The notes: generated by a model from the letters alone, not told the origin. A stretch of DNA of 64,000 nt from Gammaproteobacteria bacterium (GCA_965221955.1 CBDCTA010000004.1:1-64000); one strand, 5' to 3'. Counted from the stretch's first letter, positions 1 to 64,000 are shown. Numbers and translations are program-made.

Positions 1-24
1 ACAAGCAAACCTGCTCTAGTTTAT

Positions 25-399
25 TCAATCTCTTTTTATGTAGGCTATGAATACGAATATCCAAGCAATGATAAATGAGATACCACCAAAAGGTGTGATC
101 ATTCCTAGCTTTGTAATTCCACTAAGGCTAAGTGCATAAAGGCTGCCAGAAAATATAACGATCCCAAGCAACATTAAATAGACAGCCACTTTTAACATTT
201 TAGATTGTGGGTATTGTTTGATTAACAGTCCTAGCACAATAAGGCCTAGTGCATGGTACAAGTGATAGTCCACAGCAGTACCGAATACAGTAAGCATATG
301 AGCGCTTAATTTATTTCGCAGTGCATGTGCTGCAAAAGCACCAAAGATAATTGCCAGCACAGCGTTGCCAGCACCAAAAAGGATCGCTAATCTAGACAT
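25..399 (-). CDS. DUF423/YgdD (TMEM256-like) membrane protein
   Basis: GAFAAH...YHLYHALG...FSGSLY...MITPFGG motifs, four hydrophobic segments. Confidence 0.85.
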   Translation of the reverse strand: MSRLAILFGAGNAVLAIIFGAFAAHALRNKLSAHMLTVFGTAVDYHLYHALGLIVLGLLIKQYPQSKMLKVAVYLMLLGIVIFSGSLYALSLSGITKLGMITPFGGISFIIAWIFVFIAYIKRD

Positions 400-446
400 A
401 GTTTTGATTTTGCCTGAATTTACTTGTTGGTAGGAGAATATTTACG

Positions 447-929
447 ATGCCTTCATTTGATACCGTTTCAGAGGTGGATGCACATGAGTTAACCAATGCG
501 ATTGATCAAGCCAATCGTGAAATCTCCAACCGTTATGATTTTAAAGGTTCAGACGCGAAAGTTGTGCAGGAAGAAGTGAATTTACGTCTTGAGGCTCAGT
601 CTGAATTTCAGCTCGATCAAGTCTTTGATATTTTGATTACTAAAATGGCAAAACGAGGCATTGATGTCTTGTGCTTAGAGCGAAGCAAGGTTGAAGAAGC
701 TAATATGCGTGCTAGGCAGCAAATTATGCTTCGTCAGGGGATTGATAAAGAGGTTGCTAAGAAGATGGTGAAGCTAATTAAGGATTCGAAAATTAAAGTA
801 CAAACTGCCATTCAGGGGGAGAAATTGCGTGTTACAGGAAAAAAACGTGATGACCTCCAAAACGTCATGTCGTTACTTAAAGAAGCAGAACTGGGTATAC
901 CTTTGCAATTTAATAATTTTCGGGATTAG
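447..929 (+). CDS. yajQ: YajQ family nucleotide/c-di-GMP-binding protein
   Basis: MPSFD.VS start, RYDFKGS, RVTGKKRDDLQ, LQFNNFRD end. Confidence 0.95.
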   Translation: MPSFDTVSEVDAHELTNAIDQANREISNRYDFKGSDAKVVQEEVNLRLEAQSEFQLDQVFDILITKMAKRGIDVLCLERSKVEEANMRARQQIMLRQGIDKEVAKKMVKLIKDSKIKVQTAIQGEKLRVTGKKRDDLQNVMSLLKEAELGIPLQFNNFRD

Positions 930-1108
930 GAGAGACTAGTTTAGATAATTTAAATATCTAATTAATATTTATTAATTTACTGGTTCCAAAATTAGGGAGA
1001 GATTGCAAAATACCTCTTTGTATTTTGCCCTTCGGGCCATCGCATAAAGCGATGTCCAAAATCGTTCCATACAATTTTGTCGAACCTAAGGCTCGAGTTC
1101 TCGATCCG

Positions 1109-1149
1109 CAGATATAAAAAAAGGCAATAATGCCCTTTTTTTATATCTG
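1109..1149. terminator. Hairpin terminator immediately 3' of tRNA-Ser (A/T tracts on both sides)
   Basis: cagatataaaaaaaggc-aataat-gccctttttttatatctg inverted repeat. Confidence 0.7.
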
Positions 1150-1235
1150 GCGGAGAGGGAGGGATTCGAACCCCCGGACCCTCGCGAGTCAATGGTTTTC
1201 AAGACCACCGCATTCGACCACTCTGCCACCTCTCC
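1148..1235 (-). tRNA. tRNA-Ser(TGA)
   Basis: Reverse complement GGAGAGGTGGCAGAGTGG...CTTGAAA...GGTTCGAATCCCTCCCTCTCCGCCA; long variable arm; next to yccA, as serT is in E. coli. Confidence 0.95.
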
Positions 1236-1384
1236 GAATCAGCGGGCTAGCATACCTGAAGGGCATAGGGAACTGCTATACCTTGAAGTGTCTAAATATT
1301 TAGATTATTTGGGCTTGAATTAGCCAAAAATACCATTATGTTAAGAACATAACGTTATACATATCAATTAGGAGCAATTCATTC

Positions 1385-2053
1385 ATGAGTGATTCTCAAT
1401 TTTCTACAAAAAATGTAGTCCGCGAGAGTGCTTTATCCACCAATAAAGTCTTACGCAACACCTATGCACTGTTATCAGCGACACTTATTTTTAGTGCCGT
1501 GATGGCAATGACGTCTACCATGATGCATGTTGGTTATGGGGCAAGTTTAGCGTGCTCATTCGGTGCTTTGGCACTAATTTGGTTTGTGTTGCCTCGTACA
1601 GCTAATTCTGGGGCAGGTATTGCAGTGGTTTTTGCTTTTACCGGTTTACTTGGGTTTGGGTTGGGGCCAATACTTAACCACTATCTCAGTATGGCCAATG
1701 GCGGTGAATTAATCGCAACTTCTATGGGTGGTACAGCAATTATATTTCTTGGCCTGTCAGGCTATGCATTAACGACTCAGCGTGATTTCAGCTTTTTAGG
1801 TGGGTTTCTTTTTGCAGGCTTGATAGTTGTTTTGCTTGCAGCTTTTGCGGGCCTTTTTTTGCAAATGCCAGGATTATGGTTAGCGATCAATGCAGCTGTA
1901 ATATTGATCTTTAGTGGCTTCATCTTATTTGATACGAGCCGAATCATTAATGGTGGAGAAACGAACTATATTCTTGCTACAACAGGGATATTTTTAAGTA
2001 TTTATAATATTTTTACTTCACTGCTTCATTTATTAGGTTTTGCTAACGATTAA
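1385..2053 (+). CDS. yccA: Bax inhibitor-1/YccA family membrane protein
   Basis: NKVLRNTYALL, GGETNYILAT...IYNIFTSLL; seven TM segments. Confidence 0.9.
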   Translation: MSDSQFSTKNVVRESALSTNKVLRNTYALLSATLIFSAVMAMTSTMMHVGYGASLACSFGALALIWFVLPRTANSGAGIAVVFAFTGLLGFGLGPILNHYLSMANGGELIATSMGGTAIIFLGLSGYALTTQRDFSFLGGFLFAGLIVVLLAAFAGLFLQMPGLWLAINAAVILIFSGFILFDTSRIINGGETNYILATTGIFLSIYNIFTSLLHLLGFAND

Positions 2054-2078
2054 TTTTTATTTCTTAAAGTAAAACTAA

Positions 2079-2264
2079 ATGAGCGGGCTAAATATTGGTT
2101 ATGCGCTACTCATAGTAGCGCTAATCATCTTCATTTTTCCTGCTGCAAAGTATTGGTTGAAAAATAGCCCAAAGGCTGAAAAAGGTGACTGGCAAGCATT
2201 TCTCTTTCCCATAGCGATGGTAATTGCATTTGTAGGATTACTGATGATGCTCGTGAGTCGTTAA
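2079..2264 (+). CDS. Small two-TM hypothetical protein
   Basis: Two hydrophobic helices separated by SPKAEKGDW; co-oriented with yccA. Confidence 0.6.
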   Translation: MSGLNIGYALLIVALIIFIFPAAKYWLKNSPKAEKGDWQAFLFPIAMVIAFVGLLMMLVSR

Positions 2265-2311
2265 TAATTTTTTCTTAAATCATATAAAGCTTCTCGATTG
2301 AGAGGCTTTTT

Positions 2312-3223
2312 TTATAGCATTTGGAAATGTGTAAGCATTTTGTTTTTCGTTTTAAGGTCGGGTAGGGAGCCTGTAAGAGCTCCCATATTCTCATCCATAT
2401 GGTCCGTTCGGGATGTGGCCGGAATGGCTACGGTAACCGCAGGGTGCGAAAGAATAAATTTTAAGAAATATTGTGCCCAATTCTTACAATCAAATTCTTT
2501 TGCTAAATCAGGAAGAGGTTGGTTTATAATTTTATTAAATAATCTGCCGCCATCGAATGGGCGGTTAATGATTACAGCAATCCCTTTATCCGCCGCCAGG
2601 GGCAGCAAATAATTTTCTGCTTCAGAATGAGTAATGTTATAAGTAAATTGGACAAAATCTAAAGGCTCGGTTTGCATGATCTTGATGAAATCATTATGTC
2701 TTCGTCCGTGAGATGTAGTAATTCCTAGATAACGAATACGTCCTGATTCTTTCCATTCGCGTAATGTTTTTAAATGTGTTTTCCAATCTAATAAGTTGTG
2801 TATTTGCATTAGGTCAAATTGATTAAATCCCCATAGCTCTAGAGATGCTTTCATTTGTTGAATGCCTAACCACTCACCTGGGGTCCAAACTTTTGTGGCC
2901 GAAAAAAGACTGTTTGGTGGTTTTAGTTGCTCAAAGCATTTGCCGAGTACCGCTTGTGCCGAACCATACATGGGTGATGAATCAATCATTCCGCCGCCAT
3001 GCGAAAAGAAGTGGCGCAACACTTCAGTGCGTTGTGAAATAATGGAGTTTTTTGTGCCTACATCAAAAGTGATCCAAGTACCCATTCCCACGCATGGAAT
3101 AGCTTCATTGCTAAAGGGTATTTGACGTGTGTGAATCGATGCAGGTTTAGAAATACCAAGCGATGGTACGGCAAGTAATGTAGTACTTGCGGCAGTTGTG
3201 AGCAGAAATTCACGACGACGCAT
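2312..3223 (-). CDS. Aldo/keto reductase with Tat-like N-terminus
   Basis: GMGTW, IDSSPMYG, ATKVW, DLMQIHN, IPATS motifs; MRRREFL start. Confidence 0.85.
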   Translation of the reverse strand: MRRREFLLTTAASTTLLAVPSLGISKPASIHTRQIPFSNEAIPCVGMGTWITFDVGTKNSIISQRTEVLRHFFSHGGGMIDSSPMYGSAQAVLGKCFEQLKPPNSLFSATKVWTPGEWLGIQQMKASLELWGFNQFDLMQIHNLLDWKTHLKTLREWKESGRIRYLGITTSHGRRHNDFIKIMQTEPLDFVQFTYNITHSEAENYLLPLAADKGIAVIINRPFDGGRLFNKIINQPLPDLAKEFDCKNWAQYFLKFILSHPAVTVAIPATSRTDHMDENMGALTGSLPDLKTKNKMLTHFQML

Positions 3224-3246
3224 GGTCGTGAAATTATATCAATATT

Positions 3247-3465
3247 TTACTGTTGGTTTTCTTTTTCGGGGAATAGCAATTCAAAGACTTCATCTTTTAC
3301 ATGGGCTTCATCGACTTCGATTTTAGCAACACGTCGATCAGGGAGATGCCGACGTTCTGTTCTTACACAGATTCCATTGCGTGTAATAATTGGAAATTGA
3401 GCACCTTGCATGGAAGTGCGGCGATCGTTATGGTTGCGCCTTTCCAAAGGATTAATTTCGTTCAT
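3247..3465 (-). CDS. Small hypothetical protein with two ERR-x3-DRR motifs
   Basis: ERRNHNDRR and ERRHLPDRR; AGGGA RBS upstream on the minus strand. Confidence 0.55.
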   Translation of the reverse strand: MNEINPLERRNHNDRRTSMQGAQFPIITRNGICVRTERRHLPDRRVAKIEVDEAHVKDEVFELLFPEKENQQ

Positions 3466-3645
3466 TTCATTCCCTAAAATAACTATTAATGATGTTATTA
3501 TTTTTGTAGTAATACCCTACCTAAAATAGGCCTACATATTTTGTGATGCATTTCGCATTATTGTTGAATTAGCAACATGGACTATATGTATTTATCAATT
3601 AAAACAACTATTTATTAAATATTCTTAAGGTAAAAAGCTCCCATA

Positions 3646-4983
3646 ATGCATGATCTTTTAATAACAAATTGTAAACTTGTAAATGAAGCCGCTATCAAAG
3701 AATGTGACATTTTGATAGCAAATGAACGTATCGAAAAAATAGCTGCAGATTTACAGAATACTGATGCTAGACGCGTAATTGATGCGCAAGGCAAGTACGT
3801 CATACCAGGCATGATTGATGATCAGGTGCATTTCAGAGAGCCTGGGTTGACCTATAAAGGTGATATTGCCACGGAATCTTTAGCAGCCATCGCCGGTGGC
3901 ATTACCAGTTTTATGGATATGCCTAATGTTAAGCCTCCGACTTTAACCTTGGAGCTACTGGATCAAAAATATGCCGCAGCAAAACAACGAGCGCGTGCAA
4001 ATTATGCGTTCTATATGGGTGCTAGTAACGATAACCTCGAAGTTCTAAAGCAAGCTCCTGTAGATCGAGCATGTGGTATTAAAGTATTCATGGGGGCCTC
4101 TACAGGCAATATGCTTGTTGATGATGACGATGTTCTGGATGCAATATTTAAGCATGCCCCAGTACCCATTATTACTCACTGTGAAGATTCACCATTGATC
4201 AATGAGAATTTAAAAAAGTATCAACAAGAATATGGGGATGACATACCAATTGAACTTCATCCCATTATACGTTCTGAAGAAGCCTGTTATCGTTCTAGTT
4301 CAAAAGCGGTTGAGTTAGCCAAAAAACATGGCACGCAGCTACATATTTTGCACTTAACCACTGCAAAAGAACTTGAGTTATTTGAGAAAGGGCCAGTTGA
4401 TAATAAAAACATAACTGCAGAAGTGTGTGTGCATCATTTGTTTTTTAATGATAAAGACTATGCAGTGAAGGGTTCATTAATTAAATGTAATCCTGCGGTT
4501 AAAACTCAACATGATCAGCAAGGTTTGCTTCAAGGGGTGCTTGAAGATCGTATAGACATCATTGCAACCGATCATGCACCACACACTTGGGAAGAAAAGC
4601 AGGGCAATTATATGACCGCGCCGGCCGGTTTGCCGTTGGTACAGCACGCATTAATAAGTGCTTTGGAACATGTGCATGATGGTATTTTTAGCATAGAGAA
4701 AGTTGTTGAAAAGACAAGTCATAATGTTGCATTGCGATTTGCAGTAGCGGAGCGAGGCTTTGTGCGTGAAGGTTATTATGCTGATTTAACTATTATCGAT
4801 TTTGATAAGCCTTTTAGTGTTAATAAACAGAACGTATTGTATAAATGTGGTTGGTCGCCGTTTGAGGGTTATCAATTTAGGTCCAGCATTGATAAAACAA
4901 TCCTGAATGGTGAAGTAGTATATGAAAATGGTGAAGTTATTGATGCTCCAATATTTGGTAAACCATTAACATTTGACCGCTAG
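3646..4983 (+). CDS. pyrC: Dihydroorotase (amidohydrolase, long form)
   Basis: PGMIDDQVHFREPG, DMPN, KVFMGASTG, ATDHAPH, KCGWSPFEG. Confidence 0.85.
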   Translation: MHDLLITNCKLVNEAAIKECDILIANERIEKIAADLQNTDARRVIDAQGKYVIPGMIDDQVHFREPGLTYKGDIATESLAAIAGGITSFMDMPNVKPPTLTLELLDQKYAAAKQRARANYAFYMGASNDNLEVLKQAPVDRACGIKVFMGASTGNMLVDDDDVLDAIFKHAPVPIITHCEDSPLINENLKKYQQEYGDDIPIELHPIIRSEEACYRSSSKAVELAKKHGTQLHILHLTTAKELELFEKGPVDNKNITAEVCVHHLFFNDKDYAVKGSLIKCNPAVKTQHDQQGLLQGVLEDRIDIIATDHAPHTWEEKQGNYMTAPAGLPLVQHALISALEHVHDGIFSIEKVVEKTSHNVALRFAVAERGFVREGYYADLTIIDFDKPFSVNKQNVLYKCGWSPFEGYQFRSSIDKTILNGEVVYENGEVIDAPIFGKPLTFDR

Positions 4984-4989
4984 TAAAAA

Positions 4990-5280
4990 TTGAGTGCTAA
5001 TGAAATGAAATTACTTTTAATTCATATAATATTTTTAATTATTGCGTTATTAATTGCATTTGTATTATTTCCATTGGACCAAGTGTATTTTGATCATCAG
5101 CCTGTAGAAAAAGTTAAGCAATATTATCAGGATGCGTTTGCATTTGAATCGAGCAAAGCTTGGAAAATTGTGTTCACATGGTTTTTAGGTTTGTCTTGTG
5201 GCCGTTTAATGGTAAGAGCATTAAATAACAATAAAAATACAACTAAACCTGCCAATATAAAAAAGGGTTCAGATTTATAA
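4990..5280 (+). CDS. Hypothetical membrane protein
   Basis: Two hydrophobic segments, tightly packed between pyrC and the LMW-PTP gene. Confidence 0.5.
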   Translation: MSANEMKLLLIHIIFLIIALLIAFVLFPLDQVYFDHQPVEKVKQYYQDAFAFESSKAWKIVFTWFLGLSCGRLMVRALNNNKNTTKPANIKKGSDL

Positions 5281-5781
5281 TTGAATTCTGTTGGTTTCAC
5301 TACAAGTCGTGTTGGCATTTTATTCGTCTGCATGGGCAATATATGTCGATCTCCTACTGCTCATGGTGTATTTCAAAACCTTGTGGAGCAAAGCGGTCTA
5401 GCTAAACATATAACTATAGATTCAGCAGGCACACATTCTTATCATATTGGTAAAAAGCCCGATTCACGTGCACTAAAGTATGCGGCAAAACGTGGTTACG
5501 ATTTGTCTAATTTACGCGCACGCCAGGTTGAGCAATCAGATCTCGAAAAATTTGATTATGTACTTGCGATGGACAGCGAAAATTATATGGATTTGTTAGG
5601 GCAATCTAAACCAGAGCAACAAGTAAAAATTAAATATTTTTTAGAATTTATATCGGATGCAAGCTCTATCGATGTACCTGACCCATATTATGGTGGAGAC
5701 AAAGGTTTTGAGCTCGTGTTGGATTTAGTTGAGGAAGCAAGCAAGGGTTTGCTTTCTTACCTTAAAGATACTTACTTATAA
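5281..5781 (+). CDS. Low-molecular-weight protein-tyrosine phosphatase
   Basis: VCMGNICRSP P-loop, DSAGT, DVPDPYYG. Confidence 0.93.
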   Translation: MNSVGFTTSRVGILFVCMGNICRSPTAHGVFQNLVEQSGLAKHITIDSAGTHSYHIGKKPDSRALKYAAKRGYDLSNLRARQVEQSDLEKFDYVLAMDSENYMDLLGQSKPEQQVKIKYFLEFISDASSIDVPDPYYGGDKGFELVLDLVEEASKGLLSYLKDTYL

Positions 5782-5786
5782 TTTGA

Positions 5787-5810
5787 CTCACTTGGCGAAC
5801 ACCGAGTGAG
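5787..5810. terminator. Hairpin between convergent LMW-PTP and rne
   Basis: ctcacttgg-cgaaca-ccgagtgag. Confidence 0.5.
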
Positions 5811-5834
5811 CCTGATTATCTGAATCTCAATTTA

Positions 5835-7790
5835 TTAAGGGTTCGCACTAGAACGATCAGAAGAGCCGCTGGAAGGTTTTGCTGCTACATTAGAATCCGT
5901 TTTTGGTTTTGATGCGGAATGGTGTTTACCATTATGACGATTGCGGTTGGCTTTACGCCCATTGTCACTTCTGCGTCGATTAGGACTATTGTTACGTCGT
6001 CTGTTGCTGCCACCAGAACGGTTACGTCGATTATTTTCACGATAACCACGAGACCGTTTTCGATTGCGATTTTGGCTCGTTTGTTTATTTGTATTTTCTT
6101 CAGCTTTATTGCCTGCAAGCCAAGCAAAAAAGCGAGCAAATAGACCAGGTTTACTACTGGTAGCTTTTTTTGCTTGTTGTGGTGTGGGTGCAGGAGCTTC
6201 AGCATTTATCGACTTCACTGCAGGCTGTTCTGCAGCAATTGGTGCAGGTTTATGCAAGTTTAGTTCAGTTTCTTGTTGTGGAATGAGTTCGTAACTTGGT
6301 TTGTTAACAACTTCTTTTCCCTCATCACGCGTTCGCTCTACATTAAAATGTGGAGTCTCTAAATTTGGGTCAGGTACAATAATAATTTGTACACGATGCC
6401 GTGATTCAATTTCACCAATGTTGGTGCGTTTCTCATTTAACAAGAAGCTAGTAACGTCAACAGGTAGTTTGGCAGTTACGGTTGAGGTTTTTTCTTTTAA
6501 CGCTTCTTCTTCGATTAGGCGAAGCACACCTAAAGCCAACGACTCAATGCTACGAATCGTTCCATGGCCGGTACAGCGTGGACAAACAATTTGACTGGAT
6601 TCTTCAAGCGAAGGGCGCAATCTTTGTCGAGACATTTCGAGTAAACCGAATCTTGAAATTCGACCTACTTGTACGCGAGCGCGATCTATTTTTAATGCTT
6701 CACGTAATCGATTTTCCACTTCACGTTGGTTTTTGTTTGCCATCATGTCAATAAAATCGATCACGATTAGGCCGCCTAAATCACGTATGCGTAATTGTCG
6801 TGCAATTTCATCGGCTGCTTCTAAGTTTGTATGTGTTGCAGTCTCTTCGATATCACTGCCCTTAGTGGCTCTAGCAGAGTTGATATCAATAGAGATCATT
6901 GCTTCAGTATGATCAATGACAATTGACCCACCAGAAGGTAGTGAGACTTCACGGTCAAATGCCGATTCAATTTGCGATTCAATCTGGTAACGATTAAACA
7001 AAGGAACAGTATCTTCATATAACTTAAGTTTACTTAAGTTATGCGGCATAACTTGTTCAATGAATTTTTTTGCATCATTGAATACTTCAGTGTCGTCAAT
7101 AATGATTTCACCAATATCGTCACGTAAGTGATCACGCAGCGCGCGAATAATGACATTGCTTTCTTGGTAAATAAGAAAAGGTTTGTCATGTGTGTCAACC
7201 GCATTATTAATTGCGCGGTAAATTTGTTCGAGATAATTTAAATCCCACTGCAACTCTTCAGCTGTTCGGCCAACACCTGCTGTGCGCACGATGGCACCCA
7301 TACCTTTTGGTATTTCTACTTCTGATAGCGCTTTACGCACATCTTCGCGTTCTTCACCTTCAATGCGACGTGAAACACCGCCCGCTCTAGGATTATTTGG
7401 CATCAACACCAAATAACGTCCTGCTAGACTAATAAAAGTAGTAAGAGCAGCACCTTTAGTGCCACGTTCTTCACGTTCTACTTGGACAACGATTTGTTGT
7501 CCTTCAGATATCTGATCTTTTACTGAAAAACGCTCTCCTGAATTCTCAGAATCACTAAAGTATTCACGAGAAATATCTTTGAAGGGTAGGAAACCGTGTC
7601 GTTCAGAGCCGAAATCTACAAATGCAGCTTCTAGGCTTGGTTCAATGCGAGTGATAACACCCTTATAGATGTTATCTTTCTTTTGGTTTCGGGATGGAAG
7701 TTCTATATCGAGATCGTAAAGTCGTTGTCCATCGACCATGCCAACACGTAGCTCTTCTTGCTGTGTAGCATTGATTAAAATTCTTTTCAT
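5835..7790 (-). CDS. rne: Ribonuclease E (short C-terminal scaffold)
   Basis: [17 protein letters not shown]1 domain, IDINS, DFIDM, CPRCTG Zn-link, amphipathic [12 protein letters not shown], Arg-rich tail. Confidence 0.95.
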
Positions 7791-8253
7791 GTTTAAATCT
7801 GTCCAAAGTCGTTATCCTTCGTACCTGTTTCGGTATACAAACGTCCGCATCACTACCAAACCAACTATCCTGATTGGCAAAACGAGTAGGCGTGAGTGAT
7901 AGTTCGGCGATGAAGGGCCGAAGGAAATAAAAAATTGTGTAGAAAATTGTCATTATGTTTCTTATGAGCATCTATATGGCTTAAGCCGTATATAGTGCTT
8001 TAAACTGTACGTTTCACGGCTGTTTGCCATGAAAAGTAGAAATTCATGTCGCGCAAAAGAGGATTATTGATTCTAATCTACTTATTTGTAGAGCCTAGAT
8101 TTAATAGGGCTTTTTCACGCAGTGCGCTAAAATTAAGCCTCTGCTTAACTGCACACTCCAGACTATATCAATCTAGGCCATGGGCAGCAAATTCTTAACT
8201 TGTCGTTTTTATTGGGATTATTCAATGGCCGGTCAAATGGTCAATGGTTTGTC

Positions 8254-9196
8254 ATGAATGGTTATATCAAAAACATAAGTGCGACTAGAGAAGGTCAGCG
8301 TATTGATAACTACTTATTCACGCAGTTAAAGGGCGTTCCTAAGGGTCTTATTTATCGTTTATTGCGTACGGGAAAAATTCGCGTGAATGGTAAATGTGTC
8401 AAACAAACGTACCGCTTACAGGTGGATGATGAGGTTAAAATTCCTAAAATCAGATTATCGGATAATCAACCGGCAAAGATCAGTGAAGCAATTAAAAAAA
8501 CAAATTAATGATTCGATCATTTACGAAGACCAAGAAATTATAGCAATTAATAAGCCAGCAGGTTTGGCGGTACACCCAGGTTCAAAAGTCTCCTATGGTG
8601 TGATTGAAGTGATGCGAGCACTCCGCCCTAATGCTGAGTTTTTAGAATTAGTACATCGTTTAGATAGGGAAACCAGTGGTTGTTTGCTAATTGCAAAAAA
8701 TAAAACGGCTTTGAATCTGCTACATGAGTTGCTAAAAAATTCGGATATTGAAAAGAACTATTTTTTGTTGGTTAAAGGTGAATGGGACTTGGGTGAGAAA
8801 GTTGTCGATACACCGCTGCAAACGAAAGGCCAGAATGCTGAGGTGGATGATGGAAAGAATCGTTTCAAACAAGCTCATACTATATTTAAACCTGTTGAAT
8901 ATTATGAAGGTTTTACATTATTAAACGCACAAATTAAAACCGGCCGTACTCACCAAATTCGCATTCATGCTGCACAGCTAGGATTTCCAGTTGTAGGGGA
9001 TTCAAAGCACGGTGATTTCGCGTTCAATAGAGTATGCAAAAAAATGGGCTTAAAACGCATGTTTTTACACGCAGCAGAACTGTCATTTCAACTCAAAAGC
9101 CATTCTGAACGAATAAGCATTAATGCACCTATGAGCGATGAACTAAAGCGCTTTCTTGAAGGTCTAGATTCACGAAAGGGTGATTTGCCAAATTGA
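8254..9196 (+). CDS. rluC: 23S rRNA pseudouridine synthase RluC, apparent +1 frameshift at the A7 run 8494-8500
   Basis: S4 domain GQRIDNYL...IYRLLRTGKIRVN in frame 1; NKPAGLAVH, HRLDRETSG, TGRTHQIRIH in frame 2; divergent from rne. Confidence 0.85.
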
Positions 9197-9287
9197 GTGG
9201 ATTTGATTTCCAATAGTCGATGAGGTTTACTGAAAGCTAATATTTCAAGCAAATTGCTATTATCTAATATTTTGAGTACGAGTCAGT

Positions 9288-10262
9288 ATGGAGCCAAAAA
9301 TCAATCTAGATAAAATTTCCAGCGAAGATCGTTCTGCTTCAAATTGGGAGCGTGAAGCGATTGTAAATTTAGCGCAAGCAGGCCTTAAAGAACAAAGGCG
9401 AGCACGTCGATGGGGAGTGTTCTTTAAATTACTTGGCTTTGCTTACGTGACTTTATTTTTAATTGGCATGCTCGCACCTCATTTAGGAAATTTGTCAGGC
9501 ACTAAACAGCATACAGCCCTAGTAGAACTCTCGGGTGTAATTGCGGATGGTGAAGAAGCGAGTGCTGATAATGTGGTTTCAGGTTTGCGTGCGGCGTTTG
9601 AAAGTAATAATTCTGCAGCGGTAATTCTTAGAATTAACAGTCCAGGCGGTAGCCCTGTACAAGCAAGTTACATTAATCGAGAAATTAAGCGTTTGCGTGA
9701 AATACACGAAGATAAACCTATTTACGCAGTAGTCACAGATATCTGCGCATCAGGTGGTGTGTTTGCAGCCGTAGCCGCCGATAAAATTTATGCAGATAAG
9801 GCGAGCATCGTAGGTTCTATTGGTGTGCGTATGGATGGCTTTGGTTTTGTCGATGCAATTGAAAAATTAGGCATTGAACGAAGGTTAATGACTGCGGGTG
9901 AACATAAAGGCATATTAGATCCGTTTCAACCTGAGAATGAATTTGAAAAACAACATGTACAATCACTTTTGGATGAAATCCATCAGCAATTTATTGATAT
10001 TGTAGTAGAGGGGCGAGGAGATAAGCTGACTAAAGATAAAAACATGTTTAGTGGTTTATTTTGGACAGGCGAGCAAGCACTTGAATTAGGTTTAGTAGAC
10101 GGGTTTGGAAGTGCAAGCTATGTTGCAAGAGAAGTGATTGGTGTGGAAGATATTCAAGACTACACTTTCCGCGAAGACGTTTTCCAGCGATTTGCAAAAC
10201 GATTGGGAACCGCAATGATGAAGCCGATTGAACAAGCATTGAATTATCCTGTATTACGTTAG
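9288..10262 (+). CDS. sppA: S49 family signal peptide peptidase
   Basis: RINSPGGSPV, CASGG, VGSIGV, FSGLFWTGEQALELGLVD. Confidence 0.9.
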   Translation: MEPKINLDKISSEDRSASNWEREAIVNLAQAGLKEQRRARRWGVFFKLLGFAYVTLFLIGMLAPHLGNLSGTKQHTALVELSGVIADGEEASADNVVSGLRAAFESNNSAAVILRINSPGGSPVQASYINREIKRLREIHEDKPIYAVVTDICASGGVFAAVAADKIYADKASIVGSIGVRMDGFGFVDAIEKLGIERRLMTAGEHKGILDPFQPENEFEKQHVQSLLDEIHQQFIDIVVEGRGDKLTKDKNMFSGLFWTGEQALELGLVDGFGSASYVAREVIGVEDIQDYTFREDVFQRFAKRLGTAMMKPIEQALNYPVLR

Positions 10263-10432
10263 GTGTGAGTGCAGGGACGCACGAATATGAGATGCGTCTT
10301 GGATGACGCGAACAAATTAGAGTTAGGTGATATCAAATAACGTGCAGGTTGGGAAATTCAAATCAGAATATTAAAATGACTGCTAACGACCCAAAGCAGA
10401 CATTTTAGTGGTGTAATAAAGTCAGATCGAAT

Positions 10433-10786
10433 TTGATGGCTTACTATATTTTTAAAATTGCAATAACAACGGTATTAATAGTTGCCATCGCAGAAATTGC
10501 AAAACGTAGCTCACTTTATGGCGCACTATTAGCATCTGTACCATTAGTTTCAGTTTTAGCTATGATCTGGCTATATATTGATACTAAAGACGCTACAAAA
10601 GTAAGCACGCTCGCAACAAGTGTGTTTTGGCTGATATTACCGTCACTAGCATTATTTGTGTCTTTACCACTTCTATTAAAACAAGGAATAAACTTCTATA
10701 CTAGTATCAGTATAGCTATTGGGCTTACAGTCGTCTGTTATGCAACATTGCTTTTAATTTTGAATCAATTTGGCATCAAGTTATGA
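10433..10786 (+). CDS. DUF3147-family membrane protein
   Basis: EIAKRS...GALLASVPLVSVLAMIWLY...VFWLILPSL. Confidence 0.75.
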   Translation: MMAYYIFKIAITTVLIVAIAEIAKRSSLYGALLASVPLVSVLAMIWLYIDTKDATKVSTLATSVFWLILPSLALFVSLPLLLKQGINFYTSISIAIGLTVVCYATLLLILNQFGIKL

Positions 10787-10917
10787 TCGCTATTGATCGA
10801 AAGCAGGCATTTAATTATCGAAGAACTCTAGTCCGAAGCAACCTTCCTGTTGTAAGTCTTATTTGCACATCTTTGTGATAACAAATAATATTAGTGTTTA
10901 AGTGCCTCATCCTTAAC

Positions 10918-11514
10918 CTAAAGCTTTGTAAGTAGATCAAACCCTTCGGCTTGTAACATCGAAGTTAATTTTATTAACGGTAATCCAATCAATGCGCTTG
11001 GGTCATCACCTTGCATTTTTTTAAATAATGCAACACCTAAACCTTCGGCTTTAAAACTTCCCGCACAATCATAAGGTTGGTCTTTTTCTAGATAAGCATT
11101 GATTTGTTGGTCCGTTAAATTGCGAAAAGTGACTTGAAAGGTTTCGAAGTCTACTTGTTCAGTGTTAGTTTCAGAATTTATGACGCACACACCAGTATAG
11201 AAAATTACTATTTTACCGCTAGAGTTTTTTAGTTGTTGAAAAGCGGCTTCTGGTGTATTTGGTTTGATAATAATTTTTTCATCTAACACCGCACATTGAT
11301 CAGAACCAATAATTAAAGCGGGTTTTTGGTTTGTTTTAATTTTTGATGATACCGCTTGTGCTTTTTCCAATGCTAAACGAGAAACATAGTTTGATGCAGA
11401 TTCATTAGGTTTTATGGATTCGTCTATATCTGGCGCTACACACTCAAAATCTGTGATCAGAGGTTTTAGTAATTTTTTTCGGTAGGAAGAGCTGGAGGCT
11501 AAGAAAATGTTCAT
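10918..11514 (-). CDS. Maf/YceF nucleoside triphosphate pyrophosphatase
   Basis: LASSSSYRKKLL, DIDES, IIGSDQ, CAGSFKAEGLG, LIGLPL; start reassigned to MNIFLAS; divergent from yceD. Confidence 0.9.
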   Translation of the reverse strand: MNIFLASSSSYRKKLLKPLITDFECVAPDIDESIKPNESASNYVSRLALEKAQAVSSKIKTNQKPALIIGSDQCAVLDEKIIIKPNTPEAAFQQLKNSSGKIVIFYTGVCVINSETNTEQVDFETFQVTFRNLTDQQINAYLEKDQPYDCAGSFKAEGLGVALFKKMQGDDPSALIGLPLIKLTSMLQAEGFDLLTKL

Positions 11515-11604
11515 TTTTATACTAATCTGTATGTCAATTTCAGCTAAAGTGAATAATGAAGCTTCTAAAGTTCTTTCGTATACTTGGTCTGAGGTTTTTA
11601 AAAT

Positions 11605-12159
11605 ATGCCACACCCAGAATTAGAATTGTTGCCAACTCGCTTTGACCCCGAGAACTTTGCCGACCATGCTACAGAGCTAAATGGCTTGGTTGCGATTCGG
11701 GCGATGCACCGCCTGCAAGCGAATATCTTATCTGCAGGTCCTATGGTAACCGTTAAGCTTCAATTTTCGCGAGGGTTATACGGATACCCGCAAGCGATAG
11801 GAATAGCCAGTATTAAGGTTTGTGTACGTTGTGAAAGGTGTCTGGATGAGGTGGAATTGGTGCTTAACGCTGAGATCAATGTACTAATTAAACCTGACTC
11901 TGATCACTTGCCTGGCGATGGTGATAACCTTGAGACAAGCCCTGAATTCCATGAATATGACGGGAAAAGCTTGACCTTATCAGACTTAATTGAAGAGGAG
12001 CTCCTCCTCTCACTACCCTTAGTCCCTAGACATAAGGATATTTCATTATGTAACCAAGATATGGTAGCTTGGCTCGCCTCAAATGAAGCCTCGGAAGAGG
12101 GGCAAGGAGAGGTTACTGTCGAAAGGGCAGAAAACCCATTTGCTATACTTAAGCGCTGA
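11605..12159 (+). CDS. yceD: YceD/DUF177 protein
   Basis: CERCLD, LIEEELLLSLPLVPRH, ENPFAILK; upstream of rpmF. Confidence 0.9.
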   Translation: MPHPELELLPTRFDPENFADHATELNGLVAIRAMHRLQANILSAGPMVTVKLQFSRGLYGYPQAIGIASIKVCVRCERCLDEVELVLNAEINVLIKPDSDHLPGDGDNLETSPEFHEYDGKSLTLSDLIEEELLLSLPLVPRHKDISLCNQDMVAWLASNEASEEGQGEVTVERAENPFAILKR

Positions 12160-12177
12160 ATAGTTTGGAGAACCATA

Positions 12178-12375
12178 ATGGCGGTACAAAAGAGTAAAAA
12201 GACTCGATCGAAAAGAGATATGCGCAGGTCACACGATGGCTTGTCAACTGCGGCTCTATCTATTGATGGAACCACGGGTGAAACGCATCTACGTCATCAT
12301 GTTACCCCTGACGGATATTATCGTGGACGTCAAGTGATTGTGACACCAGATGAGTATGAAGAAGACGAAGAGTAG
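12178..12375 (+). CDS. rpmF: 50S ribosomal protein L32
   Basis: [20 protein letters not shown]...[17 protein letters not shown]. Confidence 0.97.
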
Positions 12376-12486
12376 TACTTCGTCTTTTTTAAATCGTTCG
12401 CGTTTACTTTTTATAATTATCTCGTTCTACAAAGCTTAATTTATCTAGTTCGTTCGTTTTAACCTTAAAGTTTAATTGACACCTTA

Positions 12487-13512
12487 GTGACAAATTTAAC
12501 CATTTCACTAGATGCAATGGGTGGTGATTTTGGGCCTGCGGTGGTGGCTAAAGCGGCTGCTGGATTTCTTGAACAGCATAAAGATGTTTCCCTTATCTTA
12601 GTAGGTGACCAGGATGCTATTAATAATGAGCTTGCTAAACTCAATATTCAAACGTATGAACGTTTAAAAGTTCGTCATGCAAGCCAACAGGTGGAAATGG
12701 ATGAGCCACCTTCACAAGCGTTACGTAACAAAAAAGATTCTTCCATGCGTGTGGCAATTAACCTAGTTAAAGAAGGTATAGCTGATGCCGCGGTAAGTGC
12801 AGGAAATACTGGTGCACTGATGGCTACAGGGCGTTATGTATTAAAAACCTTACCTGGAATCGATCGACCTGCTATTACAAGTTTGATGCCTTCTATGCAA
12901 AGTAAAACTTATATGCTTGATCTGGGTGCTAATGTAGGCTGCAGTAGCCAACATTTGTTGCAATTTGCAGTAATGGGAGCTGTGCTTGCTACAGCCATTG
13001 ACAATATACAAAGTCCAAAAGTAGGGTTGCTTAATATTGGTGAAGAAGAAATCAAAGGCAATGAGCAAGTAAAAGAAGCGCATGAAGTATTACGCCAAAG
13101 CGGCCTCAATTACATAGGTTATGTAGAAGGGGACGATATTTACTGCGGAGATGTAGAAGTTGTAGTGTGTGATGGCTTTGTAGGCAATGTTTCGCTTAAA
13201 ACCAGTGAAGGGGTGGCTAAAATTATCACCCATTACGCTAAGCAAGAGTTTACACGAAATATTTTCACCAAAATCTGCGGTTTTTTCGCACTACCCGTAC
13301 TAAAAGCTTTTAAAACACGAATTGATCCAAGACGTTATAATGGCGCTAGTTTGTTAGGCTTGCGTGGTGTGGTGATTAAAAGCCATGGCGGAGCAGACGC
13401 GTTTTCATTTCAGCATGCGATCGATATCGCACGGATAGAAGCGAGTCAGCAGGTGCCTAAGAAAATTGAGTCACGTATAGAAGAGTATTTAAATCAGGAA
13501 ACAGCAAACTAA
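12487..13512 (+). CDS. plsX: Phosphate acyltransferase
   Basis: [33 protein letters not shown]. Confidence 0.96.
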
Positions 13513-13519
13513 ATCTAAA

Positions 13520-14488
13520 ATGAAGTATTCAAAAATCATTGGAACAGGTAGTTATTTACCTGAAAAAATCTTGACCAACAAAGATCTTGAAAAGATTGTT
13601 GATACTTCAGACGAATGGATACAAGGCCGCACAGGTATCAAGCAACGCCATATTGCTGCAGATGGGGAAACAACCTGTGATCTTGCTGTTAATGCTTCAA
13701 GACGAGCATTAGAAATGGCAGGCAAGAGCAATGTCGACATTGATTTAATCATAATGGCGACAACCACGGCCGACAAAATTTTTCCAAGTACTGCATGTTT
13801 ATTACAAAAGCGTTTGGATATTCACGGATGTGCAGCATTTGATGTGCAAGCCGTGTGTACTGGTTTTGTGTATGCCTTGGCGATTGCAGATAAATTTATT
13901 AAGACAGGTGAGGCCAAATGTGCCTTAGTTGTCGGTTCTGAAACGCTTTCACGTATTTTAGATTGGAATGACCGCAGTACATGCGTGTTATTTGGAGATG
14001 GTGCGGGAGCAGTTGTATTGGAAGCGTCGGATGAACCTGGGATTTTATCTACTCATCTACATGCCGACGGGAGCTACGAGCATCTTTTACATGTACCGCA
14101 TGGTATTTCTCAAGGCTATGAACAACTCAAAGCAGGGGAAGCCTATGTGTATATGGAAGGTAATGCCGTATTTAAGATGGCGGTAAATACTTTGGGTCGA
14201 ATTGTTGATGAAACCTTAGAAGCGAACAATATTGAAAAAAGTGATATTGATTGGTTGGTGCCACACCAAGCTAATAACCGAATTATTGAAGCAACTGCAC
14301 GAAAATTAAAGATGTCCATGGATCAGGTTGTGGTAACCGTTTCTGAACATGGTAATACTTCAGCTGCATCCATTCCCTTGGCATTAGATTATGCAGTACG
14401 TGATGGGCGAATTAAAAAAGGTGAAACGCTTATGCTAGAAGCATTTGGTGGCGGTTTTACTTGGGGTTCTGCATTACTAAAATTTTAG
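13520..14488 (+). CDS. fabH: Beta-ketoacyl-ACP synthase III
   Basis: [35 protein letters not shown]. Confidence 0.96.
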
Positions 14489-14505
14489 CAGCCATATAGT
14501 GTTAT

Positions 14506-15156
14506 ATGGCCTCTACGTCGACATCGCTATTTAAGCCAAACTGTAAAAAGTGTTCTCGGCTTGCTGGTTTTCTAAAATCATCTAAACAGAAATATCCTGA
14601 TTATTTTTGTAAACCCGTACCTGCTTTCGGTGATGCTAAAGCAAAATTCTTAATTGTTGGTTTAGCGCCAGGCTTACATGGTGCTAATGCAACGGGTAGG
14701 CCGTTTACCGGTGACTATGCTGGAGCGCTTTTATATGAGACCTTGCATAAATTTAACTTTGCAAGTGCTCCTCAGTCAGTCAGTACAGATGATGGTTTAA
14801 AGCTAACTAATTGTAGAATTACTAATGCAGTGAAATGTGTACCGCCGGCAAACAAACCCACAACAGAAGAAATTAAAACTTGTAATACGTATTTGAAAAA
14901 TGAATTGCTCAGTTTAAAGCCGGGTACTGTAATTTTAGCACTGGGGAAAATTGCGCATGATTCCATTATACGTTCCTTCGAATTAAGACTTAGCCAGTAT
15001 CCATTTGGGCACGGAAATCAACATGAGTTAATAGGAAATATTACTTTAATTGATTCTTATCATTGTAGTCGTTACAACACACAAACCAAACGGTTGACAA
15101 CTAAACAGTTTGAACAAGTGTTTAAAAAAATCACCAAAATTTTAGATAAGAGTTAG
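14506..15156 (+). CDS. Uracil-DNA glycosylase (family 5/UdgB-like, Fe-S)
   Basis: CKKCSRL, GLAPGLHGANATGRPFTGD, KCVPPANKP, SYHCSRYN. Confidence 0.88.
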   Translation: MASTSTSLFKPNCKKCSRLAGFLKSSKQKYPDYFCKPVPAFGDAKAKFLIVGLAPGLHGANATGRPFTGDYAGALLYETLHKFNFASAPQSVSTDDGLKLTNCRITNAVKCVPPANKPTTEEIKTCNTYLKNELLSLKPGTVILALGKIAHDSIIRSFELRLSQYPFGHGNQHELIGNITLIDSYHCSRYNTQTKRLTTKQFEQVFKKITKILDKS

Positions 15157-15161
15157 TTGAA

Positions 15162-17000
15162 ATGGTTGAGCTGAATAAAAACATTAAGTTTGACCCGAAA
15201 GAATTCGTTAAAACTTTACCGCACAATCCTGGCGTATATCGCATGTTGGATGCGAATGGAAAGTTTCTATATGTAGGCAAAGCAAAAAATTTAAAAAAGC
15301 GCGTGAGCACTTATTTTTCTAAAACTCAATCAAGTGCTCGCATTGCCAAGATGTTATCGCAAACTTGTGATATGGAAGTGGTGGTAACGAATACTGAGGC
15401 TGAGGCTTTATTGCTAGAGAATAACTTAATTAAAGAGCATAAACCTAAGTACAATATTTTATTGAGAGATGATAAAAGCTATCCGTATATTTTTATTTCC
15501 TCTAAACATAAGTATCCGCAAATTACGTTTTATCGCGGCCGTCGGAAAAAAACAGGTCGTTATTTTGGACCCTATGCCAGCGTGAGTGCTGCGCGTTATG
15601 CGCTTAATTTACTACAAAAAGTGTTTAAAGTTCGTCAATGTGATGATTATTTTTTCAGTCATCGAAGTCGGCCTTGTTTGCAACATCAAATAGAACGTTG
15701 CAGTGCACCTTGTGTTAATTTAATTGATGAAGAAAGCTATAGTAATGATATCAATGCAGCGGTTGAATTTTTAGAAGGGAATAGTGACCAGCTGATTGAG
15801 CGTTTCGTGAATAAAATGGAACAAGCTTCAGCAGAATTGAACTATGAAAAGGCTGCAGACTATCGTGACAAAATAGGTAAGTTACGTGAAGTATCAGAAC
15901 AGCAATACGTGAGTTCTGAAACAGGTAATGTTGATATCGTTGCAGTGCAATGTGAAGGTGAAGTAGCGTGTGTGCAGGTATTTAACATACGCGCAGGAGT
16001 GAACTTAGGTAACAAAAGCTATTTCCCGCGTCTTCCAGGAGTTGCGAAGCCTGAAGAAATACTTACAGCATTTTTAGGTCAATATTATTTAACTCATATC
16101 ATCCCTGAAGAAATTATCACCAGCCATCAACCCGACGATGTTGAGCTACTAAAATTGATGTTGAGTAATAAGTTAGGCAAGAAAATTGAAATAGTGCATG
16201 CGCCACGTAGTAAACGTGCACGCTGGTTAGAAATTGCAAACAAGAATGTTAAAACCGCACTGAAAACAAAATTAGCCACAAAAGCTGGGTTAATGCAGAG
16301 ATTTGAAGCTCTACAGGAAGAATTGAATCTTGAATTTATGCCCACCAGGATGGAGTGCTTTGACGTGAGCCATACTCAAGGAGAGGCCACTGTTGCCTCA
16401 TGTGTGGTTTTTGAGCAAGAGGGTGCAGTGAAATCCGATTACCGTAGATTTAACATCGAAGGTATTGAGCCGGGTGATGATTACGCAGCTATGTATCAAG
16501 CGCTTACTCGACGATATACACGTCTAAAAAAAGGTGAAGGAAAGTTGCCTGATATATTGTTTATTGATGGTGGCAAAGGGCAAGTGAATAAAGCAAAAGA
16601 AGCTTTACAGGAGCTACAAGTAGAAGGTGTAAAAATTATTGGAGTAGCTAAAGGTGTTGAAAGGCGCGCTGGCTACGAAACCTTAATTCCGGCCGATGGT
16701 GGTGAGGATATTCATTTAGAAGAACATTCCTTAGCCATGCATCTAATCCAGCAGATTCGTGATGAAGCGCATCGTTTTGCAATCACCAGCCACAGAAAGC
16801 GCCGAAATAAAAAACGCATGCATTCTCCATTAGAGAATATTGAGGGATTAGGACCGAAACGAAGGCAAAATTTACTCAAATACTTTGGTGGGATTCGCGG
16901 GGTATCCAAAGCTGGTGAGGAAGAGCTTGCTAAAGTACCTGGGATTAGCAAGAATTTGGCAAAAGTGATTTATCAAGAAATGCATACCTCAGGAAGTTAA
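15162..17000 (+). CDS. uvrC: Excinuclease ABC subunit C
   Basis: PGVYRM...YVGKAKNLKKRV, ECFDVSH, IDGGKGQ, RDEAHRFAI, HhH C-terminus. Confidence 0.97.
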   Translation: MVELNKNIKFDPKEFVKTLPHNPGVYRMLDANGKFLYVGKAKNLKKRVSTYFSKTQSSARIAKMLSQTCDMEVVVTNTEAEALLLENNLIKEHKPKYNILLRDDKSYPYIFISSKHKYPQITFYRGRRKKTGRYFGPYASVSAARYALNLLQKVFKVRQCDDYFFSHRSRPCLQHQIERCSAPCVNLIDEESYSNDINAAVEFLEGNSDQLIERFVNKMEQASAELNYEKAADYRDKIGKLREVSEQQYVSSETGNVDIVAVQCEGEVACVQVFNIRAGVNLGNKSYFPRLPGVAKPEEILTAFLGQYYLTHIIPEEIITSHQPDDVELLKLMLSNKLGKKIEIVHAPRSKRARWLEIANKNVKTALKTKLATKAGLMQRFEALQEELNLEFMPTRMECFDVSHTQGEATVASCVVFEQEGAVKSDYRRFNIEGIEPGDDYAAMYQALTRRYTRLKKGEGKLPDILFIDGGKGQVNKAKEALQELQVEGVKIIGVAKGVERRAGYETLIPADGGEDIHLEEHSLAMHLIQQIRDEAHRFAITSHRKRRNKKRMHSPLENIEGLGPKRRQNLLKYFGGIRGVSKAGEEELAKVPGISKNLAKVIYQEMHTSGS

Positions 17001-17006
17001 ATTAAT

Positions 17007-17561
17007 ATGACATATAGTATTCCTAACCTCCTGACATTTCTGAGGATTTTGATCATTCCTTTGCTTGTGTTCGTGTATTATTTCCCCCCAAATGTCATCG
17101 GTATGAAGTTGGCAGCATTGTTATTTGGTCTTGCATGTATAACAGATTGGCTGGATGGTTATTTAGCACGGAAATTGAATCAAACTTCAAAATTAGGCGC
17201 ATTTTTAGATCCCATCGCTGACAAACTCATTGTTGTGACGGTTTTGGTGATGATTGCCGATGAATTTGGAAAATTATCAATTTTAATCCCAGCTTTAATC
17301 ATCATTGGTAGAGAAATTGCCGTTTCGGGGTTACGAGAGTGGATGTCTGAACTGGGCTACAGGAGCAGCGTCTCCGTTTCGATATTGGGGAAAATTAAAA
17401 CCACTGCACAGATGCTTTCGCTATTCTTATTACTATACCGATACCCAATATTCGGCTTACCCACATTTGAAATTGGTGTGTGGCTGTTATATCTTGCTGC
17501 GGCTTTGACGCTTTGGTCGATGTTGGTCTATTTTCGACGAGCCATACAGGCATTCGGTTAA
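17007..17561 (+). CDS. pgsA: CDP-diacylglycerol--glycerol-3-phosphate phosphatidyltransferase
   Basis: PNLLTFLR, TDWLDGYLAR...GAFLDPIADK, GKIKTTAQM; uvrC-pgsA-tRNA-Gly synteny. Confidence 0.96.
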   Translation: MTYSIPNLLTFLRILIIPLLVFVYYFPPNVIGMKLAALLFGLACITDWLDGYLARKLNQTSKLGAFLDPIADKLIVVTVLVMIADEFGKLSILIPALIIIGREIAVSGLREWMSELGYRSSVSVSILGKIKTTAQMLSLFLLLYRYPIFGLPTFEIGVWLLYLAAALTLWSMLVYFRRAIQAFG

Positions 17562-17578
17562 CTAGCCATTTGAGCACA

Positions 17579-17606
17579 TTGACTCAATCTAGTGGTCGAA
17601 TAGAAT
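17579..17606 (+). promoter_or_regulatory. Sigma70-type promoter for tRNA-Gly
   Basis: TTGACT-16 bp-TAGAAT, 14 bp before the tRNA. Confidence 0.55.
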
Positions 17607-17620
17607 AGGTCTTTCTTAAA

Positions 17621-17697
17621 GCGGGAATAGCTCAGCTGGTAGAGCGCAAACCTTGCCAAGGTTGAGGTCGCGAGTTCGAACCTCGTTTCCCGCTCCA
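17621..17697 (+). tRNA. tRNA-Gly(GCC); one extra A in the anticodon-stem 5' arm
   Basis: GCGGGAATAGCTCAGCTGGTAGAGCGCAAACCTTGCCAAGGTTGAGGTCGCGAGTTCGAACCTCGTTTCCCGCTCCA. Confidence 0.95.
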
Positions 17698-17939
17698 TAA
17701 AACTTGCCATCAGCACTCCCTTCGTAATTCTAACCACTAGTGTTTTATCATTTGCGTGTTATGCGTCTGATATTAACGAGAATTCTTTAATTGTTGTAGA
17801 AACGGAAGAAGAATTTGAATATATATTTGTAAATATTAATGATGCTGTATTAGCAAGAGGCGTGAACGAGTTATAATTATACTTGGTAGCACTAAACTTG
17901 CTTATCTATCGAGTTATAACTTACTAACGGAGAAATAAC

Positions 17940-18467
17940 GTGAAATTAATATATAACAATAATAAAAACTATAAGCTCCGTACTCTATATTTTTTTGTGT
18001 TTGTCTTAGTAGGAGTTGGGTTATCAAATAGCTCATGGGCAGATACGCTCATGGTTGAGGAGAAGATTGTATTAAATGAGACATCGAAAGCTGTTTGGGC
18101 CTTGGTCGGTGGCTTTAAAGCTTTAGATAGATGGCACCCTGAGGTTATAGAAAGTATATTGATTGGAACAGGTAAACAGAAAGGTGATATTAGGGTTTTA
18201 ACTTTAGGTAATAACGATACTATTGTCGAAAGGCTTGATTTCTATGATGAAGATTCAATGACGTTGCAATATAGAATTTTAGAATCTCCCTTGCCAATTG
18301 AAAATTATATAGCGTCTATTGTTGTAAATAATAAGGGCGAAAATTTAACAGAAGTTGTGTGGAAATCTTCATTTGAAGCAGTAAATATAAGTAATGATGA
18401 AGTAAAGCAAATAATCAGAGGCATATATTTAGCCGGACTTCAGTCATTGAGTGATATCTTTAAGTAA
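17940..18467 (+). CDS. SRPBCC/MxaD-like (polyketide cyclase-fold) exported protein
   Basis: VWALVGGFKALDRWHP, R.LTL...IVERL, YRILESPLP; signal peptide. Confidence 0.75.
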   Translation: MKLIYNNNKNYKLRTLYFFVFVLVGVGLSNSSWADTLMVEEKIVLNETSKAVWALVGGFKALDRWHPEVIESILIGTGKQKGDIRVLTLGNNDTIVERLDFYDEDSMTLQYRILESPLPIENYIASIVVNNKGENLTEVVWKSSFEAVNISNDEVKQIIRGIYLAGLQSLSDIFK

Positions 18468-18704
18468 GCATCTTTAGCTTTAATACTTTTAGAAACTAAA
18501 GATAATTATTCTGTTAACATCGATGTGTGTTAATTTGGTTTTACTATTTGTAAACTTAATATCAGATACAAAATATCAACGAGAAATTGAGACAAAGCTT
18601 GTATAGGTGTTTTTTGTCATTTCTTAATTAAATATTAGCCGGTACTATTAGCAAATTAGCAACTTATAAAATAGAACTATATAAGCAATCAACAGGAGAA
18701 AAAA

Positions 18705-19055
18705 ATGGCGATGAAGCATATTGAAGGTGCGCAAGCAAAAGACATCAATTCATTGGGGATTGATGGAATTAATGCTTTTTTACAAGATACAATCTCTTCA
18801 GATAATGAAGAAGCACCAATTACATGTGGTTTTTTTAAAATGGAGTCTGGGAATCCGCTGGAATATACCTATAGCTATGATGAATGCAAAATCATGCTAG
18901 AAGGTGAAATGACCATTTCTGAAGATGGTGGCAGTACGATTAATATGAAACCAGGCGATGTGGTTTATTTTGATAAAGGAACCAAAGTGACGTTCACGTC
19001 AAATTCATCCGGTAAGGCATTTTATGTAGGCCAACGAAAGTTTGGTGTACTCTAA
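18705..19055 (+). CDS. Cupin (EutQ/DUF861-like), copy 1
   Basis: ITCGFFKME.G.PLEYTYSYDECKIMLEG...PGDVVYFDKG. Confidence 0.8.
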   Translation: MAMKHIEGAQAKDINSLGIDGINAFLQDTISSDNEEAPITCGFFKMESGNPLEYTYSYDECKIMLEGEMTISEDGGSTINMKPGDVVYFDKGTKVTFTSNSSGKAFYVGQRKFGVL

Positions 19056-19187
19056 CAAAAGGTTATATTTAGCATATTTCCTCAATTAAGTATTTTTTGT
19101 AGCAACTAATAATTTTTAATGTTGCTATGTTAAATTTTAGTTGAGGGATAATGTTTTTATAAAAATAACACAAGTATTTCTAATTTA

Positions 19188-19982
19188 TCATAGCCATGGT
19201 TCGCATTTAGAGACCAGCTCTGCTAGGTTCTTTGCGTTGAGGCGTTTGCGGGCATGACGTAATTGATTTTCAACTGTTCGTGCAGACTTCTTTAATTCAT
19301 TTGCTATTTCCTTGCTACTCATTCCTTTTGACACAAGTTGAATTGCCTCTAGCTCTGAATCACTCGGTTTTTTGAACATATGGTGTAATTTTGGGTTGTG
19401 CCAATAATTACTTATTCCTGCTAAAGGGGCTAAAAACTTTGTACAGAATCGATACATAAAATCGACCTCTGTGTCATTCCAAATATGGTTGTTAATTGTA
19501 TGATCTACACATGCAATTCCTATCAGTTTCTCGTTCCAAACAAGGCGTTGCATTAACATAGATTTACATTTTAGTTCGGACAAAATTTCTTGAATCAGTA
19601 TTAGATGTGAATTTTTTTCAACATTTTCGTATTTAACCGGTGATGGGCTGTTCCATACCCTCTGCATTAGTTCATGTGTATTAGGAAGAATTGATCCAAC
19701 TATGGAAGGAGGCTTTGTGTCCTCGCTGCAATATTCTGAAATTGGCGTATATGTTTCGGAGTCTGGCGTAGCAAAACCAGCATCTGCTCGGCATACATTC
19801 AATCTATTAGCCATATGTGCTAATCCCACATGAACTGTTTCTTTTGGGCTTTCTATTACAAGAATCATATGTGCAGCACAATCTATAGTTTCACGTGTTG
19901 TGTTGTTTTTATTTGCGTCTAGAAAATGCTTCTTTAACGCTTTGATTGTAGGCGGTTCTATTTCAAAAGTATTTTGTTGCAC
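19188..19982 (-). CDS. GAF + LuxR-type HTH transcriptional regulator
   Basis: GAF-like LIGIACVD...W.DTEVDF; C-terminal SELEAIQLVSKGMSSKEIA.ELKKSARTVENQL. Confidence 0.8.
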   Translation of the reverse strand: MQQNTFEIEPPTIKALKKHFLDANKNNTTRETIDCAAHMILVIESPKETVHVGLAHMANRLNVCRADAGFATPDSETYTPISEYCSEDTKPPSIVGSILPNTHELMQRVWNSPSPVKYENVEKNSHLILIQEILSELKCKSMLMQRLVWNEKLIGIACVDHTINNHIWNDTEVDFMYRFCTKFLAPLAGISNYWHNPKLHHMFKKPSDSELEAIQLVSKGMSSKEIANELKKSARTVENQLRHARKRLNAKNLAELVSKCEPWL

Positions 19983-20256
19983 TTTAGATTTAAATGTTTA
20001 TATAGCATTTAGTGTTATGAGAAACATAAGTGTACTTAATTATGCATGCAATCCAATAGGTATATTTTGTCATATATAGAAAAATTAATTACCTTAAATA
20101 ACAAATTAATGTCATATGTTTTATTTAAATTACTAGCAATACTATACCTATAATTATTATAAGTTCGTATTTACAGGAATCGAAAAGGCATAACTCAATA
20201 GTGCGCACTTTAATTTTTATGCATCGTTTTTGAAAATTTATAAACGAGGTAAAAAA

Positions 20257-20604
20257 ATGGCAATGAAACATTTTGAAGATTCCCAATCTATGGAAATTGC
20301 ATCACTGAATATCGATGGGATCAATGCATATTTAGAAGATGTAGTTTCCTCTAATGATGAGAACGCACCAATTACATGTGGATTATTTCGAATGGAAGCA
20401 GGAAATCCTCTTGATTACACGTACAGCTATGATGAATGCAAAATTATGCTGGAAGGAGAAATGAAAGTTACAGAGAAGGGAATTTCAAAAGTAGTTAGAC
20501 CAGGAGATGTGCTTTATTTTGATAAAGGAACATCAGTAACTTTTTCATCTGATTCATCTGGATTGGCATTTTATGTTGGCCAAAGGAAAAAAGGTGTCCT
20601 CTAA
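20257..20604 (+). CDS. Cupin (EutQ/DUF861-like), copy 2
   Basis: Close paralog of 18705-19055 (YTYSYDECKIMLEGEM identical); GAGGT RBS. Confidence 0.8.
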   Translation: MAMKHFEDSQSMEIASLNIDGINAYLEDVVSSNDENAPITCGLFRMEAGNPLDYTYSYDECKIMLEGEMKVTEKGISKVVRPGDVLYFDKGTSVTFSSDSSGLAFYVGQRKKGVL

Positions 20605-20670
20605 ATATTAATTATAAAAAATTAGAACAATCATTAAATCTATTAAATAGTAGATAAGGAGCGAGAGAAA

Positions 20671-21847
20671 ATGAAGTTAATTTTTAAAACGTTAAGTTAT
20701 GGGGCTATTTGTATAGCAATTTTATTGCTGGCAACATCATTATCCGCAAAAGATTGGTGGCCAGCAAAAGTAAACCCATATAATCCTTCATGTACAGATG
20801 GAAGTGATGAATGTTGGGCGCTTCCTGAGAACAATGCTGCAAAGCTTCCCCCGGCTGATTACATTCCTCTATCTCCTGACCAAGTTAAGAAAAAACATAA
20901 TATTTGTGTTTCTTTTCCGCATTTGAAAGATTCTTATTGGGTCGGTGTTGGATATGGAATTATTTCAGAAGGGAAACGACTCGGTCAAAAAGTCACACTG
21001 CTAGAAGCTGGAGGTTATACAAATTTAGAAAGACAGTTACGCCAAGTAGAAGATTGTATATCTGCCGGTGCTGATATTTTAATTCTTTCTGCAATTTCTG
21101 GAAAAGGTAACATTAATCAAGTAGATGAAATACGAGGTAAAGGTATACCTGTCATTGACTTAGTTAATGGAATTGGTACTCAAGTAGACGCAAAGATTTT
21201 AGAAAGTTGGTATTTACTTGGTTGGCTTGCTTGTGAGTGGGTTGCAAAGAAACATCCTGAAGGAAGCGGTAAAGTTTCTGCTGCGTGGTTTCCTGGTCCT
21301 CCTGGCGCTGCATGGTCGGTTGCAGGTGATCAAGGTTGTCATGATGCAGTGAAAGGAAGTGATGTTGAAATCATTGCGACAAAATGGGGAGATACTGGTA
21401 AGAGTATTCAATTGAAGCTTGTTGAAGATGTTGTTGCATCTCGAACTTCTGGAGGCACTACTGATTTAAATTACATTATCGGAGCTACGCCTACAATTGA
21501 AGCCGCTGTTGGTGTTGTTCGCGATCGTGGAATACAAGAAACAACTCGCTTAGTTGCATATTACTACAATACAGGATCACATATTCTATTGAAGCAAGGT
21601 CGTATGGATATGGCACCAACTGACCATATGGTGCTCCAAGGACAAATTGCTATCGACCAAGCTGTGCGGATCCTTGAGGGTCATCCCAATGGCAACAGGT
21701 GGAACACCCGAGCATGGTAATCCGGATAGGATTACAGAGCATGTTCAACCTGTACCTACGGTTGTCACAAAAGAGAATTACAAAGACTTCGATCCAGCTT
21801 CGACATTAGCCCCTGATGGTTGGAAGCCCGTATTTCGTGTGGATTAA
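20671..21847 (+). CDS. TorT-like periplasmic binding protein (sugar-type SBP), apparent +1 frameshift near 21685-21687
   Basis: CVSFPHLKDSYW, EAGGY, WFPGP.GA.W, WGDTGK, IAIDQAVRILEG; the C-terminal TLAPDGWKPVFRVD lies in the next frame. Confidence 0.75.
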
Positions 21848-21977
21848 GACCTATGTAACTTAAATAAAATTTTGTGGACGATAATAAATGTCTGCGCAGT
21901 TTAAATACGGAATTGAAGAACCAGTAAAGGAGTCGATGAAAAAATTAAAGTCGGCTCCTTACAACAAGGATAACTTG

Positions 21978-23513
21978 ATGAAAGCGGTTGAGAATACAGA
22001 GCTGCTACGAGTTGAAAACATCTCAAAACAATTTCCTGGAACATTAGCATTAGATAATGTCAGTCTTGAAATACGAAAAGGTGAAGTACATGTGCTATTT
22101 GGTGAGAATGGCGCAGGCAAGTCTACGCTTATACAAATCATTGCCGGTGTACATCGACCTACGAAAGGTAGGATTTATTTAAACGAAAAAGTTCTAGATC
22201 TTCATACTGTGCATCAAGCACGTGATCTTGGCATTAGTGCTGTATTTCAAGAATTCTCAATCATTCCACAATTGACAGTTGGTGAAAATTTATTTCTTGG
22301 TTCTGAAATGACCTCAGGGCCTTTTCTTGAAAAAAGGAAATTACGAAAACTAGCAAATGAAACTTTAGATAAATTAGGTTTTCGCCTAGACCCTGATAAA
22401 CAAGTTATGTATCTGTCACGTGCAGAGCAACAAATGGTAGAAATTGCAAAAGCATTTCGTACTAAACCTTCAATCATTATATTGGATGAACCTACAGCAT
22501 CACTTACTGAGCGTGAAACGGAACAGCTTTTTTCTAAAATAGAAGAATTAAAAAATGAAGGAATTGGCATTATATATATTACACATCGAATTAATGAAAT
22601 ACAGAGGATCGGTGATCGGATAACCGTTTTACGTGATGGTAAATTAGTTTCAACTATCCCTGTTAAAGAAGCGAGCGAAGAAAAGCTGGTTGAATTAATG
22701 ACGGGTAGAGTTATAGATAAGATTTTCCCTGATGTCCATGCAAGACCAAATAAAACATTATTAAATGTTGATAGTGTTACGCTTCAAAATAATGTTTTAC
22801 AAGATGTTTCTATTGAGATTAGAGAAGGTGAGGTTGTCGGTATTGCAGGGCTTGTAGGTTCAGGAAAATCTCAAGTAGGACGTGCAGCTTTTGGGTTAGA
22901 AAATATTGCGAGCGGAAAAATTGATTTTTGTGGTGACACTATATACAGCAGTGAACGACATATAAACTATTTAAAACCTCGTGTGATGCTAGATCGTGGG
23001 ATGTATTACTTACCTTCTGATAGACGTGAAGAAGGATTAGTTATGGTTCAAAGTGTGCGTGAAAATATTTCGTTAGCATCACTTGCTCTAAAAACATTCT
23101 CTAAAAAATGGTTCTTGCGTCGTAAAAGTGAGAAGGAAACAGTTGAAGATGTTTCTAAGGTACTCGATTTAAATCCACCAAATATTGAAAGACAGGTAGA
23201 GCATTTTTCGGGAGGCAATCAACAAAAAGCATTAATAGGAAAGGCATTAGTGCGTGACGTTAAGTTATTTATATTTGACGAACCTACTGTGGGTGTTGAT
23301 GTGGGTGCGAGAATGCTTATTTATAAATTTATCGGAGAGTTATGCGAAAAAGGTGCCGGTGTTCTGCTTATTTCTTCTGATTTACCAGAAATATTAAATC
23401 TAGCGCATCGAGCTTATGTAATGCACCGAGGAGTGCTGCAAGCAGAATTACCTAAAGAAGAATTATCAGAAGAAAATGTACTTAAGTATTTCTTTGAAAA
23501 GGAAGGGTGTTGA
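21978..23513 (+). CDS. Sugar-type (CUT2) ABC transporter ATP-binding protein, two NBDs
   Basis: GENGAGKST, ILDEPTASL, FSGGNQQK, FDEPTVGVDVGA. Confidence 0.92.
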   Translation: MKAVENTELLRVENISKQFPGTLALDNVSLEIRKGEVHVLFGENGAGKSTLIQIIAGVHRPTKGRIYLNEKVLDLHTVHQARDLGISAVFQEFSIIPQLTVGENLFLGSEMTSGPFLEKRKLRKLANETLDKLGFRLDPDKQVMYLSRAEQQMVEIAKAFRTKPSIIILDEPTASLTERETEQLFSKIEELKNEGIGIIYITHRINEIQRIGDRITVLRDGKLVSTIPVKEASEEKLVELMTGRVIDKIFPDVHARPNKTLLNVDSVTLQNNVLQDVSIEIREGEVVGIAGLVGSGKSQVGRAAFGLENIASGKIDFCGDTIYSSERHINYLKPRVMLDRGMYYLPSDRREEGLVMVQSVRENISLASLALKTFSKKWFLRRKSEKETVEDVSKVLDLNPPNIERQVEHFSGGNQQKALIGKALVRDVKLFIFDEPTVGVDVGARMLIYKFIGELCEKGAGVLLISSDLPEILNLAHRAYVMHRGVLQAELPKEELSEENVLKYFFEKEGC

Positions 23514-24562
23514 TAATGAGCTCTAATCATGTAGAAAATTTCAATGAAAGTTCTCTAGAAATTGGTTTAACTAACAAAGTATTAAATCTATTCAAAATTG
23601 CATTTGTTAAAGCGGGCGTTCTACCTTGGTTTTTAATAATTGCAGTAATATTTTTAACAAGCGCTACGGACACATTTCTAACAGAAGCTAATTTATCAAC
23701 TGTTGCACGTCAATCTACATATTTAGTATTGGCTGCAATGGCGCAAATGGTTGTGCTATTAACACGAGGCTTAGACCTGTCAATAGGAACAATGTTTGCT
23801 ATGAGTTCAGTTACAACATCTATGACTATGGTTGCCCTTTCAGCAGGTGATGGATCACCAACATTTGCAATTATGATGGGTTGTTTAGCTGGTATGGCTA
23901 CGTGTGTAGTCATTGGAATATTTAACGGCAGCATTATTGCTATATTTGATGTTCCACCTTTCGTTATGACATTAGCAACTTCTTCAATCGTTGCTGGATT
24001 AGCATTTTATGTTACAGGTGGTACGCCTGTGTATGGGATGCCAGCAGGGTTTTCAAACTTTTTCGGATACGGAAAAATATTTGGTATTTCAGTACCTGTT
24101 TGTATAACTATCGTATTTGTAATTGGTATGTATTTTTTGATTAACTGGACTCGTTTAGGACGATACTTTTACGCCATAGGAGGCAATCCGAAAGCCGCTG
24201 AACTTTCTGGAATAAATACAAAACGTGTAATATTTTTCACATATGTCATTGCAGGTTTTATAACAGGAATTGCTACATTATTACTTACAGCACGCTTGGA
24301 AAGTGGCGAATCAAATATAGGTGTTGAATATCCTTTGATGTCTATAGCTGCGTGTGCAATAGGCGGAGTGAGTATTTTTGGTGGTATTGGAAAACTAAGT
24401 GGTGTTGTACTTGGTGCAATATTTATCATCCTTGTTCAAAATGGAATGAATCTTTTGCAACTAAACTCTTATTTGCAAATGGTAGTCATAGGAATTTTAT
24501 TAATACTTGCGGTAGTAGCCGATAACTATCGACTCAAACTAGTACTAACTATGAATGAGTAG
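23507..24562 (+). CDS. Sugar-type ABC transporter permease
   Basis: GLDLSIG, GRYFYAIGGNPKAAELSGI, IAACAIGGVSIFGG. Confidence 0.9.
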   Translation: MLIMSSNHVENFNESSLEIGLTNKVLNLFKIAFVKAGVLPWFLIIAVIFLTSATDTFLTEANLSTVARQSTYLVLAAMAQMVVLLTRGLDLSIGTMFAMSSVTTSMTMVALSAGDGSPTFAIMMGCLAGMATCVVIGIFNGSIIAIFDVPPFVMTLATSSIVAGLAFYVTGGTPVYGMPAGFSNFFGYGKIFGISVPVCITIVFVIGMYFLINWTRLGRYFYAIGGNPKAAELSGINTKRVIFFTYVIAGFITGIATLLLTARLESGESNIGVEYPLMSIAACAIGGVSIFGGIGKLSGVVLGAIFIILVQNGMNLLQLNSYLQMVVIGILLILAVVADNYRLKLVLTMNE

Positions 24563-24719
24563 GTGAACTCCTCCTGATCGTTACGGAACAACATCATTTT
24601 TAGCATGGATGCTAATTTTTAAATGTTTGAATTAAAGTTATCGGATGTTTAATTAGTAGCAAGTCAATTCATAGTCATCATAAACCATCAAGATAATAAA
24701 AATACTTTTTACCAAGGAG

Positions 24720-25035
24720 GCTAAAATAATGTGTGCGGGACGATCAAAACGAATCCATTCTTTGCGTAATTTAATCACTTCCTCACGACGCATGGCCGCC
24801 TCATAGAGGGCAATTAAGGCCACGCCACTTCATGATCTATAACATCAACATAGTGTAGTATCTTATTGAATTCTTTATGAGTGATCGGTTCTTGGTCTCG
24901 TCGTCCTGGGATCTCATCCTGAGTACGTAAATCTTTGGGCAAATCTGGTTCTAGGAGCCAATCAAACAGGTCAACGGGGCGCCAACCAAAATTTCATTTG
25001 GCATAATCCTGAATACGCTTAATGGCTTCAATTTA
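24720..25035 (-). pseudogene. Tyrosine integrase fragment (remnant 1)
   Basis: Manual translation: IEAIKRIQDYAK*NFGWRPVDLFDWLLEPDLPKDLRTQDEIPGRRDQEPITHKEFNKILHYVDVIDHEVA / (frameshift) LIALYEAAMRREEVIKLRKEWIRFD, resembling the integrase Box I ..GMR..E...L.W.DIDF motif. Confidence 0.65.
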
Positions 25036-25132
25036 TTTGTGTTTCTTTCCAATACAAATAGTCTTTTATCGTACAGCCAAAATAAAGGTATAGTTGGACT
25101 CTTTATAGATTCTAACTGTTCATTCGTAATAT

Positions 25133-26845
25133 ATGCACCCTGTTAGTAGAAATTACAAAATTTTATTTGTTCTATTTTTAGCATTAAATTTTGCTTTAAT
25201 TCTTCCAGCTAATGCCGAAACGCGCATTGCATTAGTTATTGGAAATGGAGATTACTCATTTAGTCCACTTGCTAACCCACCTGAAGATGCAAAGATTATT
25301 ACGGATGCCTTAGGGCAAACAGGCTTTGAAGTAATTCAATTAAAAAATGCAAATCAAAAAAAGATGAAGCAAGCAATTCGTGAATTTTCTGCTCGATTGA
25401 AAGCAGCTAATAATACTGTTGCACTTTTTTATTACGCAGGGCATGGGGTTCAGTTTGAGGGGCGAAATTATTTAATTCCTACTGATGCAGACATTCGTTC
25501 TCAACAAGATGTTGAGTTTGAATCGATAGATGCACAGTGGGTACTAGATACTATTAAAGAAAGCCATAGCGGCTTATCAGTAATTGTTCTAGATGCTTGT
25601 CGAAATAATCCGTTTGCAGCAAGCACACGTTCAGCTACTAGAGGGTTAGTGCGAATGGACGCGCCTCGCGGTTCTATTTTGGCGTATTCCACTTCGCCAG
25701 GTAAAGAAGCATTAGATGGTGAAGGTAGTAACAGCCCATATAGCCATGCATTGGCAAATGCTATAACACAGCCTGGTCTTAAGATTGAAGATGTATTTAA
25801 GCAAGTGCGAAGAGATGTTTTGGCAAGTACGGCTAATTCACAAGTGCCATGGGAGTCCTCCTCGCTAACAGATGATTTTTATTTTTCAGGCTCCTCCAAT
25901 TCATCAGAAGGACAACAAGTTGCAATTCTAAATACTCCAAAGGAAGTTAAGAAAGATACAAAGATTGTAACTTCATCTAAATATCGTTCAGGAGATGTAT
26001 TTACCGATTGTGATCAATGTCCCGATATGGTGGTTATTCCAAGTGGTCAATCAATCATAGGTTCAAATAAAAGTGATCAAGAAAAAGGGCATCTTTCTGT
26101 GGGTGAAAGTGGGGAGTATGAAAAACCTGAATTTACAGTTTCTTTGCCAAACTTTGCTTTAGCAAAAACTGAAATTACACGCGGTCAGTTTAGAAAATTT
26201 ATTGAGTCGAGTAGTTATAAGCCTTCTGCAGGGTGTTGGCTATTTAAAACAATTTTATGGAAGTTTGATAAAAAACGTAATTGGGCCAACCCAGGGTTTA
26301 ACCAAGATGATTATCATCCCGTCGTGTGTGTAAATTGGGAAGATGCAAACGCTTATGCAGAATGGCTGGCGGTCACAACAGGTAAAAAATATCGTTTAGC
26401 AAGTGAAGCTGAGTGGGAATATGCTGCTAGAGGGGGTAAACAAAGTAAATATTTTTGGGGTGAAAGTATTAGTAGGGCATGTGAATATGCCAATGTTTAT
26501 GATGTAAATGGTAAACAAACAATCAAAAACAAATGGCAAAAACATTCTCAATGTAATGATAGCGCAGCGTATACTCGTTCGGTGGCAATGTATAAAGCTA
26601 ATGATTTTGGCTTATATGATATGATCGGGAACGTTATGGAATGGGTCGATGATTGCTGGGTTACTCAACATGATACGTCTAATATTTCGGGAGATAGCAG
26701 AAGGGATGGAGGATGTGCCAAACGTGTTCAAAAAGGTTCACACTTTAATTTTTCGCAATTTAGTTTGAGACCTGCTGCTCGCTGGGCCGATGAGCCTATT
26801 GATCGATCTATCTATGGCGGGTTTCGCGTCATGAGAGAACTATAA
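25133..26845 (+). CDS. Exported caspase-family (C14) protease + FGE-sulfatase (SUMF1-like) domain
   Basis: Signal peptide; RIALVIGN, FYYAGHG (His), LDACRNNPF (Cys); C-terminal HPVVCVNWEDA...RLASEAEWEYAAR...GNVMEWV...GFRV. Confidence 0.88.
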   Translation: MHPVSRNYKILFVLFLALNFALILPANAETRIALVIGNGDYSFSPLANPPEDAKIITDALGQTGFEVIQLKNANQKKMKQAIREFSARLKAANNTVALFYYAGHGVQFEGRNYLIPTDADIRSQQDVEFESIDAQWVLDTIKESHSGLSVIVLDACRNNPFAASTRSATRGLVRMDAPRGSILAYSTSPGKEALDGEGSNSPYSHALANAITQPGLKIEDVFKQVRRDVLASTANSQVPWESSSLTDDFYFSGSSNSSEGQQVAILNTPKEVKKDTKIVTSSKYRSGDVFTDCDQCPDMVVIPSGQSIIGSNKSDQEKGHLSVGESGEYEKPEFTVSLPNFALAKTEITRGQFRKFIESSSYKPSAGCWLFKTILWKFDKKRNWANPGFNQDDYHPVVCVNWEDANAYAEWLAVTTGKKYRLASEAEWEYAARGGKQSKYFWGESISRACEYANVYDVNGKQTIKNKWQKHSQCNDSAAYTRSVAMYKANDFGLYDMIGNVMEWVDDCWVTQHDTSNISGDSRRDGGCAKRVQKGSHFNFSQFSLRPAARWADEPIDRSIYGGFRVMREL

Positions 26846-26893
26846 AATTGTTGTAAATTGGGAACGAGTACACTTAACAAGTTAGAAAAGAAT

Positions 26894-27169
26894 ATGAAAT
26901 TAACATTGCCAATTTTTTCTGCAATAGCGTGCTTATTGTTTGTTACATGTGTCTATGGATTTGGCGGAGGAAAAGGGTATGTTTCAGGCACCTTTTGAGC
27001 TGCAGACCTTGATCGTAATGAGCAGTTAAGCCGTGAAGAAGCAAAGTCAGTTTACAATTTAGCAGATGATCCGATATTTAATCGTTATGATAAAAACCAT
27101 AATGAAAAAATTAATTTCACCTAATTTGCAGAATTTAAGCAGCAGTCACCTTGGATAAGCATAAAATAA
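26894..27169 (+). pseudogene. Secreted two-EF-hand protein with two in-frame stops
   Basis: MKLTLPIFSAIACLLF...F*AADLDRNEQLSREE...DKNHNEKINFT*FAEF; TGA at 26996, TAA at 27122. Confidence 0.65.
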
Positions 27170-27193
27170 TCTTGAAATTACCAGAAGATTTAT

Positions 27194-27814
27194 CTATTCA
27201 ATTTTATGAGAGTGCTTGCCTTGTTTCCAAGGCAATAAAATAGCCAATAGAATTGACAGTATAATAAGTATAGTAAAGTAATTTATTCTGACTTTACTAC
27301 TTGCAGTATGCAACATATACGCATCATACATTCCTGCAACTGTAACTTTTAAAATAATATCTGCCATGGTTGAAGGTTTGTCATTTGGATGGGAATTGCT
27401 AAATGATCCATTTGGATTAATTTCTTGAGGAATAGTTGGTTGATATGCAGGTCCATCAACTACAGTTATAACTCTGCCTTGTGCAAGCGGGATAAAGGCA
27501 AGAAAATTGCTTGCAAGCACTAGAATCAGTAAATGCTTATAGAATAAAGTTTTAAATGATGGAGGTCTCCAGCTAGCAAGCGGCCATCGTAACGACATAG
27601 ATATTAATCCAATACTAAATCCTATTAGACTTAACCCAATTACAAGTAAGAGTAATACGAGGCTTCCATCTATAGATGTAACTAAGTTGTTTAGATCAAT
27701 GGGCGGTAAATTAAATTCTAAATAACCTAGTAATACTGTGCCAGATACAAACAAGCCACACCCAAAAACAAATAATGTCAAGGATGAAAATAATATGTTT
27801 TTAATTACAGACAT
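27194..27814 (-). CDS. Hypothetical multi-TM protein
   Basis: About four hydrophobic segments; divergent from the Tad operon. Confidence 0.55.
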   Translation of the reverse strand: MSVIKNILFSSLTLFVFGCGLFVSGTVLLGYLEFNLPPIDLNNLVTSIDGSLVLLLLVIGLSLIGFSIGLISMSLRWPLASWRPPSFKTLFYKHLLILVLASNFLAFIPLAQGRVITVVDGPAYQPTIPQEINPNGSFSNSHPNDKPSTMADIILKVTVAGMYDAYMLHTASSKVRINYFTILIILSILLAILLPWKQGKHSHKIE

Positions 27815-28031
27815 TTTCTACAGCCTCGTGCTTTTTAAATATCGGCAAGCTCTAGTTTTGATAATTTAATGAAGGTTGCAATGTATTGGTGTACAATTAT
27901 TGATCAGTCTAATATATAAGTATTTGTATTTTATTAAATTGTCAGTTTCTATAGATAAATCAAACTACACAATACAGTATTATTTGATAATGTAGTTGTT
28001 GTAATTTATAACTAGCTTTGAGGTTTGCATA

Positions 28032-28979
28032 GTGAAAATTTGGCTTAAGTCTTTAATACTGATTTCAGTTCTCGTTTTACCAACAGTACATTCTGCCAAT
28101 CGTGGCGAAGTGTATAGCTTGCTCAACCAACTTACTTCAAATTGGCCCGAAGCAAATTTACAAGCCAAGTTAATCCAAACGAATACTTCATCTGATAATT
28201 CTGTAAATTTAGGTGACCATCTTCGTTATTCAACACATGCGTCCGCTCCTGGCCATGTTTATATTATGCATATTGATAGTCACGGAAATTCGAGTTTATT
28301 GTTGCCTAAAAATAGCAGTGATGGAAAAGACTATATTTATCCACCCAATGGAACGCTAATTTCTTCCTTACCATTAGGAAAAGAGTCGCTCTATATATTT
28401 CAAACCGAAAATGAACTGGATTTAAATGGGTTTGGTTTGCAAAAAAGCCAAGATTTTTTACAGTTTGGTGACTCGGTAGAACTTGTTAAAAAGTTTAGTA
28501 ACTTAATTAATGAAAATAAAAAATCTTCTAAAGTTGCGCTAGCTACGATAGATTATTTGGTGGAAGCGCCTGATCAAACTGAATATACAACTCGCGCAAT
28601 CATTCGTCATTTTGTAGATGACGAAGACAAAAATACGAGTTTACCGGCAAGAATTACTTTTGAATTTGATTCTGCAAAGCTTACCAAAGAAGGGATGACC
28701 AATCTTGATACGTTTGGTGAGGCGTTAGTTGCGGATGAGCTTAAGTCAAAAGAATTTATTTTAGCAGGTCATACTGACGATGTAGGATCTGATGAATACA
28801 ATATGGATTTGTCAAAAAGACGCGCGGATGCAGCAAAACAATATTTATCAAATAGTTTTGGTATACAACAAAATCGGTTAATCGTTGAAGCATATGGTGA
28901 AGCAAAACCTTTAGAACCTAATAAAGATGATACTTCGCGTAGTAAGAATAGAAGAGTTGAATTCATTCTTGCTAAATAG
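28032..28979 (+). CDS. Exported DUF4384-like + OmpA C-terminal domain protein
   Basis: Signal peptide; G.VYIMHIDSHG...LLP...G.ESLYIF; ITFEFDSAKL, GHTDDVGSDEYNMDLSKRRA, NRRVEF. Confidence 0.8.
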   Translation: MKIWLKSLILISVLVLPTVHSANRGEVYSLLNQLTSNWPEANLQAKLIQTNTSSDNSVNLGDHLRYSTHASAPGHVYIMHIDSHGNSSLLLPKNSSDGKDYIYPPNGTLISSLPLGKESLYIFQTENELDLNGFGLQKSQDFLQFGDSVELVKKFSNLINENKKSSKVALATIDYLVEAPDQTEYTTRAIIRHFVDDEDKNTSLPARITFEFDSAKLTKEGMTNLDTFGEALVADELKSKEFILAGHTDDVGSDEYNMDLSKRRADAAKQYLSNSFGIQQNRLIVEAYGEAKPLEPNKDDTSRSKNRRVEFILAK

Positions 28980-29012
28980 CATTTCAAAAATATATTTTAT
29001 TTAGGGTAAATC

Positions 29013-29150
29013 ATGTCTGATACGGTTGCATATATCTTAGTTACATCGTTATTTATCATTCCGCTTATTTTTTTAATATTTCTTTTTGTTGATGTCATGT
29101 TTATCTCTCATGCAAATCAATCTAGCATTTTGTCTTTTCCATTTCCCTAA
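29013..29150 (+). CDS. 45-aa single-TM pilin-like peptide (not in the ORF track)
   Basis: MSDTVAYILVTSLFIIPLIFLIFLFVDVMFISHANQSSILSFPFP; AGGGT RBS; ends 9 bp before cpaF. Confidence 0.55.
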   Translation: MSDTVAYILVTSLFIIPLIFLIFLFVDVMFISHANQSSILSFPFP

Positions 29151-29159
29151 TAGATTCAC

Positions 29160-30266
29160 ATGTCTAATTTAATTCACTTATATGATAAGACGTTAGGGCA
29201 CTTATTTTCTCCTATAAAGCATCTGTTAGACGATGATTCTGTCTCTGAGGTTATGATTAACGGGTTTGATGAGATTTATATTGAACAAAAAGGGTTATTA
29301 CACAAAACCGATGCAGTTTTTCAAAGTGAACAAGAATTAGAAGCAGCGATTAGGAACGTTGCACAATTTGTTGGCAAAAGATTAACTGAGGATGAGCCCA
29401 GTATTGAAGCGAGATTGCCGGATGGGTCACGTGTGCATATTGTTCAACCTCCAGCTGCACGAAAAGGTCTTTGTGTTGCAATCAGAAAGTTTTCTAAACA
29501 TAAATTAAGCATTGATTCGTTAATTGAATATGGCTCATTAACTGATTCTTCTGCAGAATTTTTGAAATTATGTGTTTTGCTTGCAAAAAATATTATTGTT
29601 TCAGGTGGCACAGGTTCAGGTAAGACAACGTTGTTAAATTGTCTTTCTTCTTATATCAGTGGTAATGAGCGTATTATCGTTCTTGAGGATTCGTCAGAAT
29701 TACAATTACAGCAAGAGCATGTTGTACCTTTTGAAGCGCAAGCCCCTAATCGAGATGGGCGTGGTGGAATATCAATCAGAGACCTATTTAGAGCTTCGTT
29801 GCGAATGCGGCCCGATAGAATTGTAGTAGGGGAGTGTCGTGGTGGTGAAACCATTGACATGATTCAAGCAATGACTTCTGGTCATTCAGGCTCGCTGTCC
29901 ACATGTCATGCAAATACACCATTAGATGCATTGAGCAGATTAGAAGTTATGTCTTTGATGGGTGATGTGGAAATCCCACTGCATGCACTCAGAACGCAAA
30001 TTTCTTCTGCGATAGATTTGATCGTTCAAATTAACCGTTTTCATGATGGCAAACGTAAAATCACTGCTATTTCTGAGGTATTGGGGTTAACGGATGACGG
30101 GAAATATCAGGTCAAGGATCTGTATGCATTGGACTATAAAGAAGGGCAGGCAGCAAGTGACGCTGAATTAGTGCCTACAGGGGAAATGCCCCTATTTAAT
30201 CAAGAAGTTGTGCAATCTAATTTAGAGAGTTTAGTCGATAATTCTAAGGTAGTATGGAGCCTTTAA
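29160..30266 (+). CDS. cpaF: CpaF/TadA pilus ATPase (short form)
   Basis: [49 protein letters not shown]. Confidence 0.9.
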   Translation: MSNLIHLYDKTLGHLFSPIKHLLDDDSVSEVMINGFDEIYIEQKGLLHKTDAVFQSEQELEAAIRNVAQFVGKRLTEDEPSIEARLPDGSRVHIVQPPAARKGLCVAIRKFSKHKLSIDSLIEYGSLTDSSAEFLKLCVLLAKNIIVSGGTGSGKTTLLNCLSSYISGNERIIVLEDSSELQLQQEHVVPFEAQAPNRDGRGGISIRDLFRASLRMRPDRIVVGECRGGETIDMIQAMTSGHSGSLSTCHANTPLDALSRLEVMSLMGDVEIPLHALRTQISSAIDLIVQINRFHDGKRKITAISEVLGLTDDGKYQVKDLYALDYKEGQAASDAELVPTGEMPLFNQEVVQSNLESLVDNSKVVWSL

Positions 30267-30308
30267 GCTATACTTTATGTTTCATTTGAGTTTAAACAGG
30301 AGTTAATC

Positions 30309-30512
30309 ATGAGTCTGTGTAAAAACCCAAAACACAAATCACGTAATCAAAAGGGAGAAATGCCAGTTGGCACAATTTTAGTCATTGCATTGATTGTGAT
30401 TCCTTTAGTGTTCTTATTAATTGCCGCCAGAGATAAGATTGTTCCGATGTTCACGACTGACATTCAAGAAGTGACAGAAGACGATGGCAATCAACGACCT
30501 ACTATCCCTTAA
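30309..30512 (+). CDS. Atypical Flp-like major pilin candidate
   Basis: Basic leader ending QKG, then EMPVGTILVIALIVIPLVFLLIA; 67 aa; AGGAG RBS. Confidence 0.6.
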   Translation: MSLCKNPKHKSRNQKGEMPVGTILVIALIVIPLVFLLIAARDKIVPMFTTDIQEVTEDDGNQRPTIP

Positions 30513-30628
30513 TTCTTTATAAAATCGTTTTTAACTAAAACCTTTAGAGTAAAACAAGTATGACTTGATTAGAGTTTGAAGTTCGTAAGCATTCATAATA
30601 AATATAATTAAAAAAATAATTTAAGAAA

Positions 30629-31489
30629 ATGAAAGGGGAGTTTGTTTCTACACTCATTCGTGCTGATTCGTTTTGGTCAGAAACCTTTCTGTATGTTTTT
30701 TTGACTATTTTTTTACTCATCTCATTATTATTTTTCATAAAGCTCGCAGGAAAAAAAGTCTCGTCAGAAAAACTTGTTCATTTACAGCAATCTGGTGCCG
30801 CTGCAGCCGTTGATTTTGTTTTAACATTTCCCATCTTTATGGTTGTTTTGTTTCTCACCATTCAGTTTGCATTGGTCACTATTGCTTCAATTCATGTGCA
30901 CTATGCGGCATATAGTGCTGCGCACAGTGCTAGAGTTCATTATTTTGACACCTCTACTGATGCGGTTCGAAGTATTAAACATGCGCAAGATCTTTTAGAG
31001 CAGCGCTTTGGAATTGGGTTCATTAATTTAGAAAATGCATTGACTTTTAAAAAAGCAAATGAATCCAAGGCAGAGCAAAAAGCACATGATGCGGCAAAAA
31101 TGGCATTGATTGCAGTAGGGTCACCTAAAAAAGATATTGTCAGTATTCCAAATACTGGCTCAAATGCATGGCAAGGAATGGATACGTATCTTCCTGCCTT
31201 AGCTCAGCAAGATGGAACTTCTGGCACAAATGTATTTCGCCGCAAAGCAAGTTATGCCTTTGATGATAGCAATCTAACACTTGATGTAGATTTAGATATA
31301 AATGTAGCTCAAGCAATTGTGGGTGGACTTACAGGCAAAAATATTTTTCAGGTCACGGAATGGCCAGTGAAAGCTGAAGTTACTTTTAAATATATTCTTG
31401 CGGTGCCATTAGCGGGAAAGATATTAGGCACTAAAGGTTCTCATGGATTTTACTATCGTGATTTGCACGCAACTATTTCATTGCTTTAA
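30629..31489 (+). CDS. TadE-like pseudopilin with an extra N-terminal TM helix
   Basis: QSG|AAAAVDFVLTFPIF...HYAAYSAAHSARV. Confidence 0.75.
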   Translation: MKGEFVSTLIRADSFWSETFLYVFLTIFLLISLLFFIKLAGKKVSSEKLVHLQQSGAAAAVDFVLTFPIFMVVLFLTIQFALVTIASIHVHYAAYSAAHSARVHYFDTSTDAVRSIKHAQDLLEQRFGIGFINLENALTFKKANESKAEQKAHDAAKMALIAVGSPKKDIVSIPNTGSNAWQGMDTYLPALAQQDGTSGTNVFRRKASYAFDDSNLTLDVDLDINVAQAIVGGLTGKNIFQVTEWPVKAEVTFKYILAVPLAGKILGTKGSHGFYYRDLHATISLL

Positions 31490-31491
31490 GA

Positions 31492-32997
31492 ATGAATCAA
31501 ATTAAAACACCTAAGCATCAGCGTGGCCAATTAATGATTTTAGCAATGTTTGGAATGGTGCCTTTGGTTTTGTTAATTGCATTTATATTTAATACAGGTG
31601 AACACATATCTTCTAAAATTAGAGTACAAAATGCAGCAGATGCTGCTGCGATGTCACAAGCGACGTGGGCCGCGCGCTCGATGAATGTCATGTCGATTAA
31701 TAACACGGCTTTATCACAAACTTATAGCGTGACCATTGTAGGTTATTCAGCATATGCAGTGATGGTTGATGCATTGCGATTAATGATAAAAGAGCAAAAA
31801 GAAATTTTGGACATGGTTAAAGTTTGTAATGCACTACCTTGTGTAGAAGTAGTTACCTGTGCAGCGAAAACAGCTTGTTATGTATACCCTGCGGCAAGAG
31901 AAGGGTTCTTATTGGGTGAGATTCTTCCGCGGTGGGTTTCTATTGTAGAAGATTTAGGGGTAGGCGATTTTGATAGTGGATTCATCACACCTAGCAAAAT
32001 GATTGAATATCATGAAATTACGGAAGCCTTATCTGCAATGAATGATGAAATTGTGACGAAATTTCCTGAATATAGTAAGACTGTTTCAAAAGAAGTGGCA
32101 AAAATTAATGGGCTGACCGATGTTCCTCGTTTTTTTGCTGGCTATAAAGGGGACGGCGTTGCCAAGAGAGAAAGCTATTTAACCACTGGTTTACCAGTTA
32201 AAAAAGTAGAGTTTCTTCAAGGAGCCTTTAAATCTGTTTTTGGAATTGCGCCTTTAAAATCGACGTCTGAAAAAGGTACACACGATGTGACTTATAGTTC
32301 TTTATTAAAACGCTATCATGATTTTGATAGACATGGTTATACAAAGGATGGTTCAAACAGAAAAGGCTACAAAAAAGGACGTGGCCCTCATTCAGTTGCC
32401 TATAACCAAACAAAAGCTGCTGTTGATAGGTTAACAGGAAAAGACGGCTTAAATCGTTCCCCCATACCTAGCATCATTCCACCAAAGCTGCCTGGACCGG
32501 GCAAAAAAGTAAAACGTGATTTCAGTGATGTGGAAGATTCTTGCTGGAATATTATGTCTCCATTACAAAATCTACCTTTAGATAAATACATTGGTACAGG
32601 TTGTTTAGTGCCGGTCCCAAATGTATTTAATGCCTTATCTATTTATGAGCTCGAACAAGATTTTTTAACACAAGCTATTGGCGCAAGTTATTGGACGGAT
32701 CCAAATGATTTAAGCATTTTATCTTATGTAGAACGTTCAAGAATGGGTGGTGAAATTCTTACAACTTATTTTAATACACCGGTGAAAGCAGAATTTGGTT
32801 ACGCACAAGCAGAAATTTATAACGATAAACATCCAGACTTATATTCACAATATTGGCGTGCAGTTTTGCGGCCTAGCACACTTCTTGAGTCAGATAAGCG
32901 TGATGATGCAATTTTGGCATCTCAAGACTTTACTGAGCTTAATACTTTTTTAAATACCTTCTCCAAACAACAACATGAGTATTTAAGTGCACACTAG
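31492..32997 (+). CDS. TadG-like pilus tip/anchor protein
   Basis: QRG|QLMILAM...FNTG...RVQNAADAAA; Cys-rich insert; W.AVLRP near the C-terminus. Confidence 0.75.
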   Translation: MNQIKTPKHQRGQLMILAMFGMVPLVLLIAFIFNTGEHISSKIRVQNAADAAAMSQATWAARSMNVMSINNTALSQTYSVTIVGYSAYAVMVDALRLMIKEQKEILDMVKVCNALPCVEVVTCAAKTACYVYPAAREGFLLGEILPRWVSIVEDLGVGDFDSGFITPSKMIEYHEITEALSAMNDEIVTKFPEYSKTVSKEVAKINGLTDVPRFFAGYKGDGVAKRESYLTTGLPVKKVEFLQGAFKSVFGIAPLKSTSEKGTHDVTYSSLLKRYHDFDRHGYTKDGSNRKGYKKGRGPHSVAYNQTKAAVDRLTGKDGLNRSPIPSIIPPKLPGPGKKVKRDFSDVEDSCWNIMSPLQNLPLDKYIGTGCLVPVPNVFNALSIYELEQDFLTQAIGASYWTDPNDLSILSYVERSRMGGEILTTYFNTPVKAEFGYAQAEIYNDKHPDLYSQYWRAVLRPSTLLESDKRDDAILASQDFTELNTFLNTFSKQQHEYLSAH

Positions 32998-33571
32998 ATT
33001 TAAACAATATGGAATTGCGTCTGTAGAAGCAGTGTTTATTTTTCCTGTTCTACTTTTGCTCTTTTTAGTCATGTTGCATATTACGAAAGCAATGATGACA
33101 AATATTGATGTTATAAATGAATCAAGATTGTCCGCTTGGGGGGATGCGATCGGAATATTTGGCGATATTAGAATTTATAAGCCTGTAGCTAAGAGTGGGG
33201 CAACTATAGATACGTCGATATCAAGTGTTAACCCTCCTAACTCATCGAGTCTAATTGATGATATGAGATCGGCTGGCTCTAGAAAATACAATAATTCAAA
33301 TTCACTTACTAAAATTTTATATAACCAAGACCTTGGCATTAAGTTAGCAAGCTCTTCAACAAGTTATAACACAACGCGTGGTAAGTTAAATTGGTCTTTT
33401 GATGTTGAAAAAAGTTATGCAATAGTACCAACACCTATTTGGACTGCAGACGATATTCCATACGGTTATGATAAATACTTAAAGGATACATTGGATAGCA
33501 AATGTCTATTTACAAGAATGTTTCCTAAAGTGCCACCTTATCGAACACCAGATTGTAAGAAATGGTTATGA
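32987..33571 (+). CDS. TadE/TadF-like pseudopilin
   Basis: YG|IASVEAVFIFPVLLLLF...SRLSAW. Confidence 0.7.
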   Translation: MHTRFKQYGIASVEAVFIFPVLLLLFLVMLHITKAMMTNIDVINESRLSAWGDAIGIFGDIRIYKPVAKSGATIDTSISSVNPPNSSSLIDDMRSAGSRKYNNSNSLTKILYNQDLGIKLASSSTSYNTTRGKLNWSFDVEKSYAIVPTPIWTADDIPYGYDKYLKDTLDSKCLFTRMFPKVPPYRTPDCKKWL

Positions 33572-34383
33572 GACCGAAACATATTTGCTGTGCGAATCTA
33601 ATTGTTATTTTATTTGCATGCATTATATTAATGAGAGCGGACATTGTTAAAGCGGATGTCTATATGGATTTTTCTGAGAGTTTGCTTTCTACGGCTAGTT
33701 TGCTCAACGCAAATACTTCTGATTCTCAAGACAGGCACATTATCTTAAATGGTGTGCCGCTCACTACACGTATTTATAAAGTTAACATAAAGCATAATCG
33801 GGCAATTGAAAATGTCACAAATTATTTTCATAAGCCAAAACATTACGAAAAAGTTACACAAGACGAGATATCTCAGATACTTTCTGAGCCTACAGTGGTT
33901 GTGACCAAGGAGTGGTCTGCGCTATACAACATAAATCTTGATGACGCTCATGCGAGGTCAGATGTGAATTTTATTACCTTTGCTAAAAAAATCTCTCACA
34001 ATGAATCTCAAATCTTTGAACTGAAATTTGACAATGCTGAGGATATGAAAGACTTGTTATTTAAAATGCAAGGTGATGTTACATGTAATGAAGTTTTTTC
34101 AATACAGCGGATCCCAAATTCAAGGAGGAAGTTTTGTTTAACAGAACTTACTGAAAGCAAAATTCTTTTTCAAATTGTTATTTATGAAGGGAAGGGCAAC
34201 CCTGTAAATCGTGCTAATCACTATCAAATTGAGCTGCTTAATCAGGATTACCGTTTGGATATGATTGATACCCAATCACATGATAGAGCAATTATTTTTG
34301 CATCGAACGAGATTAGTAGGACGACTATCTTTACATATAAAATGAGTAACAAGGTACTAGATGTTGTTCAGTTTCAATTTTAA
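33562..34383 (+). CDS. Exported hypothetical protein in the Tad operon
   Basis: N-terminal hydrophobic signal; overlaps the upstream gene. Confidence 0.6.
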   Translation: MVMRPKHICCANLIVILFACIILMRADIVKADVYMDFSESLLSTASLLNANTSDSQDRHIILNGVPLTTRIYKVNIKHNRAIENVTNYFHKPKHYEKVTQDEISQILSEPTVVVTKEWSALYNINLDDAHARSDVNFITFAKKISHNESQIFELKFDNAEDMKDLLFKMQGDVTCNEVFSIQRIPNSRRKFCLTELTESKILFQIVIYEGKGNPVNRANHYQIELLNQDYRLDMIDTQSHDRAIIFASNEISRTTIFTYKMSNKVLDVVQFQF

Positions 34384-34406
34384 AAAGTAAAACAATAAGG
34401 CTTCAT

Positions 34407-35198
34407 ATGAATAAGTTATTACTAGTAATTGGTTTGGTTCTTGGGCTTGTCACGGCATGGCTATTGTATAGCTATACCTCTAAGCTTGAGCGAGCACAAG
34501 TAAGTGCGCCCTTTATTAAATTAAGTTCATCTATTTCACTTTCTACTGGTGAAACTCTTGAATCTAATCACTTAGAATCAATTTCGTTACCCGAAAAGTT
34601 TGCTTCACTCGCAAGTTTTGCAATACCTGATAATCAAGATAATCGAAATTGGATAATAGGAAAGCGTGTAAATAAAGATGTTAAAGCAGGATCGCTATTG
34701 CAATATGATTTTTTTAGCGATGAGCCAGAAGAAAGATTTTCTGCAACAATTGAAAAAAATAAGCGTGCAATGACGATTCCCGTTAGCCCAAGCAGCTCAG
34801 TATCGTATTTTGTAGAACCAGGTAGTAGGGTTGATTTGGTCGGTACTCTACGATTAGATCTGAGTGAGGATGTACAAGTGCCTGTACCCTCCAGCATTCG
34901 TGACAATATCGCTACTGAAAGCACTACAATCCCTCAACTTGTATCAAGAAGTGTAACAAAGACTTTATTGCAGAATGTAAAAGTTTTAGCTGTAGGTAGA
35001 GCGACTACACGCGGAAGCTATTTAGGTGTCGCAGATGATGGATATAGGAATATTACACTTGAAGTTACACCATATCAGGCTGAAAAACTAATATTCGCAA
35101 TGTCTAATCTTGTTAGTGAACCGATTATTCTGCTAAGAAATCCTGTAGACGATACAGTTGAAGACATACCTGTTGTGAATTGGAAAGACTTAAACTAG
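34407..35198 (+). CDS. cpaB: Flp pilus assembly protein CpaB/RcpC
   Basis: TM + SAF domain; KRAMTIPV...PGSRVDL...LLQNVKVLAVG...TLEVTP.QAEKL...LRNP.D. Confidence 0.9.
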   Translation: MNKLLLVIGLVLGLVTAWLLYSYTSKLERAQVSAPFIKLSSSISLSTGETLESNHLESISLPEKFASLASFAIPDNQDNRNWIIGKRVNKDVKAGSLLQYDFFSDEPEERFSATIEKNKRAMTIPVSPSSSVSYFVEPGSRVDLVGTLRLDLSEDVQVPVPSSIRDNIATESTTIPQLVSRSVTKTLLQNVKVLAVGRATTRGSYLGVADDGYRNITLEVTPYQAEKLIFAMSNLVSEPIILLRNPVDDTVEDIPVVNWKDLN

Positions 35199-35207
35199 AA
35201 AATTGCG

Positions 35208-37109
35208 ATGGAACTTTCAATCTTTAATACATTAACGGGTGAGAAAAATACTCATCCGATTTTGTCGAAAGAGATACGGATCGGTCGAAATCCAAATCAA
35301 TCATCCGATACGAATGGTGAGGATGAGCTTGATGGCGTACAAAAAATTACATTGGCAAGCAAAATTGTTTCTAAGCATCACCTCACATTACATCATGCAG
35401 ATGATACTTGGTTGCTCAAGCATCTCGGCACTAATGATACGTTTATCAATGAACAAGAAGTATCTCATGGGCAAGTGCTTACGATAACAAGTGAAGATGA
35501 AATAAAGTTTGGAGAATTTTTATTAAATATTGCTAAAGACAAAATCAGTCAAGAGTTTGAGAGTCCTGAGCAAGAAACCAGATTGCTTGAGTTAGAGAAA
35601 TCAATTCATGAGCAATTATTATCGGCGTTAGATTTACGTAGAAGTGGAGCCAGTATTAATCTAGAGGATGAAGCGACAAAAAATAATATTGTAAAGTTTT
35701 TGAATGATATTGTAGCGAATCGATTAGAAGAAATAAGTGAAGATGAAATCAAAAATATTACAAGGACGGCCATACTTAGAAAATTAACTCATGAAGTAAC
35801 AGCAGTTGGTGGTAATACATCTAAGAACACTTGGGATTATGCAATATCGTTTGATAGTTCATCTTTAAATAAACAGCTCCATGATATGTTGAAATCCATT
35901 GCAAGCCAATTAGGTTTAGCAATGAATAAGAAATCTTTAGAAGAGGATTGCAAAAATATTGATCTAAATTTTGATGATATTTATAAAAATTATGAACTGG
36001 AGTTTTCACAAGGTGTAAAACGAGATATTGCTGAAAGTTTTATTAAAAAAAATATTCTCGATTTGATATTTGGATTAGGGCCTCTACAAGACTTGATGGA
36101 AATGGACAGTGTCTCAGAGGTGATGGTTGTATCGAAAGATAAGATCTTTATCGAAAAATTTGGAATTGTAGAGGATTCAAGACGAAAATTTATTTCTGAT
36201 GCGCTCTTACTAGCTACGATAGAAAGAATTGTATCTCCAATTGGTAGACGTATAGATAAGAGCTCTCCAATGGTCGATGCACATTTGCCTGATGGATCTA
36301 GGGTGAACGCCATAATTCCTCCTCTGGCGCTAAAAGGTCCATGTGTAACGATTCGCAAGTTTGCACAAGTTCCACTCACGATTGATGACTTAATTGGATT
36401 TGAAGCCTTAACAAATCAGGTTTCAAAATTTTTGCAAGCCAGTGTGGCAGGTGAAAAAAATATTGTAATTTCGGGTGGTACCGGCTCTGGTAAAACGACT
36501 TTACTCAATTGTGTGTCCGCTTTTATTCCGCGTAAAGATCGAATCGTTACTATTGAAGACACTGCAGAATTACAGTTGAAACAGGAACATGTCGTTTCCC
36601 TTGAATCTAGGCCCGCAAATATGGAAGGCAAGGGTGAAATAACCATTCGTGATTTAGTTAAAAATGCTTTACGAATGCGTCCAGATCGAATTGTAGTAGG
36701 TGAGTGCAGAGGTGCTGAAGCTTTAGACATGTTGCAAGCCATGAATACTGGTCACGATGGATCAATGACTACTGGCCATGCAAATTCACCTGAGGACATG
36801 ATGAGAAGGTTGGAAGTGATGGTGTTAACCGGTACAGATATGCCAATTTCTGCAATACGTGAACAAATTGTCTCTGCAGTTGATTTGGTTGTTCAGCTTA
36901 ATCGATTATCAGATGGCAGTAGAAAAATTACTTGCATATCAGAAGTTATAGGTATTGATGAAAACACGGGTGAAATCATTACAGAAGATATTTTCAAACT
37001 TAAACAAGTTTTTGGATCAACAAGCCAAATTTTTCATACAGGCTATATTCCAACTTTTGTGCAAGATTTACTAAATAAAGAAATCATGACGTTGGACACA
37101 TTTTTTTAA
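35208..37109 (+). CDS. FHA-domain-fused CpaF/TadA ATPase
   Basis: N-terminal IGR...VSKHH...TNDTFIN (FHA); [40 protein letters not shown]. Confidence 0.9.
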
Positions 37110-37958
37110 ATGAGTATTTTATTGCCAATATTGGGTTTTTTTGCTGTATTGCTACTAGCGTTGTCATTGCCAAGCGCTTTAGAATCGTTGGCAAAAAATT
37201 TAGCTTCTACGGCAAAAGAAAAAACAGGTATTGCAACGAATACACAAAGTGTATTAGGTATTCATCCTGATAAATTATTTCGTGTTATAGGTATTGTGGC
37301 TGTAGTTATTGCCATACTTGTTTGGCTTGTAACGAACAGCATACTGATAAGTCTGATATTTTTTGCCATCACATTTTTTATTCCAAAATTGATTCAAAGC
37401 TATAACCAAAGTATTCGTCTCATTGAGTTTGATGAGCGTTTGCCAGCCGCGTTGGATCAAATGAGCAGTTCTGCTAAAGCAGGTATGAGCTTGGCGCAAA
37501 CAATTGAAGAAGTCGGTTTAAATTCTCCTAAGCCTATTAATGAAGAATTTTTAACAATGCATCAAGAGCATAAATTAGGTACTGATCTGAGTCAGACTAT
37601 TATAAACGCACGTCAAAGGATAAAAAGCAAACCCTTTTCATTAGTTGCTTCCGCTCTGTTGGTAAATATTGACAAAGGTGGAAATCTTCCTGATGCATTA
37701 GAAACACTCTCTATTTCGTTAAAAGAAATTTGGCGTTTGGAACAAAAGCTTATTACTTCATCAGCTGAAGGTAGAAAAGCAATGTGGGTGATCAGTGCTG
37801 TTCCTATTTTTATCGCCTTGCTCGTGTTTGCGTTACAACCTGAACTAATTTCAGGGCTAACGGGGTCATTGTTGGGGATTACTATACTAGTAATTGCAAT
37901 ATTGACCTATGTTTTGGGTTTGTATTGGTTAAGAAACATACTTAACCAGGAAATATAA
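37110..37958 (+). CDS. tadB: TadB (T2SS-F family) inner-membrane platform protein
   Basis: FDERLPAALD...AGMSL, GGNLPDALE, SAEGR. Confidence 0.85.
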   Translation: MSILLPILGFFAVLLLALSLPSALESLAKNLASTAKEKTGIATNTQSVLGIHPDKLFRVIGIVAVVIAILVWLVTNSILISLIFFAITFFIPKLIQSYNQSIRLIEFDERLPAALDQMSSSAKAGMSLAQTIEEVGLNSPKPINEEFLTMHQEHKLGTDLSQTIINARQRIKSKPFSLVASALLVNIDKGGNLPDALETLSISLKEIWRLEQKLITSSAEGRKAMWVISAVPIFIALLVFALQPELISGLTGSLLGITILVIAILTYVLGLYWLRNILNQEI

Positions 37959-37960
37959 CG

Positions 37961-38845
37961 ATGTTATCTACACTACTTCCTATATTGGGCGGCATTTCAA
38001 TATTTTTGCTTAGTTTTGTATTGATAACATGGTTTTACCGTTATGCAATAGATGTTGAAGTAGATGAAATTAATAAGAATGTAATTTCTGGAACCTTCCT
38101 TGAGCCGATCGTCGCAAGATTAAGTAAGTTTAATCATTTTTTGCAGTTTGATAATTTAGCCAGTTCAATAGATCGAAAACTAGTTTTAGCAGGCAACCCT
38201 GGGAAAGGGTTAAATGGCTATGAGTATATTTCTATTACTCAACTCATAGGTCTTCTTGTATTTGTCATTTTTCTCTTAGCACTTATATCTATGGGCATGT
38301 TTTCTTCTTTTACATTTATTTTGGTGATGATTATTACCATAATCGTCATTTGGGTATCGTTTGAGTGGCTAAATAATCAAGTTTCTTTTAGAAGGAAAGA
38401 AATTTCTAGATTATTTCCTTATTTTCTCGATCTCAGCGTGATGACCATGGAAGCAGGCACGAGTTTTCTTGAGACAGTAGATATTTACATTCGTGATAAT
38501 CCTAAAAATGCATTAACAGAAGAACTAACCATGTTTGCATCTGAAGTTAATATGGGTACGACTTTTGAAGAAGCGTTAATTAATTTTGAACACCGTATCA
38601 GCGCAGAAGAGGTCCAAAACACCTTGCGAGCTATACGGCAAGGTCAAAAAATGGGCACACCTATGGCCAATATACTGCGTGATCAAGCTGAAACCGTTCG
38701 CTTTAAAAGAACTCAAAATGCTGAGAGAGCTGCAGAAGAAATGAAAGTAAAACTGCAAGGTCCAGCAATGTTACTAATGGTTTCTGTATTGTTAATAATT
38801 TTAGGCCCGGCATTGGTTGAAGTGATAAACAGTGGGGTTTTCTGA
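37961..38845 (+). CDS. tadC: TadC (T2SS-F family) inner-membrane platform protein
   Basis: PYFLDL...MEAG.SF, GTPMA.ILR.QA...AERAA..M.VKL. Confidence 0.85.
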   Translation: MLSTLLPILGGISIFLLSFVLITWFYRYAIDVEVDEINKNVISGTFLEPIVARLSKFNHFLQFDNLASSIDRKLVLAGNPGKGLNGYEYISITQLIGLLVFVIFLLALISMGMFSSFTFILVMIITIIVIWVSFEWLNNQVSFRRKEISRLFPYFLDLSVMTMEAGTSFLETVDIYIRDNPKNALTEELTMFASEVNMGTTFEEALINFEHRISAEEVQNTLRAIRQGQKMGTPMANILRDQAETVRFKRTQNAERAAEEMKVKLQGPAMLLMVSVLLIILGPALVEVINSGVF

Positions 38846-39681
38846 TGGCAGCAACAACAATTATTAATCCAACATTAATAGCCTTATCTGGCCCGCTTAA
38901 AAGAAAAAAGGTACTTGTATCAAAAGACAGCTTTGTTTTAGGCAACAATCACACTGCGGATTTAAAAGTACCTGGAGAACGTGTTGCTAAAATTCATGCT
39001 GTTATAGAAAAAGATCAATTTGGCACATGGCAAATAATCTCTAAGTCTGATGCTGGAGTTCTTGTAAACAAGCAACACGTTGAAAAAGCAACATTAAATA
39101 TTGGTGATTTAATTCAAGTTGGTGAAACGACGTTATTCAAATTTGAAGGTAAGGTAGCGAAAACAAGCAGAGATAGAAATAAAGAAGTTTTACAATCTTC
39201 TGAAGGTGTAAAAATTAAAAAACCAGTTTTATATCTTCTTGGAGCATATTTATTGTTAATGGCTGGTGTTGGTATATATCTATCATTAGATTTTTCAACA
39301 GAAACTGAGACAGGATTATCGAATGAATACGTTAGCAGTGTATTAGACTCTACAAAAGAGTATCTAATCAATTTAACACCTGACGCAAAAACTAATTCTT
39401 CTGATATTTTGTTTGATAAAAATAGAGATATTTCAGCTACTTATTACAATATTAAAAATTCAACGATTTCTGGCACAAAAAATAGTCTCGTGGATAGTTT
39501 GATTGCTGAATTAGAAAATTCATTTTTTAGAGCCTGGAAGTTAGAACGGACAAAAAATTATCAAGAAGCGTTAGCAGAATATCAAAGAATATTGAATCTT
39601 GTGCCTGACAATCAAGCAGTTACTACTAAAGTTGCAAGCTGGCGTATTAATGTTATTAAGGATAAGAGCCGTAAAAGATGA
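38845..39681 (+). CDS. Degenerate FHA domain - TM - C-terminal TPR-like protein
   Basis: FVLGN...VAKIHAVI...GVLVN...L.IGDLIQVG; one TM; YQEALAEYQRILNLVPD. Confidence 0.7.
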   Translation: MAATTIINPTLIALSGPLKRKKVLVSKDSFVLGNNHTADLKVPGERVAKIHAVIEKDQFGTWQIISKSDAGVLVNKQHVEKATLNIGDLIQVGETTLFKFEGKVAKTSRDRNKEVLQSSEGVKIKKPVLYLLGAYLLLMAGVGIYLSLDFSTETETGLSNEYVSSVLDSTKEYLINLTPDAKTNSSDILFDKNRDISATYYNIKNSTISGTKNSLVDSLIAELENSFFRAWKLERTKNYQEALAEYQRILNLVPDNQAVTTKVASWRINVIKDKSRKR

Positions 39682-41849
39682 AAGAGAAAACACAATTAGG
39701 TAATCGATATTTAATTGAAGACACTAGGGTAGGTGGATACTCAATCGTTTATAAAGCTTTAGATGAAAAAATTAATCGAACTGTTGCTATAAAAACACCT
39801 AATGAGCTCGTTCTTAGTAGTGAAAAAAACTTAGAAAAGTTTATTGAAGAAGCAAAAAAACTCGCCAAAATTAATCACCCCAATGTAATTGAAGTTTTGC
39901 ATTTTTATGAAGCAGGTGAGCTTGATGATAAGTGTCATATTGTCATGGAATGGATTTCTCAGACATTGGCTGAGCGGATCCAAGATGATGCTTTAGATAT
40001 CGATACAAAGATTTCTATCATTAATAAAACGCTGCAAGGTCTTTTGCACATTCATCAGTTAGGGATTATTCATTCTGATCTTAAGCCAGCTAATATTTTT
40101 GTGAGTGATGACAATTCAAGAGTAAAAATCGGTGATTTGGGTATTGCTAGACATATTGATGAAGACCATACCAGCATGGCAACCTTTAAATATGGTGCGC
40201 CTGAGCATTATCGAACGGATGTAAACATAGATTCGCGGGCAGATATTTATTCAGCAGGTTTATTATTCTATGAGTTACTCGTTGGCGAGAGTAAATTTAA
40301 ACAAATCTTCCAAGATATTTATTCTGATGATAATAATAAGAAACAAGATACACGTTGGTTAAATTGGCATCTAGATAAAAGTCGTGTTTTGCCTCCACTT
40401 ACAGAAGTAACAACTGGTATAAGCGAAAAGTTCAGCGCAGTTATAGAAAAAATGACTGCTAAAGATCTAAACGAGCGCTATGAAAAAATTGAAGAAATCT
40501 TACAAGATTTAGATTTCGAACATCATGCTTCCATTACACCTATTCAACCTATTGAACTTGAATCTACAAAGAGCAAAAAAAATATCTGGTTAAGTCTAGC
40601 AATCGCTTTTGCAGTTATTTTTGTATCTGCAGGAGTTATATTTCTTTATTTGCCAGATGACAAACCAGCAATATCTGCTGAAGAAGTTGTAGCGATGGCA
40701 AAAATGGCTAAAGAAGCTAAGGAGGCTGCAATTGTTGCTGGTGCCAATGATCCAATGATAAACGAATTTTCACAGGGTAATAACTTTTATGATCAAGCAA
40801 AAGGTGCTTATGATAAAGGTGAAAATGAATCACCTCTTCAGTTGTTTACTTCTGCAAGAGATCACTACATAAAATCTGAGCAGCTTGCCTATCAACGTAC
40901 CTATAGTGAACTTCAAAACCACATCAATGTTTTAGAGGCAAAGGTGCAAATGTACAAACTCAATCATGAGAGTCAGCCATTAAAGTCAGGATATTTAATG
41001 TTAGAGCAAGCAGGAAAGCATTTTGAAAACCAACAATATTTAGAGGCTTCAAATTCTTTGGCGCAAGCTAAAGTTGCATTTGAAGAATCTATTACGACCA
41101 TGCCAAGAAAAATACAGGTTGGAAGTACAGCAGAACAAATTGATGCGGCATTAATTTTGTGTAAACGTTTTGATCAAGATTGTGTTCGTGAGTGGTATGA
41201 AACTGAGAAAGCAAAAGAAGTAGAGCTTGAACCATTTGAAATGGATGAGCATGAAGTTTCCTACGCTCAATTTCTAAAGTTTATCGATGCGACCGCTTAT
41301 CAAACAGATGCTGAGAGGAAAGGATTTTCTTACGTTTGGAATGGGTACAAATCAGTAAAAACAAAAGGTGTTAATTGGCGCAATGCAAATGCAGGTGGAA
41401 ATGAAAATTTTCCAGTGACTCACATTAGTTTTAATGATGCCAAACAATTCTGTGAATGGCGTGGGTCTCGTTTGCCTACAGAAGCCGAATGGGAATACGC
41501 TGCAAGGGGAATAGAAGGGAATACTTTTCCATGGGGTAACAATTGGGATCCAAGAAAGATTTATTGGCCAAACGAAAAACCAGAACAAGCTCGTATACAA
41601 AATATCAAATCTTATCCTGGAGCAATTTCAGGCTCAGGAGGCTATGATTTTTCAGGCAGTGTTTGGGAATGGGTTGAAAAAACTGAAGATCCCAACGATG
41701 GCTTATTAAAAGGAGGTTCAATATTTGAGACGAATCCAGCAAATTTGCGAACATCCACCCAAAGAATCAATGACTTAAATCTTTCCAATAACGACGATGG
41801 CTTTCGTTGTGTGAAATCTACACAAAAGTGGCCAGAGAGCTATAATTAA
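39678..41849 (+). CDS. Membrane Hanks-type Ser/Thr kinase with periplasmic helical region and FGE-sulfatase domain
   Basis: GGYSIVYKA, VAIK, IHSDLKPAN, DLG, YGAPE, DIYSAG; TM; PVTHISF.DA..FC...RLPTEAEWEYAARG...SVWEW...GFRCV. Confidence 0.9.
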   Translation: MKEKTQLGNRYLIEDTRVGGYSIVYKALDEKINRTVAIKTPNELVLSSEKNLEKFIEEAKKLAKINHPNVIEVLHFYEAGELDDKCHIVMEWISQTLAERIQDDALDIDTKISIINKTLQGLLHIHQLGIIHSDLKPANIFVSDDNSRVKIGDLGIARHIDEDHTSMATFKYGAPEHYRTDVNIDSRADIYSAGLLFYELLVGESKFKQIFQDIYSDDNNKKQDTRWLNWHLDKSRVLPPLTEVTTGISEKFSAVIEKMTAKDLNERYEKIEEILQDLDFEHHASITPIQPIELESTKSKKNIWLSLAIAFAVIFVSAGVIFLYLPDDKPAISAEEVVAMAKMAKEAKEAAIVAGANDPMINEFSQGNNFYDQAKGAYDKGENESPLQLFTSARDHYIKSEQLAYQRTYSELQNHINVLEAKVQMYKLNHESQPLKSGYLMLEQAGKHFENQQYLEASNSLAQAKVAFEESITTMPRKIQVGSTAEQIDAALILCKRFDQDCVREWYETEKAKEVELEPFEMDEHEVSYAQFLKFIDATAYQTDAERKGFSYVWNGYKSVKTKGVNWRNANAGGNENFPVTHISFNDAKQFCEWRGSRLPTEAEWEYAARGIEGNTFPWGNNWDPRKIYWPNEKPEQARIQNIKSYPGAISGSGGYDFSGSVWEWVEKTEDPNDGLLKGGSIFETNPANLRTSTQRINDLNLSNNDDGFRCVKSTQKWPESYN

Positions 41850-41887
41850 AATAATAAATACAAGTACCAAGGATGAGGCGTGGGATT

Positions 41888-43168
41888 ATGAAACTACTTA
41901 AATTTTTCATCGTACTTTTGTTGGGGACTTCTTTTACACATGTCATTGCAAATGAAAAAATCGCATTAGTAATCGGTAACACCGATTATGAAGTGTCACC
42001 GTTGAGAACTGCGGTCAATGATGCCACGGCCTTTTCACAAGCATTGTCAGAAATAGGTTTTCAAGTCGATCTTCAAACCAATACTAATCAGCAAGAAATG
42101 GAAGCTGCAGTACAGTCATTTGGACGATCTATTCAATCAGGAGCAATCGGTTTATTTTATTATGCGGGTCATGCGGTACAGCACAATGGCGAGAACTATC
42201 TCGTACCGGTTAATGCAATTTCATCTATAACTGCACCTGAACATTTACGTTATAAAACTGTGCCGCTTGGTTATGTGCTTGGAGTGGTGAATCAATCGGC
42301 AAGTGATTTAAATGTTGTCATATTGGATTCCTGTCGTAATTCTCCATTTAAATCCTTTTCGCGTGATTTAACGAGAGGAATTACACGTATGCCAAGTTCT
42401 GAAGGGACACTCATAGCATATTCAACAGCTCCTGGAAAAGTAGCATTAGATGGTAGAGAAAATGATCAACATAGCCCTTACACGAAGTCCCTTTTAAAGC
42501 ATATCAAACAACCTGGACTAACAATTGAGCAGGTACTCAAAAAAGTTCGAGCAAGCGTGAAAAAAGAAACAAATGGACAACAAACACCTTGGTATGAAGC
42601 TTCCATTGATGGCGATTTTTATTTTATAAAAGATGAAGGAAGCGGGACTAAAAAAGTAATCAAAGTGGCTACCGTTGAACCTCCTAAAAAAGTTATTACG
42701 CCAGAAAAGGAAAAAAAAGTTATTAAACAAGAAACTCTTGAGTCAACCAAACAATTGTCCTATATCGATGTGGAAGGCGCTAACGAAGGCAAACGACTCA
42801 ATGCCGCGCAAACCAAACAATTAGTGATTGGAAATACCTTATATCCAACAAGCGGTTCTTTCAAAGGCGCTCATATTTATGTTGACCATGATGGACGTGC
42901 GTATTATCACTTTATTACTAAAGGAGAACGCGTCATTGAAGGTATTACTTCATGGACGTTTACAGGTGCAAAATTTTGTATCGATCTTCATAAAATGGGG
43001 ACTAATGCCAATCTGTCTGAAAAAGAGGTGTGTTATCGGTTTATTAAACAAGCCAATCAAGAGTACAAACTACAAATTACGCAAATTAAATTGTTCAGTT
43101 ATCATAGAGAATCGCCTGTAGGAAAGTATATTTTTACTAAAGTTATGAAAGGTCGTGAAGGTGTATAG
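41888..43168 (+). CDS. Exported caspase-family (C14) protease with unrecognised C-terminal domain
   Basis: Signal peptide; KIALVIGN, FYYAGHA, LDSCRNSPF, HSPYT, QTPW. Confidence 0.85.
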   Translation: MKLLKFFIVLLLGTSFTHVIANEKIALVIGNTDYEVSPLRTAVNDATAFSQALSEIGFQVDLQTNTNQQEMEAAVQSFGRSIQSGAIGLFYYAGHAVQHNGENYLVPVNAISSITAPEHLRYKTVPLGYVLGVVNQSASDLNVVILDSCRNSPFKSFSRDLTRGITRMPSSEGTLIAYSTAPGKVALDGRENDQHSPYTKSLLKHIKQPGLTIEQVLKKVRASVKKETNGQQTPWYEASIDGDFYFIKDEGSGTKKVIKVATVEPPKKVITPEKEKKVIKQETLESTKQLSYIDVEGANEGKRLNAAQTKQLVIGNTLYPTSGSFKGAHIYVDHDGRAYYHFITKGERVIEGITSWTFTGAKFCIDLHKMGTNANLSEKEVCYRFIKQANQEYKLQITQIKLFSYHRESPVGKYIFTKVMKGREGV

Positions 43169-43182
43169 GAATGATGGTTTGA

Positions 43183-43485
43183 TCAATGTGTTGCTTTTAC
43201 CGAATCTTCCATAGCAGCTAAAAAAGAAGTTTGATAATTCGGCACGATATTCAGGTCGATTACAGCAAGTGCCACCTTATGATCTATTACATCAATATAG
43301 TGTAATATCCTCCTGAATTCATTGGGAGTAATAGGCTTCTGATCCCGCCATCCACAGAGCTCATCTTCGGCTCTTAAATTCTCAGGAAGATCGATTCTAA
43401 GAGCTAATCAAAGGGGTTGCAGCGCACCATAAAAATTGTGTTTTGCGCAATCCAGAATCCATTTAATCGCTTCAAATTTTTTCAT
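43183..43485 (-). pseudogene. Tyrosine integrase fragment (remnant 2, homologous to 24720-25035)
   Basis: MKKFEAIKWILDCAKHNF...DLPENLRAEDELCGWRDQKPITPNEFRRILHYIDVIDHKVA, with stop/frameshifts. Confidence 0.6.
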
Positions 43486-43591
43486 GACTGGGCATCATTT
43501 CTTATGCGATTAATCAAAAAAGACACTCGGCATAGGGCAGGGCAGAAACTTAATTCTCGTTCCAACTTATCTTGATTTAAGTTATAGGATT

Positions 43592-44068
43592 TTACTTTGC
43601 ATTATCTTGTACGTGCTTGCATACACATCTTTTAACTTTTTCCCATATTACAAGATCATCATTTGTAAGATAGGACTCAATATTCTCTAAAATGCCTATG
43701 TAATTCTTGTAGAGTTCTTGCGCAACTTGAGTGCCTTTTTTTGTGATTTTAAGTTGAATGACCCGACGATCATTCACATCATGATGACGGTTGATTAAAC
43801 CTTGTTTTTCTAGAGTATCTAAATGTCGAGTGATGGTCGTTGGATCTGCGTCAATTGTTTTAGAAATACGGCTGGGCGTATCTGCTCGTTTAAGATAGAT
43901 AATTTTTAGCACTAACCATTGAGTTAGGGTAAGTTTTGCTTGTTTTAAAGGCACTTTTAAATGAAGTTTTGCTTTATTTACTATGCTTAAACTTAGCAAT
44001 ACAGATGTTGCATTTATATCGATACATGCAGAAGATGTCGCATCGTGCTTTTTATCAATGTCTTCCAT
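43592..44068 (-). CDS. MarR family regulator, copy 1
   Basis: LTLTQWLVL...DPTTITRHLDTLEKQGLI.R...DRRV...IT.KG. Confidence 0.88.
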   Translation of the reverse strand: MEDIDKKHDATSSACIDINATSVLLSLSIVNKAKLHLKVPLKQAKLTLTQWLVLKIIYLKRADTPSRISKTIDADPTTITRHLDTLEKQGLINRHHDVNDRRVIQLKITKKGTQVAQELYKNYIGILENIESYLTNDDLVIWEKVKRCVCKHVQDNAK

Positions 44069-44130
44069 GAAAAATATCCTTATTTGTTCATGTTGTATAT
44101 GGCTTTAAAGCTACTTAACAACTCAATACA

Positions 44131-44171
44131 TGCTTAGTTAATATTTGTAAATAACAAATATTAACTAAGCA
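44131..44171. promoter_or_regulatory. Perfect 18-bp inverted repeat upstream of marR copy 1 (operator candidate)
   Basis: tgcttagttaatatttgt-aaata-acaaatattaactaagca. Confidence 0.6.
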
Positions 44172-44481
44172 AAACAAGTTGTATTCTCTATTTCTAACTA
44201 CAAAAATTTAGCTATTAAACACTTTTGCAGGTGTATCTAGTCAAATAACCTTATATTTGACTAATTAGGCACATGTTGCCAAATACCATATAAAGCAATT
44301 TTGACTAATATCGCACTATTGACAAGAAAGGCTTAGGGTTAACAATCTTTAACAAGATAGAGTGTTCATGAAACATTTTTTAACATATTAAGGCCGCTGG
44401 ATCTTGATCTTTGGCTAATTAAATAACGAGTATTTAGAATTGAACTGATTTCTATATGGAAATAAGTAAATAGATATACAA

Positions 44482-44952
44482 TTATAAGGCATGTGTTTGT
44501 GCAAAATTCTCAAGTTTCTTCCATGCTATTTGTTGGTTTTCGTTTAGATACGAATCTAAATTTTGCAGAATACCTGTGTAACGCTTGTAAACCTGTTGTG
44601 CGACGCGTACACCTTCCTGAGTGAGTTGTAATTGAGTAACACGACGATCTTTTTGGTCATGCTTACGCTCAATTAAACCGCGAGCTTCTAAACTGTCTAG
44701 ATGTCGAGAAATCGTTGTAGGGTCGGCGTCAATGGATTTAGCTACACCAGTTGGTGTTTCTGCTCGCTTTAAATAAAGTATTTTTAACACTAGCCACTGA
44801 TTCATCGTAAGCTTAACAGTGCTGAGAGGTTCTTTTAGCTGTTGTTTAGCCTTATTAACAATGCTTAAACCAAGCAGGACGGCAGTGGCATTAAAATCTA
44901 GGCTGAATGATGCTTTGTTTATCTTGTTCATATCGGTTGAGTCTGATTGCAT
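44482..44952 (-). CDS. MarR family regulator, copy 2 (tandem paralog)
   Basis: LTMNQWLVL...DPTTISRHLDSLEARGLI.R...DRRV...LT.EG. Confidence 0.88.
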   Translation of the reverse strand: MQSDSTDMNKINKASFSLDFNATAVLLGLSIVNKAKQQLKEPLSTVKLTMNQWLVLKILYLKRAETPTGVAKSIDADPTTISRHLDSLEARGLIERKHDQKDRRVTQLQLTQEGVRVAQQVYKRYTGILQNLDSYLNENQQIAWKKLENFAQTHAL

Positions 44953-45366
44953 TTGTATTTTCCTAAATTGATAGATTGAGTTATTTCAAAACTGTCACAC
45001 ATTTATATTGAACATTCTTTCTAAAACTACATGTTAGTTATCAGTAAGAGAGTAAGAATCAACCTATATTTAAAGGTTGCGTTATAAACATGATGTTTAG
45101 TGTAAAGCCCGAGAATGTATACCGAGCCTACTTAGTTAGTTTCCACAATCTAGGTAGAAGAAAAGCTATATAAAAGTTTAAAAATGTTTCAAAAATGGTT
45201 TATTGATCAAGTATTTATAATCGTTAGTAATCAAGTTTGACAATCATTGCACTATGGGAGTATTAATCATAGTTTCATACAGTATTTAACATGTTAAATA
45301 TCGTGAGTTATTTCGGCTTTTAAAGCTTGAAATTGTTAATTGTTTGAATAGGTATGGGGATAAAAC

Positions 45367-46989
45367 TTGCAGTCTGAAACTTCTGAAAAGAATGATTTAC
45401 TCAAGCCAGAAGAGTTGGAGGTTCGCGCTCAACTCGAAAATATTTTACTTGGAGATGAATTTAGGCGTTCGCCAAAAATATCAAATTTTCTAAATTTCGT
45501 TGTAAACGAAACTCTAACTGGAAAACAGCAATACCTAAAAGCGCACTCTATTGCCATCGCTGTTTTTAATAAAGACGAGAGCTTTGATCCACAAACAGAC
45601 CCATTAGTACGTGTGAATGCTGTACGCTTGAGAAGAATGCTGCGCCATTACTATGTTTCTCAAGGGTTGAAGGACGAGGTCATTATTGATGTTCTTAAGG
45701 GCAGTTATGTGCCGCAATTTTATTATCGCAGCAAAGGCCCTATCTTATCAGTCAAAAGGGTTTCAGAAATAATAGAAGATCACTCCTTTCCTACTATTGC
45801 GGTTTTAACTTTTAAAAACTTAAGCCATAAGTTATCAGATGCAAATTTTTCTAATGGCATCACTCAGGAAATAGTCAGCCAATTAACTAAATTCAAAGAG
45901 CTAGTGGTTGTGGCTAGAAGTACAATGAACCTTTCTGAAGATAAACTGGTTAATTCAAAACGTTTAAATAAAATTTTAGATGTGCGCTATGTTTTAAGTG
46001 GGAGTGTACGTATTGATGAAGATAATGTTCGAATTAATGTGGAGCTTGATGACAGTGTTTCGCATGCCAATGTATGGACACAAACTTATAACGAAAAGTT
46101 AAGTGTTAAAAGCACATTGGCGATTCAAGATGAGATTGCTATGCATGTAGCGACAACAATTGCTCAACCTTACGGAGTCATTATTCGCAAAGAACTAGCA
46201 GGTCTTGAACGCAGTACTACAAATAATTTTTCTGCTTATGAGTTGTTTTTGCAATACTTTCAATTTATAAGGACCTTTTCGCCTACTGACCACTTTAAAG
46301 TGCGGGCTGCTCTAGAAAAAGCTATCAAAATTGATCCACAATTTTCTGATGCATGGGCAGCGCTTTCTATAATTTATTCTCAAGAGTATCAATTATCGAT
46401 GAATCAAGTAAAAAGAGATGTCGATGTAAGAAATCTTGCTTACCAAACTGCTCGACATGCATTAAAACTTGATCCTAGTAACTCGCGGTCTAGTTTTGCT
46501 ATTTCAATTGCTAAGTGGATTAATGGTGAAGTCGATGCAAGCAAGGAGGATGCGGTTAGAGCCTTAAAACTAAATCCTAACAATTCACTTATCTTGGCTC
46601 AATTAGGATTATTCTTAGCAATCTCTGGAGGCTGGGAAACGGGATTAGAGATGTTAGAGCAGGCAATGGTGATGAATCCTGCCCATCCAGATTTTTATCA
46701 TTTTCCTTTTGTTATCAATTTCTATCGTCAAGATTTGTTTGAACAAGCTTTACAGGAAGCCAATAACATCCATATGCCTGATTACTTTTGGACTCATTAC
46801 ATTAAAGCAGCCATCCATAGCGCGCTTGGCAATAAAAAACTCGCCAAGCAAGCAATCCATGAACTGCTCAAGTTGTATCCTGACATTGCAAGCAAAGCCC
46901 GTTTCGAGCTAGAAAAATGGAATATGCAGACAGAGCTAATTGAAAAATTCTTGCAGGATTTGAGAATCGCGGGTTTGGAAGTGGTTTAA
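45367..46989 (+). CDS. Putative regulator: N-terminal HTH-like domain + TolB-like + TPR domains
   Basis: F..SP...FL.FVV..TL.G...LKA.SIA...FDPQTDPLVRV.A.RLR..L..YY; PTIAVL.F.NLS; A.KIDPQF, ALKLNPN repeats. Confidence 0.75.
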   Translation: MQSETSEKNDLLKPEELEVRAQLENILLGDEFRRSPKISNFLNFVVNETLTGKQQYLKAHSIAIAVFNKDESFDPQTDPLVRVNAVRLRRMLRHYYVSQGLKDEVIIDVLKGSYVPQFYYRSKGPILSVKRVSEIIEDHSFPTIAVLTFKNLSHKLSDANFSNGITQEIVSQLTKFKELVVVARSTMNLSEDKLVNSKRLNKILDVRYVLSGSVRIDEDNVRINVELDDSVSHANVWTQTYNEKLSVKSTLAIQDEIAMHVATTIAQPYGVIIRKELAGLERSTTNNFSAYELFLQYFQFIRTFSPTDHFKVRAALEKAIKIDPQFSDAWAALSIIYSQEYQLSMNQVKRDVDVRNLAYQTARHALKLDPSNSRSSFAISIAKWINGEVDASKEDAVRALKLNPNNSLILAQLGLFLAISGGWETGLEMLEQAMVMNPAHPDFYHFPFVINFYRQDLFEQALQEANNIHMPDYFWTHYIKAAIHSALGNKKLAKQAIHELLKLYPDIASKARFELEKWNMQTELIEKFLQDLRIAGLEVV

Positions 46990-47097
46990 GACAATGGTTA
47001 GAGGTCTTAAATCATGCATTACTTCTTTATAGTACTTTCCCGTTTGAGTAATGATTGCTAGTATTTACACATATTTTAGATTGAGTTTAACTATTCA

Positions 47098-47125
47098 AGC
47101 CTCGGATTTTATCCGGGGTTTTTTA
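47098..47125 (+). terminator. Rho-independent terminator at the right end of the island
   Basis: agcctcgga-tttta-tccggggt followed by a T tract. Confidence 0.7.
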
Positions 47126-47166
47126 TTGGATGAGTCTCTAATACACTCATTAAACAAGATGTATAT

Positions 47167-47240
47167 GGCTAGGTGGTAGAGTGGTTATACAGCGGTTTGC
47201 AAAACCGTAGACACCGGTTCGATTCCGGTCCTAGCCTCCA
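47167..47240 (+). tRNA. tRNA-Cys(GCA)
   Basis: GGCTAGGTGGTAGAGTGG...GCGGTTTGCAAAACCGT...GGTTCGATTCCGGTCCTAGCCTCCA. Confidence 0.95.
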
Positions 47241-47317
47241 CACATGCGCATGGGTATTATGCGCAAATTGATTATGACGAAGTCATACAGTCTGTAATCG
47301 TAAAACGATTCTACAAA

Positions 47318-47404
47318 GCCCGGGTGGCGAAATTGGTAGACGCAAGGGACTTAAAATCCCTCGGTAGATAATACCGTGCCGGTTCGACTCCGGCCCCGGC
47401 ACCA
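47318..47404 (+). tRNA. tRNA-Leu(TAA); acceptor 3' strand one G short
   Basis: GCCCGGGTGGCGAAATTGGTAGACGCAAGGGACTTAAAATCCCT...GGTTCGACTCCGGCCCCGGCACCA. Confidence 0.93.
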
Positions 47405-47943
47405 GTATTGGGAATTTTTTCACGCACATGCTTTACCTGCATGAGTACTTCTGATCCTGAGATTCTATGGGACCCTAAGATGAAAGGTGTAAATAAGCTC
47501 TAAAATCACCATTTAATTCCGAACGGTTTAATACAATGCGTATAGTACTGTTGTTATAAAAACAAAACCTTATAAAATCCTTCATATTCAATGGGGTAAA
47601 GCTATATAATTTATAATTATTGAGAAATATTCTTTATCTTATTGTTTTATAAGGAATTAAATTCCTTACATGACAAAAGTATAAGAACATCAATGTATTT
47701 AACCTCATATTTAATGTACCTCTTTTGGTTAAGCTGTGGTAATTTAACGGCTGGTGGTTCATTAATCTCATTACGTTGAGAGGCGAAATAGAGAATCCAG
47801 AAGGAGCAATAACTATAAAATAAATCTTCTGAAACCATCATTAGCCTTGCGTTAATACATTTAGCAGCCCTTTCTCCTCTAGTTGGGTTATCAATTAAAA
47901 CGTATAAACGCTAAAGTTGAATCGCAAAAGAAAGGCATATATC

Positions 47944-47974
47944 AACCCGCCCACCGTGGCGGGTTTTGTTTTTA
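47944..47974 (+). terminator. Rho-independent terminator
   Basis: aacccgcc-caccgt-ggcgggtt followed by a T-rich tract. Confidence 0.7.
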
Positions 47975-48028
47975 CTGGGTACACTATTTCTCTAATATCA
48001 TTTCTTTGCTATCGCTAATACAATTTTC

Positions 48029-48403
48029 ATGAAACTGAGATTGAATTTCATACATCCACTATTGATATTGATGTTTTTTTGTTCGAGCACTGTAGCCTAT
48101 GCTGCTGATATGGGTGGACGTTATTTGGTATCGGGAGTAGGTAAGGATTCTTGTCGTAGCTTTGTAGATGCTGATGAGGTGGGAAAGTCATATTATCGAA
48201 CTTGGCTATCTGGCTATATTACTTCGCATAACTACTATGTCGAAGATACTTATAGTGTTGTGAACAAAAAGACTGTAGATGAATTGGAAGCTTGGTTACG
48301 TGGTTATTGCTTTTCGAATATGACACATACATTCGAGAAAGCTGTAAAGGCATTGATACGCAAACTTAAGTACTTTAAGAAGAAAAATTTTTACGATAAG
48401 TGA
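48029..48403 (+). CDS. Small exported protein with a Cys pair
   Basis: Signal peptide; G.G..SC...WLSGYIT..N...WLRGYC. Confidence 0.65.
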   Translation: MKLRLNFIHPLLILMFFCSSTVAYAADMGGRYLVSGVGKDSCRSFVDADEVGKSYYRTWLSGYITSHNYYVEDTYSVVNKKTVDELEAWLRGYCFSNMTHTFEKAVKALIRKLKYFKKKNFYDK

Positions 48404-48426
48404 TCAATAAAATTATTAGGTAAAAA

Positions 48427-48846
48427 GTGGAAAACCAAGACCTTAAACGAGCAGGGCTGAAAGTAACTTTGCCACGAATGAAAATATTAGAGATTCTTGA
48501 GAACTCTAATAAGAAACATATGAGTGCAGAGGATATTTATAAAGTATTGCTTGATGCAGGTGAAGAGATTGGTTTGGCAACCATTTATCGAGTGCTCACT
48601 CAGTTTGAGGGTGCAGGCCTCGTAATTCGCCACCATTTTGAAACCGGTCAGGCTGTTTTCGAGTTAGAAAGCGGTAAACATCATGATCATTTAATTTGCG
48701 TCAAGTGCGGTAAAATCGTCGAGTTCTTAGATGAAGCCATTGAAGCGAAGCAAAAAGAGATCGCTAAAAAAAATAACTTTCGTATATCTGATCATTCATT
48801 AATTATTTATGGCATTTGTGGTGACTCAAATTGCCAACAAAACTAG
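48427..48846 (+). CDS. fur: Ferric uptake regulator
   Basis: LKRAGLKVTLPR, HMSAEDIY, GLATIYRVL, HHDHLICVKCG. Confidence 0.96.
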   Translation: MENQDLKRAGLKVTLPRMKILEILENSNKKHMSAEDIYKVLLDAGEEIGLATIYRVLTQFEGAGLVIRHHFETGQAVFELESGKHHDHLICVKCGKIVEFLDEAIEAKQKEIAKKNNFRISDHSLIIYGICGDSNCQQN

Positions 48847-48870
48847 TTCGCATATCTTTAGAACAATTTA

Positions 48871-50241
48871 ATGCCGCAGCATAAATTTCCACCTGGGCCA
48901 GAAGGAGAAGGCAAGTTAGGTTGTTTGCCTGAAATGCGTGCGAATCCTATGGAATTTCTTGAGGAAGTTGCATCAAAGTATGGCGGTATCGCGCGTATCA
49001 ATATGGGCGCTTATCATTCCTATCTCGTATCAGATCCTAAGCTAATTAAAGAAGTACTAGTTGATAATTTTGAAAAGTACAAAAAAAATACACGCTACAA
49101 ACAAGTACGCATGGTTATTGGTGAGGGGTTATTACTGAGTGAAGGTGATGTATGGAAACATCAGCGTACTCATGCACAACCAAAATTCACGGCTAAATCG
49201 CTCGATCAACAAGTTGATTGGATTACTGATCTAGCAACAGACTTTCTCGATTCTTGGATTGTAAATGTAAATGAGGAAAAGCCAGTCGAACTGGAATACC
49301 AGTTTAATCTTCTTACGCAACTGTTAGCCGGTGTTTGGGTGATGGGGGAAGGTTTTAAGCCGCGTGCTCAAACTGTGTTTAATATATATAACCAGATTCG
49401 AATGAATTGGCCAGAAATGACAGATTTGCGTGCTTCTTTGCTTAAACCTAAAAACCTAAAAAAAGAGATTAATTTTAGAAAAGCCTTAAAAAGTCTAAAT
49501 AAAACAGTATATGAGCTGCTCGATGAGTATCCTGATGTCATCGAGGGTGATATGGGCTTCTTAAGGCATTTATTGCCAGATGAGGCATTAGGTAAGTCTG
49601 TCATTGCTAAGGCTATCAAAAAACAAAAGCGTAGTTTAAGAGACCAATTGCTTACTTTATTTGTAACTGCGTTTGAAACTACAGCGACATCGCTCTGTTG
49701 GACGATGTATGTGATTGATAAATATCCAGAAGTAAAGAAACGTATTTATGAGGAGGTGGATCAAGTCATCGGTATGCAAACACCGACTGCTGATACATTA
49801 AATAAGCTGGATTACACGGAAAAAGTAATTAAAGAATCATTGCGTCTTTATTCGTCAGTACACTCTTTCTCGCGAGTTGCGTTAGAAGACCATGACATAG
49901 GGGGGTATCGTGTACCTAAAGACATGACAGTAATTATCTCATCTTATGTTACGCATCGTTTACCTGAATATTGGGATGATCCTTACACCTTCGATCCCAG
50001 CCGCTTTGATAAAGAACGAACAGTTGGGCGATCGCGTTTTGCATATATTCCCTTTGCAGCTGGACATCGTAATTGCATCGGTTCTTATATGGCACTGATG
50101 CAAAGTAAACTTGTAGTTACATTAATCGCTCAACGTTATAACTTGAGTTTGTTTCCTGGGCATAAAGTCGAGAAACACGCTGCCACAACTATGCGGCCCA
50201 AGTATGGGATGAAAATGAACGTTGAACGCCTTGTGGCATAG
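48871..50241 (+). CDS. Cytochrome P450
   Basis: I-helix AFETTA, ESLR (ExxR), FDPSRF, heme motif PFAAGHRNCIG. Confidence 0.93.
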   Translation: MPQHKFPPGPEGEGKLGCLPEMRANPMEFLEEVASKYGGIARINMGAYHSYLVSDPKLIKEVLVDNFEKYKKNTRYKQVRMVIGEGLLLSEGDVWKHQRTHAQPKFTAKSLDQQVDWITDLATDFLDSWIVNVNEEKPVELEYQFNLLTQLLAGVWVMGEGFKPRAQTVFNIYNQIRMNWPEMTDLRASLLKPKNLKKEINFRKALKSLNKTVYELLDEYPDVIEGDMGFLRHLLPDEALGKSVIAKAIKKQKRSLRDQLLTLFVTAFETTATSLCWTMYVIDKYPEVKKRIYEEVDQVIGMQTPTADTLNKLDYTEKVIKESLRLYSSVHSFSRVALEDHDIGGYRVPKDMTVIISSYVTHRLPEYWDDPYTFDPSRFDKERTVGRSRFAYIPFAAGHRNCIGSYMALMQSKLVVTLIAQRYNLSLFPGHKVEKHAATTMRPKYGMKMNVERLVA

Positions 50242-50273
50242 CGCTAAATTAAAATAATTATTTGTTTTAGGTT

Positions 50274-50429
50274 TTAGTAGCCAGCTTTTCGGGCACGATC
50301 ATCAAGTCGATCTTTATCATCTTCTTGATTTAAGGTGGTATTTTTATTTGAATTCGAATCTTGCTTTTTTACGACTCCGCGTCCCGCGTTTACTCTATCT
50401 TTTGAATTTTCTTCTATCTGCTCTTCCAT
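50274..50429 (-). CDS. 51-aa charged small protein (not in the ORF track)
   Basis: MEEQIEENSKDRVNAGRGVVKKQDSNSNKNTTLNQEDDKDRLDDRARKAGY*. Confidence 0.4.
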   Translation of the reverse strand: MEEQIEENSKDRVNAGRGVVKKQDSNSNKNTTLNQEDDKDRLDDRARKAGY

Positions 50430-50694
50430 GATAATATACTTTGCAAATACAACAATTTAATTTCGATTAACCATAACGCTTTCTAATATTAGTTGACCGT
50501 GAACTAGATCATAAGACGTATTTTAAGTCCTTTAGGTTGGTTAATATATCGGGTGTTTTTGTGATATGCATCCCTAAGCGTGTAGGGAATTAGCCCTATA
50601 ATTTGTAGTTAAATAGTTCTGCAATAATTACTATATAAATTGTAATAAACATAAAGAGTTACGGAATATCACCTTTACTTAGGACAATACTAGG

Positions 50695-51984
50695 ATGTAT
50701 CTAAAACACTTTGGGCTTGAACGACAGCCATTTCAGCTGACACCGGATGCCGATTTTCTCTATTTGAGCAAGGCCCACAACCGTGCCAAGTCTTATATGG
50801 AATACACCGTATGGAATCGAGATGGATTTGTAGTGATTACAGGTGAAATTGGTTCGGGTAAGACTACTCTAATACAGCAACTGTTAAGAACAGTTGATGA
50901 AAATGTCCTAATTGCGCGCATTTATCAAACTCAACTAAATGAAATTGAATTTTTTCAGGCAATTTTGCATGAACTTGGCTTAGACCCATTCAAAGCTGGC
51001 AAAGTCGAGCTTATTAGTATGCTGAATGAATTTTTACTTGAGCAGTATGCTGAAGGAAGACAAGTAATATTAATTGTAGACGAGGCGCAAAATCTTAGTA
51101 AGCGGGTACTCGAAGAGCTTCGTATGTTAACAGGGATGGAGACTGACGAAGAAAGAATTTTAAATCTAATCTTGGTGGGGCAACCTGAACTTAAGAATTT
51201 ACTCGATGCCCCTGGAATGGAGCAATTATCACAACGAATTCGATTTAGATTTCATTTATCTGCACTTGATGAAGATGATATCCAAAATTATATTAACCAC
51301 AGGCTGGAAGTGGCGGGAATGCAGAAGAACAAGTCGTCTTCAATCCCTAAAGTTATAAAAGATGAATGTATACCCGTTATTTATCGATACACTGGCGGTA
51401 TTCCGCGTTTAATTAATTCACTATGCGATACAGCATTAATATGTGCGTTTGTTGAAAATAAGAAGACTGTTACAGCAAAAATTATAGAAGAAGCCGTTAA
51501 CGAGCTGCAGTGGGTGCCTTACCATGAGCGCGTGGGAATTAAGGCATTAAAAGGCAAACCAACAACTGCAGTTGAGTTTGATAGCCCAGCAAAATTGATT
51601 GACCTTATGCACGAAGATGACGTGCGTGAATACCCGTTAACTGAGGATACAACTACTATTGGTAGAATAGGTACTAATGATATTCGTTTATTAGATGAAA
51701 TGGTGAGTGGGCATCACGCAAAAATCATTCGTTTTCAAAACAACTACTTTATTGAAGATATCACTAGCACAAATGGTTCATTTGTAAATGGTAAGCGGAT
51801 TCGCAAATGTGTGCTAAAAGATGGCGATAAAATTGCTTTTGGTCCATACAAGATGATTTTCCATCTAGATGTTTCCGAGCTTACAAAAGATATTCCTACA
51901 CTTGATCAAGTTAATTCAAATGACACGATTGTTTCATCCGTTGAAGACACTGTGATTAGTGGCCCAGTTGTGGCAAATAGATAG
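50695..51984 (+). CDS. ExeA/GspA-like AAA ATPase with C-terminal FHA domain
   Basis: MYLKHFGL..QPF.LTPD, TGEIGSGKTT, IVDEAQNL, LVGQPEL, GIPRLIN; TIGR...VSGHHA...STNGSFVNG. Confidence 0.88.
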   Translation: MYLKHFGLERQPFQLTPDADFLYLSKAHNRAKSYMEYTVWNRDGFVVITGEIGSGKTTLIQQLLRTVDENVLIARIYQTQLNEIEFFQAILHELGLDPFKAGKVELISMLNEFLLEQYAEGRQVILIVDEAQNLSKRVLEELRMLTGMETDEERILNLILVGQPELKNLLDAPGMEQLSQRIRFRFHLSALDEDDIQNYINHRLEVAGMQKNKSSSIPKVIKDECIPVIYRYTGGIPRLINSLCDTALICAFVENKKTVTAKIIEEAVNELQWVPYHERVGIKALKGKPTTAVEFDSPAKLIDLMHEDDVREYPLTEDTTTIGRIGTNDIRLLDEMVSGHHAKIIRFQNNYFIEDITSTNGSFVNGKRIRKCVLKDGDKIAFGPYKMIFHLDVSELTKDIPTLDQVNSNDTIVSSVEDTVISGPVVANR

Positions 51985-51987
51985 TAT

Positions 51988-52761
51988 TTAAGTTCGTATT
52001 CCTATGCCTTTATTTAACAAATGAAGGCAAATCAAAAATAGTATAACGAAAAACCCAAGCATAACAATCATTGCGGATTGTAAGCTTATATCAGTTATAC
52101 CTAAGATTCCGCTTCTAAAGCTGTTCACCATATAAAGTATCGGATTAGCAAGTGATACGTTTTGCCAAAATTTTGGAAGCATTTCTATACTGAAAAAGAC
52201 ACCGCCTAGATAGGTTAGAGGTGTAAGCACGAAGGTTGGAATGATTGAAATATCGTCAAAACTATTAGCATAAATCCCATTTATTATTCCTGCTAATGAA
52301 AATAACGCTGCGGTGAGAATGGTTGTAACAATTACTAAGCCGATATTGTGAATTTGCAAATGAGTAAAAAATAGTGCAACAACAGTCACAGCAACGCCAA
52401 CTATAATTCCGCGAGCGATGCCACCAAGCATGAAGCCAAGAATAATGATGTAGTTCGGCATGGGAGATACCAACATTTCCTCAATATGGCGTTGAAATTT
52501 AGAGCTATAAAAAGACGATACAGAATTTGCATAAGAGTTCGTGATGATTCCCATCATAATTAAACCTGGTGCAATGAATTCTATATATGAGTAACCTTGA
52601 ATAGCATTGATTTGTGAGCCAATAAACTTTCCCATAATAATAAAGTATAGGCTCATAGTGATCGCAGGCGGAAGAATAGTTTGGATCCAAATTCTCATGA
52701 ATCGTCGTATTTCTTTAACTACGATAGTACGCAATGCAATAATTTGTTTAATTGGCGACAT
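51988..52761 (-). CDS. yadH: ABC-2 permease, YadH-like
   Basis: KEIRRFMRIWIQTILPPAIT, IPTFVLTPLTYLGGVF. Confidence 0.88.
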   Translation of the reverse strand: MSPIKQIIALRTIVVKEIRRFMRIWIQTILPPAITMSLYFIIMGKFIGSQINAIQGYSYIEFIAPGLIMMGIITNSYANSVSSFYSSKFQRHIEEMLVSPMPNYIIILGFMLGGIARGIIVGVAVTVVALFFTHLQIHNIGLVIVTTILTAALFSLAGIINGIYANSFDDISIIPTFVLTPLTYLGGVFFSIEMLPKFWQNVSLANPILYMVNSFRSGILGITDISLQSAMIVMLGFFVILFLICLHLLNKGIGIRT

Positions 52762-52766
52762 GCCGA

Positions 52767-53696
52767 TTACTGCCCTGATTTACTGGTTAACTTTAGAAAT
52801 AGCTCTTCTAAACGATTAGATTTATTTTTAATGCTTAAAATGGTAATACCTTGTTCATTTAGCGCGAAAAATAATTCATATAGTGATTGCTTATCAGACA
52901 TGGTAACTTCAAGTGTTTTATTATCAATGATGTGATGCTGATAATCATCTAACTTAAGTGGCTCGTGAATTGGGTGTTGCAAATACAAAATAAAACTTTC
53001 TTCACTTAGCTTTTCTAATAACTTACGCATTGTTGTATCAACTATGATCTTGCCATGATCGATGATAGCGATATTTTTGCAAAGACTTTCTGCTTCTTCT
53101 AAATAATGCGTAGTAAGAATAATCGTTTTGCCGTTTTCGTTAATTTCGGTTAATAATTTCCACATCGATCGGCGTATTTCAATATCAACTCCTGCTGTGG
53201 GTTCGTCTAGTATTAAAAGTTTAGGGTCATGCACTAAGGCACGCGCAATCATTAGTCTGCGTTTCATTCCTCCTGATAGTTCACGAGGAGTATGTTTGCG
53301 CTTTTCCCATAAATTTAATTTTTCTAAGCAATCTTCTGCAGCTTCCATTGCCATTTTCGAATCCATGCCATAGTAGCCTGCTTGGTTCTTTACAATCTCC
53401 ACTAATGGCTCAAAGCTATTAAAGTTAAATTCCTGTGGAACCAAGCCTATTTGACTTTTTGCTTTTGAAAAATCCGTGTCAATATCGTATCCCATGATAT
53501 GAACTTGGCCTGAGGTCTTGTTAATTAATGACGTTAGAATTCCAATTAACGTTGATTTACCCGCCCCATTAGGTCCCAATAGCGCGAAGAAATCACCCAT
53601 CTTCACATTGAGATCTATATTCTCCAAAGCAACCACCTTATTCTTATAAGTCTTGCTTAAGTTATGTATCGTTAAAGCATTCTCGCTCATATACAA
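52767..53696 (-). CDS. yadG: ABC ATP-binding protein, YadG-like
   Basis: GPNGAGKST, LVPQEFN, LSGGMKRRL, LTTHYLEEAE. Confidence 0.88.
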   Translation of the reverse strand: MYMSENALTIHNLSKTYKNKVVALENIDLNVKMGDFFALLGPNGAGKSTLIGILTSLINKTSGQVHIMGYDIDTDFSKAKSQIGLVPQEFNFNSFEPLVEIVKNQAGYYGMDSKMAMEAAEDCLEKLNLWEKRKHTPRELSGGMKRRLMIARALVHDPKLLILDEPTAGVDIEIRRSMWKLLTEINENGKTIILTTHYLEEAESLCKNIAIIDHGKIIVDTTMRKLLEKLSEESFILYLQHPIHEPLKLDDYQHHIIDNKTLEVTMSDKQSLYELFFALNEQGITILSIKNKSNRLEELFLKLTSKSGQ

Positions 53697-53750
53697 TTGA
53701 TATAATTTATTTTTGAACCCGTTATCAAATTGAGGAAGTGAATATCAAAT

Positions 53751-55127
53751 ATGGATGTAATGCAGTACTTTTATACCGATGAAGATACTAACAGTATTCC
53801 AATTAATGTCGTACATAAGTCTGAATTTAGTGCTTGGAAGAAAGCACAGTCACAAATATTACAAAATTGGTTAGAAACTACACAATTTAAGCCTAAACCA
53901 AGTGCAATATTATGTGTGCCTGGTGAACAAGGTAAATTAGATAGCGTTTTAGCTATCGCCAATAACGAAAATGCTACCTGGGCGTTAGGATCTTGCGCTA
54001 AAAGTCTTCCTTCTGGAAATTATCACCTTGCTACTCAACAAAAAACAGATCAACAAATCTACTTAGGTTGGGCTCTGGGTGCATATGAATTTAGCAATTA
54101 TAAAAAGTCAAAGAATAAAGAAATTAAGCTACAAATTAATGCTGAAATTGATCAAAACTATTTAAACGCTGCCTTAAAAGCTGTAACAATCGTTCGTGAT
54201 ATGGTGAATACTCCAGCAGCAGATATGATGCCGCAACATATTTCGCATGAATGTAAAAATATTGCAGAACAATTTAAGCAAGAAATATCTGAGTGCACTG
54301 GCGATGATTTGCTTACACAAAACTACCCTGTTATTCATGCAGTAGGGCGAGCAAGTGTCCATGCGCCACGTTTAATAGAAATTAATTGGGGTAATTCAAA
54401 ACATCCAAAAGTATGTTTAATAGGTAAAGGTGTCTCATTCGATAGCGGCGGCTTAGATATTAAATCTTCACAAGGTATGCGCTTGATGAAAAAAGACATG
54501 GGTGGCGCTGCTCATGTTATAGGAATTGCATATGCCGTCATGCAATTGAATTTACCTGTTCAATTACAAGTATTGGTGCCTGCTGTAGAAAACGCAATTT
54601 CAGGAGATGCTTTTCGACCTGGTGATGTGCTGACTTCAAGAAGTGGTAAAACCATTGAAATTGATAATACTGATGCAGAAGGGCGCCTTATTTTATGTGA
54701 TGCAATTAGTAAGGCTGTAGAAGATAAACCAGATTTAATAATCGATTTTGCGACTTTAACCGGTGCTGCAAGGATTGCACTTGGCACAGAAGTACCAGCA
54801 TTTTTCACGAATGATGATTCATTGGCAGCAGACTTATTGCATGCTTCTCAATCTATTAATGACCCCGTTTGGCAAATGCCTTTGCACGAATCATATCGAT
54901 ATATGCTGGATAGTACGATTGCAGATATTTGTAATTCTGCTTCTAGCGGTTATGGTGGCGCAATCACAGCAGCATTATTTCTAAAAGAATTTGTACCTGC
55001 AGAGACTAAATGGATTCATTTTGATGTGATGGCTTGGAATACAAGATCCAGAGCAGGGCGTCCTAAAGGTGGCGAAGGCATGGGCTTACGCACTGTAATT
55101 GAGTTTTTGCAACAACGTTATTCGTAA
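53751..55127 (+). CDS. M17 leucyl aminopeptidase family
   Basis: GKGVSFDSGG, MKKDMGGAA, NTDAEGRL, ATLTGA. Confidence 0.93.
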   Translation: MDVMQYFYTDEDTNSIPINVVHKSEFSAWKKAQSQILQNWLETTQFKPKPSAILCVPGEQGKLDSVLAIANNENATWALGSCAKSLPSGNYHLATQQKTDQQIYLGWALGAYEFSNYKKSKNKEIKLQINAEIDQNYLNAALKAVTIVRDMVNTPAADMMPQHISHECKNIAEQFKQEISECTGDDLLTQNYPVIHAVGRASVHAPRLIEINWGNSKHPKVCLIGKGVSFDSGGLDIKSSQGMRLMKKDMGGAAHVIGIAYAVMQLNLPVQLQVLVPAVENAISGDAFRPGDVLTSRSGKTIEIDNTDAEGRLILCDAISKAVEDKPDLIIDFATLTGAARIALGTEVPAFFTNDDSLAADLLHASQSINDPVWQMPLHESYRYMLDSTIADICNSASSGYGGAITAALFLKEFVPAETKWIHFDVMAWNTRSRAGRPKGGEGMGLRTVIEFLQQRYS

Positions 55128-55130
55128 TTC

Positions 55131-56129
55131 ATGACAATTGTGAATAAACATCGGTTTTGTGTTGCTCCTATGTTGCATTGCACAGATAGACATTATCGTT
55201 ATTTAGTACGATTGATGTCGAAGCACTGTTTTTTGTATACCGAAATGATCACTACGGGTGCATTAATCTATGGTGATCGAAATCGTTGGTTAAGTTTGTA
55301 TGATGAAGAGAATCCAGTAGCTTTACAGCTAGGAGGGAGTAATCCAAAAGAAATGGCTCAATGTGCAGAATTTGCTGAAAAATATAAATTTGATGAAGTA
55401 AATATTAATGTTGGTTGTCCTAGTGATCGAGTACAGGCAGGAAAATTCGGTGCTTGTTTAATGTTAGAACCAAAAATTGTTACTGACTGCATAAGAGCAA
55501 TGCAAAACGCATCTAATCTCGAAGTTACCGTAAAGACTCGTATTGGTGTAGACGATCAAGATAGCTATGATTTTTTATATCAATTTGTCGAAAGAATTGC
55601 TTTGGCTGGATGTAAAACGATTATTGTGCATGCACGTAAAGCGGTTCTATCTGGACTCACTCCAAGACAAAACAGAACCATCCCACCTTTACACTATGAA
55701 CATGTTTATCAACTTAAACAGGATTTTCCAGAATTAAACGTGATCATTAATGGTGGAATTAAAAATAAACTAGATATTTCTGAACATTTAAAGCAGGTTG
55801 ATGGAGTCATGATTGGGCGCGAGGCGTATGACGACCCATATTTCTTATCAGATATAGACGAGCTTATCTATGGTAATGAATCTAACTCAATTTCAAGATT
55901 TGAGGTCCTCGAAAAATATAAGATTTACATGCAATCTGAGTTGAATAAAGGAGTGCCTTTGAAAATACTTGCTCAACATATATTTGGGCTATTTAATGGA
56001 ATACCCGGTGCTAGGTCATGGAGACGATATTTAAGCGAACATATATATGCGAAAGAGGCTGGTTTAGAGGTTATTGATGAAGCATTAAAAACAGTTTCAG
56101 AATTTGAGCATATTGCGGTGGCTAGTTAA
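55131..56129 (+). CDS. dusA: tRNA dihydrouridine synthase DusA
   Basis: VAPML..TDRH.R, QLGGS, NVGCPSDRVQ.G.FGACLM, VHARKA.LSGL. Confidence 0.93.
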   Translation: MTIVNKHRFCVAPMLHCTDRHYRYLVRLMSKHCFLYTEMITTGALIYGDRNRWLSLYDEENPVALQLGGSNPKEMAQCAEFAEKYKFDEVNINVGCPSDRVQAGKFGACLMLEPKIVTDCIRAMQNASNLEVTVKTRIGVDDQDSYDFLYQFVERIALAGCKTIIVHARKAVLSGLTPRQNRTIPPLHYEHVYQLKQDFPELNVIINGGIKNKLDISEHLKQVDGVMIGREAYDDPYFLSDIDELIYGNESNSISRFEVLEKYKIYMQSELNKGVPLKILAQHIFGLFNGIPGARSWRRYLSEHIYAKEAGLEVIDEALKTVSEFEHIAVAS

Positions 56130-56751
56130 ATAAATATTGATATTTTTCATGCGTAGAAAAATATCGGTAATCTTCAAGTGTATCTAAATCACGCACTCTT
56201 GAAAGGGTGGCATATTTCCACCCAAGATTAGTAATTTTCTGTTGGGTGTATTGAAAAACTTGGTCTGTGCTCCATGTAATATTTTCAAAAATAGATTCGT
56301 CAACTTTACTAAGACCTATAAGCGCATATCCGCCGTCTTCGGTAGGCCCTAATACAATATCATTTCCTGTGTTCAATCTATTAAATGCTTCTTTAATATA
56401 ACTCGAATTAATTTCTAAGCAATCTGTACCAATTAATACAACATTCTTATTTTCATTTAAATGATGATTAATGGCTTGGTACATTTTATTTCCTAAATCG
56501 CCATTGGATTGGGCCCTTAATTCAAAATTAAATTTAGTTCCATATTGTCTTAAAACTGAATGGTTTGTATTTGGATAACAGTATAGATAGGTTTTTATTT
56601 TCGTGAGATGTACATTGGATAGGGTCTTATCAAGTAAGATACGATATATCTTTGCGGCATTTTTATCACCAAGATCTTGAGCCAATCTTGATTTAACAAG
56701 TCCCGCATCGGGCTGTTTACAAAAACATAAAATAATATTTTCGGTTTTCAA
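56122..56751 (-). CDS. DUF2064/TIGR04282-like nucleotidyltransferase-fold protein
   Basis: K.P.AG.VKSRLA, Q..GDLG.KM, IGTDC, VLGPTEDGGY.LIG, W.T..V, DLDT.ED. Confidence 0.85.
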   Translation of the reverse strand: MKTENIILCFCKQPDAGLVKSRLAQDLGDKNAAKIYRILLDKTLSNVHLTKIKTYLYCYPNTNHSVLRQYGTKFNFELRAQSNGDLGNKMYQAINHHLNENKNVVLIGTDCLEINSSYIKEAFNRLNTGNDIVLGPTEDGGYALIGLSKVDESIFENITWSTDQVFQYTQQKITNLGWKYATLSRVRDLDTLEDYRYFSTHEKYQYLFN

Positions 56752-56763
56752 TTTATTGGATGA

Positions 56764-57447
56764 TTATTTTGAATAGTAGCGTTTTGCTAATTTTTCTGCT
56801 GGAACACCAACATAAAAAAGCAAACGTAAGTACCACATTAGTAAAATTGTTTTTAAAACGCCTTGTTGTTCCCATTTGCGACTTGATGTTATTACTTTTT
56901 CAGATAAGCAGACAGGTCGAGAATATTTTCTCAGTTTTTTGCTTAGCTCGATGTCTTCCATAATAGGAATATCAGAAAACCCGCCACTATTGAAATAAAT
57001 TTCGCGTTTCATGAAAAAAGTATGGTCTCCAGTAACAATTCCAGTCAGGCAACTACGTTTGTTCATGAACCATGCAATAACTTTAAAAACGAGCTTTTGA
57101 TTTGTAAATACGACATTAAATCGACCCCAATAGTTATTAGCCTTTTCCATGACGTTACGAATATTACCTAGGCCGGATGGAGGTAACAATGTATCTGCAT
57201 GCATAAATACTAATATTTGGTTGCTACTTTTTTTCGCACCGATATGTAGTTGGTGTCCGCGTGAAGGATTTGTTGAAATACAAATACAACCAATTTGTTC
57301 TGCAATAACAACTGACTGATCAGTGCTGCCTCCATCAACAACAATAACCTCATGTCCTTGTTCTAAGAGTGATGTAAAGATCTTAGTCTGCTCTACAAAA
57401 AACGATTCCTCGTTTAAAACAGGAATAATGAAGGAAAACTTTTGCAT
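56764..57447 (-). CDS. GT2 glycosyltransferase, TIGR04283-like
   Basis: IIPVLNE, VVDGGSTD, FMHADT, TGD..FF, PIMEDIE, TSSRKW. Confidence 0.85.
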   Translation of the reverse strand: MQKFSFIIPVLNEESFFVEQTKIFTSLLEQGHEVIVVDGGSTDQSVVIAEQIGCICISTNPSRGHQLHIGAKKSSNQILVFMHADTLLPPSGLGNIRNVMEKANNYWGRFNVVFTNQKLVFKVIAWFMNKRSCLTGIVTGDHTFFMKREIYFNSGGFSDIPIMEDIELSKKLRKYSRPVCLSEKVITSSRKWEQQGVLKTILLMWYLRLLFYVGVPAEKLAKRYYSK

Positions 57448-57611
57448 TAAAAGATTATTTGTACAGTGCGAACGTGTAAATTATTGTAATTTTACATGTT
57501 AAATACTTGATTAGTATGAAAATATTGAATGCAGAAAATACTATATTATTGTTATAATGGCTTGCATAAGCGAATCATTTCAATATCAACAACAAGGGTT
57601 CTGCTTACAAA

Positions 57612-58931
57612 ATGGAGGAGTACATGAAGCTCAAAACTTGCTTATTACCTAAACTGCAATATCCACTTTTCACAATCCTGTTTTTCTTAATTTCTCCTAC
57701 TGTATTTGCTGCCGGTTTTCAGATAAGCGAGCAAAGTGGTACGGGGCTAGGGCGTGCTTTTGCAGGTTTTGGAGTAATTGGTGATGATCTCTCAATGGCG
57801 TTTTACAATCCTGCTGGATTAACACAACAAGAAGGCATGCAACTTCAAGCAACAGGATTCTTAATCGATGGAAGTTCTAGATTTTCTAATAGTGGGTCTA
57901 CATTTACACAAATTCCTGGTGGAACTGCTCTAAGTACAGGCAGCAATGAAGATGGTGGAACATTTGCGATAGTTCCAAATTTGTACTTCATCATGGATTT
58001 AACAGACCGTTTGAAATATGGTTTTGCGATTACTGCGCCATTTGGATTAAGAACAGACTATGATCGTGATTGGGTAGGGAGGTATCAAGCAAAAGAATCT
58101 GAACTAAAAGTTGTAAATATAAATCCTTCGCTAGCATATAAAATCAATGATTCTTTTTCAGTTGGTTTCGGCGTTAGTGCTGAGTATGCAGAGGCTACAC
58201 TTAGCCAAGCGGTATTTACAGTGCTTGGAGATGGTTTTGCGGAAGTAGAAGGTGATGATTGGGCTTATGGTTGGAATACAGGCTTCATGTATCATCCAAG
58301 CCCAACGTTTCGTGCAGCAGTAGGCTTTCGCTCAAAAATTAGTCATGAACTAAAAGGCGACTTAGATATTTCTGGTTTGGTTGGACCGTTTGCGGTGGGG
58401 AACGGTAGGACTAGTGCTAGTGCAAGAGCAACCTTACCAGAAACTGTACATGCTGGTATCTATAAAGAATTTAGTAAGTGGGGGTTATCACTTGGTTTTC
58501 GGTGGACACGATGGAATCGTTTCAAAGAATTAAGAATTAAAAGTACTGGTAACGCTGATGCTGTGACTGAACAGCGCTGGGATAATGTAATTTCTGCAAA
58601 TATTGGAGTTGATTATTTCTATTCTGATAAATTGACTTTGCGAGCCGGTTACATGTTTGATGAATCTCCTACCAGTGACGAATTTAGAACGCCAAGAATT
58701 CCTGACGAAGACAGAAATTGGTTCGCGGTAGGTGCAAGTTATAAATACAATAATCATTTACAACTTGATGCAGGATTCACGCATATTATTGTTGATGACG
58801 CAGATATAGATAAAACAGAAATAGTAGCAGGTCCACCAACTTCACCGGTAGTTGCTATAGATTCACTGGTAGGTGAATATGATGATTCAGATGTAAATAT
58901 TCTTAGTTTGCAGGCTGTTTATAAGTTTTAA
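57612..58931 (+). CDS. FadL/OmpP1 outer-membrane hydrophobic-substrate transporter
   Basis: AGFQISEQS..GLGRAFAG, YNPAG, APFGL.T.Y, NINPS, PD.DR.W, C-terminal YKF. Confidence 0.9.
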   Translation: MEEYMKLKTCLLPKLQYPLFTILFFLISPTVFAAGFQISEQSGTGLGRAFAGFGVIGDDLSMAFYNPAGLTQQEGMQLQATGFLIDGSSRFSNSGSTFTQIPGGTALSTGSNEDGGTFAIVPNLYFIMDLTDRLKYGFAITAPFGLRTDYDRDWVGRYQAKESELKVVNINPSLAYKINDSFSVGFGVSAEYAEATLSQAVFTVLGDGFAEVEGDDWAYGWNTGFMYHPSPTFRAAVGFRSKISHELKGDLDISGLVGPFAVGNGRTSASARATLPETVHAGIYKEFSKWGLSLGFRWTRWNRFKELRIKSTGNADAVTEQRWDNVISANIGVDYFYSDKLTLRAGYMFDESPTSDEFRTPRIPDEDRNWFAVGASYKYNNHLQLDAGFTHIIVDDADIDKTEIVAGPPTSPVVAIDSLVGEYDDSDVNILSLQAVYKF

Positions 58932-58962
58932 GCAAGCAAGATTAATCCTTCCGTTCTTCAAT

Positions 58963-58998
58963 ACACTCAGTAGCAACATATTGGTAGTTACTGAGTGT
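58963..58998. terminator. Hairpin between convergent fadL and a hypothetical gene
   Basis: acactcagtagc...gttactgagtgt. Confidence 0.55.
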
Positions 58999-59036
58999 TT
59001 TAGTTTCAAGAAGCGAAATTTTCTTTCGACTAAGTA

Positions 59037-59684
59037 CTAAAGGTATTGTTTTAAATCATGAATCAGTGATGCCAATTTTTGATCCAGCATCACCACTGCA
59101 TTTTTCCATTTAGAGCGAGCATCGCAGTTATCTTTTATATTAGCTGCAGAGAGTTCCTTCTCGCGTATTAAAATACCAGATTGAGTAAGAAATACGGTAT
59201 ACAGAACATCTGGTAACATTTTTTCATAAGCAGAACTACCGTAGACAGTATCGACGGGTGGGAATCGATTGTCGTATTGTTCTGCGAGTTTGCTTAGATC
59301 AAGTGTAGAGTTGGTTTTTAATTCATGTGCGATATGAAGTTTTGAGTTTTCGTCGCTTATGTTCGCATACCGGCCAGATAATCTATCAAGGCGATACATT
59401 GCATCTAAACCAAATAAAGTAGCCCAAGACTTCCATTTTAGAAATTGGGAATCAATGCGCCATTCATCACCATAAATCTTATAGATATTTTCTTCACAAG
59501 AATTGCCCAACCTAAGTGTTGCATCAAATTCTTGATTGTTTATTTGCGAGAATGTGAGCTGAGCGATGGGTTTTTCTAGCGTTAATCTTTTATAGGTGTA
59601 CAGATTACCTAAAGTTAAAAAAGCTAAAACAAGCAAAACGAGAACAGACAGCTTGAGAAGCTTTTTTGTGATGAGTTTAAGCAT
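59037..59684 (-). CDS. Conserved-looking hypothetical membrane-anchored protein
   Basis: N-terminal TM; GDEWRID...LKW...YRLDRLSGRY, VDTVYGS. Confidence 0.65.
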   Translation of the reverse strand: MLKLITKKLLKLSVLVLLVLAFLTLGNLYTYKRLTLEKPIAQLTFSQINNQEFDATLRLGNSCEENIYKIYGDEWRIDSQFLKWKSWATLFGLDAMYRLDRLSGRYANISDENSKLHIAHELKTNSTLDLSKLAEQYDNRFPPVDTVYGSSAYEKMLPDVLYTVFLTQSGILIREKELSAANIKDNCDARSKWKNAVVMLDQKLASLIHDLKQYL

Positions 59685-59806
59685 GTCAGAACTCTAGCAG
59701 TAATCTAATGAATCACTGAGCAAATCATTATGATAGGTAGTGTATTTATTAACTAATGGTGAGAGGGCTTGCTTCTATATATATATGAATAACTTACATA
59801 TATTAT

Positions 59807-59834
59807 ATTTAACATAATATATATTATGCGAAGT
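59807..59834 (-). other. dif: dif site (XerC/XerD chromosome-dimer resolution)
   Basis: Minus strand ACTTCGCATAA-TATATA-TTATGTTAAAT versus E. coli GGTGCGCATAA-TGTATA-TTATGTTAAAT; XerD arm identical; intergenic. Confidence 0.9.
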
Positions 59835-60123
59835 TATATATAGGGCTACTGCTTCCTGCTATAGCTCTTACCTTACAGAAATTAATCAATGAAACGCCTC
59901 CTTTCCATTCGTATATAGCTGTTGCTTGTATTGATTTATACAGTAAGTGCTATTCAAGACACTAACCGTATACTCCTCGAGTAATACGTAGATCTTACTT
60001 ATCCTATTGATATTTCAATATATTTCCCAAGTTTATCCATTAATTAATAATATTTAATGGTATAAGTATAAAATTATATTAGTATGTACTAATACTTTTA
60101 TTAATAAACAGGGGTAAGTTCCA

Positions 60124-60738
60124 ATGAAATCCTTTATCACTTCTTTTAAATACACGCTTGCAGCATTAGTAGCTGTACTTTTAATCAGTCTCTCAACGGT
60201 TGTTTTTGGAGAATCTAAAGATTCTGAAGAGCAAGCAATTACAGCAAATACTGAAGAATGCAAATTCAAAGCCTATACAGACCCACAAAAAATGGCGGCT
60301 GCAATGGCGAACCCAACTGAATTTATGCAGCTTGTAGCATTAATGAGCCAACCTCAGACCTACCAAAACATGATGGAATGTGGAATGGACACTGCACAAT
60401 GGAATGAAATTGTTGCCAACATGAGTAATCCAGCTACGTATATGGCTGCTTCTGGTCAATTCATGAACCCACAAATGTACATGAATTGGATGACCGCAAT
60501 GATGAACCCAGCTTTCTATACTGCTGCAATGACTCCTTACATGAACCCAGCACTTTATACACAGTGGATGACTGCGATGATGAACCCTGCGTTTTATCAA
60601 GCACCTATGCAAGCAATGGATCCTAAGTGGCAACAAGAAACCACTGCATGGATGATGGACCCTGCAAACTTCCAAAAGATGTTTGAAGGTATGACTGCTT
60701 ACGCACCCGTTGTAGCAGACGCTACACCGGCTAAGTAA
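60124..60738 (+). CDS. Exported Met-rich repeat protein (MNP repeats)
   Basis: Signal peptide; WMTAMMNPAFY twice, many M[ND]P units. Confidence 0.75.
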   Translation: MKSFITSFKYTLAALVAVLLISLSTVVFGESKDSEEQAITANTEECKFKAYTDPQKMAAAMANPTEFMQLVALMSQPQTYQNMMECGMDTAQWNEIVANMSNPATYMAASGQFMNPQMYMNWMTAMMNPAFYTAAMTPYMNPALYTQWMTAMMNPAFYQAPMQAMDPKWQQETTAWMMDPANFQKMFEGMTAYAPVVADATPAK

Positions 60739-60739
60739 G

Positions 60740-60865
60740 TTACAGGAAGTAAATTTAAATTTGCAGGAAGCAATCGGGATGTCATTGACTCTCAGGAACT
60801 AGAGTAGAAACTACACTCCCTTGTACTAAGCCTCGATGAAGTAATTTATCGGGGCTTTTTTATTT
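60740..60865 (+). ncRNA. Candidate CsrB/RsmZ-like CsrA-binding RNA with terminator
   Basis: GGA in four hairpin loops (ttac-AGGAA-gtaa, ttgc-AGGAA-gcaa, caat-cGGGAtgtc-attg, actct-cAGGAact-agagt), then a stem and T tract. Confidence 0.55.
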
Positions 60866-60893
60866 AATAACCTCAACCCGCAAATTAATAATT

Positions 60894-61559
60894 ATGAATA
60901 AAATTAAAGCCTATGTTTTCAACGCGTATGGAGCATTGTTAGACACCTACTTGCCCTTTGAAGAATATAAAGAAGAATTGGGTGAAAATGCACTTGTGAT
61001 TTATAAGCTTTGGCGTGCAAAACGTTTGCAGTATTCTTCACAACTTACATTAATGAATCAATTCACAAATTACGAAAAAATTCGTAAATATGCACTTGAT
61101 TTTGCATGTGCGGTATATGGTGTGGAAGACGAAGATATTAAGAAGAAAATTTTTGAAGCTCATTCAGAATTAGTTTGTTACCCCGATGTAAAAGATGTGC
61201 TGACCAAACTCAAAGAAAACAATGCGAAAATTGCCGTGTTATCTAACGGAACGCCACAAAATCTCAGCGCGGCCCTTAAACATGCCGGCATTAGTGATTT
61301 ACTTGATAGTGTGTATTCAACGGAGCAAGTGCGCAGTTATAAGCCCTCCCCTGCGGTGTATGAATATGTAGAAGAACAACTTGCTTTGCCCAGAAACAAA
61401 ATTTGTTTTGTTTCTTCTAATTCGTGGGATATTGCAGGTGCTGCATCCTATGGGTTTAGTTCCGTATGGATTAACCGTTACAACCGAACGCCAGAGAAGC
61501 TTCCCTTTGAGGCGGACTATGAAATCAAAGCGCTGTCTGAACTGCATTCGCTAGTCTAA
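60894..61559 (+). CDS. Type II haloacid dehalogenase family protein (nucleophile Asp replaced by Asn)
   Basis: VFNAYGALLD, WRAKRLQYS, LSNG, YKP.PAVY, FVSSNSWDIAGA. Confidence 0.85.
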   Translation: MNKIKAYVFNAYGALLDTYLPFEEYKEELGENALVIYKLWRAKRLQYSSQLTLMNQFTNYEKIRKYALDFACAVYGVEDEDIKKKIFEAHSELVCYPDVKDVLTKLKENNAKIAVLSNGTPQNLSAALKHAGISDLLDSVYSTEQVRSYKPSPAVYEYVEEQLALPRNKICFVSSNSWDIAGAASYGFSSVWINRYNRTPEKLPFEADYEIKALSELHSLV

Positions 61560-61582
61560 CTAATTAGCTTGAATGAATTGTT

Positions 61583-61688
61583 TTAGTGCAACGTTGCACT
61601 AAGTTTGCTCATGAGTAGTAGTTTTATTTTAAGTTTTTATGACAACATGCTGATTTAATAAAGACATAATAATTGGCATGTATGTTGC
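61583..61688 (+). promoter_or_regulatory. Sigma-54 promoter with upstream palindromic enhancer
   Basis: TGGCATGTATGTTGC (GG-N10-GC) at 61674-61688; perfect palindrome TTAGTGCAACGTTGCACTAA at 61583-61602. Confidence 0.65.
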
Positions 61689-61730
61689 TAACTATTAATT
61701 ATCTAGATTTAAAACATAGGTTAGAGAGAA

Positions 61731-61922
61731 ATGAAAAACATTGAATTAAAATTTATTACACTTTTAGCGCTGCTTGGTTTAGCGGTCGTGGTTTATACTT
61801 CGACGCCTATTACAGCAACAGAAAAGTCGAATTCAACAGATCGTTATTTAATGACAGAACCCTTCTCTTCTGGTGCAATATTATCGTATTCTTCATTAGA
61901 AGATTCGCCCAATGAAAGTTAA
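61731..61922 (+). CDS. Small exported/membrane-anchored hypothetical protein
   Basis: Signal-like N-terminus; follows the sigma-54 promoter. Confidence 0.55.
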   Translation: MKNIELKFITLLALLGLAVVVYTSTPITATEKSNSTDRYLMTEPFSSGAILSYSSLEDSPNES

Positions 61923-61936
61923 AGTTAAATAAGTAA

Positions 61937-62611
61937 TTAAGATTTGGTAATTGGAACTAATGCAATCTCAACTCTTCGATTGAGTGCTCGCCCTTCTTTG
62001 GTGCTGTTATCTGCAACAGGATAATTTTCACCATGACCATAAGTACCAAGCCTAAGTGGTTCAACGTCACGACTTTGAAAATAATTGGAGACACTTCTAG
62101 CACGTCGCTCAGATAATACTTGGTTATATTCATCACTACCTGTACTGTCTGTATGCCCCATAATTTCAATGAGTGTTTTATCGTATTCTTGTACTACTAA
62201 CGTTACAGAATCTAATACTGCAAAAAAATCACCATTAATGTCGGCACTATCTACAGCAAAGGTTATGTTCCCGGGCATATTCAGGATGATATTATCGCCT
62301 TGCCTGGTAACACTCACGCCTGTGCCTTCTAGCTTCTGACGTAACTTGGCTTCTTGTACATCCATGTAATAACCCACTGCACCGCCTGCTAGCGCACCTA
62401 GTCCAGCACCAATCAATGCATGTTTACGTCGCTCTCTACTATCGTCACCTGTAATAAGCCCAACTACTGCACCTACAGCTGCACCTGCACCCGCTCCAAT
62501 CACAGCTTTACTCACTTGCTTTTCACGAGTGTAAGGATTTGTCGTACTACAAGATGAGCTTAGGATCATTATTAGCAATACGGCAATACTCACGATTATT
62601 CTGCTAAACAT
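61937..62611 (-). CDS. OmpA-family lipoprotein (YiaD-like, glycine zipper)
   Basis: Lipobox-like SSSC, GAGAGAAVG zipper, YMDVQEAKLR, GHTDSTGS, NRRVEI. Confidence 0.9.
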   Translation of the reverse strand: MFSRIIVSIAVLLIMILSSSCSTTNPYTREKQVSKAVIGAGAGAAVGAVVGLITGDDSRERRKHALIGAGLGALAGGAVGYYMDVQEAKLRQKLEGTGVSVTRQGDNIILNMPGNITFAVDSADINGDFFAVLDSVTLVVQEYDKTLIEIMGHTDSTGSDEYNQVLSERRARSVSNYFQSRDVEPLRLGTYGHGENYPVADNSTKEGRALNRRVEIALVPITKS

Positions 62612-62688
62612 TAGCGACCTTCCTTTTAGAGAAATTAGATTCAATGAATAAAGATTACGGCTTTAATAAAAGCAGTCAACTTGTTTTA

Positions 62689-63027
62689 TTAAAGGTCAGT
62701 CAAATATTTATCTAACTGATTTGATCGGTATTGTTGTTCATCATTTTTATATAATCGTTCTTTTTCATGGCGTAGCCGGTCCTTTTCACGATGGATGTAT
62801 AATCTTTTTTCATTTAAACGAGTGAGTTCTCGCTGTAACAACGATTCCTTATGATTGATTTTTTCTAACTCGTAATTTAATCGCTCATATTGTTCATCAA
62901 TATAATTAACATGAGTTTGATACTCATCATTATAATGGTCATGATGAGGACAATATTCGTACTCACTGGCATATAGTTTTGAAAAAACTAAACATGCAAT
63001 AAGGCCAAAAAACAAAGTAATTTTCAT
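62689..63027 (-). CDS. Exported hypothetical coiled-coil protein
   Basis: Signal peptide, CPHHDH, charged heptads. Confidence 0.55.
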   Translation of the reverse strand: MKITLFFGLIACLVFSKLYASEYEYCPHHDHYNDEYQTHVNYIDEQYERLNYELEKINHKESLLQRELTRLNEKRLYIHREKDRLRHEKERLYKNDEQQYRSNQLDKYLTDL

Positions 63028-63061
63028 ATTAAACCCCCTAAGTTCTCATTTTCCCCTTTGA

Positions 63062-63391
63062 TCAATGATGACAATACTTGTGACCATAATCATGGTGATA
63101 ACTATGATGTGGTCTATAATGTGAGTGATAGCCTTTATAGTGATGACGTTTGTGATGCTTATGGTGTCCGCGACCTCTATGATACTTTGGCTTGTGATAA
63201 TAATGATGATGTTCTACATAATGAGGGCGTTTATACCTATGTCCGTAATCGTTATAACCAATTGAAATATTCCAAGGATAGTCATAAATTCCAATATTGC
63301 CGTACACACCTCCACTAGCGTGCGACGGAGTAGCTAAGGCTAAGATGGACAAACCAATTACACTAAAAAGAATTCGTTTATACACTTTCAT
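63062..63391 (-). CDS. Exported His/Tyr-rich low-complexity protein
   Basis: Signal peptide ending PSHA; HHHYYH...HHKHHKRHH...HHDYGHKYCHH; GGAG RBS. Confidence 0.7.
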   Translation of the reverse strand: MKVYKRILFSVIGLSILALATPSHASGGVYGNIGIYDYPWNISIGYNDYGHRYKRPHYVEHHHYYHKPKYHRGRGHHKHHKRHHYKGYHSHYRPHHSYHHDYGHKYCHH

Positions 63392-63704
63392 ATCTATCTC
63401 CCAATTAGAAAAACATTACTGGTATAACTTATAACGTTGGTTTCTCAGAATAGGTTGACAAATGCATTACCTTTTAAAGGAATGATTATATAAGGTATTG
63501 ATATTTATAAAGTAATTGTTTTCACTCCAGGAACAAGAACTTTTCCCTATAGATTAATAGAGAGAGGAATATTTGAATGTCCGTTACAGGCAGTTAACGG
63601 TTATTCTGTCACTGGAAACTTGGATTTAGAAGCCAGGTTCGTTCTATCAAAACATCTGCTTTTTGCCGAAAGCAGAAAAATAAATTCGAAGATATTTTTT
63701 GTGT

Positions 63705-64000
63705 TTAAGCGGCTTTAATTTTTGCCTGTCCTTGCAAGATGTAACTTACCGCTTGATCTGCAGAGAGCACTGGACAAACAATTCTATTTAACCTGTTCAT
63801 GGTTGGAATATCATCCGCTGGATCTTGGCATGAACAGGCATCACCAATCACGATTGGCATATACCCTTCATCTCTCGCTGCACGCGAGTTTCCTTCAATA
63901 CACCAATCCAAGTGTATGCCACAGAATACAAGAGTTTTTATACCTGCTCGTTCAAGCATTAATTTTAATGGTGTGCCCACAAAAGAGCTTTGGTGGGCAT
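63705..64000 (-). CDS. Isochorismatase/cysteine hydrolase family (5' end beyond the window)
   Basis: SSFVGTPL..ML...GIKTLVFCGIHLDWCIE...R.A.D.GY...IGDAC; frame stays open to the window edge. Confidence 0.8.
   Translation of the reverse strand, partial: AHQSSFVGTPLKLMLERAGIKTLVFCGIHLDWCIEGNSRAARDEGYMPIVIGDACSCQDPADDIPTMNRLNRIVCPVLSADQAVSYILQGQAKIKAA

Follow-up and report, generated by a model that had tools for sequence, protein, structure and literature searches.

Gene content of the locus

The stretch of DNA analysed here (64,000 nucleotides, C4:1-64000 of genome G000, hereafter the window) raises the question of what kind of machine is formed by a Tad-like, pilus-type apparatus whose genes lie among those of a protein kinase and two caspases. 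The block concerned (25133-43168, ~18 kb) holds 16 co-oriented genes. Its core consists of two CpaF ATPases (one fused to an FHA domain), CpaB, TadB, TadC, a TadE/TadG/TadE set and a 67-aa pilin candidate, accompanied by an OmpA-like anchor, an FHA-TM-TPR protein, a Hanks kinase with a periplasmic FGE-like domain, and two caspases with signal peptides. The block stands out in that it lacks a gene for an outer-membrane pore, brings a sensor kinase of its own and encodes two exported caspase-like proteases. Its features are as follows.

25133-26845, + strand: exported caspase (C14) fused to an FGE-like domain (Pfam Peptidase_C14 145 bits, FGE-sulfatase 186 bits)
28032-28979, + strand: OmpA-like peptidoglycan anchor with a DUF4384-like N-domain (Pfam OmpA 88.7 bits)
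29013-29150, + strand: 45-aa TM peptide, 5' of CpaF1 (counterpart in locus L005 82% identical)
29160-30266, + strand: CpaF1, short second CpaF-type ATPase, 368 aa, without FHA domain (Pfam T2SSE 186 bits)
30309-30512, + strand: 67-aa pilin candidate, non-canonical (no Pfam or NCBIfam match)
30629-31489, + strand: TadE-like minor pilin, 286 aa (Pfam TadE 30.2 bits)
31492-32997, + strand: TadG-like large minor pilin, 501 aa (Pfam Tad, PF13400, 32 bits)
32987-33571, + strand: TadE/F-like minor pilin, 194 aa (Pfam TadE 22.6 bits, cut-off 22.9)
33562-34383, + strand: expUnk, predicted periplasmic accessory protein, 273 aa (conserved, no family match)
34407-35198, + strand: CpaB/RcpC (Pfam RcpC 71 bits)
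35208-37109, + strand: FHA-fused CpaF ATPase, KilF-type, class III (Pfam FHA 39.5 bits, T2SSE 200 bits)
37110-37958, + strand: TadB platform protein (Pfam T2SSF 61.6 bits)
37961-38845, + strand: TadC platform protein (Pfam T2SSF 44.8 bits)
38845-39681, + strand: FHA(YscD-like)-TM-periplasmic helical/TPR protein (Pfam FHA 38 bits, Yop-YscD_cpl 33.7 bits)
39678-41849, + strand: Hanks Ser/Thr kinase-TM-periplasmic part ending in an FGE-like domain (Pfam Pkinase 153 bits, FGE-sulfatase 132 bits)
41873-43168, + strand: caspase 2, exported C14 with a private C-terminal domain (Pfam C14 136 bits)
27194-27814, - strand: opposite-strand TM ORF, outside the system (without family in Pfam, NCBIfam and PADLOC)

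Each gene listed in a preliminary description of this DNA corresponds to an open frame at its position, and the majority of the domain assignments made there are backed by Pfam. No family match was obtained for the 45-aa TM peptide, the 67-aa 'pilin', the 273-aa exported protein and the opposite-strand TM gene. CpaB is also recognised by the NCBIfam model pilus_cpaB (113 bits, cut-off 71), and FHA-CpaF matches a CpaF of the PDB at 343 bits. A weak match to the N-terminus of the 45-aa TM peptide is present immediately upstream of CpaF1 in L016.

Phylogenetic placement and conserved gene order

In the FHA-CpaF tree the window falls in a secretin-less clade of 8 loci (SH-aLRT 100), which is sister (SH-aLRT 92) to 11 Myxococcota-type FHA-CpaF loci. 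One clade (SH-aLRT 99), with branching that mirrors that of FHA-CpaF, unites the second ATPases of the window and of the Myxococcota loci, and the same placement was obtained in FastTree trees. The comparison covers few independent lineages, about 3 gammaproteobacterial families and 2-3 metagenomic lineages. The Myxococcota are represented in the trees by MAG loci, so that kinship with the prey-killing Kil system of Myxococcus xanthus rests on the architecture shared with these MAG loci.

By profile search, with a Pfam check of five genomes, a secretin was found in 0/8 clade loci versus 11/11 sister loci, where it lies between CpaB and FHA-CpaF; CpaB adjoins FHA-CpaF directly in 7/8 clade loci. 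The order expUnk-CpaB-FHA-CpaF-TadB-TadC-FHA-TM-kinase is common to three further gammaproteobacterial genomes (protein identity 20-88%), and the secretin-less order is retained among clade members whose ATPases are 41-49% identical. The start of the kinase gene overlaps or abuts the FHA-TM gene in 6/8 clade loci (window, L005, L006, L016, L094 and L095), which belong to two deep branches; the kinase of L094 and L095 has no FGE domain. A counterpart of the FHA-TM-TPR gene after TadC also occurs in the sister clade.

The expUnk gene is found immediately 5' of CpaB in the window, L005, L006 and L016, and its product is represented by 8 proteins only in a database of 5.8 billion. In its AF2 model (pLDDT 74.5) the C-terminal domain is similar to PA1624 (Z 10.9) and to DcrB (Z 8.5), and the expUnk profile matches the gene that precedes CpaB in loci of the Myxococcota (match probability 82.5%, E 9.8e-6). 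These two-ATPase Myxococcota loci (L008, L010, L013-L015, L023, L099, L100) share with the window the order expUnk-like-CpaB-FHA-CpaF-TadB-TadC-FHA protein-short second ATPase, and both ATPase paralogues are orthologous to those of the window. They differ in keeping a short secretin (11/11), in having a kinase within 10 kb in only 3/11 cases, in none of them immediately after the FHA-TM gene, and in carrying neither caspase nor FGE domain. No description of the second motor of this lineage was found in a literature search.

The linkage claimed in the preliminary description withstands the refuting condition set there: this Tad subtype is accompanied by genes for the kinase, FHA proteins, caspase and OmpA in four gammaproteobacterial genomes from three families, a small number, and by those for kinase and OmpA additionally in one metagenomic lineage.

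Comparison with the Kil system

The FHA-fused motor is of a published design: KilF of M. xanthus is FHA-fused (Seef et al. 2021, PMC8460266; Herrou et al. 2025, PMC12075869), and the KilF/class III CpaF design is described in PMC8460266 and PMC12019362. According to these sources, Kil shares with the window the FHA-fused CpaF core, CpaB, TadB/TadC homologues, TadE/F/G-like minor pilins (in Kil, the Tip complex), an additional FHA protein and the lack of TadZ. KilC, a short secretin, is however essential in Kil and the window has none; a single ATPase is stated for Kil, against two in the window; and the window's pilin candidate is without G/XXXXE. The window's operon further includes a Hanks kinase bearing an FGE-like sensor, a pair of periplasmic caspases and an OmpA-like anchor, and the host, a marine gammaproteobacterium with a small genome, lies beyond the taxa that Kil-like systems appear confined to in the published account.

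The window represents a rare gammaproteobacterial sublineage. Its new features are the absence of a secretin, the kinase after the FHA-TM gene and the nearby caspases; the earlier proposal of a new system stands for these features and not for FHA-CpaF, which follows the KilF/class III design on a branch sister to secretin-bearing Myxococcota loci.

Secretin, pilins and prepilin peptidase

The earlier reading as a Tad-like machine without a secretin of its own was borne out: core components are matched by Pfam, Pfam Secretin has no match in the whole window (C4:1-64000), and the genome (96.6% complete) has no Tad-type secretin. The sole intact secretin of the genome is GspD (C4:78693-80828, 579 bits), followed by GspE, and this pair is intact on the same contig 37 kb downstream. 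Other secretin matches are a fragmented PilQ on C29 and a 289-aa secretin-like ORF amid housekeeping genes on C28. A surface filament is not to be assumed, because the secretin is missing.

Prepilin peptidase is likewise absent from the locus, the single A24 (PilD-type) peptidase of the genome being on C29. By Pfam, ParA-like (TadZ/CpaE) and Peptidase_A24 (TadV/CpaA) domains are absent from all 16 genes, and TadD and RcpB were not found in the locus. The 67-aa pilin candidate has Glu at +1 after a conserved Gly, without the G/XXXXE motif, and is kept at the same position in L005 (80-91%) and L016 (43%); the major pilin family Flp_Fap has no match anywhere in the genome. A G/xxxxE-type N-terminus was read in the TadE/F-like pilin (32987-33571).

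In comparison with canonical Tad/Flp systems (Caulobacter Cpa, Aggregatibacter Tad), the block has in common the CpaF-type ATPase, the split TadB/TadC platform, CpaB and the TadE/TadG minor pilins; it differs in lacking the RcpA/CpaC secretin, TadZ/CpaE, TadV/CpaA, TadD and a Flp-family pilin, in the FHA domain of its motor and in the presence of a second motor. An ordinary surface Tad/Flp adhesion pilus, served in trans by the T2SS secretin GspD and by the general prepilin peptidase, with the kinase as one more regulator and the caspases as unrelated proteases, is considered improbable. The intact GspD-GspE pair, the one PilD-type peptidase and the sharing of prepilin peptidases known between systems from published work agree with such a pilus. 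Published secretin analysis nevertheless suggests little swapping between systems and ties loss of the Tad secretin to monoderms; TadZ/CpaE, TadD, RcpB and a Flp-family pilin are all missing; and the secretin-less state is kept across the divergent clade members.

Integrity and mobility of the block

All 16 frames are uninterrupted in the window, and the 15 genes between 28032 and 43168 are separated by distances ranging from an 11-base overlap to 116 bases. The co-orientation noted in the preliminary description, with the exception of one opposite-strand TM gene, is confirmed; that gene is not part of the system but an insert of ~650 bp specific to G000. In G016, a genome of the same genus (locus L005), the caspase-FGE gene adjoins the OmpA gene directly, with no TM ORF between them.

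Both flanks of the block in G016 are unrelated to those of the window, and in G008, a third genome of the genus, tRNA-Gly is followed directly by MarR, the block being absent. Because the flanks are unrelated in two carriers and the block is missing beside tRNA-Gly in a third genome, it behaves as one transferable unit, and, while the flanks differ, the stretch that remains together runs exactly from caspase-FGE to caspase 2. The block is a real, operon-like and transferable unit.

A decaying remnant, non-functional after loss of the secretin and now eroding, would accord with the lack of secretin, canonical pilin and peptidase in the locus, with a patchy distribution (the FHA-TM-TPR protein is full-length in 2/56 genomes of the order), with the insert inside the block, and with the TadE1 and FHA-TM-TPR genes of G016, each broken into two frames through either assembly error or decay. 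This explanation is very unlikely: the window's frames and its catalytic and binding motifs are intact, lineages whose ATPases share 41-49% identity have the same order without a secretin, and dN is far below dS in the 7 of 11 gene pairs for which dS was computable (ratios 0.03-0.17, with dS saturated), among them kinase, caspase 2 and OmpA.

Kinase, FHA proteins and OmpA-like anchor

The kinase gene overlaps the preceding FHA-TM-TPR gene by 4 bases, and its product retains, on reading of the sequence, the Lys, the catalytic Asp and the DxG motif. Its periplasmic part has 2465 protein matches in the database, many named kinase/FGE, with full-length orthologs limited to P0010-P0015. Of the two FHA domains of the locus, that of the ATPase keeps the phosphothreonine-binding residues (Arg27, Ser55 and Asn76, invariant in 4/4 orthologs); in the FHA-TM-TPR protein, where the TPR_2 match is under cut-off, these Arg/Ser/Asn residues are replaced. 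The OmpA-like protein has a DUF4384 match (26.4 bits) slightly below the cut-off of 27; its L005 ortholog is 74% identical, and an OmpA gene is present in L094 too.

TagR of the P. aeruginosa H1-T6SS has an FGE-like fold. By analogy, the membrane Hanks kinase with its periplasmic part and the FHA reader with phosphothreonine-binding residues may be likened to the post-translational switching of the envelope machine in that system (PpkA, Fha1, PppA, TagR). The window differs in its machine, a type IV filament in place of a T6SS, in carrying the FHA reader on the motor itself, and in joining FGE-like domains to the kinase and one of the caspases. The parallel with T6SS threonine phosphorylation is only partial, for the locus has no PP2C phosphatase, the only PP2C_2 matches of the genome being at C17:37536 and C20:6295. 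The kinase-FHA switch proposed earlier agrees with the kinase and with the FHA residues kept in the ATPase, and is weakened by the lost residues of the FHA-TM-TPR protein and the lack of a local PP2C. The same T6SS parallel has been drawn for Kil by Seef et al. (PMC8460266), and in the Kil literature a phospho-cascade triggered by prey contact and read by many FHA domains is proposed, no kinase being named.

Caspases and FGE-like domains

Both caspases have a signal peptide and an intact His/Cys dyad (sequence reading). Caspase-FGE has PvdO and MALT1 as closest solved structures and a G016 ortholog 78% identical; caspase 2 has an L005 ortholog 68% identical and a C-terminal domain shared with one other database protein only. 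Their closest NCBIfam model is of the EACC1-associated type, with a score under cut-off, and PADLOC gave no system-specific match. The two catalytic Cys of FGE, which we take to lie in the C-terminal segment, are both missing from the two FGE-like domains, where that segment has no Cys, and NCBIfam scores are far under the equivalog cut-offs. These C-type-lectin-fold domains are thus read as binding modules and not enzymes, because the two catalytic Cys are missing.

Among bacterial metacaspases, 33/671 carry FGE (Asplund-Samuelsson et al. 2012, PMC3501461). The window's first gene resembles these metacaspase-FGE-sulfatase fusions (C14 then FGE-sulfatase, N-terminal signal/TM segment) and differs in adjoining pilus machine genes, no pilus link being drawn in that paper. 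C14 genes are found nearby in 4/4 gammaproteobacterial loci versus 1/153 other Tad loci. Outside the genus the linkage is loose: the L016 gene encodes a divergently transcribed C14-Sel1 protein, two intervening genes without known function separate the caspase gene from the machine genes in L006, and no caspase lies within 17 kb in the L094 lineage.

This variation in caspase position and type would accord with two modules that travel together without mutual regulation, a Tad-like machine and an envelope-surveillance or conflict module (defence, programmed death) made of the caspase, FGE, kinase and OmpA genes. Caspase-FGE and kinase-FGE architectures are indeed common alone, as the metacaspase and database counts given above indicate, FGS/FGE domains are described as C-terminal binding modules in conflict systems, and the closest caspase model points the same way, under cut-off. 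Such a juxtaposition is nonetheless judged unlikely. The kinase adjoins the FHA-TM gene after TadC in six loci of two deep branches, the motor's FHA domain, functional-looking from its residues, would need a kinase, the stretch from caspase-FGE to caspase 2 stays whole when both flanks change, C14 genes are rare near other Tad loci, and PADLOC recognised no specific system.

Proposed working and significance

Taken together, the locus is probably a Tad-type (type IVc) unit of the Kil-related, two-ATPase FHA-CpaF lineage, in which the machine's own secretin has been lost and a signalling module is integrated into the operon. In such a unit, the membrane Hanks kinase would sense a periplasmic ligand or envelope state via its non-catalytic FGE-like domain and phosphorylate threonine on itself or on a partner. 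The FHA domain of the ATPase would read this phosphothreonine, and FHA-CpaF would be recruited to, or activated on, the TadB/TadC platform, with the FHA-TM-TPR protein as a presumed phospho-independent scaffold. The small pilin may then be polymerised after priming by the TadE/TadG/TadE complex, the short second ATPase acting as a specialised partner motor, e.g. for retraction or priming. The OmpA-like protein would anchor the assembly to peptidoglycan, and the filament would either be confined to the periplasm or exit via a pore encoded elsewhere, for which GspD is the only intact candidate. As part of the same response, the two periplasmic caspases may act on periplasmic or envelope substrates, caspase-FGE bearing a sensor domain of the same kind as that of the kinase. 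The suggestions in the preliminary description that the caspases are processing enzymes or effectors, and that the machine is used in contact-dependent attack, are speculative.

A more specific reading is put forward tentatively: a diderm Tad-like filament without its own pore, in which a lectin-like receptor kinase signals to a phosphothreonine reader on the motor and periplasmic caspases belong to the same envelope device, serving contact-triggered attack, envelope breaching or programmed self-lysis. If true, it would be a sub-class of its own among type IV filament machines and the first Kil-family system with the long-sought activating kinase hard-wired in the operon. With the kinase gene immediately downstream of the FHA-TM gene in the operon, a set of four or five proteins would suffice to test the link from kinase to FHA-CpaF. 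The block calls into question the rule by which diderm type IV filament machines come with a secretin; periplasmic caspase-FGE proteins gain a concrete, conserved partner machine, and the two-ATPase Tad lineage gains a gammaproteobacterial branch.

Gene content of the Tad-like block

ORF reading and inspection of translations between positions 25133 and 43168 of the window gave 16 open frames in one orientation, plus one transmembrane (TM) gene on the opposite strand (27194-27814, minus). Assignments were made using Pfam and NCBIfam models where so marked:

25133-26845, plus: fusion of a caspase (C14) with an FGE-sulfatase-like domain (Pfam/NCBIfam)
28032-28979, plus: OmpA-like protein, N-terminal part just below cut-off against DUF4384 (Pfam/NCBIfam)
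29013-29150, plus: membrane peptide, 45 aa
29160-30266, plus: short CpaF-type ATPase, 368 aa (Pfam/NCBIfam)
30309-30512, plus: single-helix protein, 67 aa
30629-33571, plus: minor pilins TadE, TadG and TadE-like (Pfam/NCBIfam)
33562-34383, plus: exported protein without family, 273 aa (hereafter expUnk)
34407-35198, plus: CpaB (Pfam/NCBIfam)
35208-37109, plus: CpaF ATPase carrying FHA at its N-terminus, FHA-CpaF (Pfam/NCBIfam)
37110-38845, plus: TadB and TadC (Pfam/NCBIfam)
38845-39681, plus: FHA-TM protein whose periplasmic tail is helical/TPR (Pfam/NCBIfam)
39678-41849, plus: Hanks kinase with one TM segment and a periplasmic region that has an FGE-like domain at its end (Pfam/NCBIfam)
41873-43168, plus: second caspase (Pfam/NCBIfam)

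From position 28032 on, the genes overlap or are separated by gaps of at most 116 bases. Promoter-like sites numbered 49 against 72.8 expected (promoter scan), and terminator-like sites 11 against 10.8 expected (terminator scan). PADLOC returned nothing beyond generic kinase, caspase and MotB-like matches.

Conservation of gene order

A scan of relatives using one genome per species yielded 80 CpaF loci, and the whole FHA-CpaF was matched by only three of them: L005 in G016, another genome of the genus (88% identity), L006 in a Methylococcaceae MAG (49%) and L016 in a Granulosicoccaceae MAG (49%). The order expUnk, CpaB, FHA-CpaF, TadB, TadC, FHA-TM and kinase is common to the three, with a C14 gene near the locus in each (3/3). 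Further loci (L093, L094/L095 and L096) were found among the metagenome matches listed, which are a sample. L094 and L095 run in the order CpaB, FHA-CpaF, TadB, TadC, FHA protein, kinase (lacking the FGE-like domain) and short second ATPase, followed in L094 by an OmpA gene; no caspase was found in the 17 kb of L094. The kinase-FGE architecture is common in general. The system-specific proteins are rare: besides the window's copy, the periplasmic part of the kinase has 6 full-length orthologs in the protein database, the C-terminal part of caspase 2 matched 1 other protein in a protein database search, and expUnk is represented by 8 proteins in a database of 5.8 billion. The FHA-TM-TPR protein was matched in 3 of 56 genomes of the order, one of these matches being weak and restricted to FHA.

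Between the window and L005, dN ranged from 0.09 to 0.45 with dS saturated; dN/dS, computable for 7 of 11 genes, was 0.03-0.17, kinase, caspase 2 and OmpA included. The TadE1 (3236-4085) and FHA-TM-TPR (11297-12222) orthologs of L005 both fall into two overlapping frames, reflecting either assembly error or early decay. A contig end cuts the caspase-FGE gene of G016; L005 contains its final 34 codons, with OmpA as the very next gene. The TM gene that stands between the two on the opposite strand in the window is therefore a local insert. Two ORFs of L006 (10757-12536; 264 and 315 aa, no Pfam family) sit between the kinase-FGE and caspase genes; their reading as a sigma/anti-sigma pair found no Pfam support and was discarded.

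Genomic context and mobility

Flanks were judged by whole-region comparison, an empty-site test on a single flanking gene being misleading. On neither side of the block is the G016 sequence related to that of the window. In G008, a complete genome of the same genus, tRNA-Gly is directly followed by the MarR and TPR genes, from which it is separated by 26 kb in the window. This variable region (17621-43592, from tRNA-Gly at 17621-17697 to the MarR genes) consists of an ABC-transporter piece (18.7-24.6 kb), located elsewhere in G008, and the Tad block, absent from G008. No integrase was detected among the ORFs scanned at 17.9-24.6 kb. By these sequence comparisons, the Tad block behaves as one mobile unit.

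Two tandem MarR-family genes (43592-44068 and 44482-44952, minus) lie immediately downstream of the block, and the G008 counterpart has one. An AAA_22 plus FHA gene (50695-51984, plus) was considered as a candidate part of the system and rejected; its product is 74-89% identical in 5/5 same-genus genomes searched, and the gene is kept in 4 genomes without the block, so it was classed as a core gene of the genus, outside the system.

Phylogeny of the motors and absence of a secretin

Domain profiles made from the window's own proteins were used to annotate 161 Tad loci; iterated TadE and TadG profiles drifted (matches rising from 56 to 143 and from 34 to 172) and were left out of the counts. 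ATPase trees were built with FastTree (172 domains) and IQ-TREE quick (LG+G4, 74 rows), and were concordant. The window's FHA-CpaF falls in a clade of 8 loci (SH-aLRT 100) comprising the window, L005, L006, L016 and, from among the metagenome matches listed, L093-L096. Its sister group (92) consists of 11 FHA-CpaF loci, most of them from Myxococcota MAGs. A single clade (99) unites the short second ATPases, and its inner branching parallels that of the main motors, so that the two-ATPase design is older than the split.

Our secretin profile matched 0/8 clade loci versus 11/11 sister loci, in which a short secretin is encoded between CpaB and FHA-CpaF (Pfam agrees for L008 and L010). In 7/8 clade loci CpaB directly adjoins FHA-CpaF, leaving no space for a secretin. 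The Pfam Secretin model had no match anywhere in the window, in agreement with the secretin-less apparatus proposed in the preliminary description. In the window's genome (96.6% complete), GspD is intact and accompanied by GspE, 37 kb further downstream on the same contig. The PilQ-type secretin of this genome is fragmented (contig C29:28929-29800), with stop codons within the Secretin match; its largest fragment, an ORF of 200 aa, reaches 216 bits against the PilQ model. A secretin-like ORF of 289 aa (contig C28:10925-11794) was rejected as the missing pore, having housekeeping neighbours (DUF7931, NUDIX, KdsB) and no link to the block; this short type of protein (289-313 aa across its copies) recurs in two other gammaproteobacterial genomes (G057:C84:7152-8063 and G056:C1:151412-151729).

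The possibility that expUnk substitutes for the secretin was also examined. Its AF2 model (pLDDT 74.5) is a periplasmic alpha/beta protein of two domains without barrel or secretin fold; T6SS lipase immunity proteins and RseB were the Foldseek matches, at TM scores no higher than 0.2-0.3, and VIA-align put the C-terminal domain alongside PA1624, DcrB and BamC-like folds. In a profile comparison over 222 columns, expUnk matched the gene that precedes CpaB in the sister loci, with a probability of 82.5% and an E-value of 9.8e-6. Because this homologue is also present in loci that have a secretin, expUnk is an ancient accessory component of this lineage and was rejected as a secretin replacement. 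The predicted CpaB-expUnk complex scored 0.25, against a mark of 0.32.

The locus lacks a prepilin peptidase, the sole one of the genome lying on another contig, and a PP2C phosphatase; no Flp-family pilin was matched in the genome. The 67-aa protein is kept at the same position in 2 relatives and has Glu immediately after a conserved Gly; it differs in this from Flp pilins, where Glu stands four residues after Gly (motif according to the available text of PMC12075869). The OmpA gene of L094 neighbours an SLT lytic transglycosylase that carries LysM domains (14815-16296, minus) and that might assist a secretin-less machine by remodelling peptidoglycan.

Kinase, FHA domains and caspases

The kinase retains the Lys, catalytic Asp and DxG motifs in translation, and its gene overlaps or abuts the FHA-TM gene in 6 loci. 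The phosphothreonine-binding Arg, Ser and Asn of the motor FHA are kept in 4/4 gammaproteobacterial orthologs. In the FHA-TM-TPR protein the Arg is absent from the 3 gammaproteobacterial copies aligned, the window's copy lacking Ser and Asn as well, and the domain also scores on a YscD-type model; this protein looks like a phospho-independent scaffold. Outside the window, the same contig (92873-97443, minus) carries two PilT-like ATPase genes followed by an 801-aa ORF with a Hanks kinase domain as its C-terminal half, giving this genome another kinase next to pilus motors.

Both caspases and the OmpA-like protein have N-terminal signal peptides, and the catalytic His/Cys dyad is intact in both caspases. 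The pair of catalytic cysteines that formylglycine-generating enzymes have in the C-terminal segment is missing from both FGE-like domains. The closest solved structures were PvdO, FGE and PorK for the FGE part and MALT1 for the caspase part. The AF2 model of caspase 2, from an alignment of 3 rows, had a pLDDT of 37; its C-terminal part and expUnk gave best scores of 0.82-0.83 in the ESM Atlas, with no family. FGE/FGS domains are described, in the available portions of the literature, as C-type-lectin folds serving as C-terminal binding modules of other bacterial systems. That kinase and caspase 1 have this domain type in common suggests one ligand for both outputs, which would drive phosphorylation on the cytoplasmic side and proteolysis on the periplasmic side.

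Relation to the Kil system

An FHA-fused motor has already been published as KilF of the Myxococcus Kil system, a 'class III' CpaF (available text of PMC8460266 and PMC12019362). The closest solved structure to the window's motor is Caulobacter CpaF. As the ATPase trees covered no sequence from Myxococcus xanthus, shared architecture is the basis for relating the block to Kil proper. The available text of the Kil papers (PMC8460266, PMC12075869, PMC12428579) anticipates a contact-triggered phospho-cascade without naming a kinase, and the word 'kinase' has 0 occurrences there; Supplementary files 1 and 2 of Seef et al. (Kil gene/domain tables), outside this scope, could list a kinase or second ATPase. 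In the literature searched, no Tad locus is described as linked to caspases, no diderm as having a Tad system without a secretin, and no kinase as connected to FHA-CpaF. The best-supported reading is that the block encodes a Kil-related, two-motor, Tad-type machine, whose gammaproteobacterial branch has lost the secretin and acquired, along with periplasmic caspases and a peptidoglycan anchor, a sensor kinase connected to the motor FHA.
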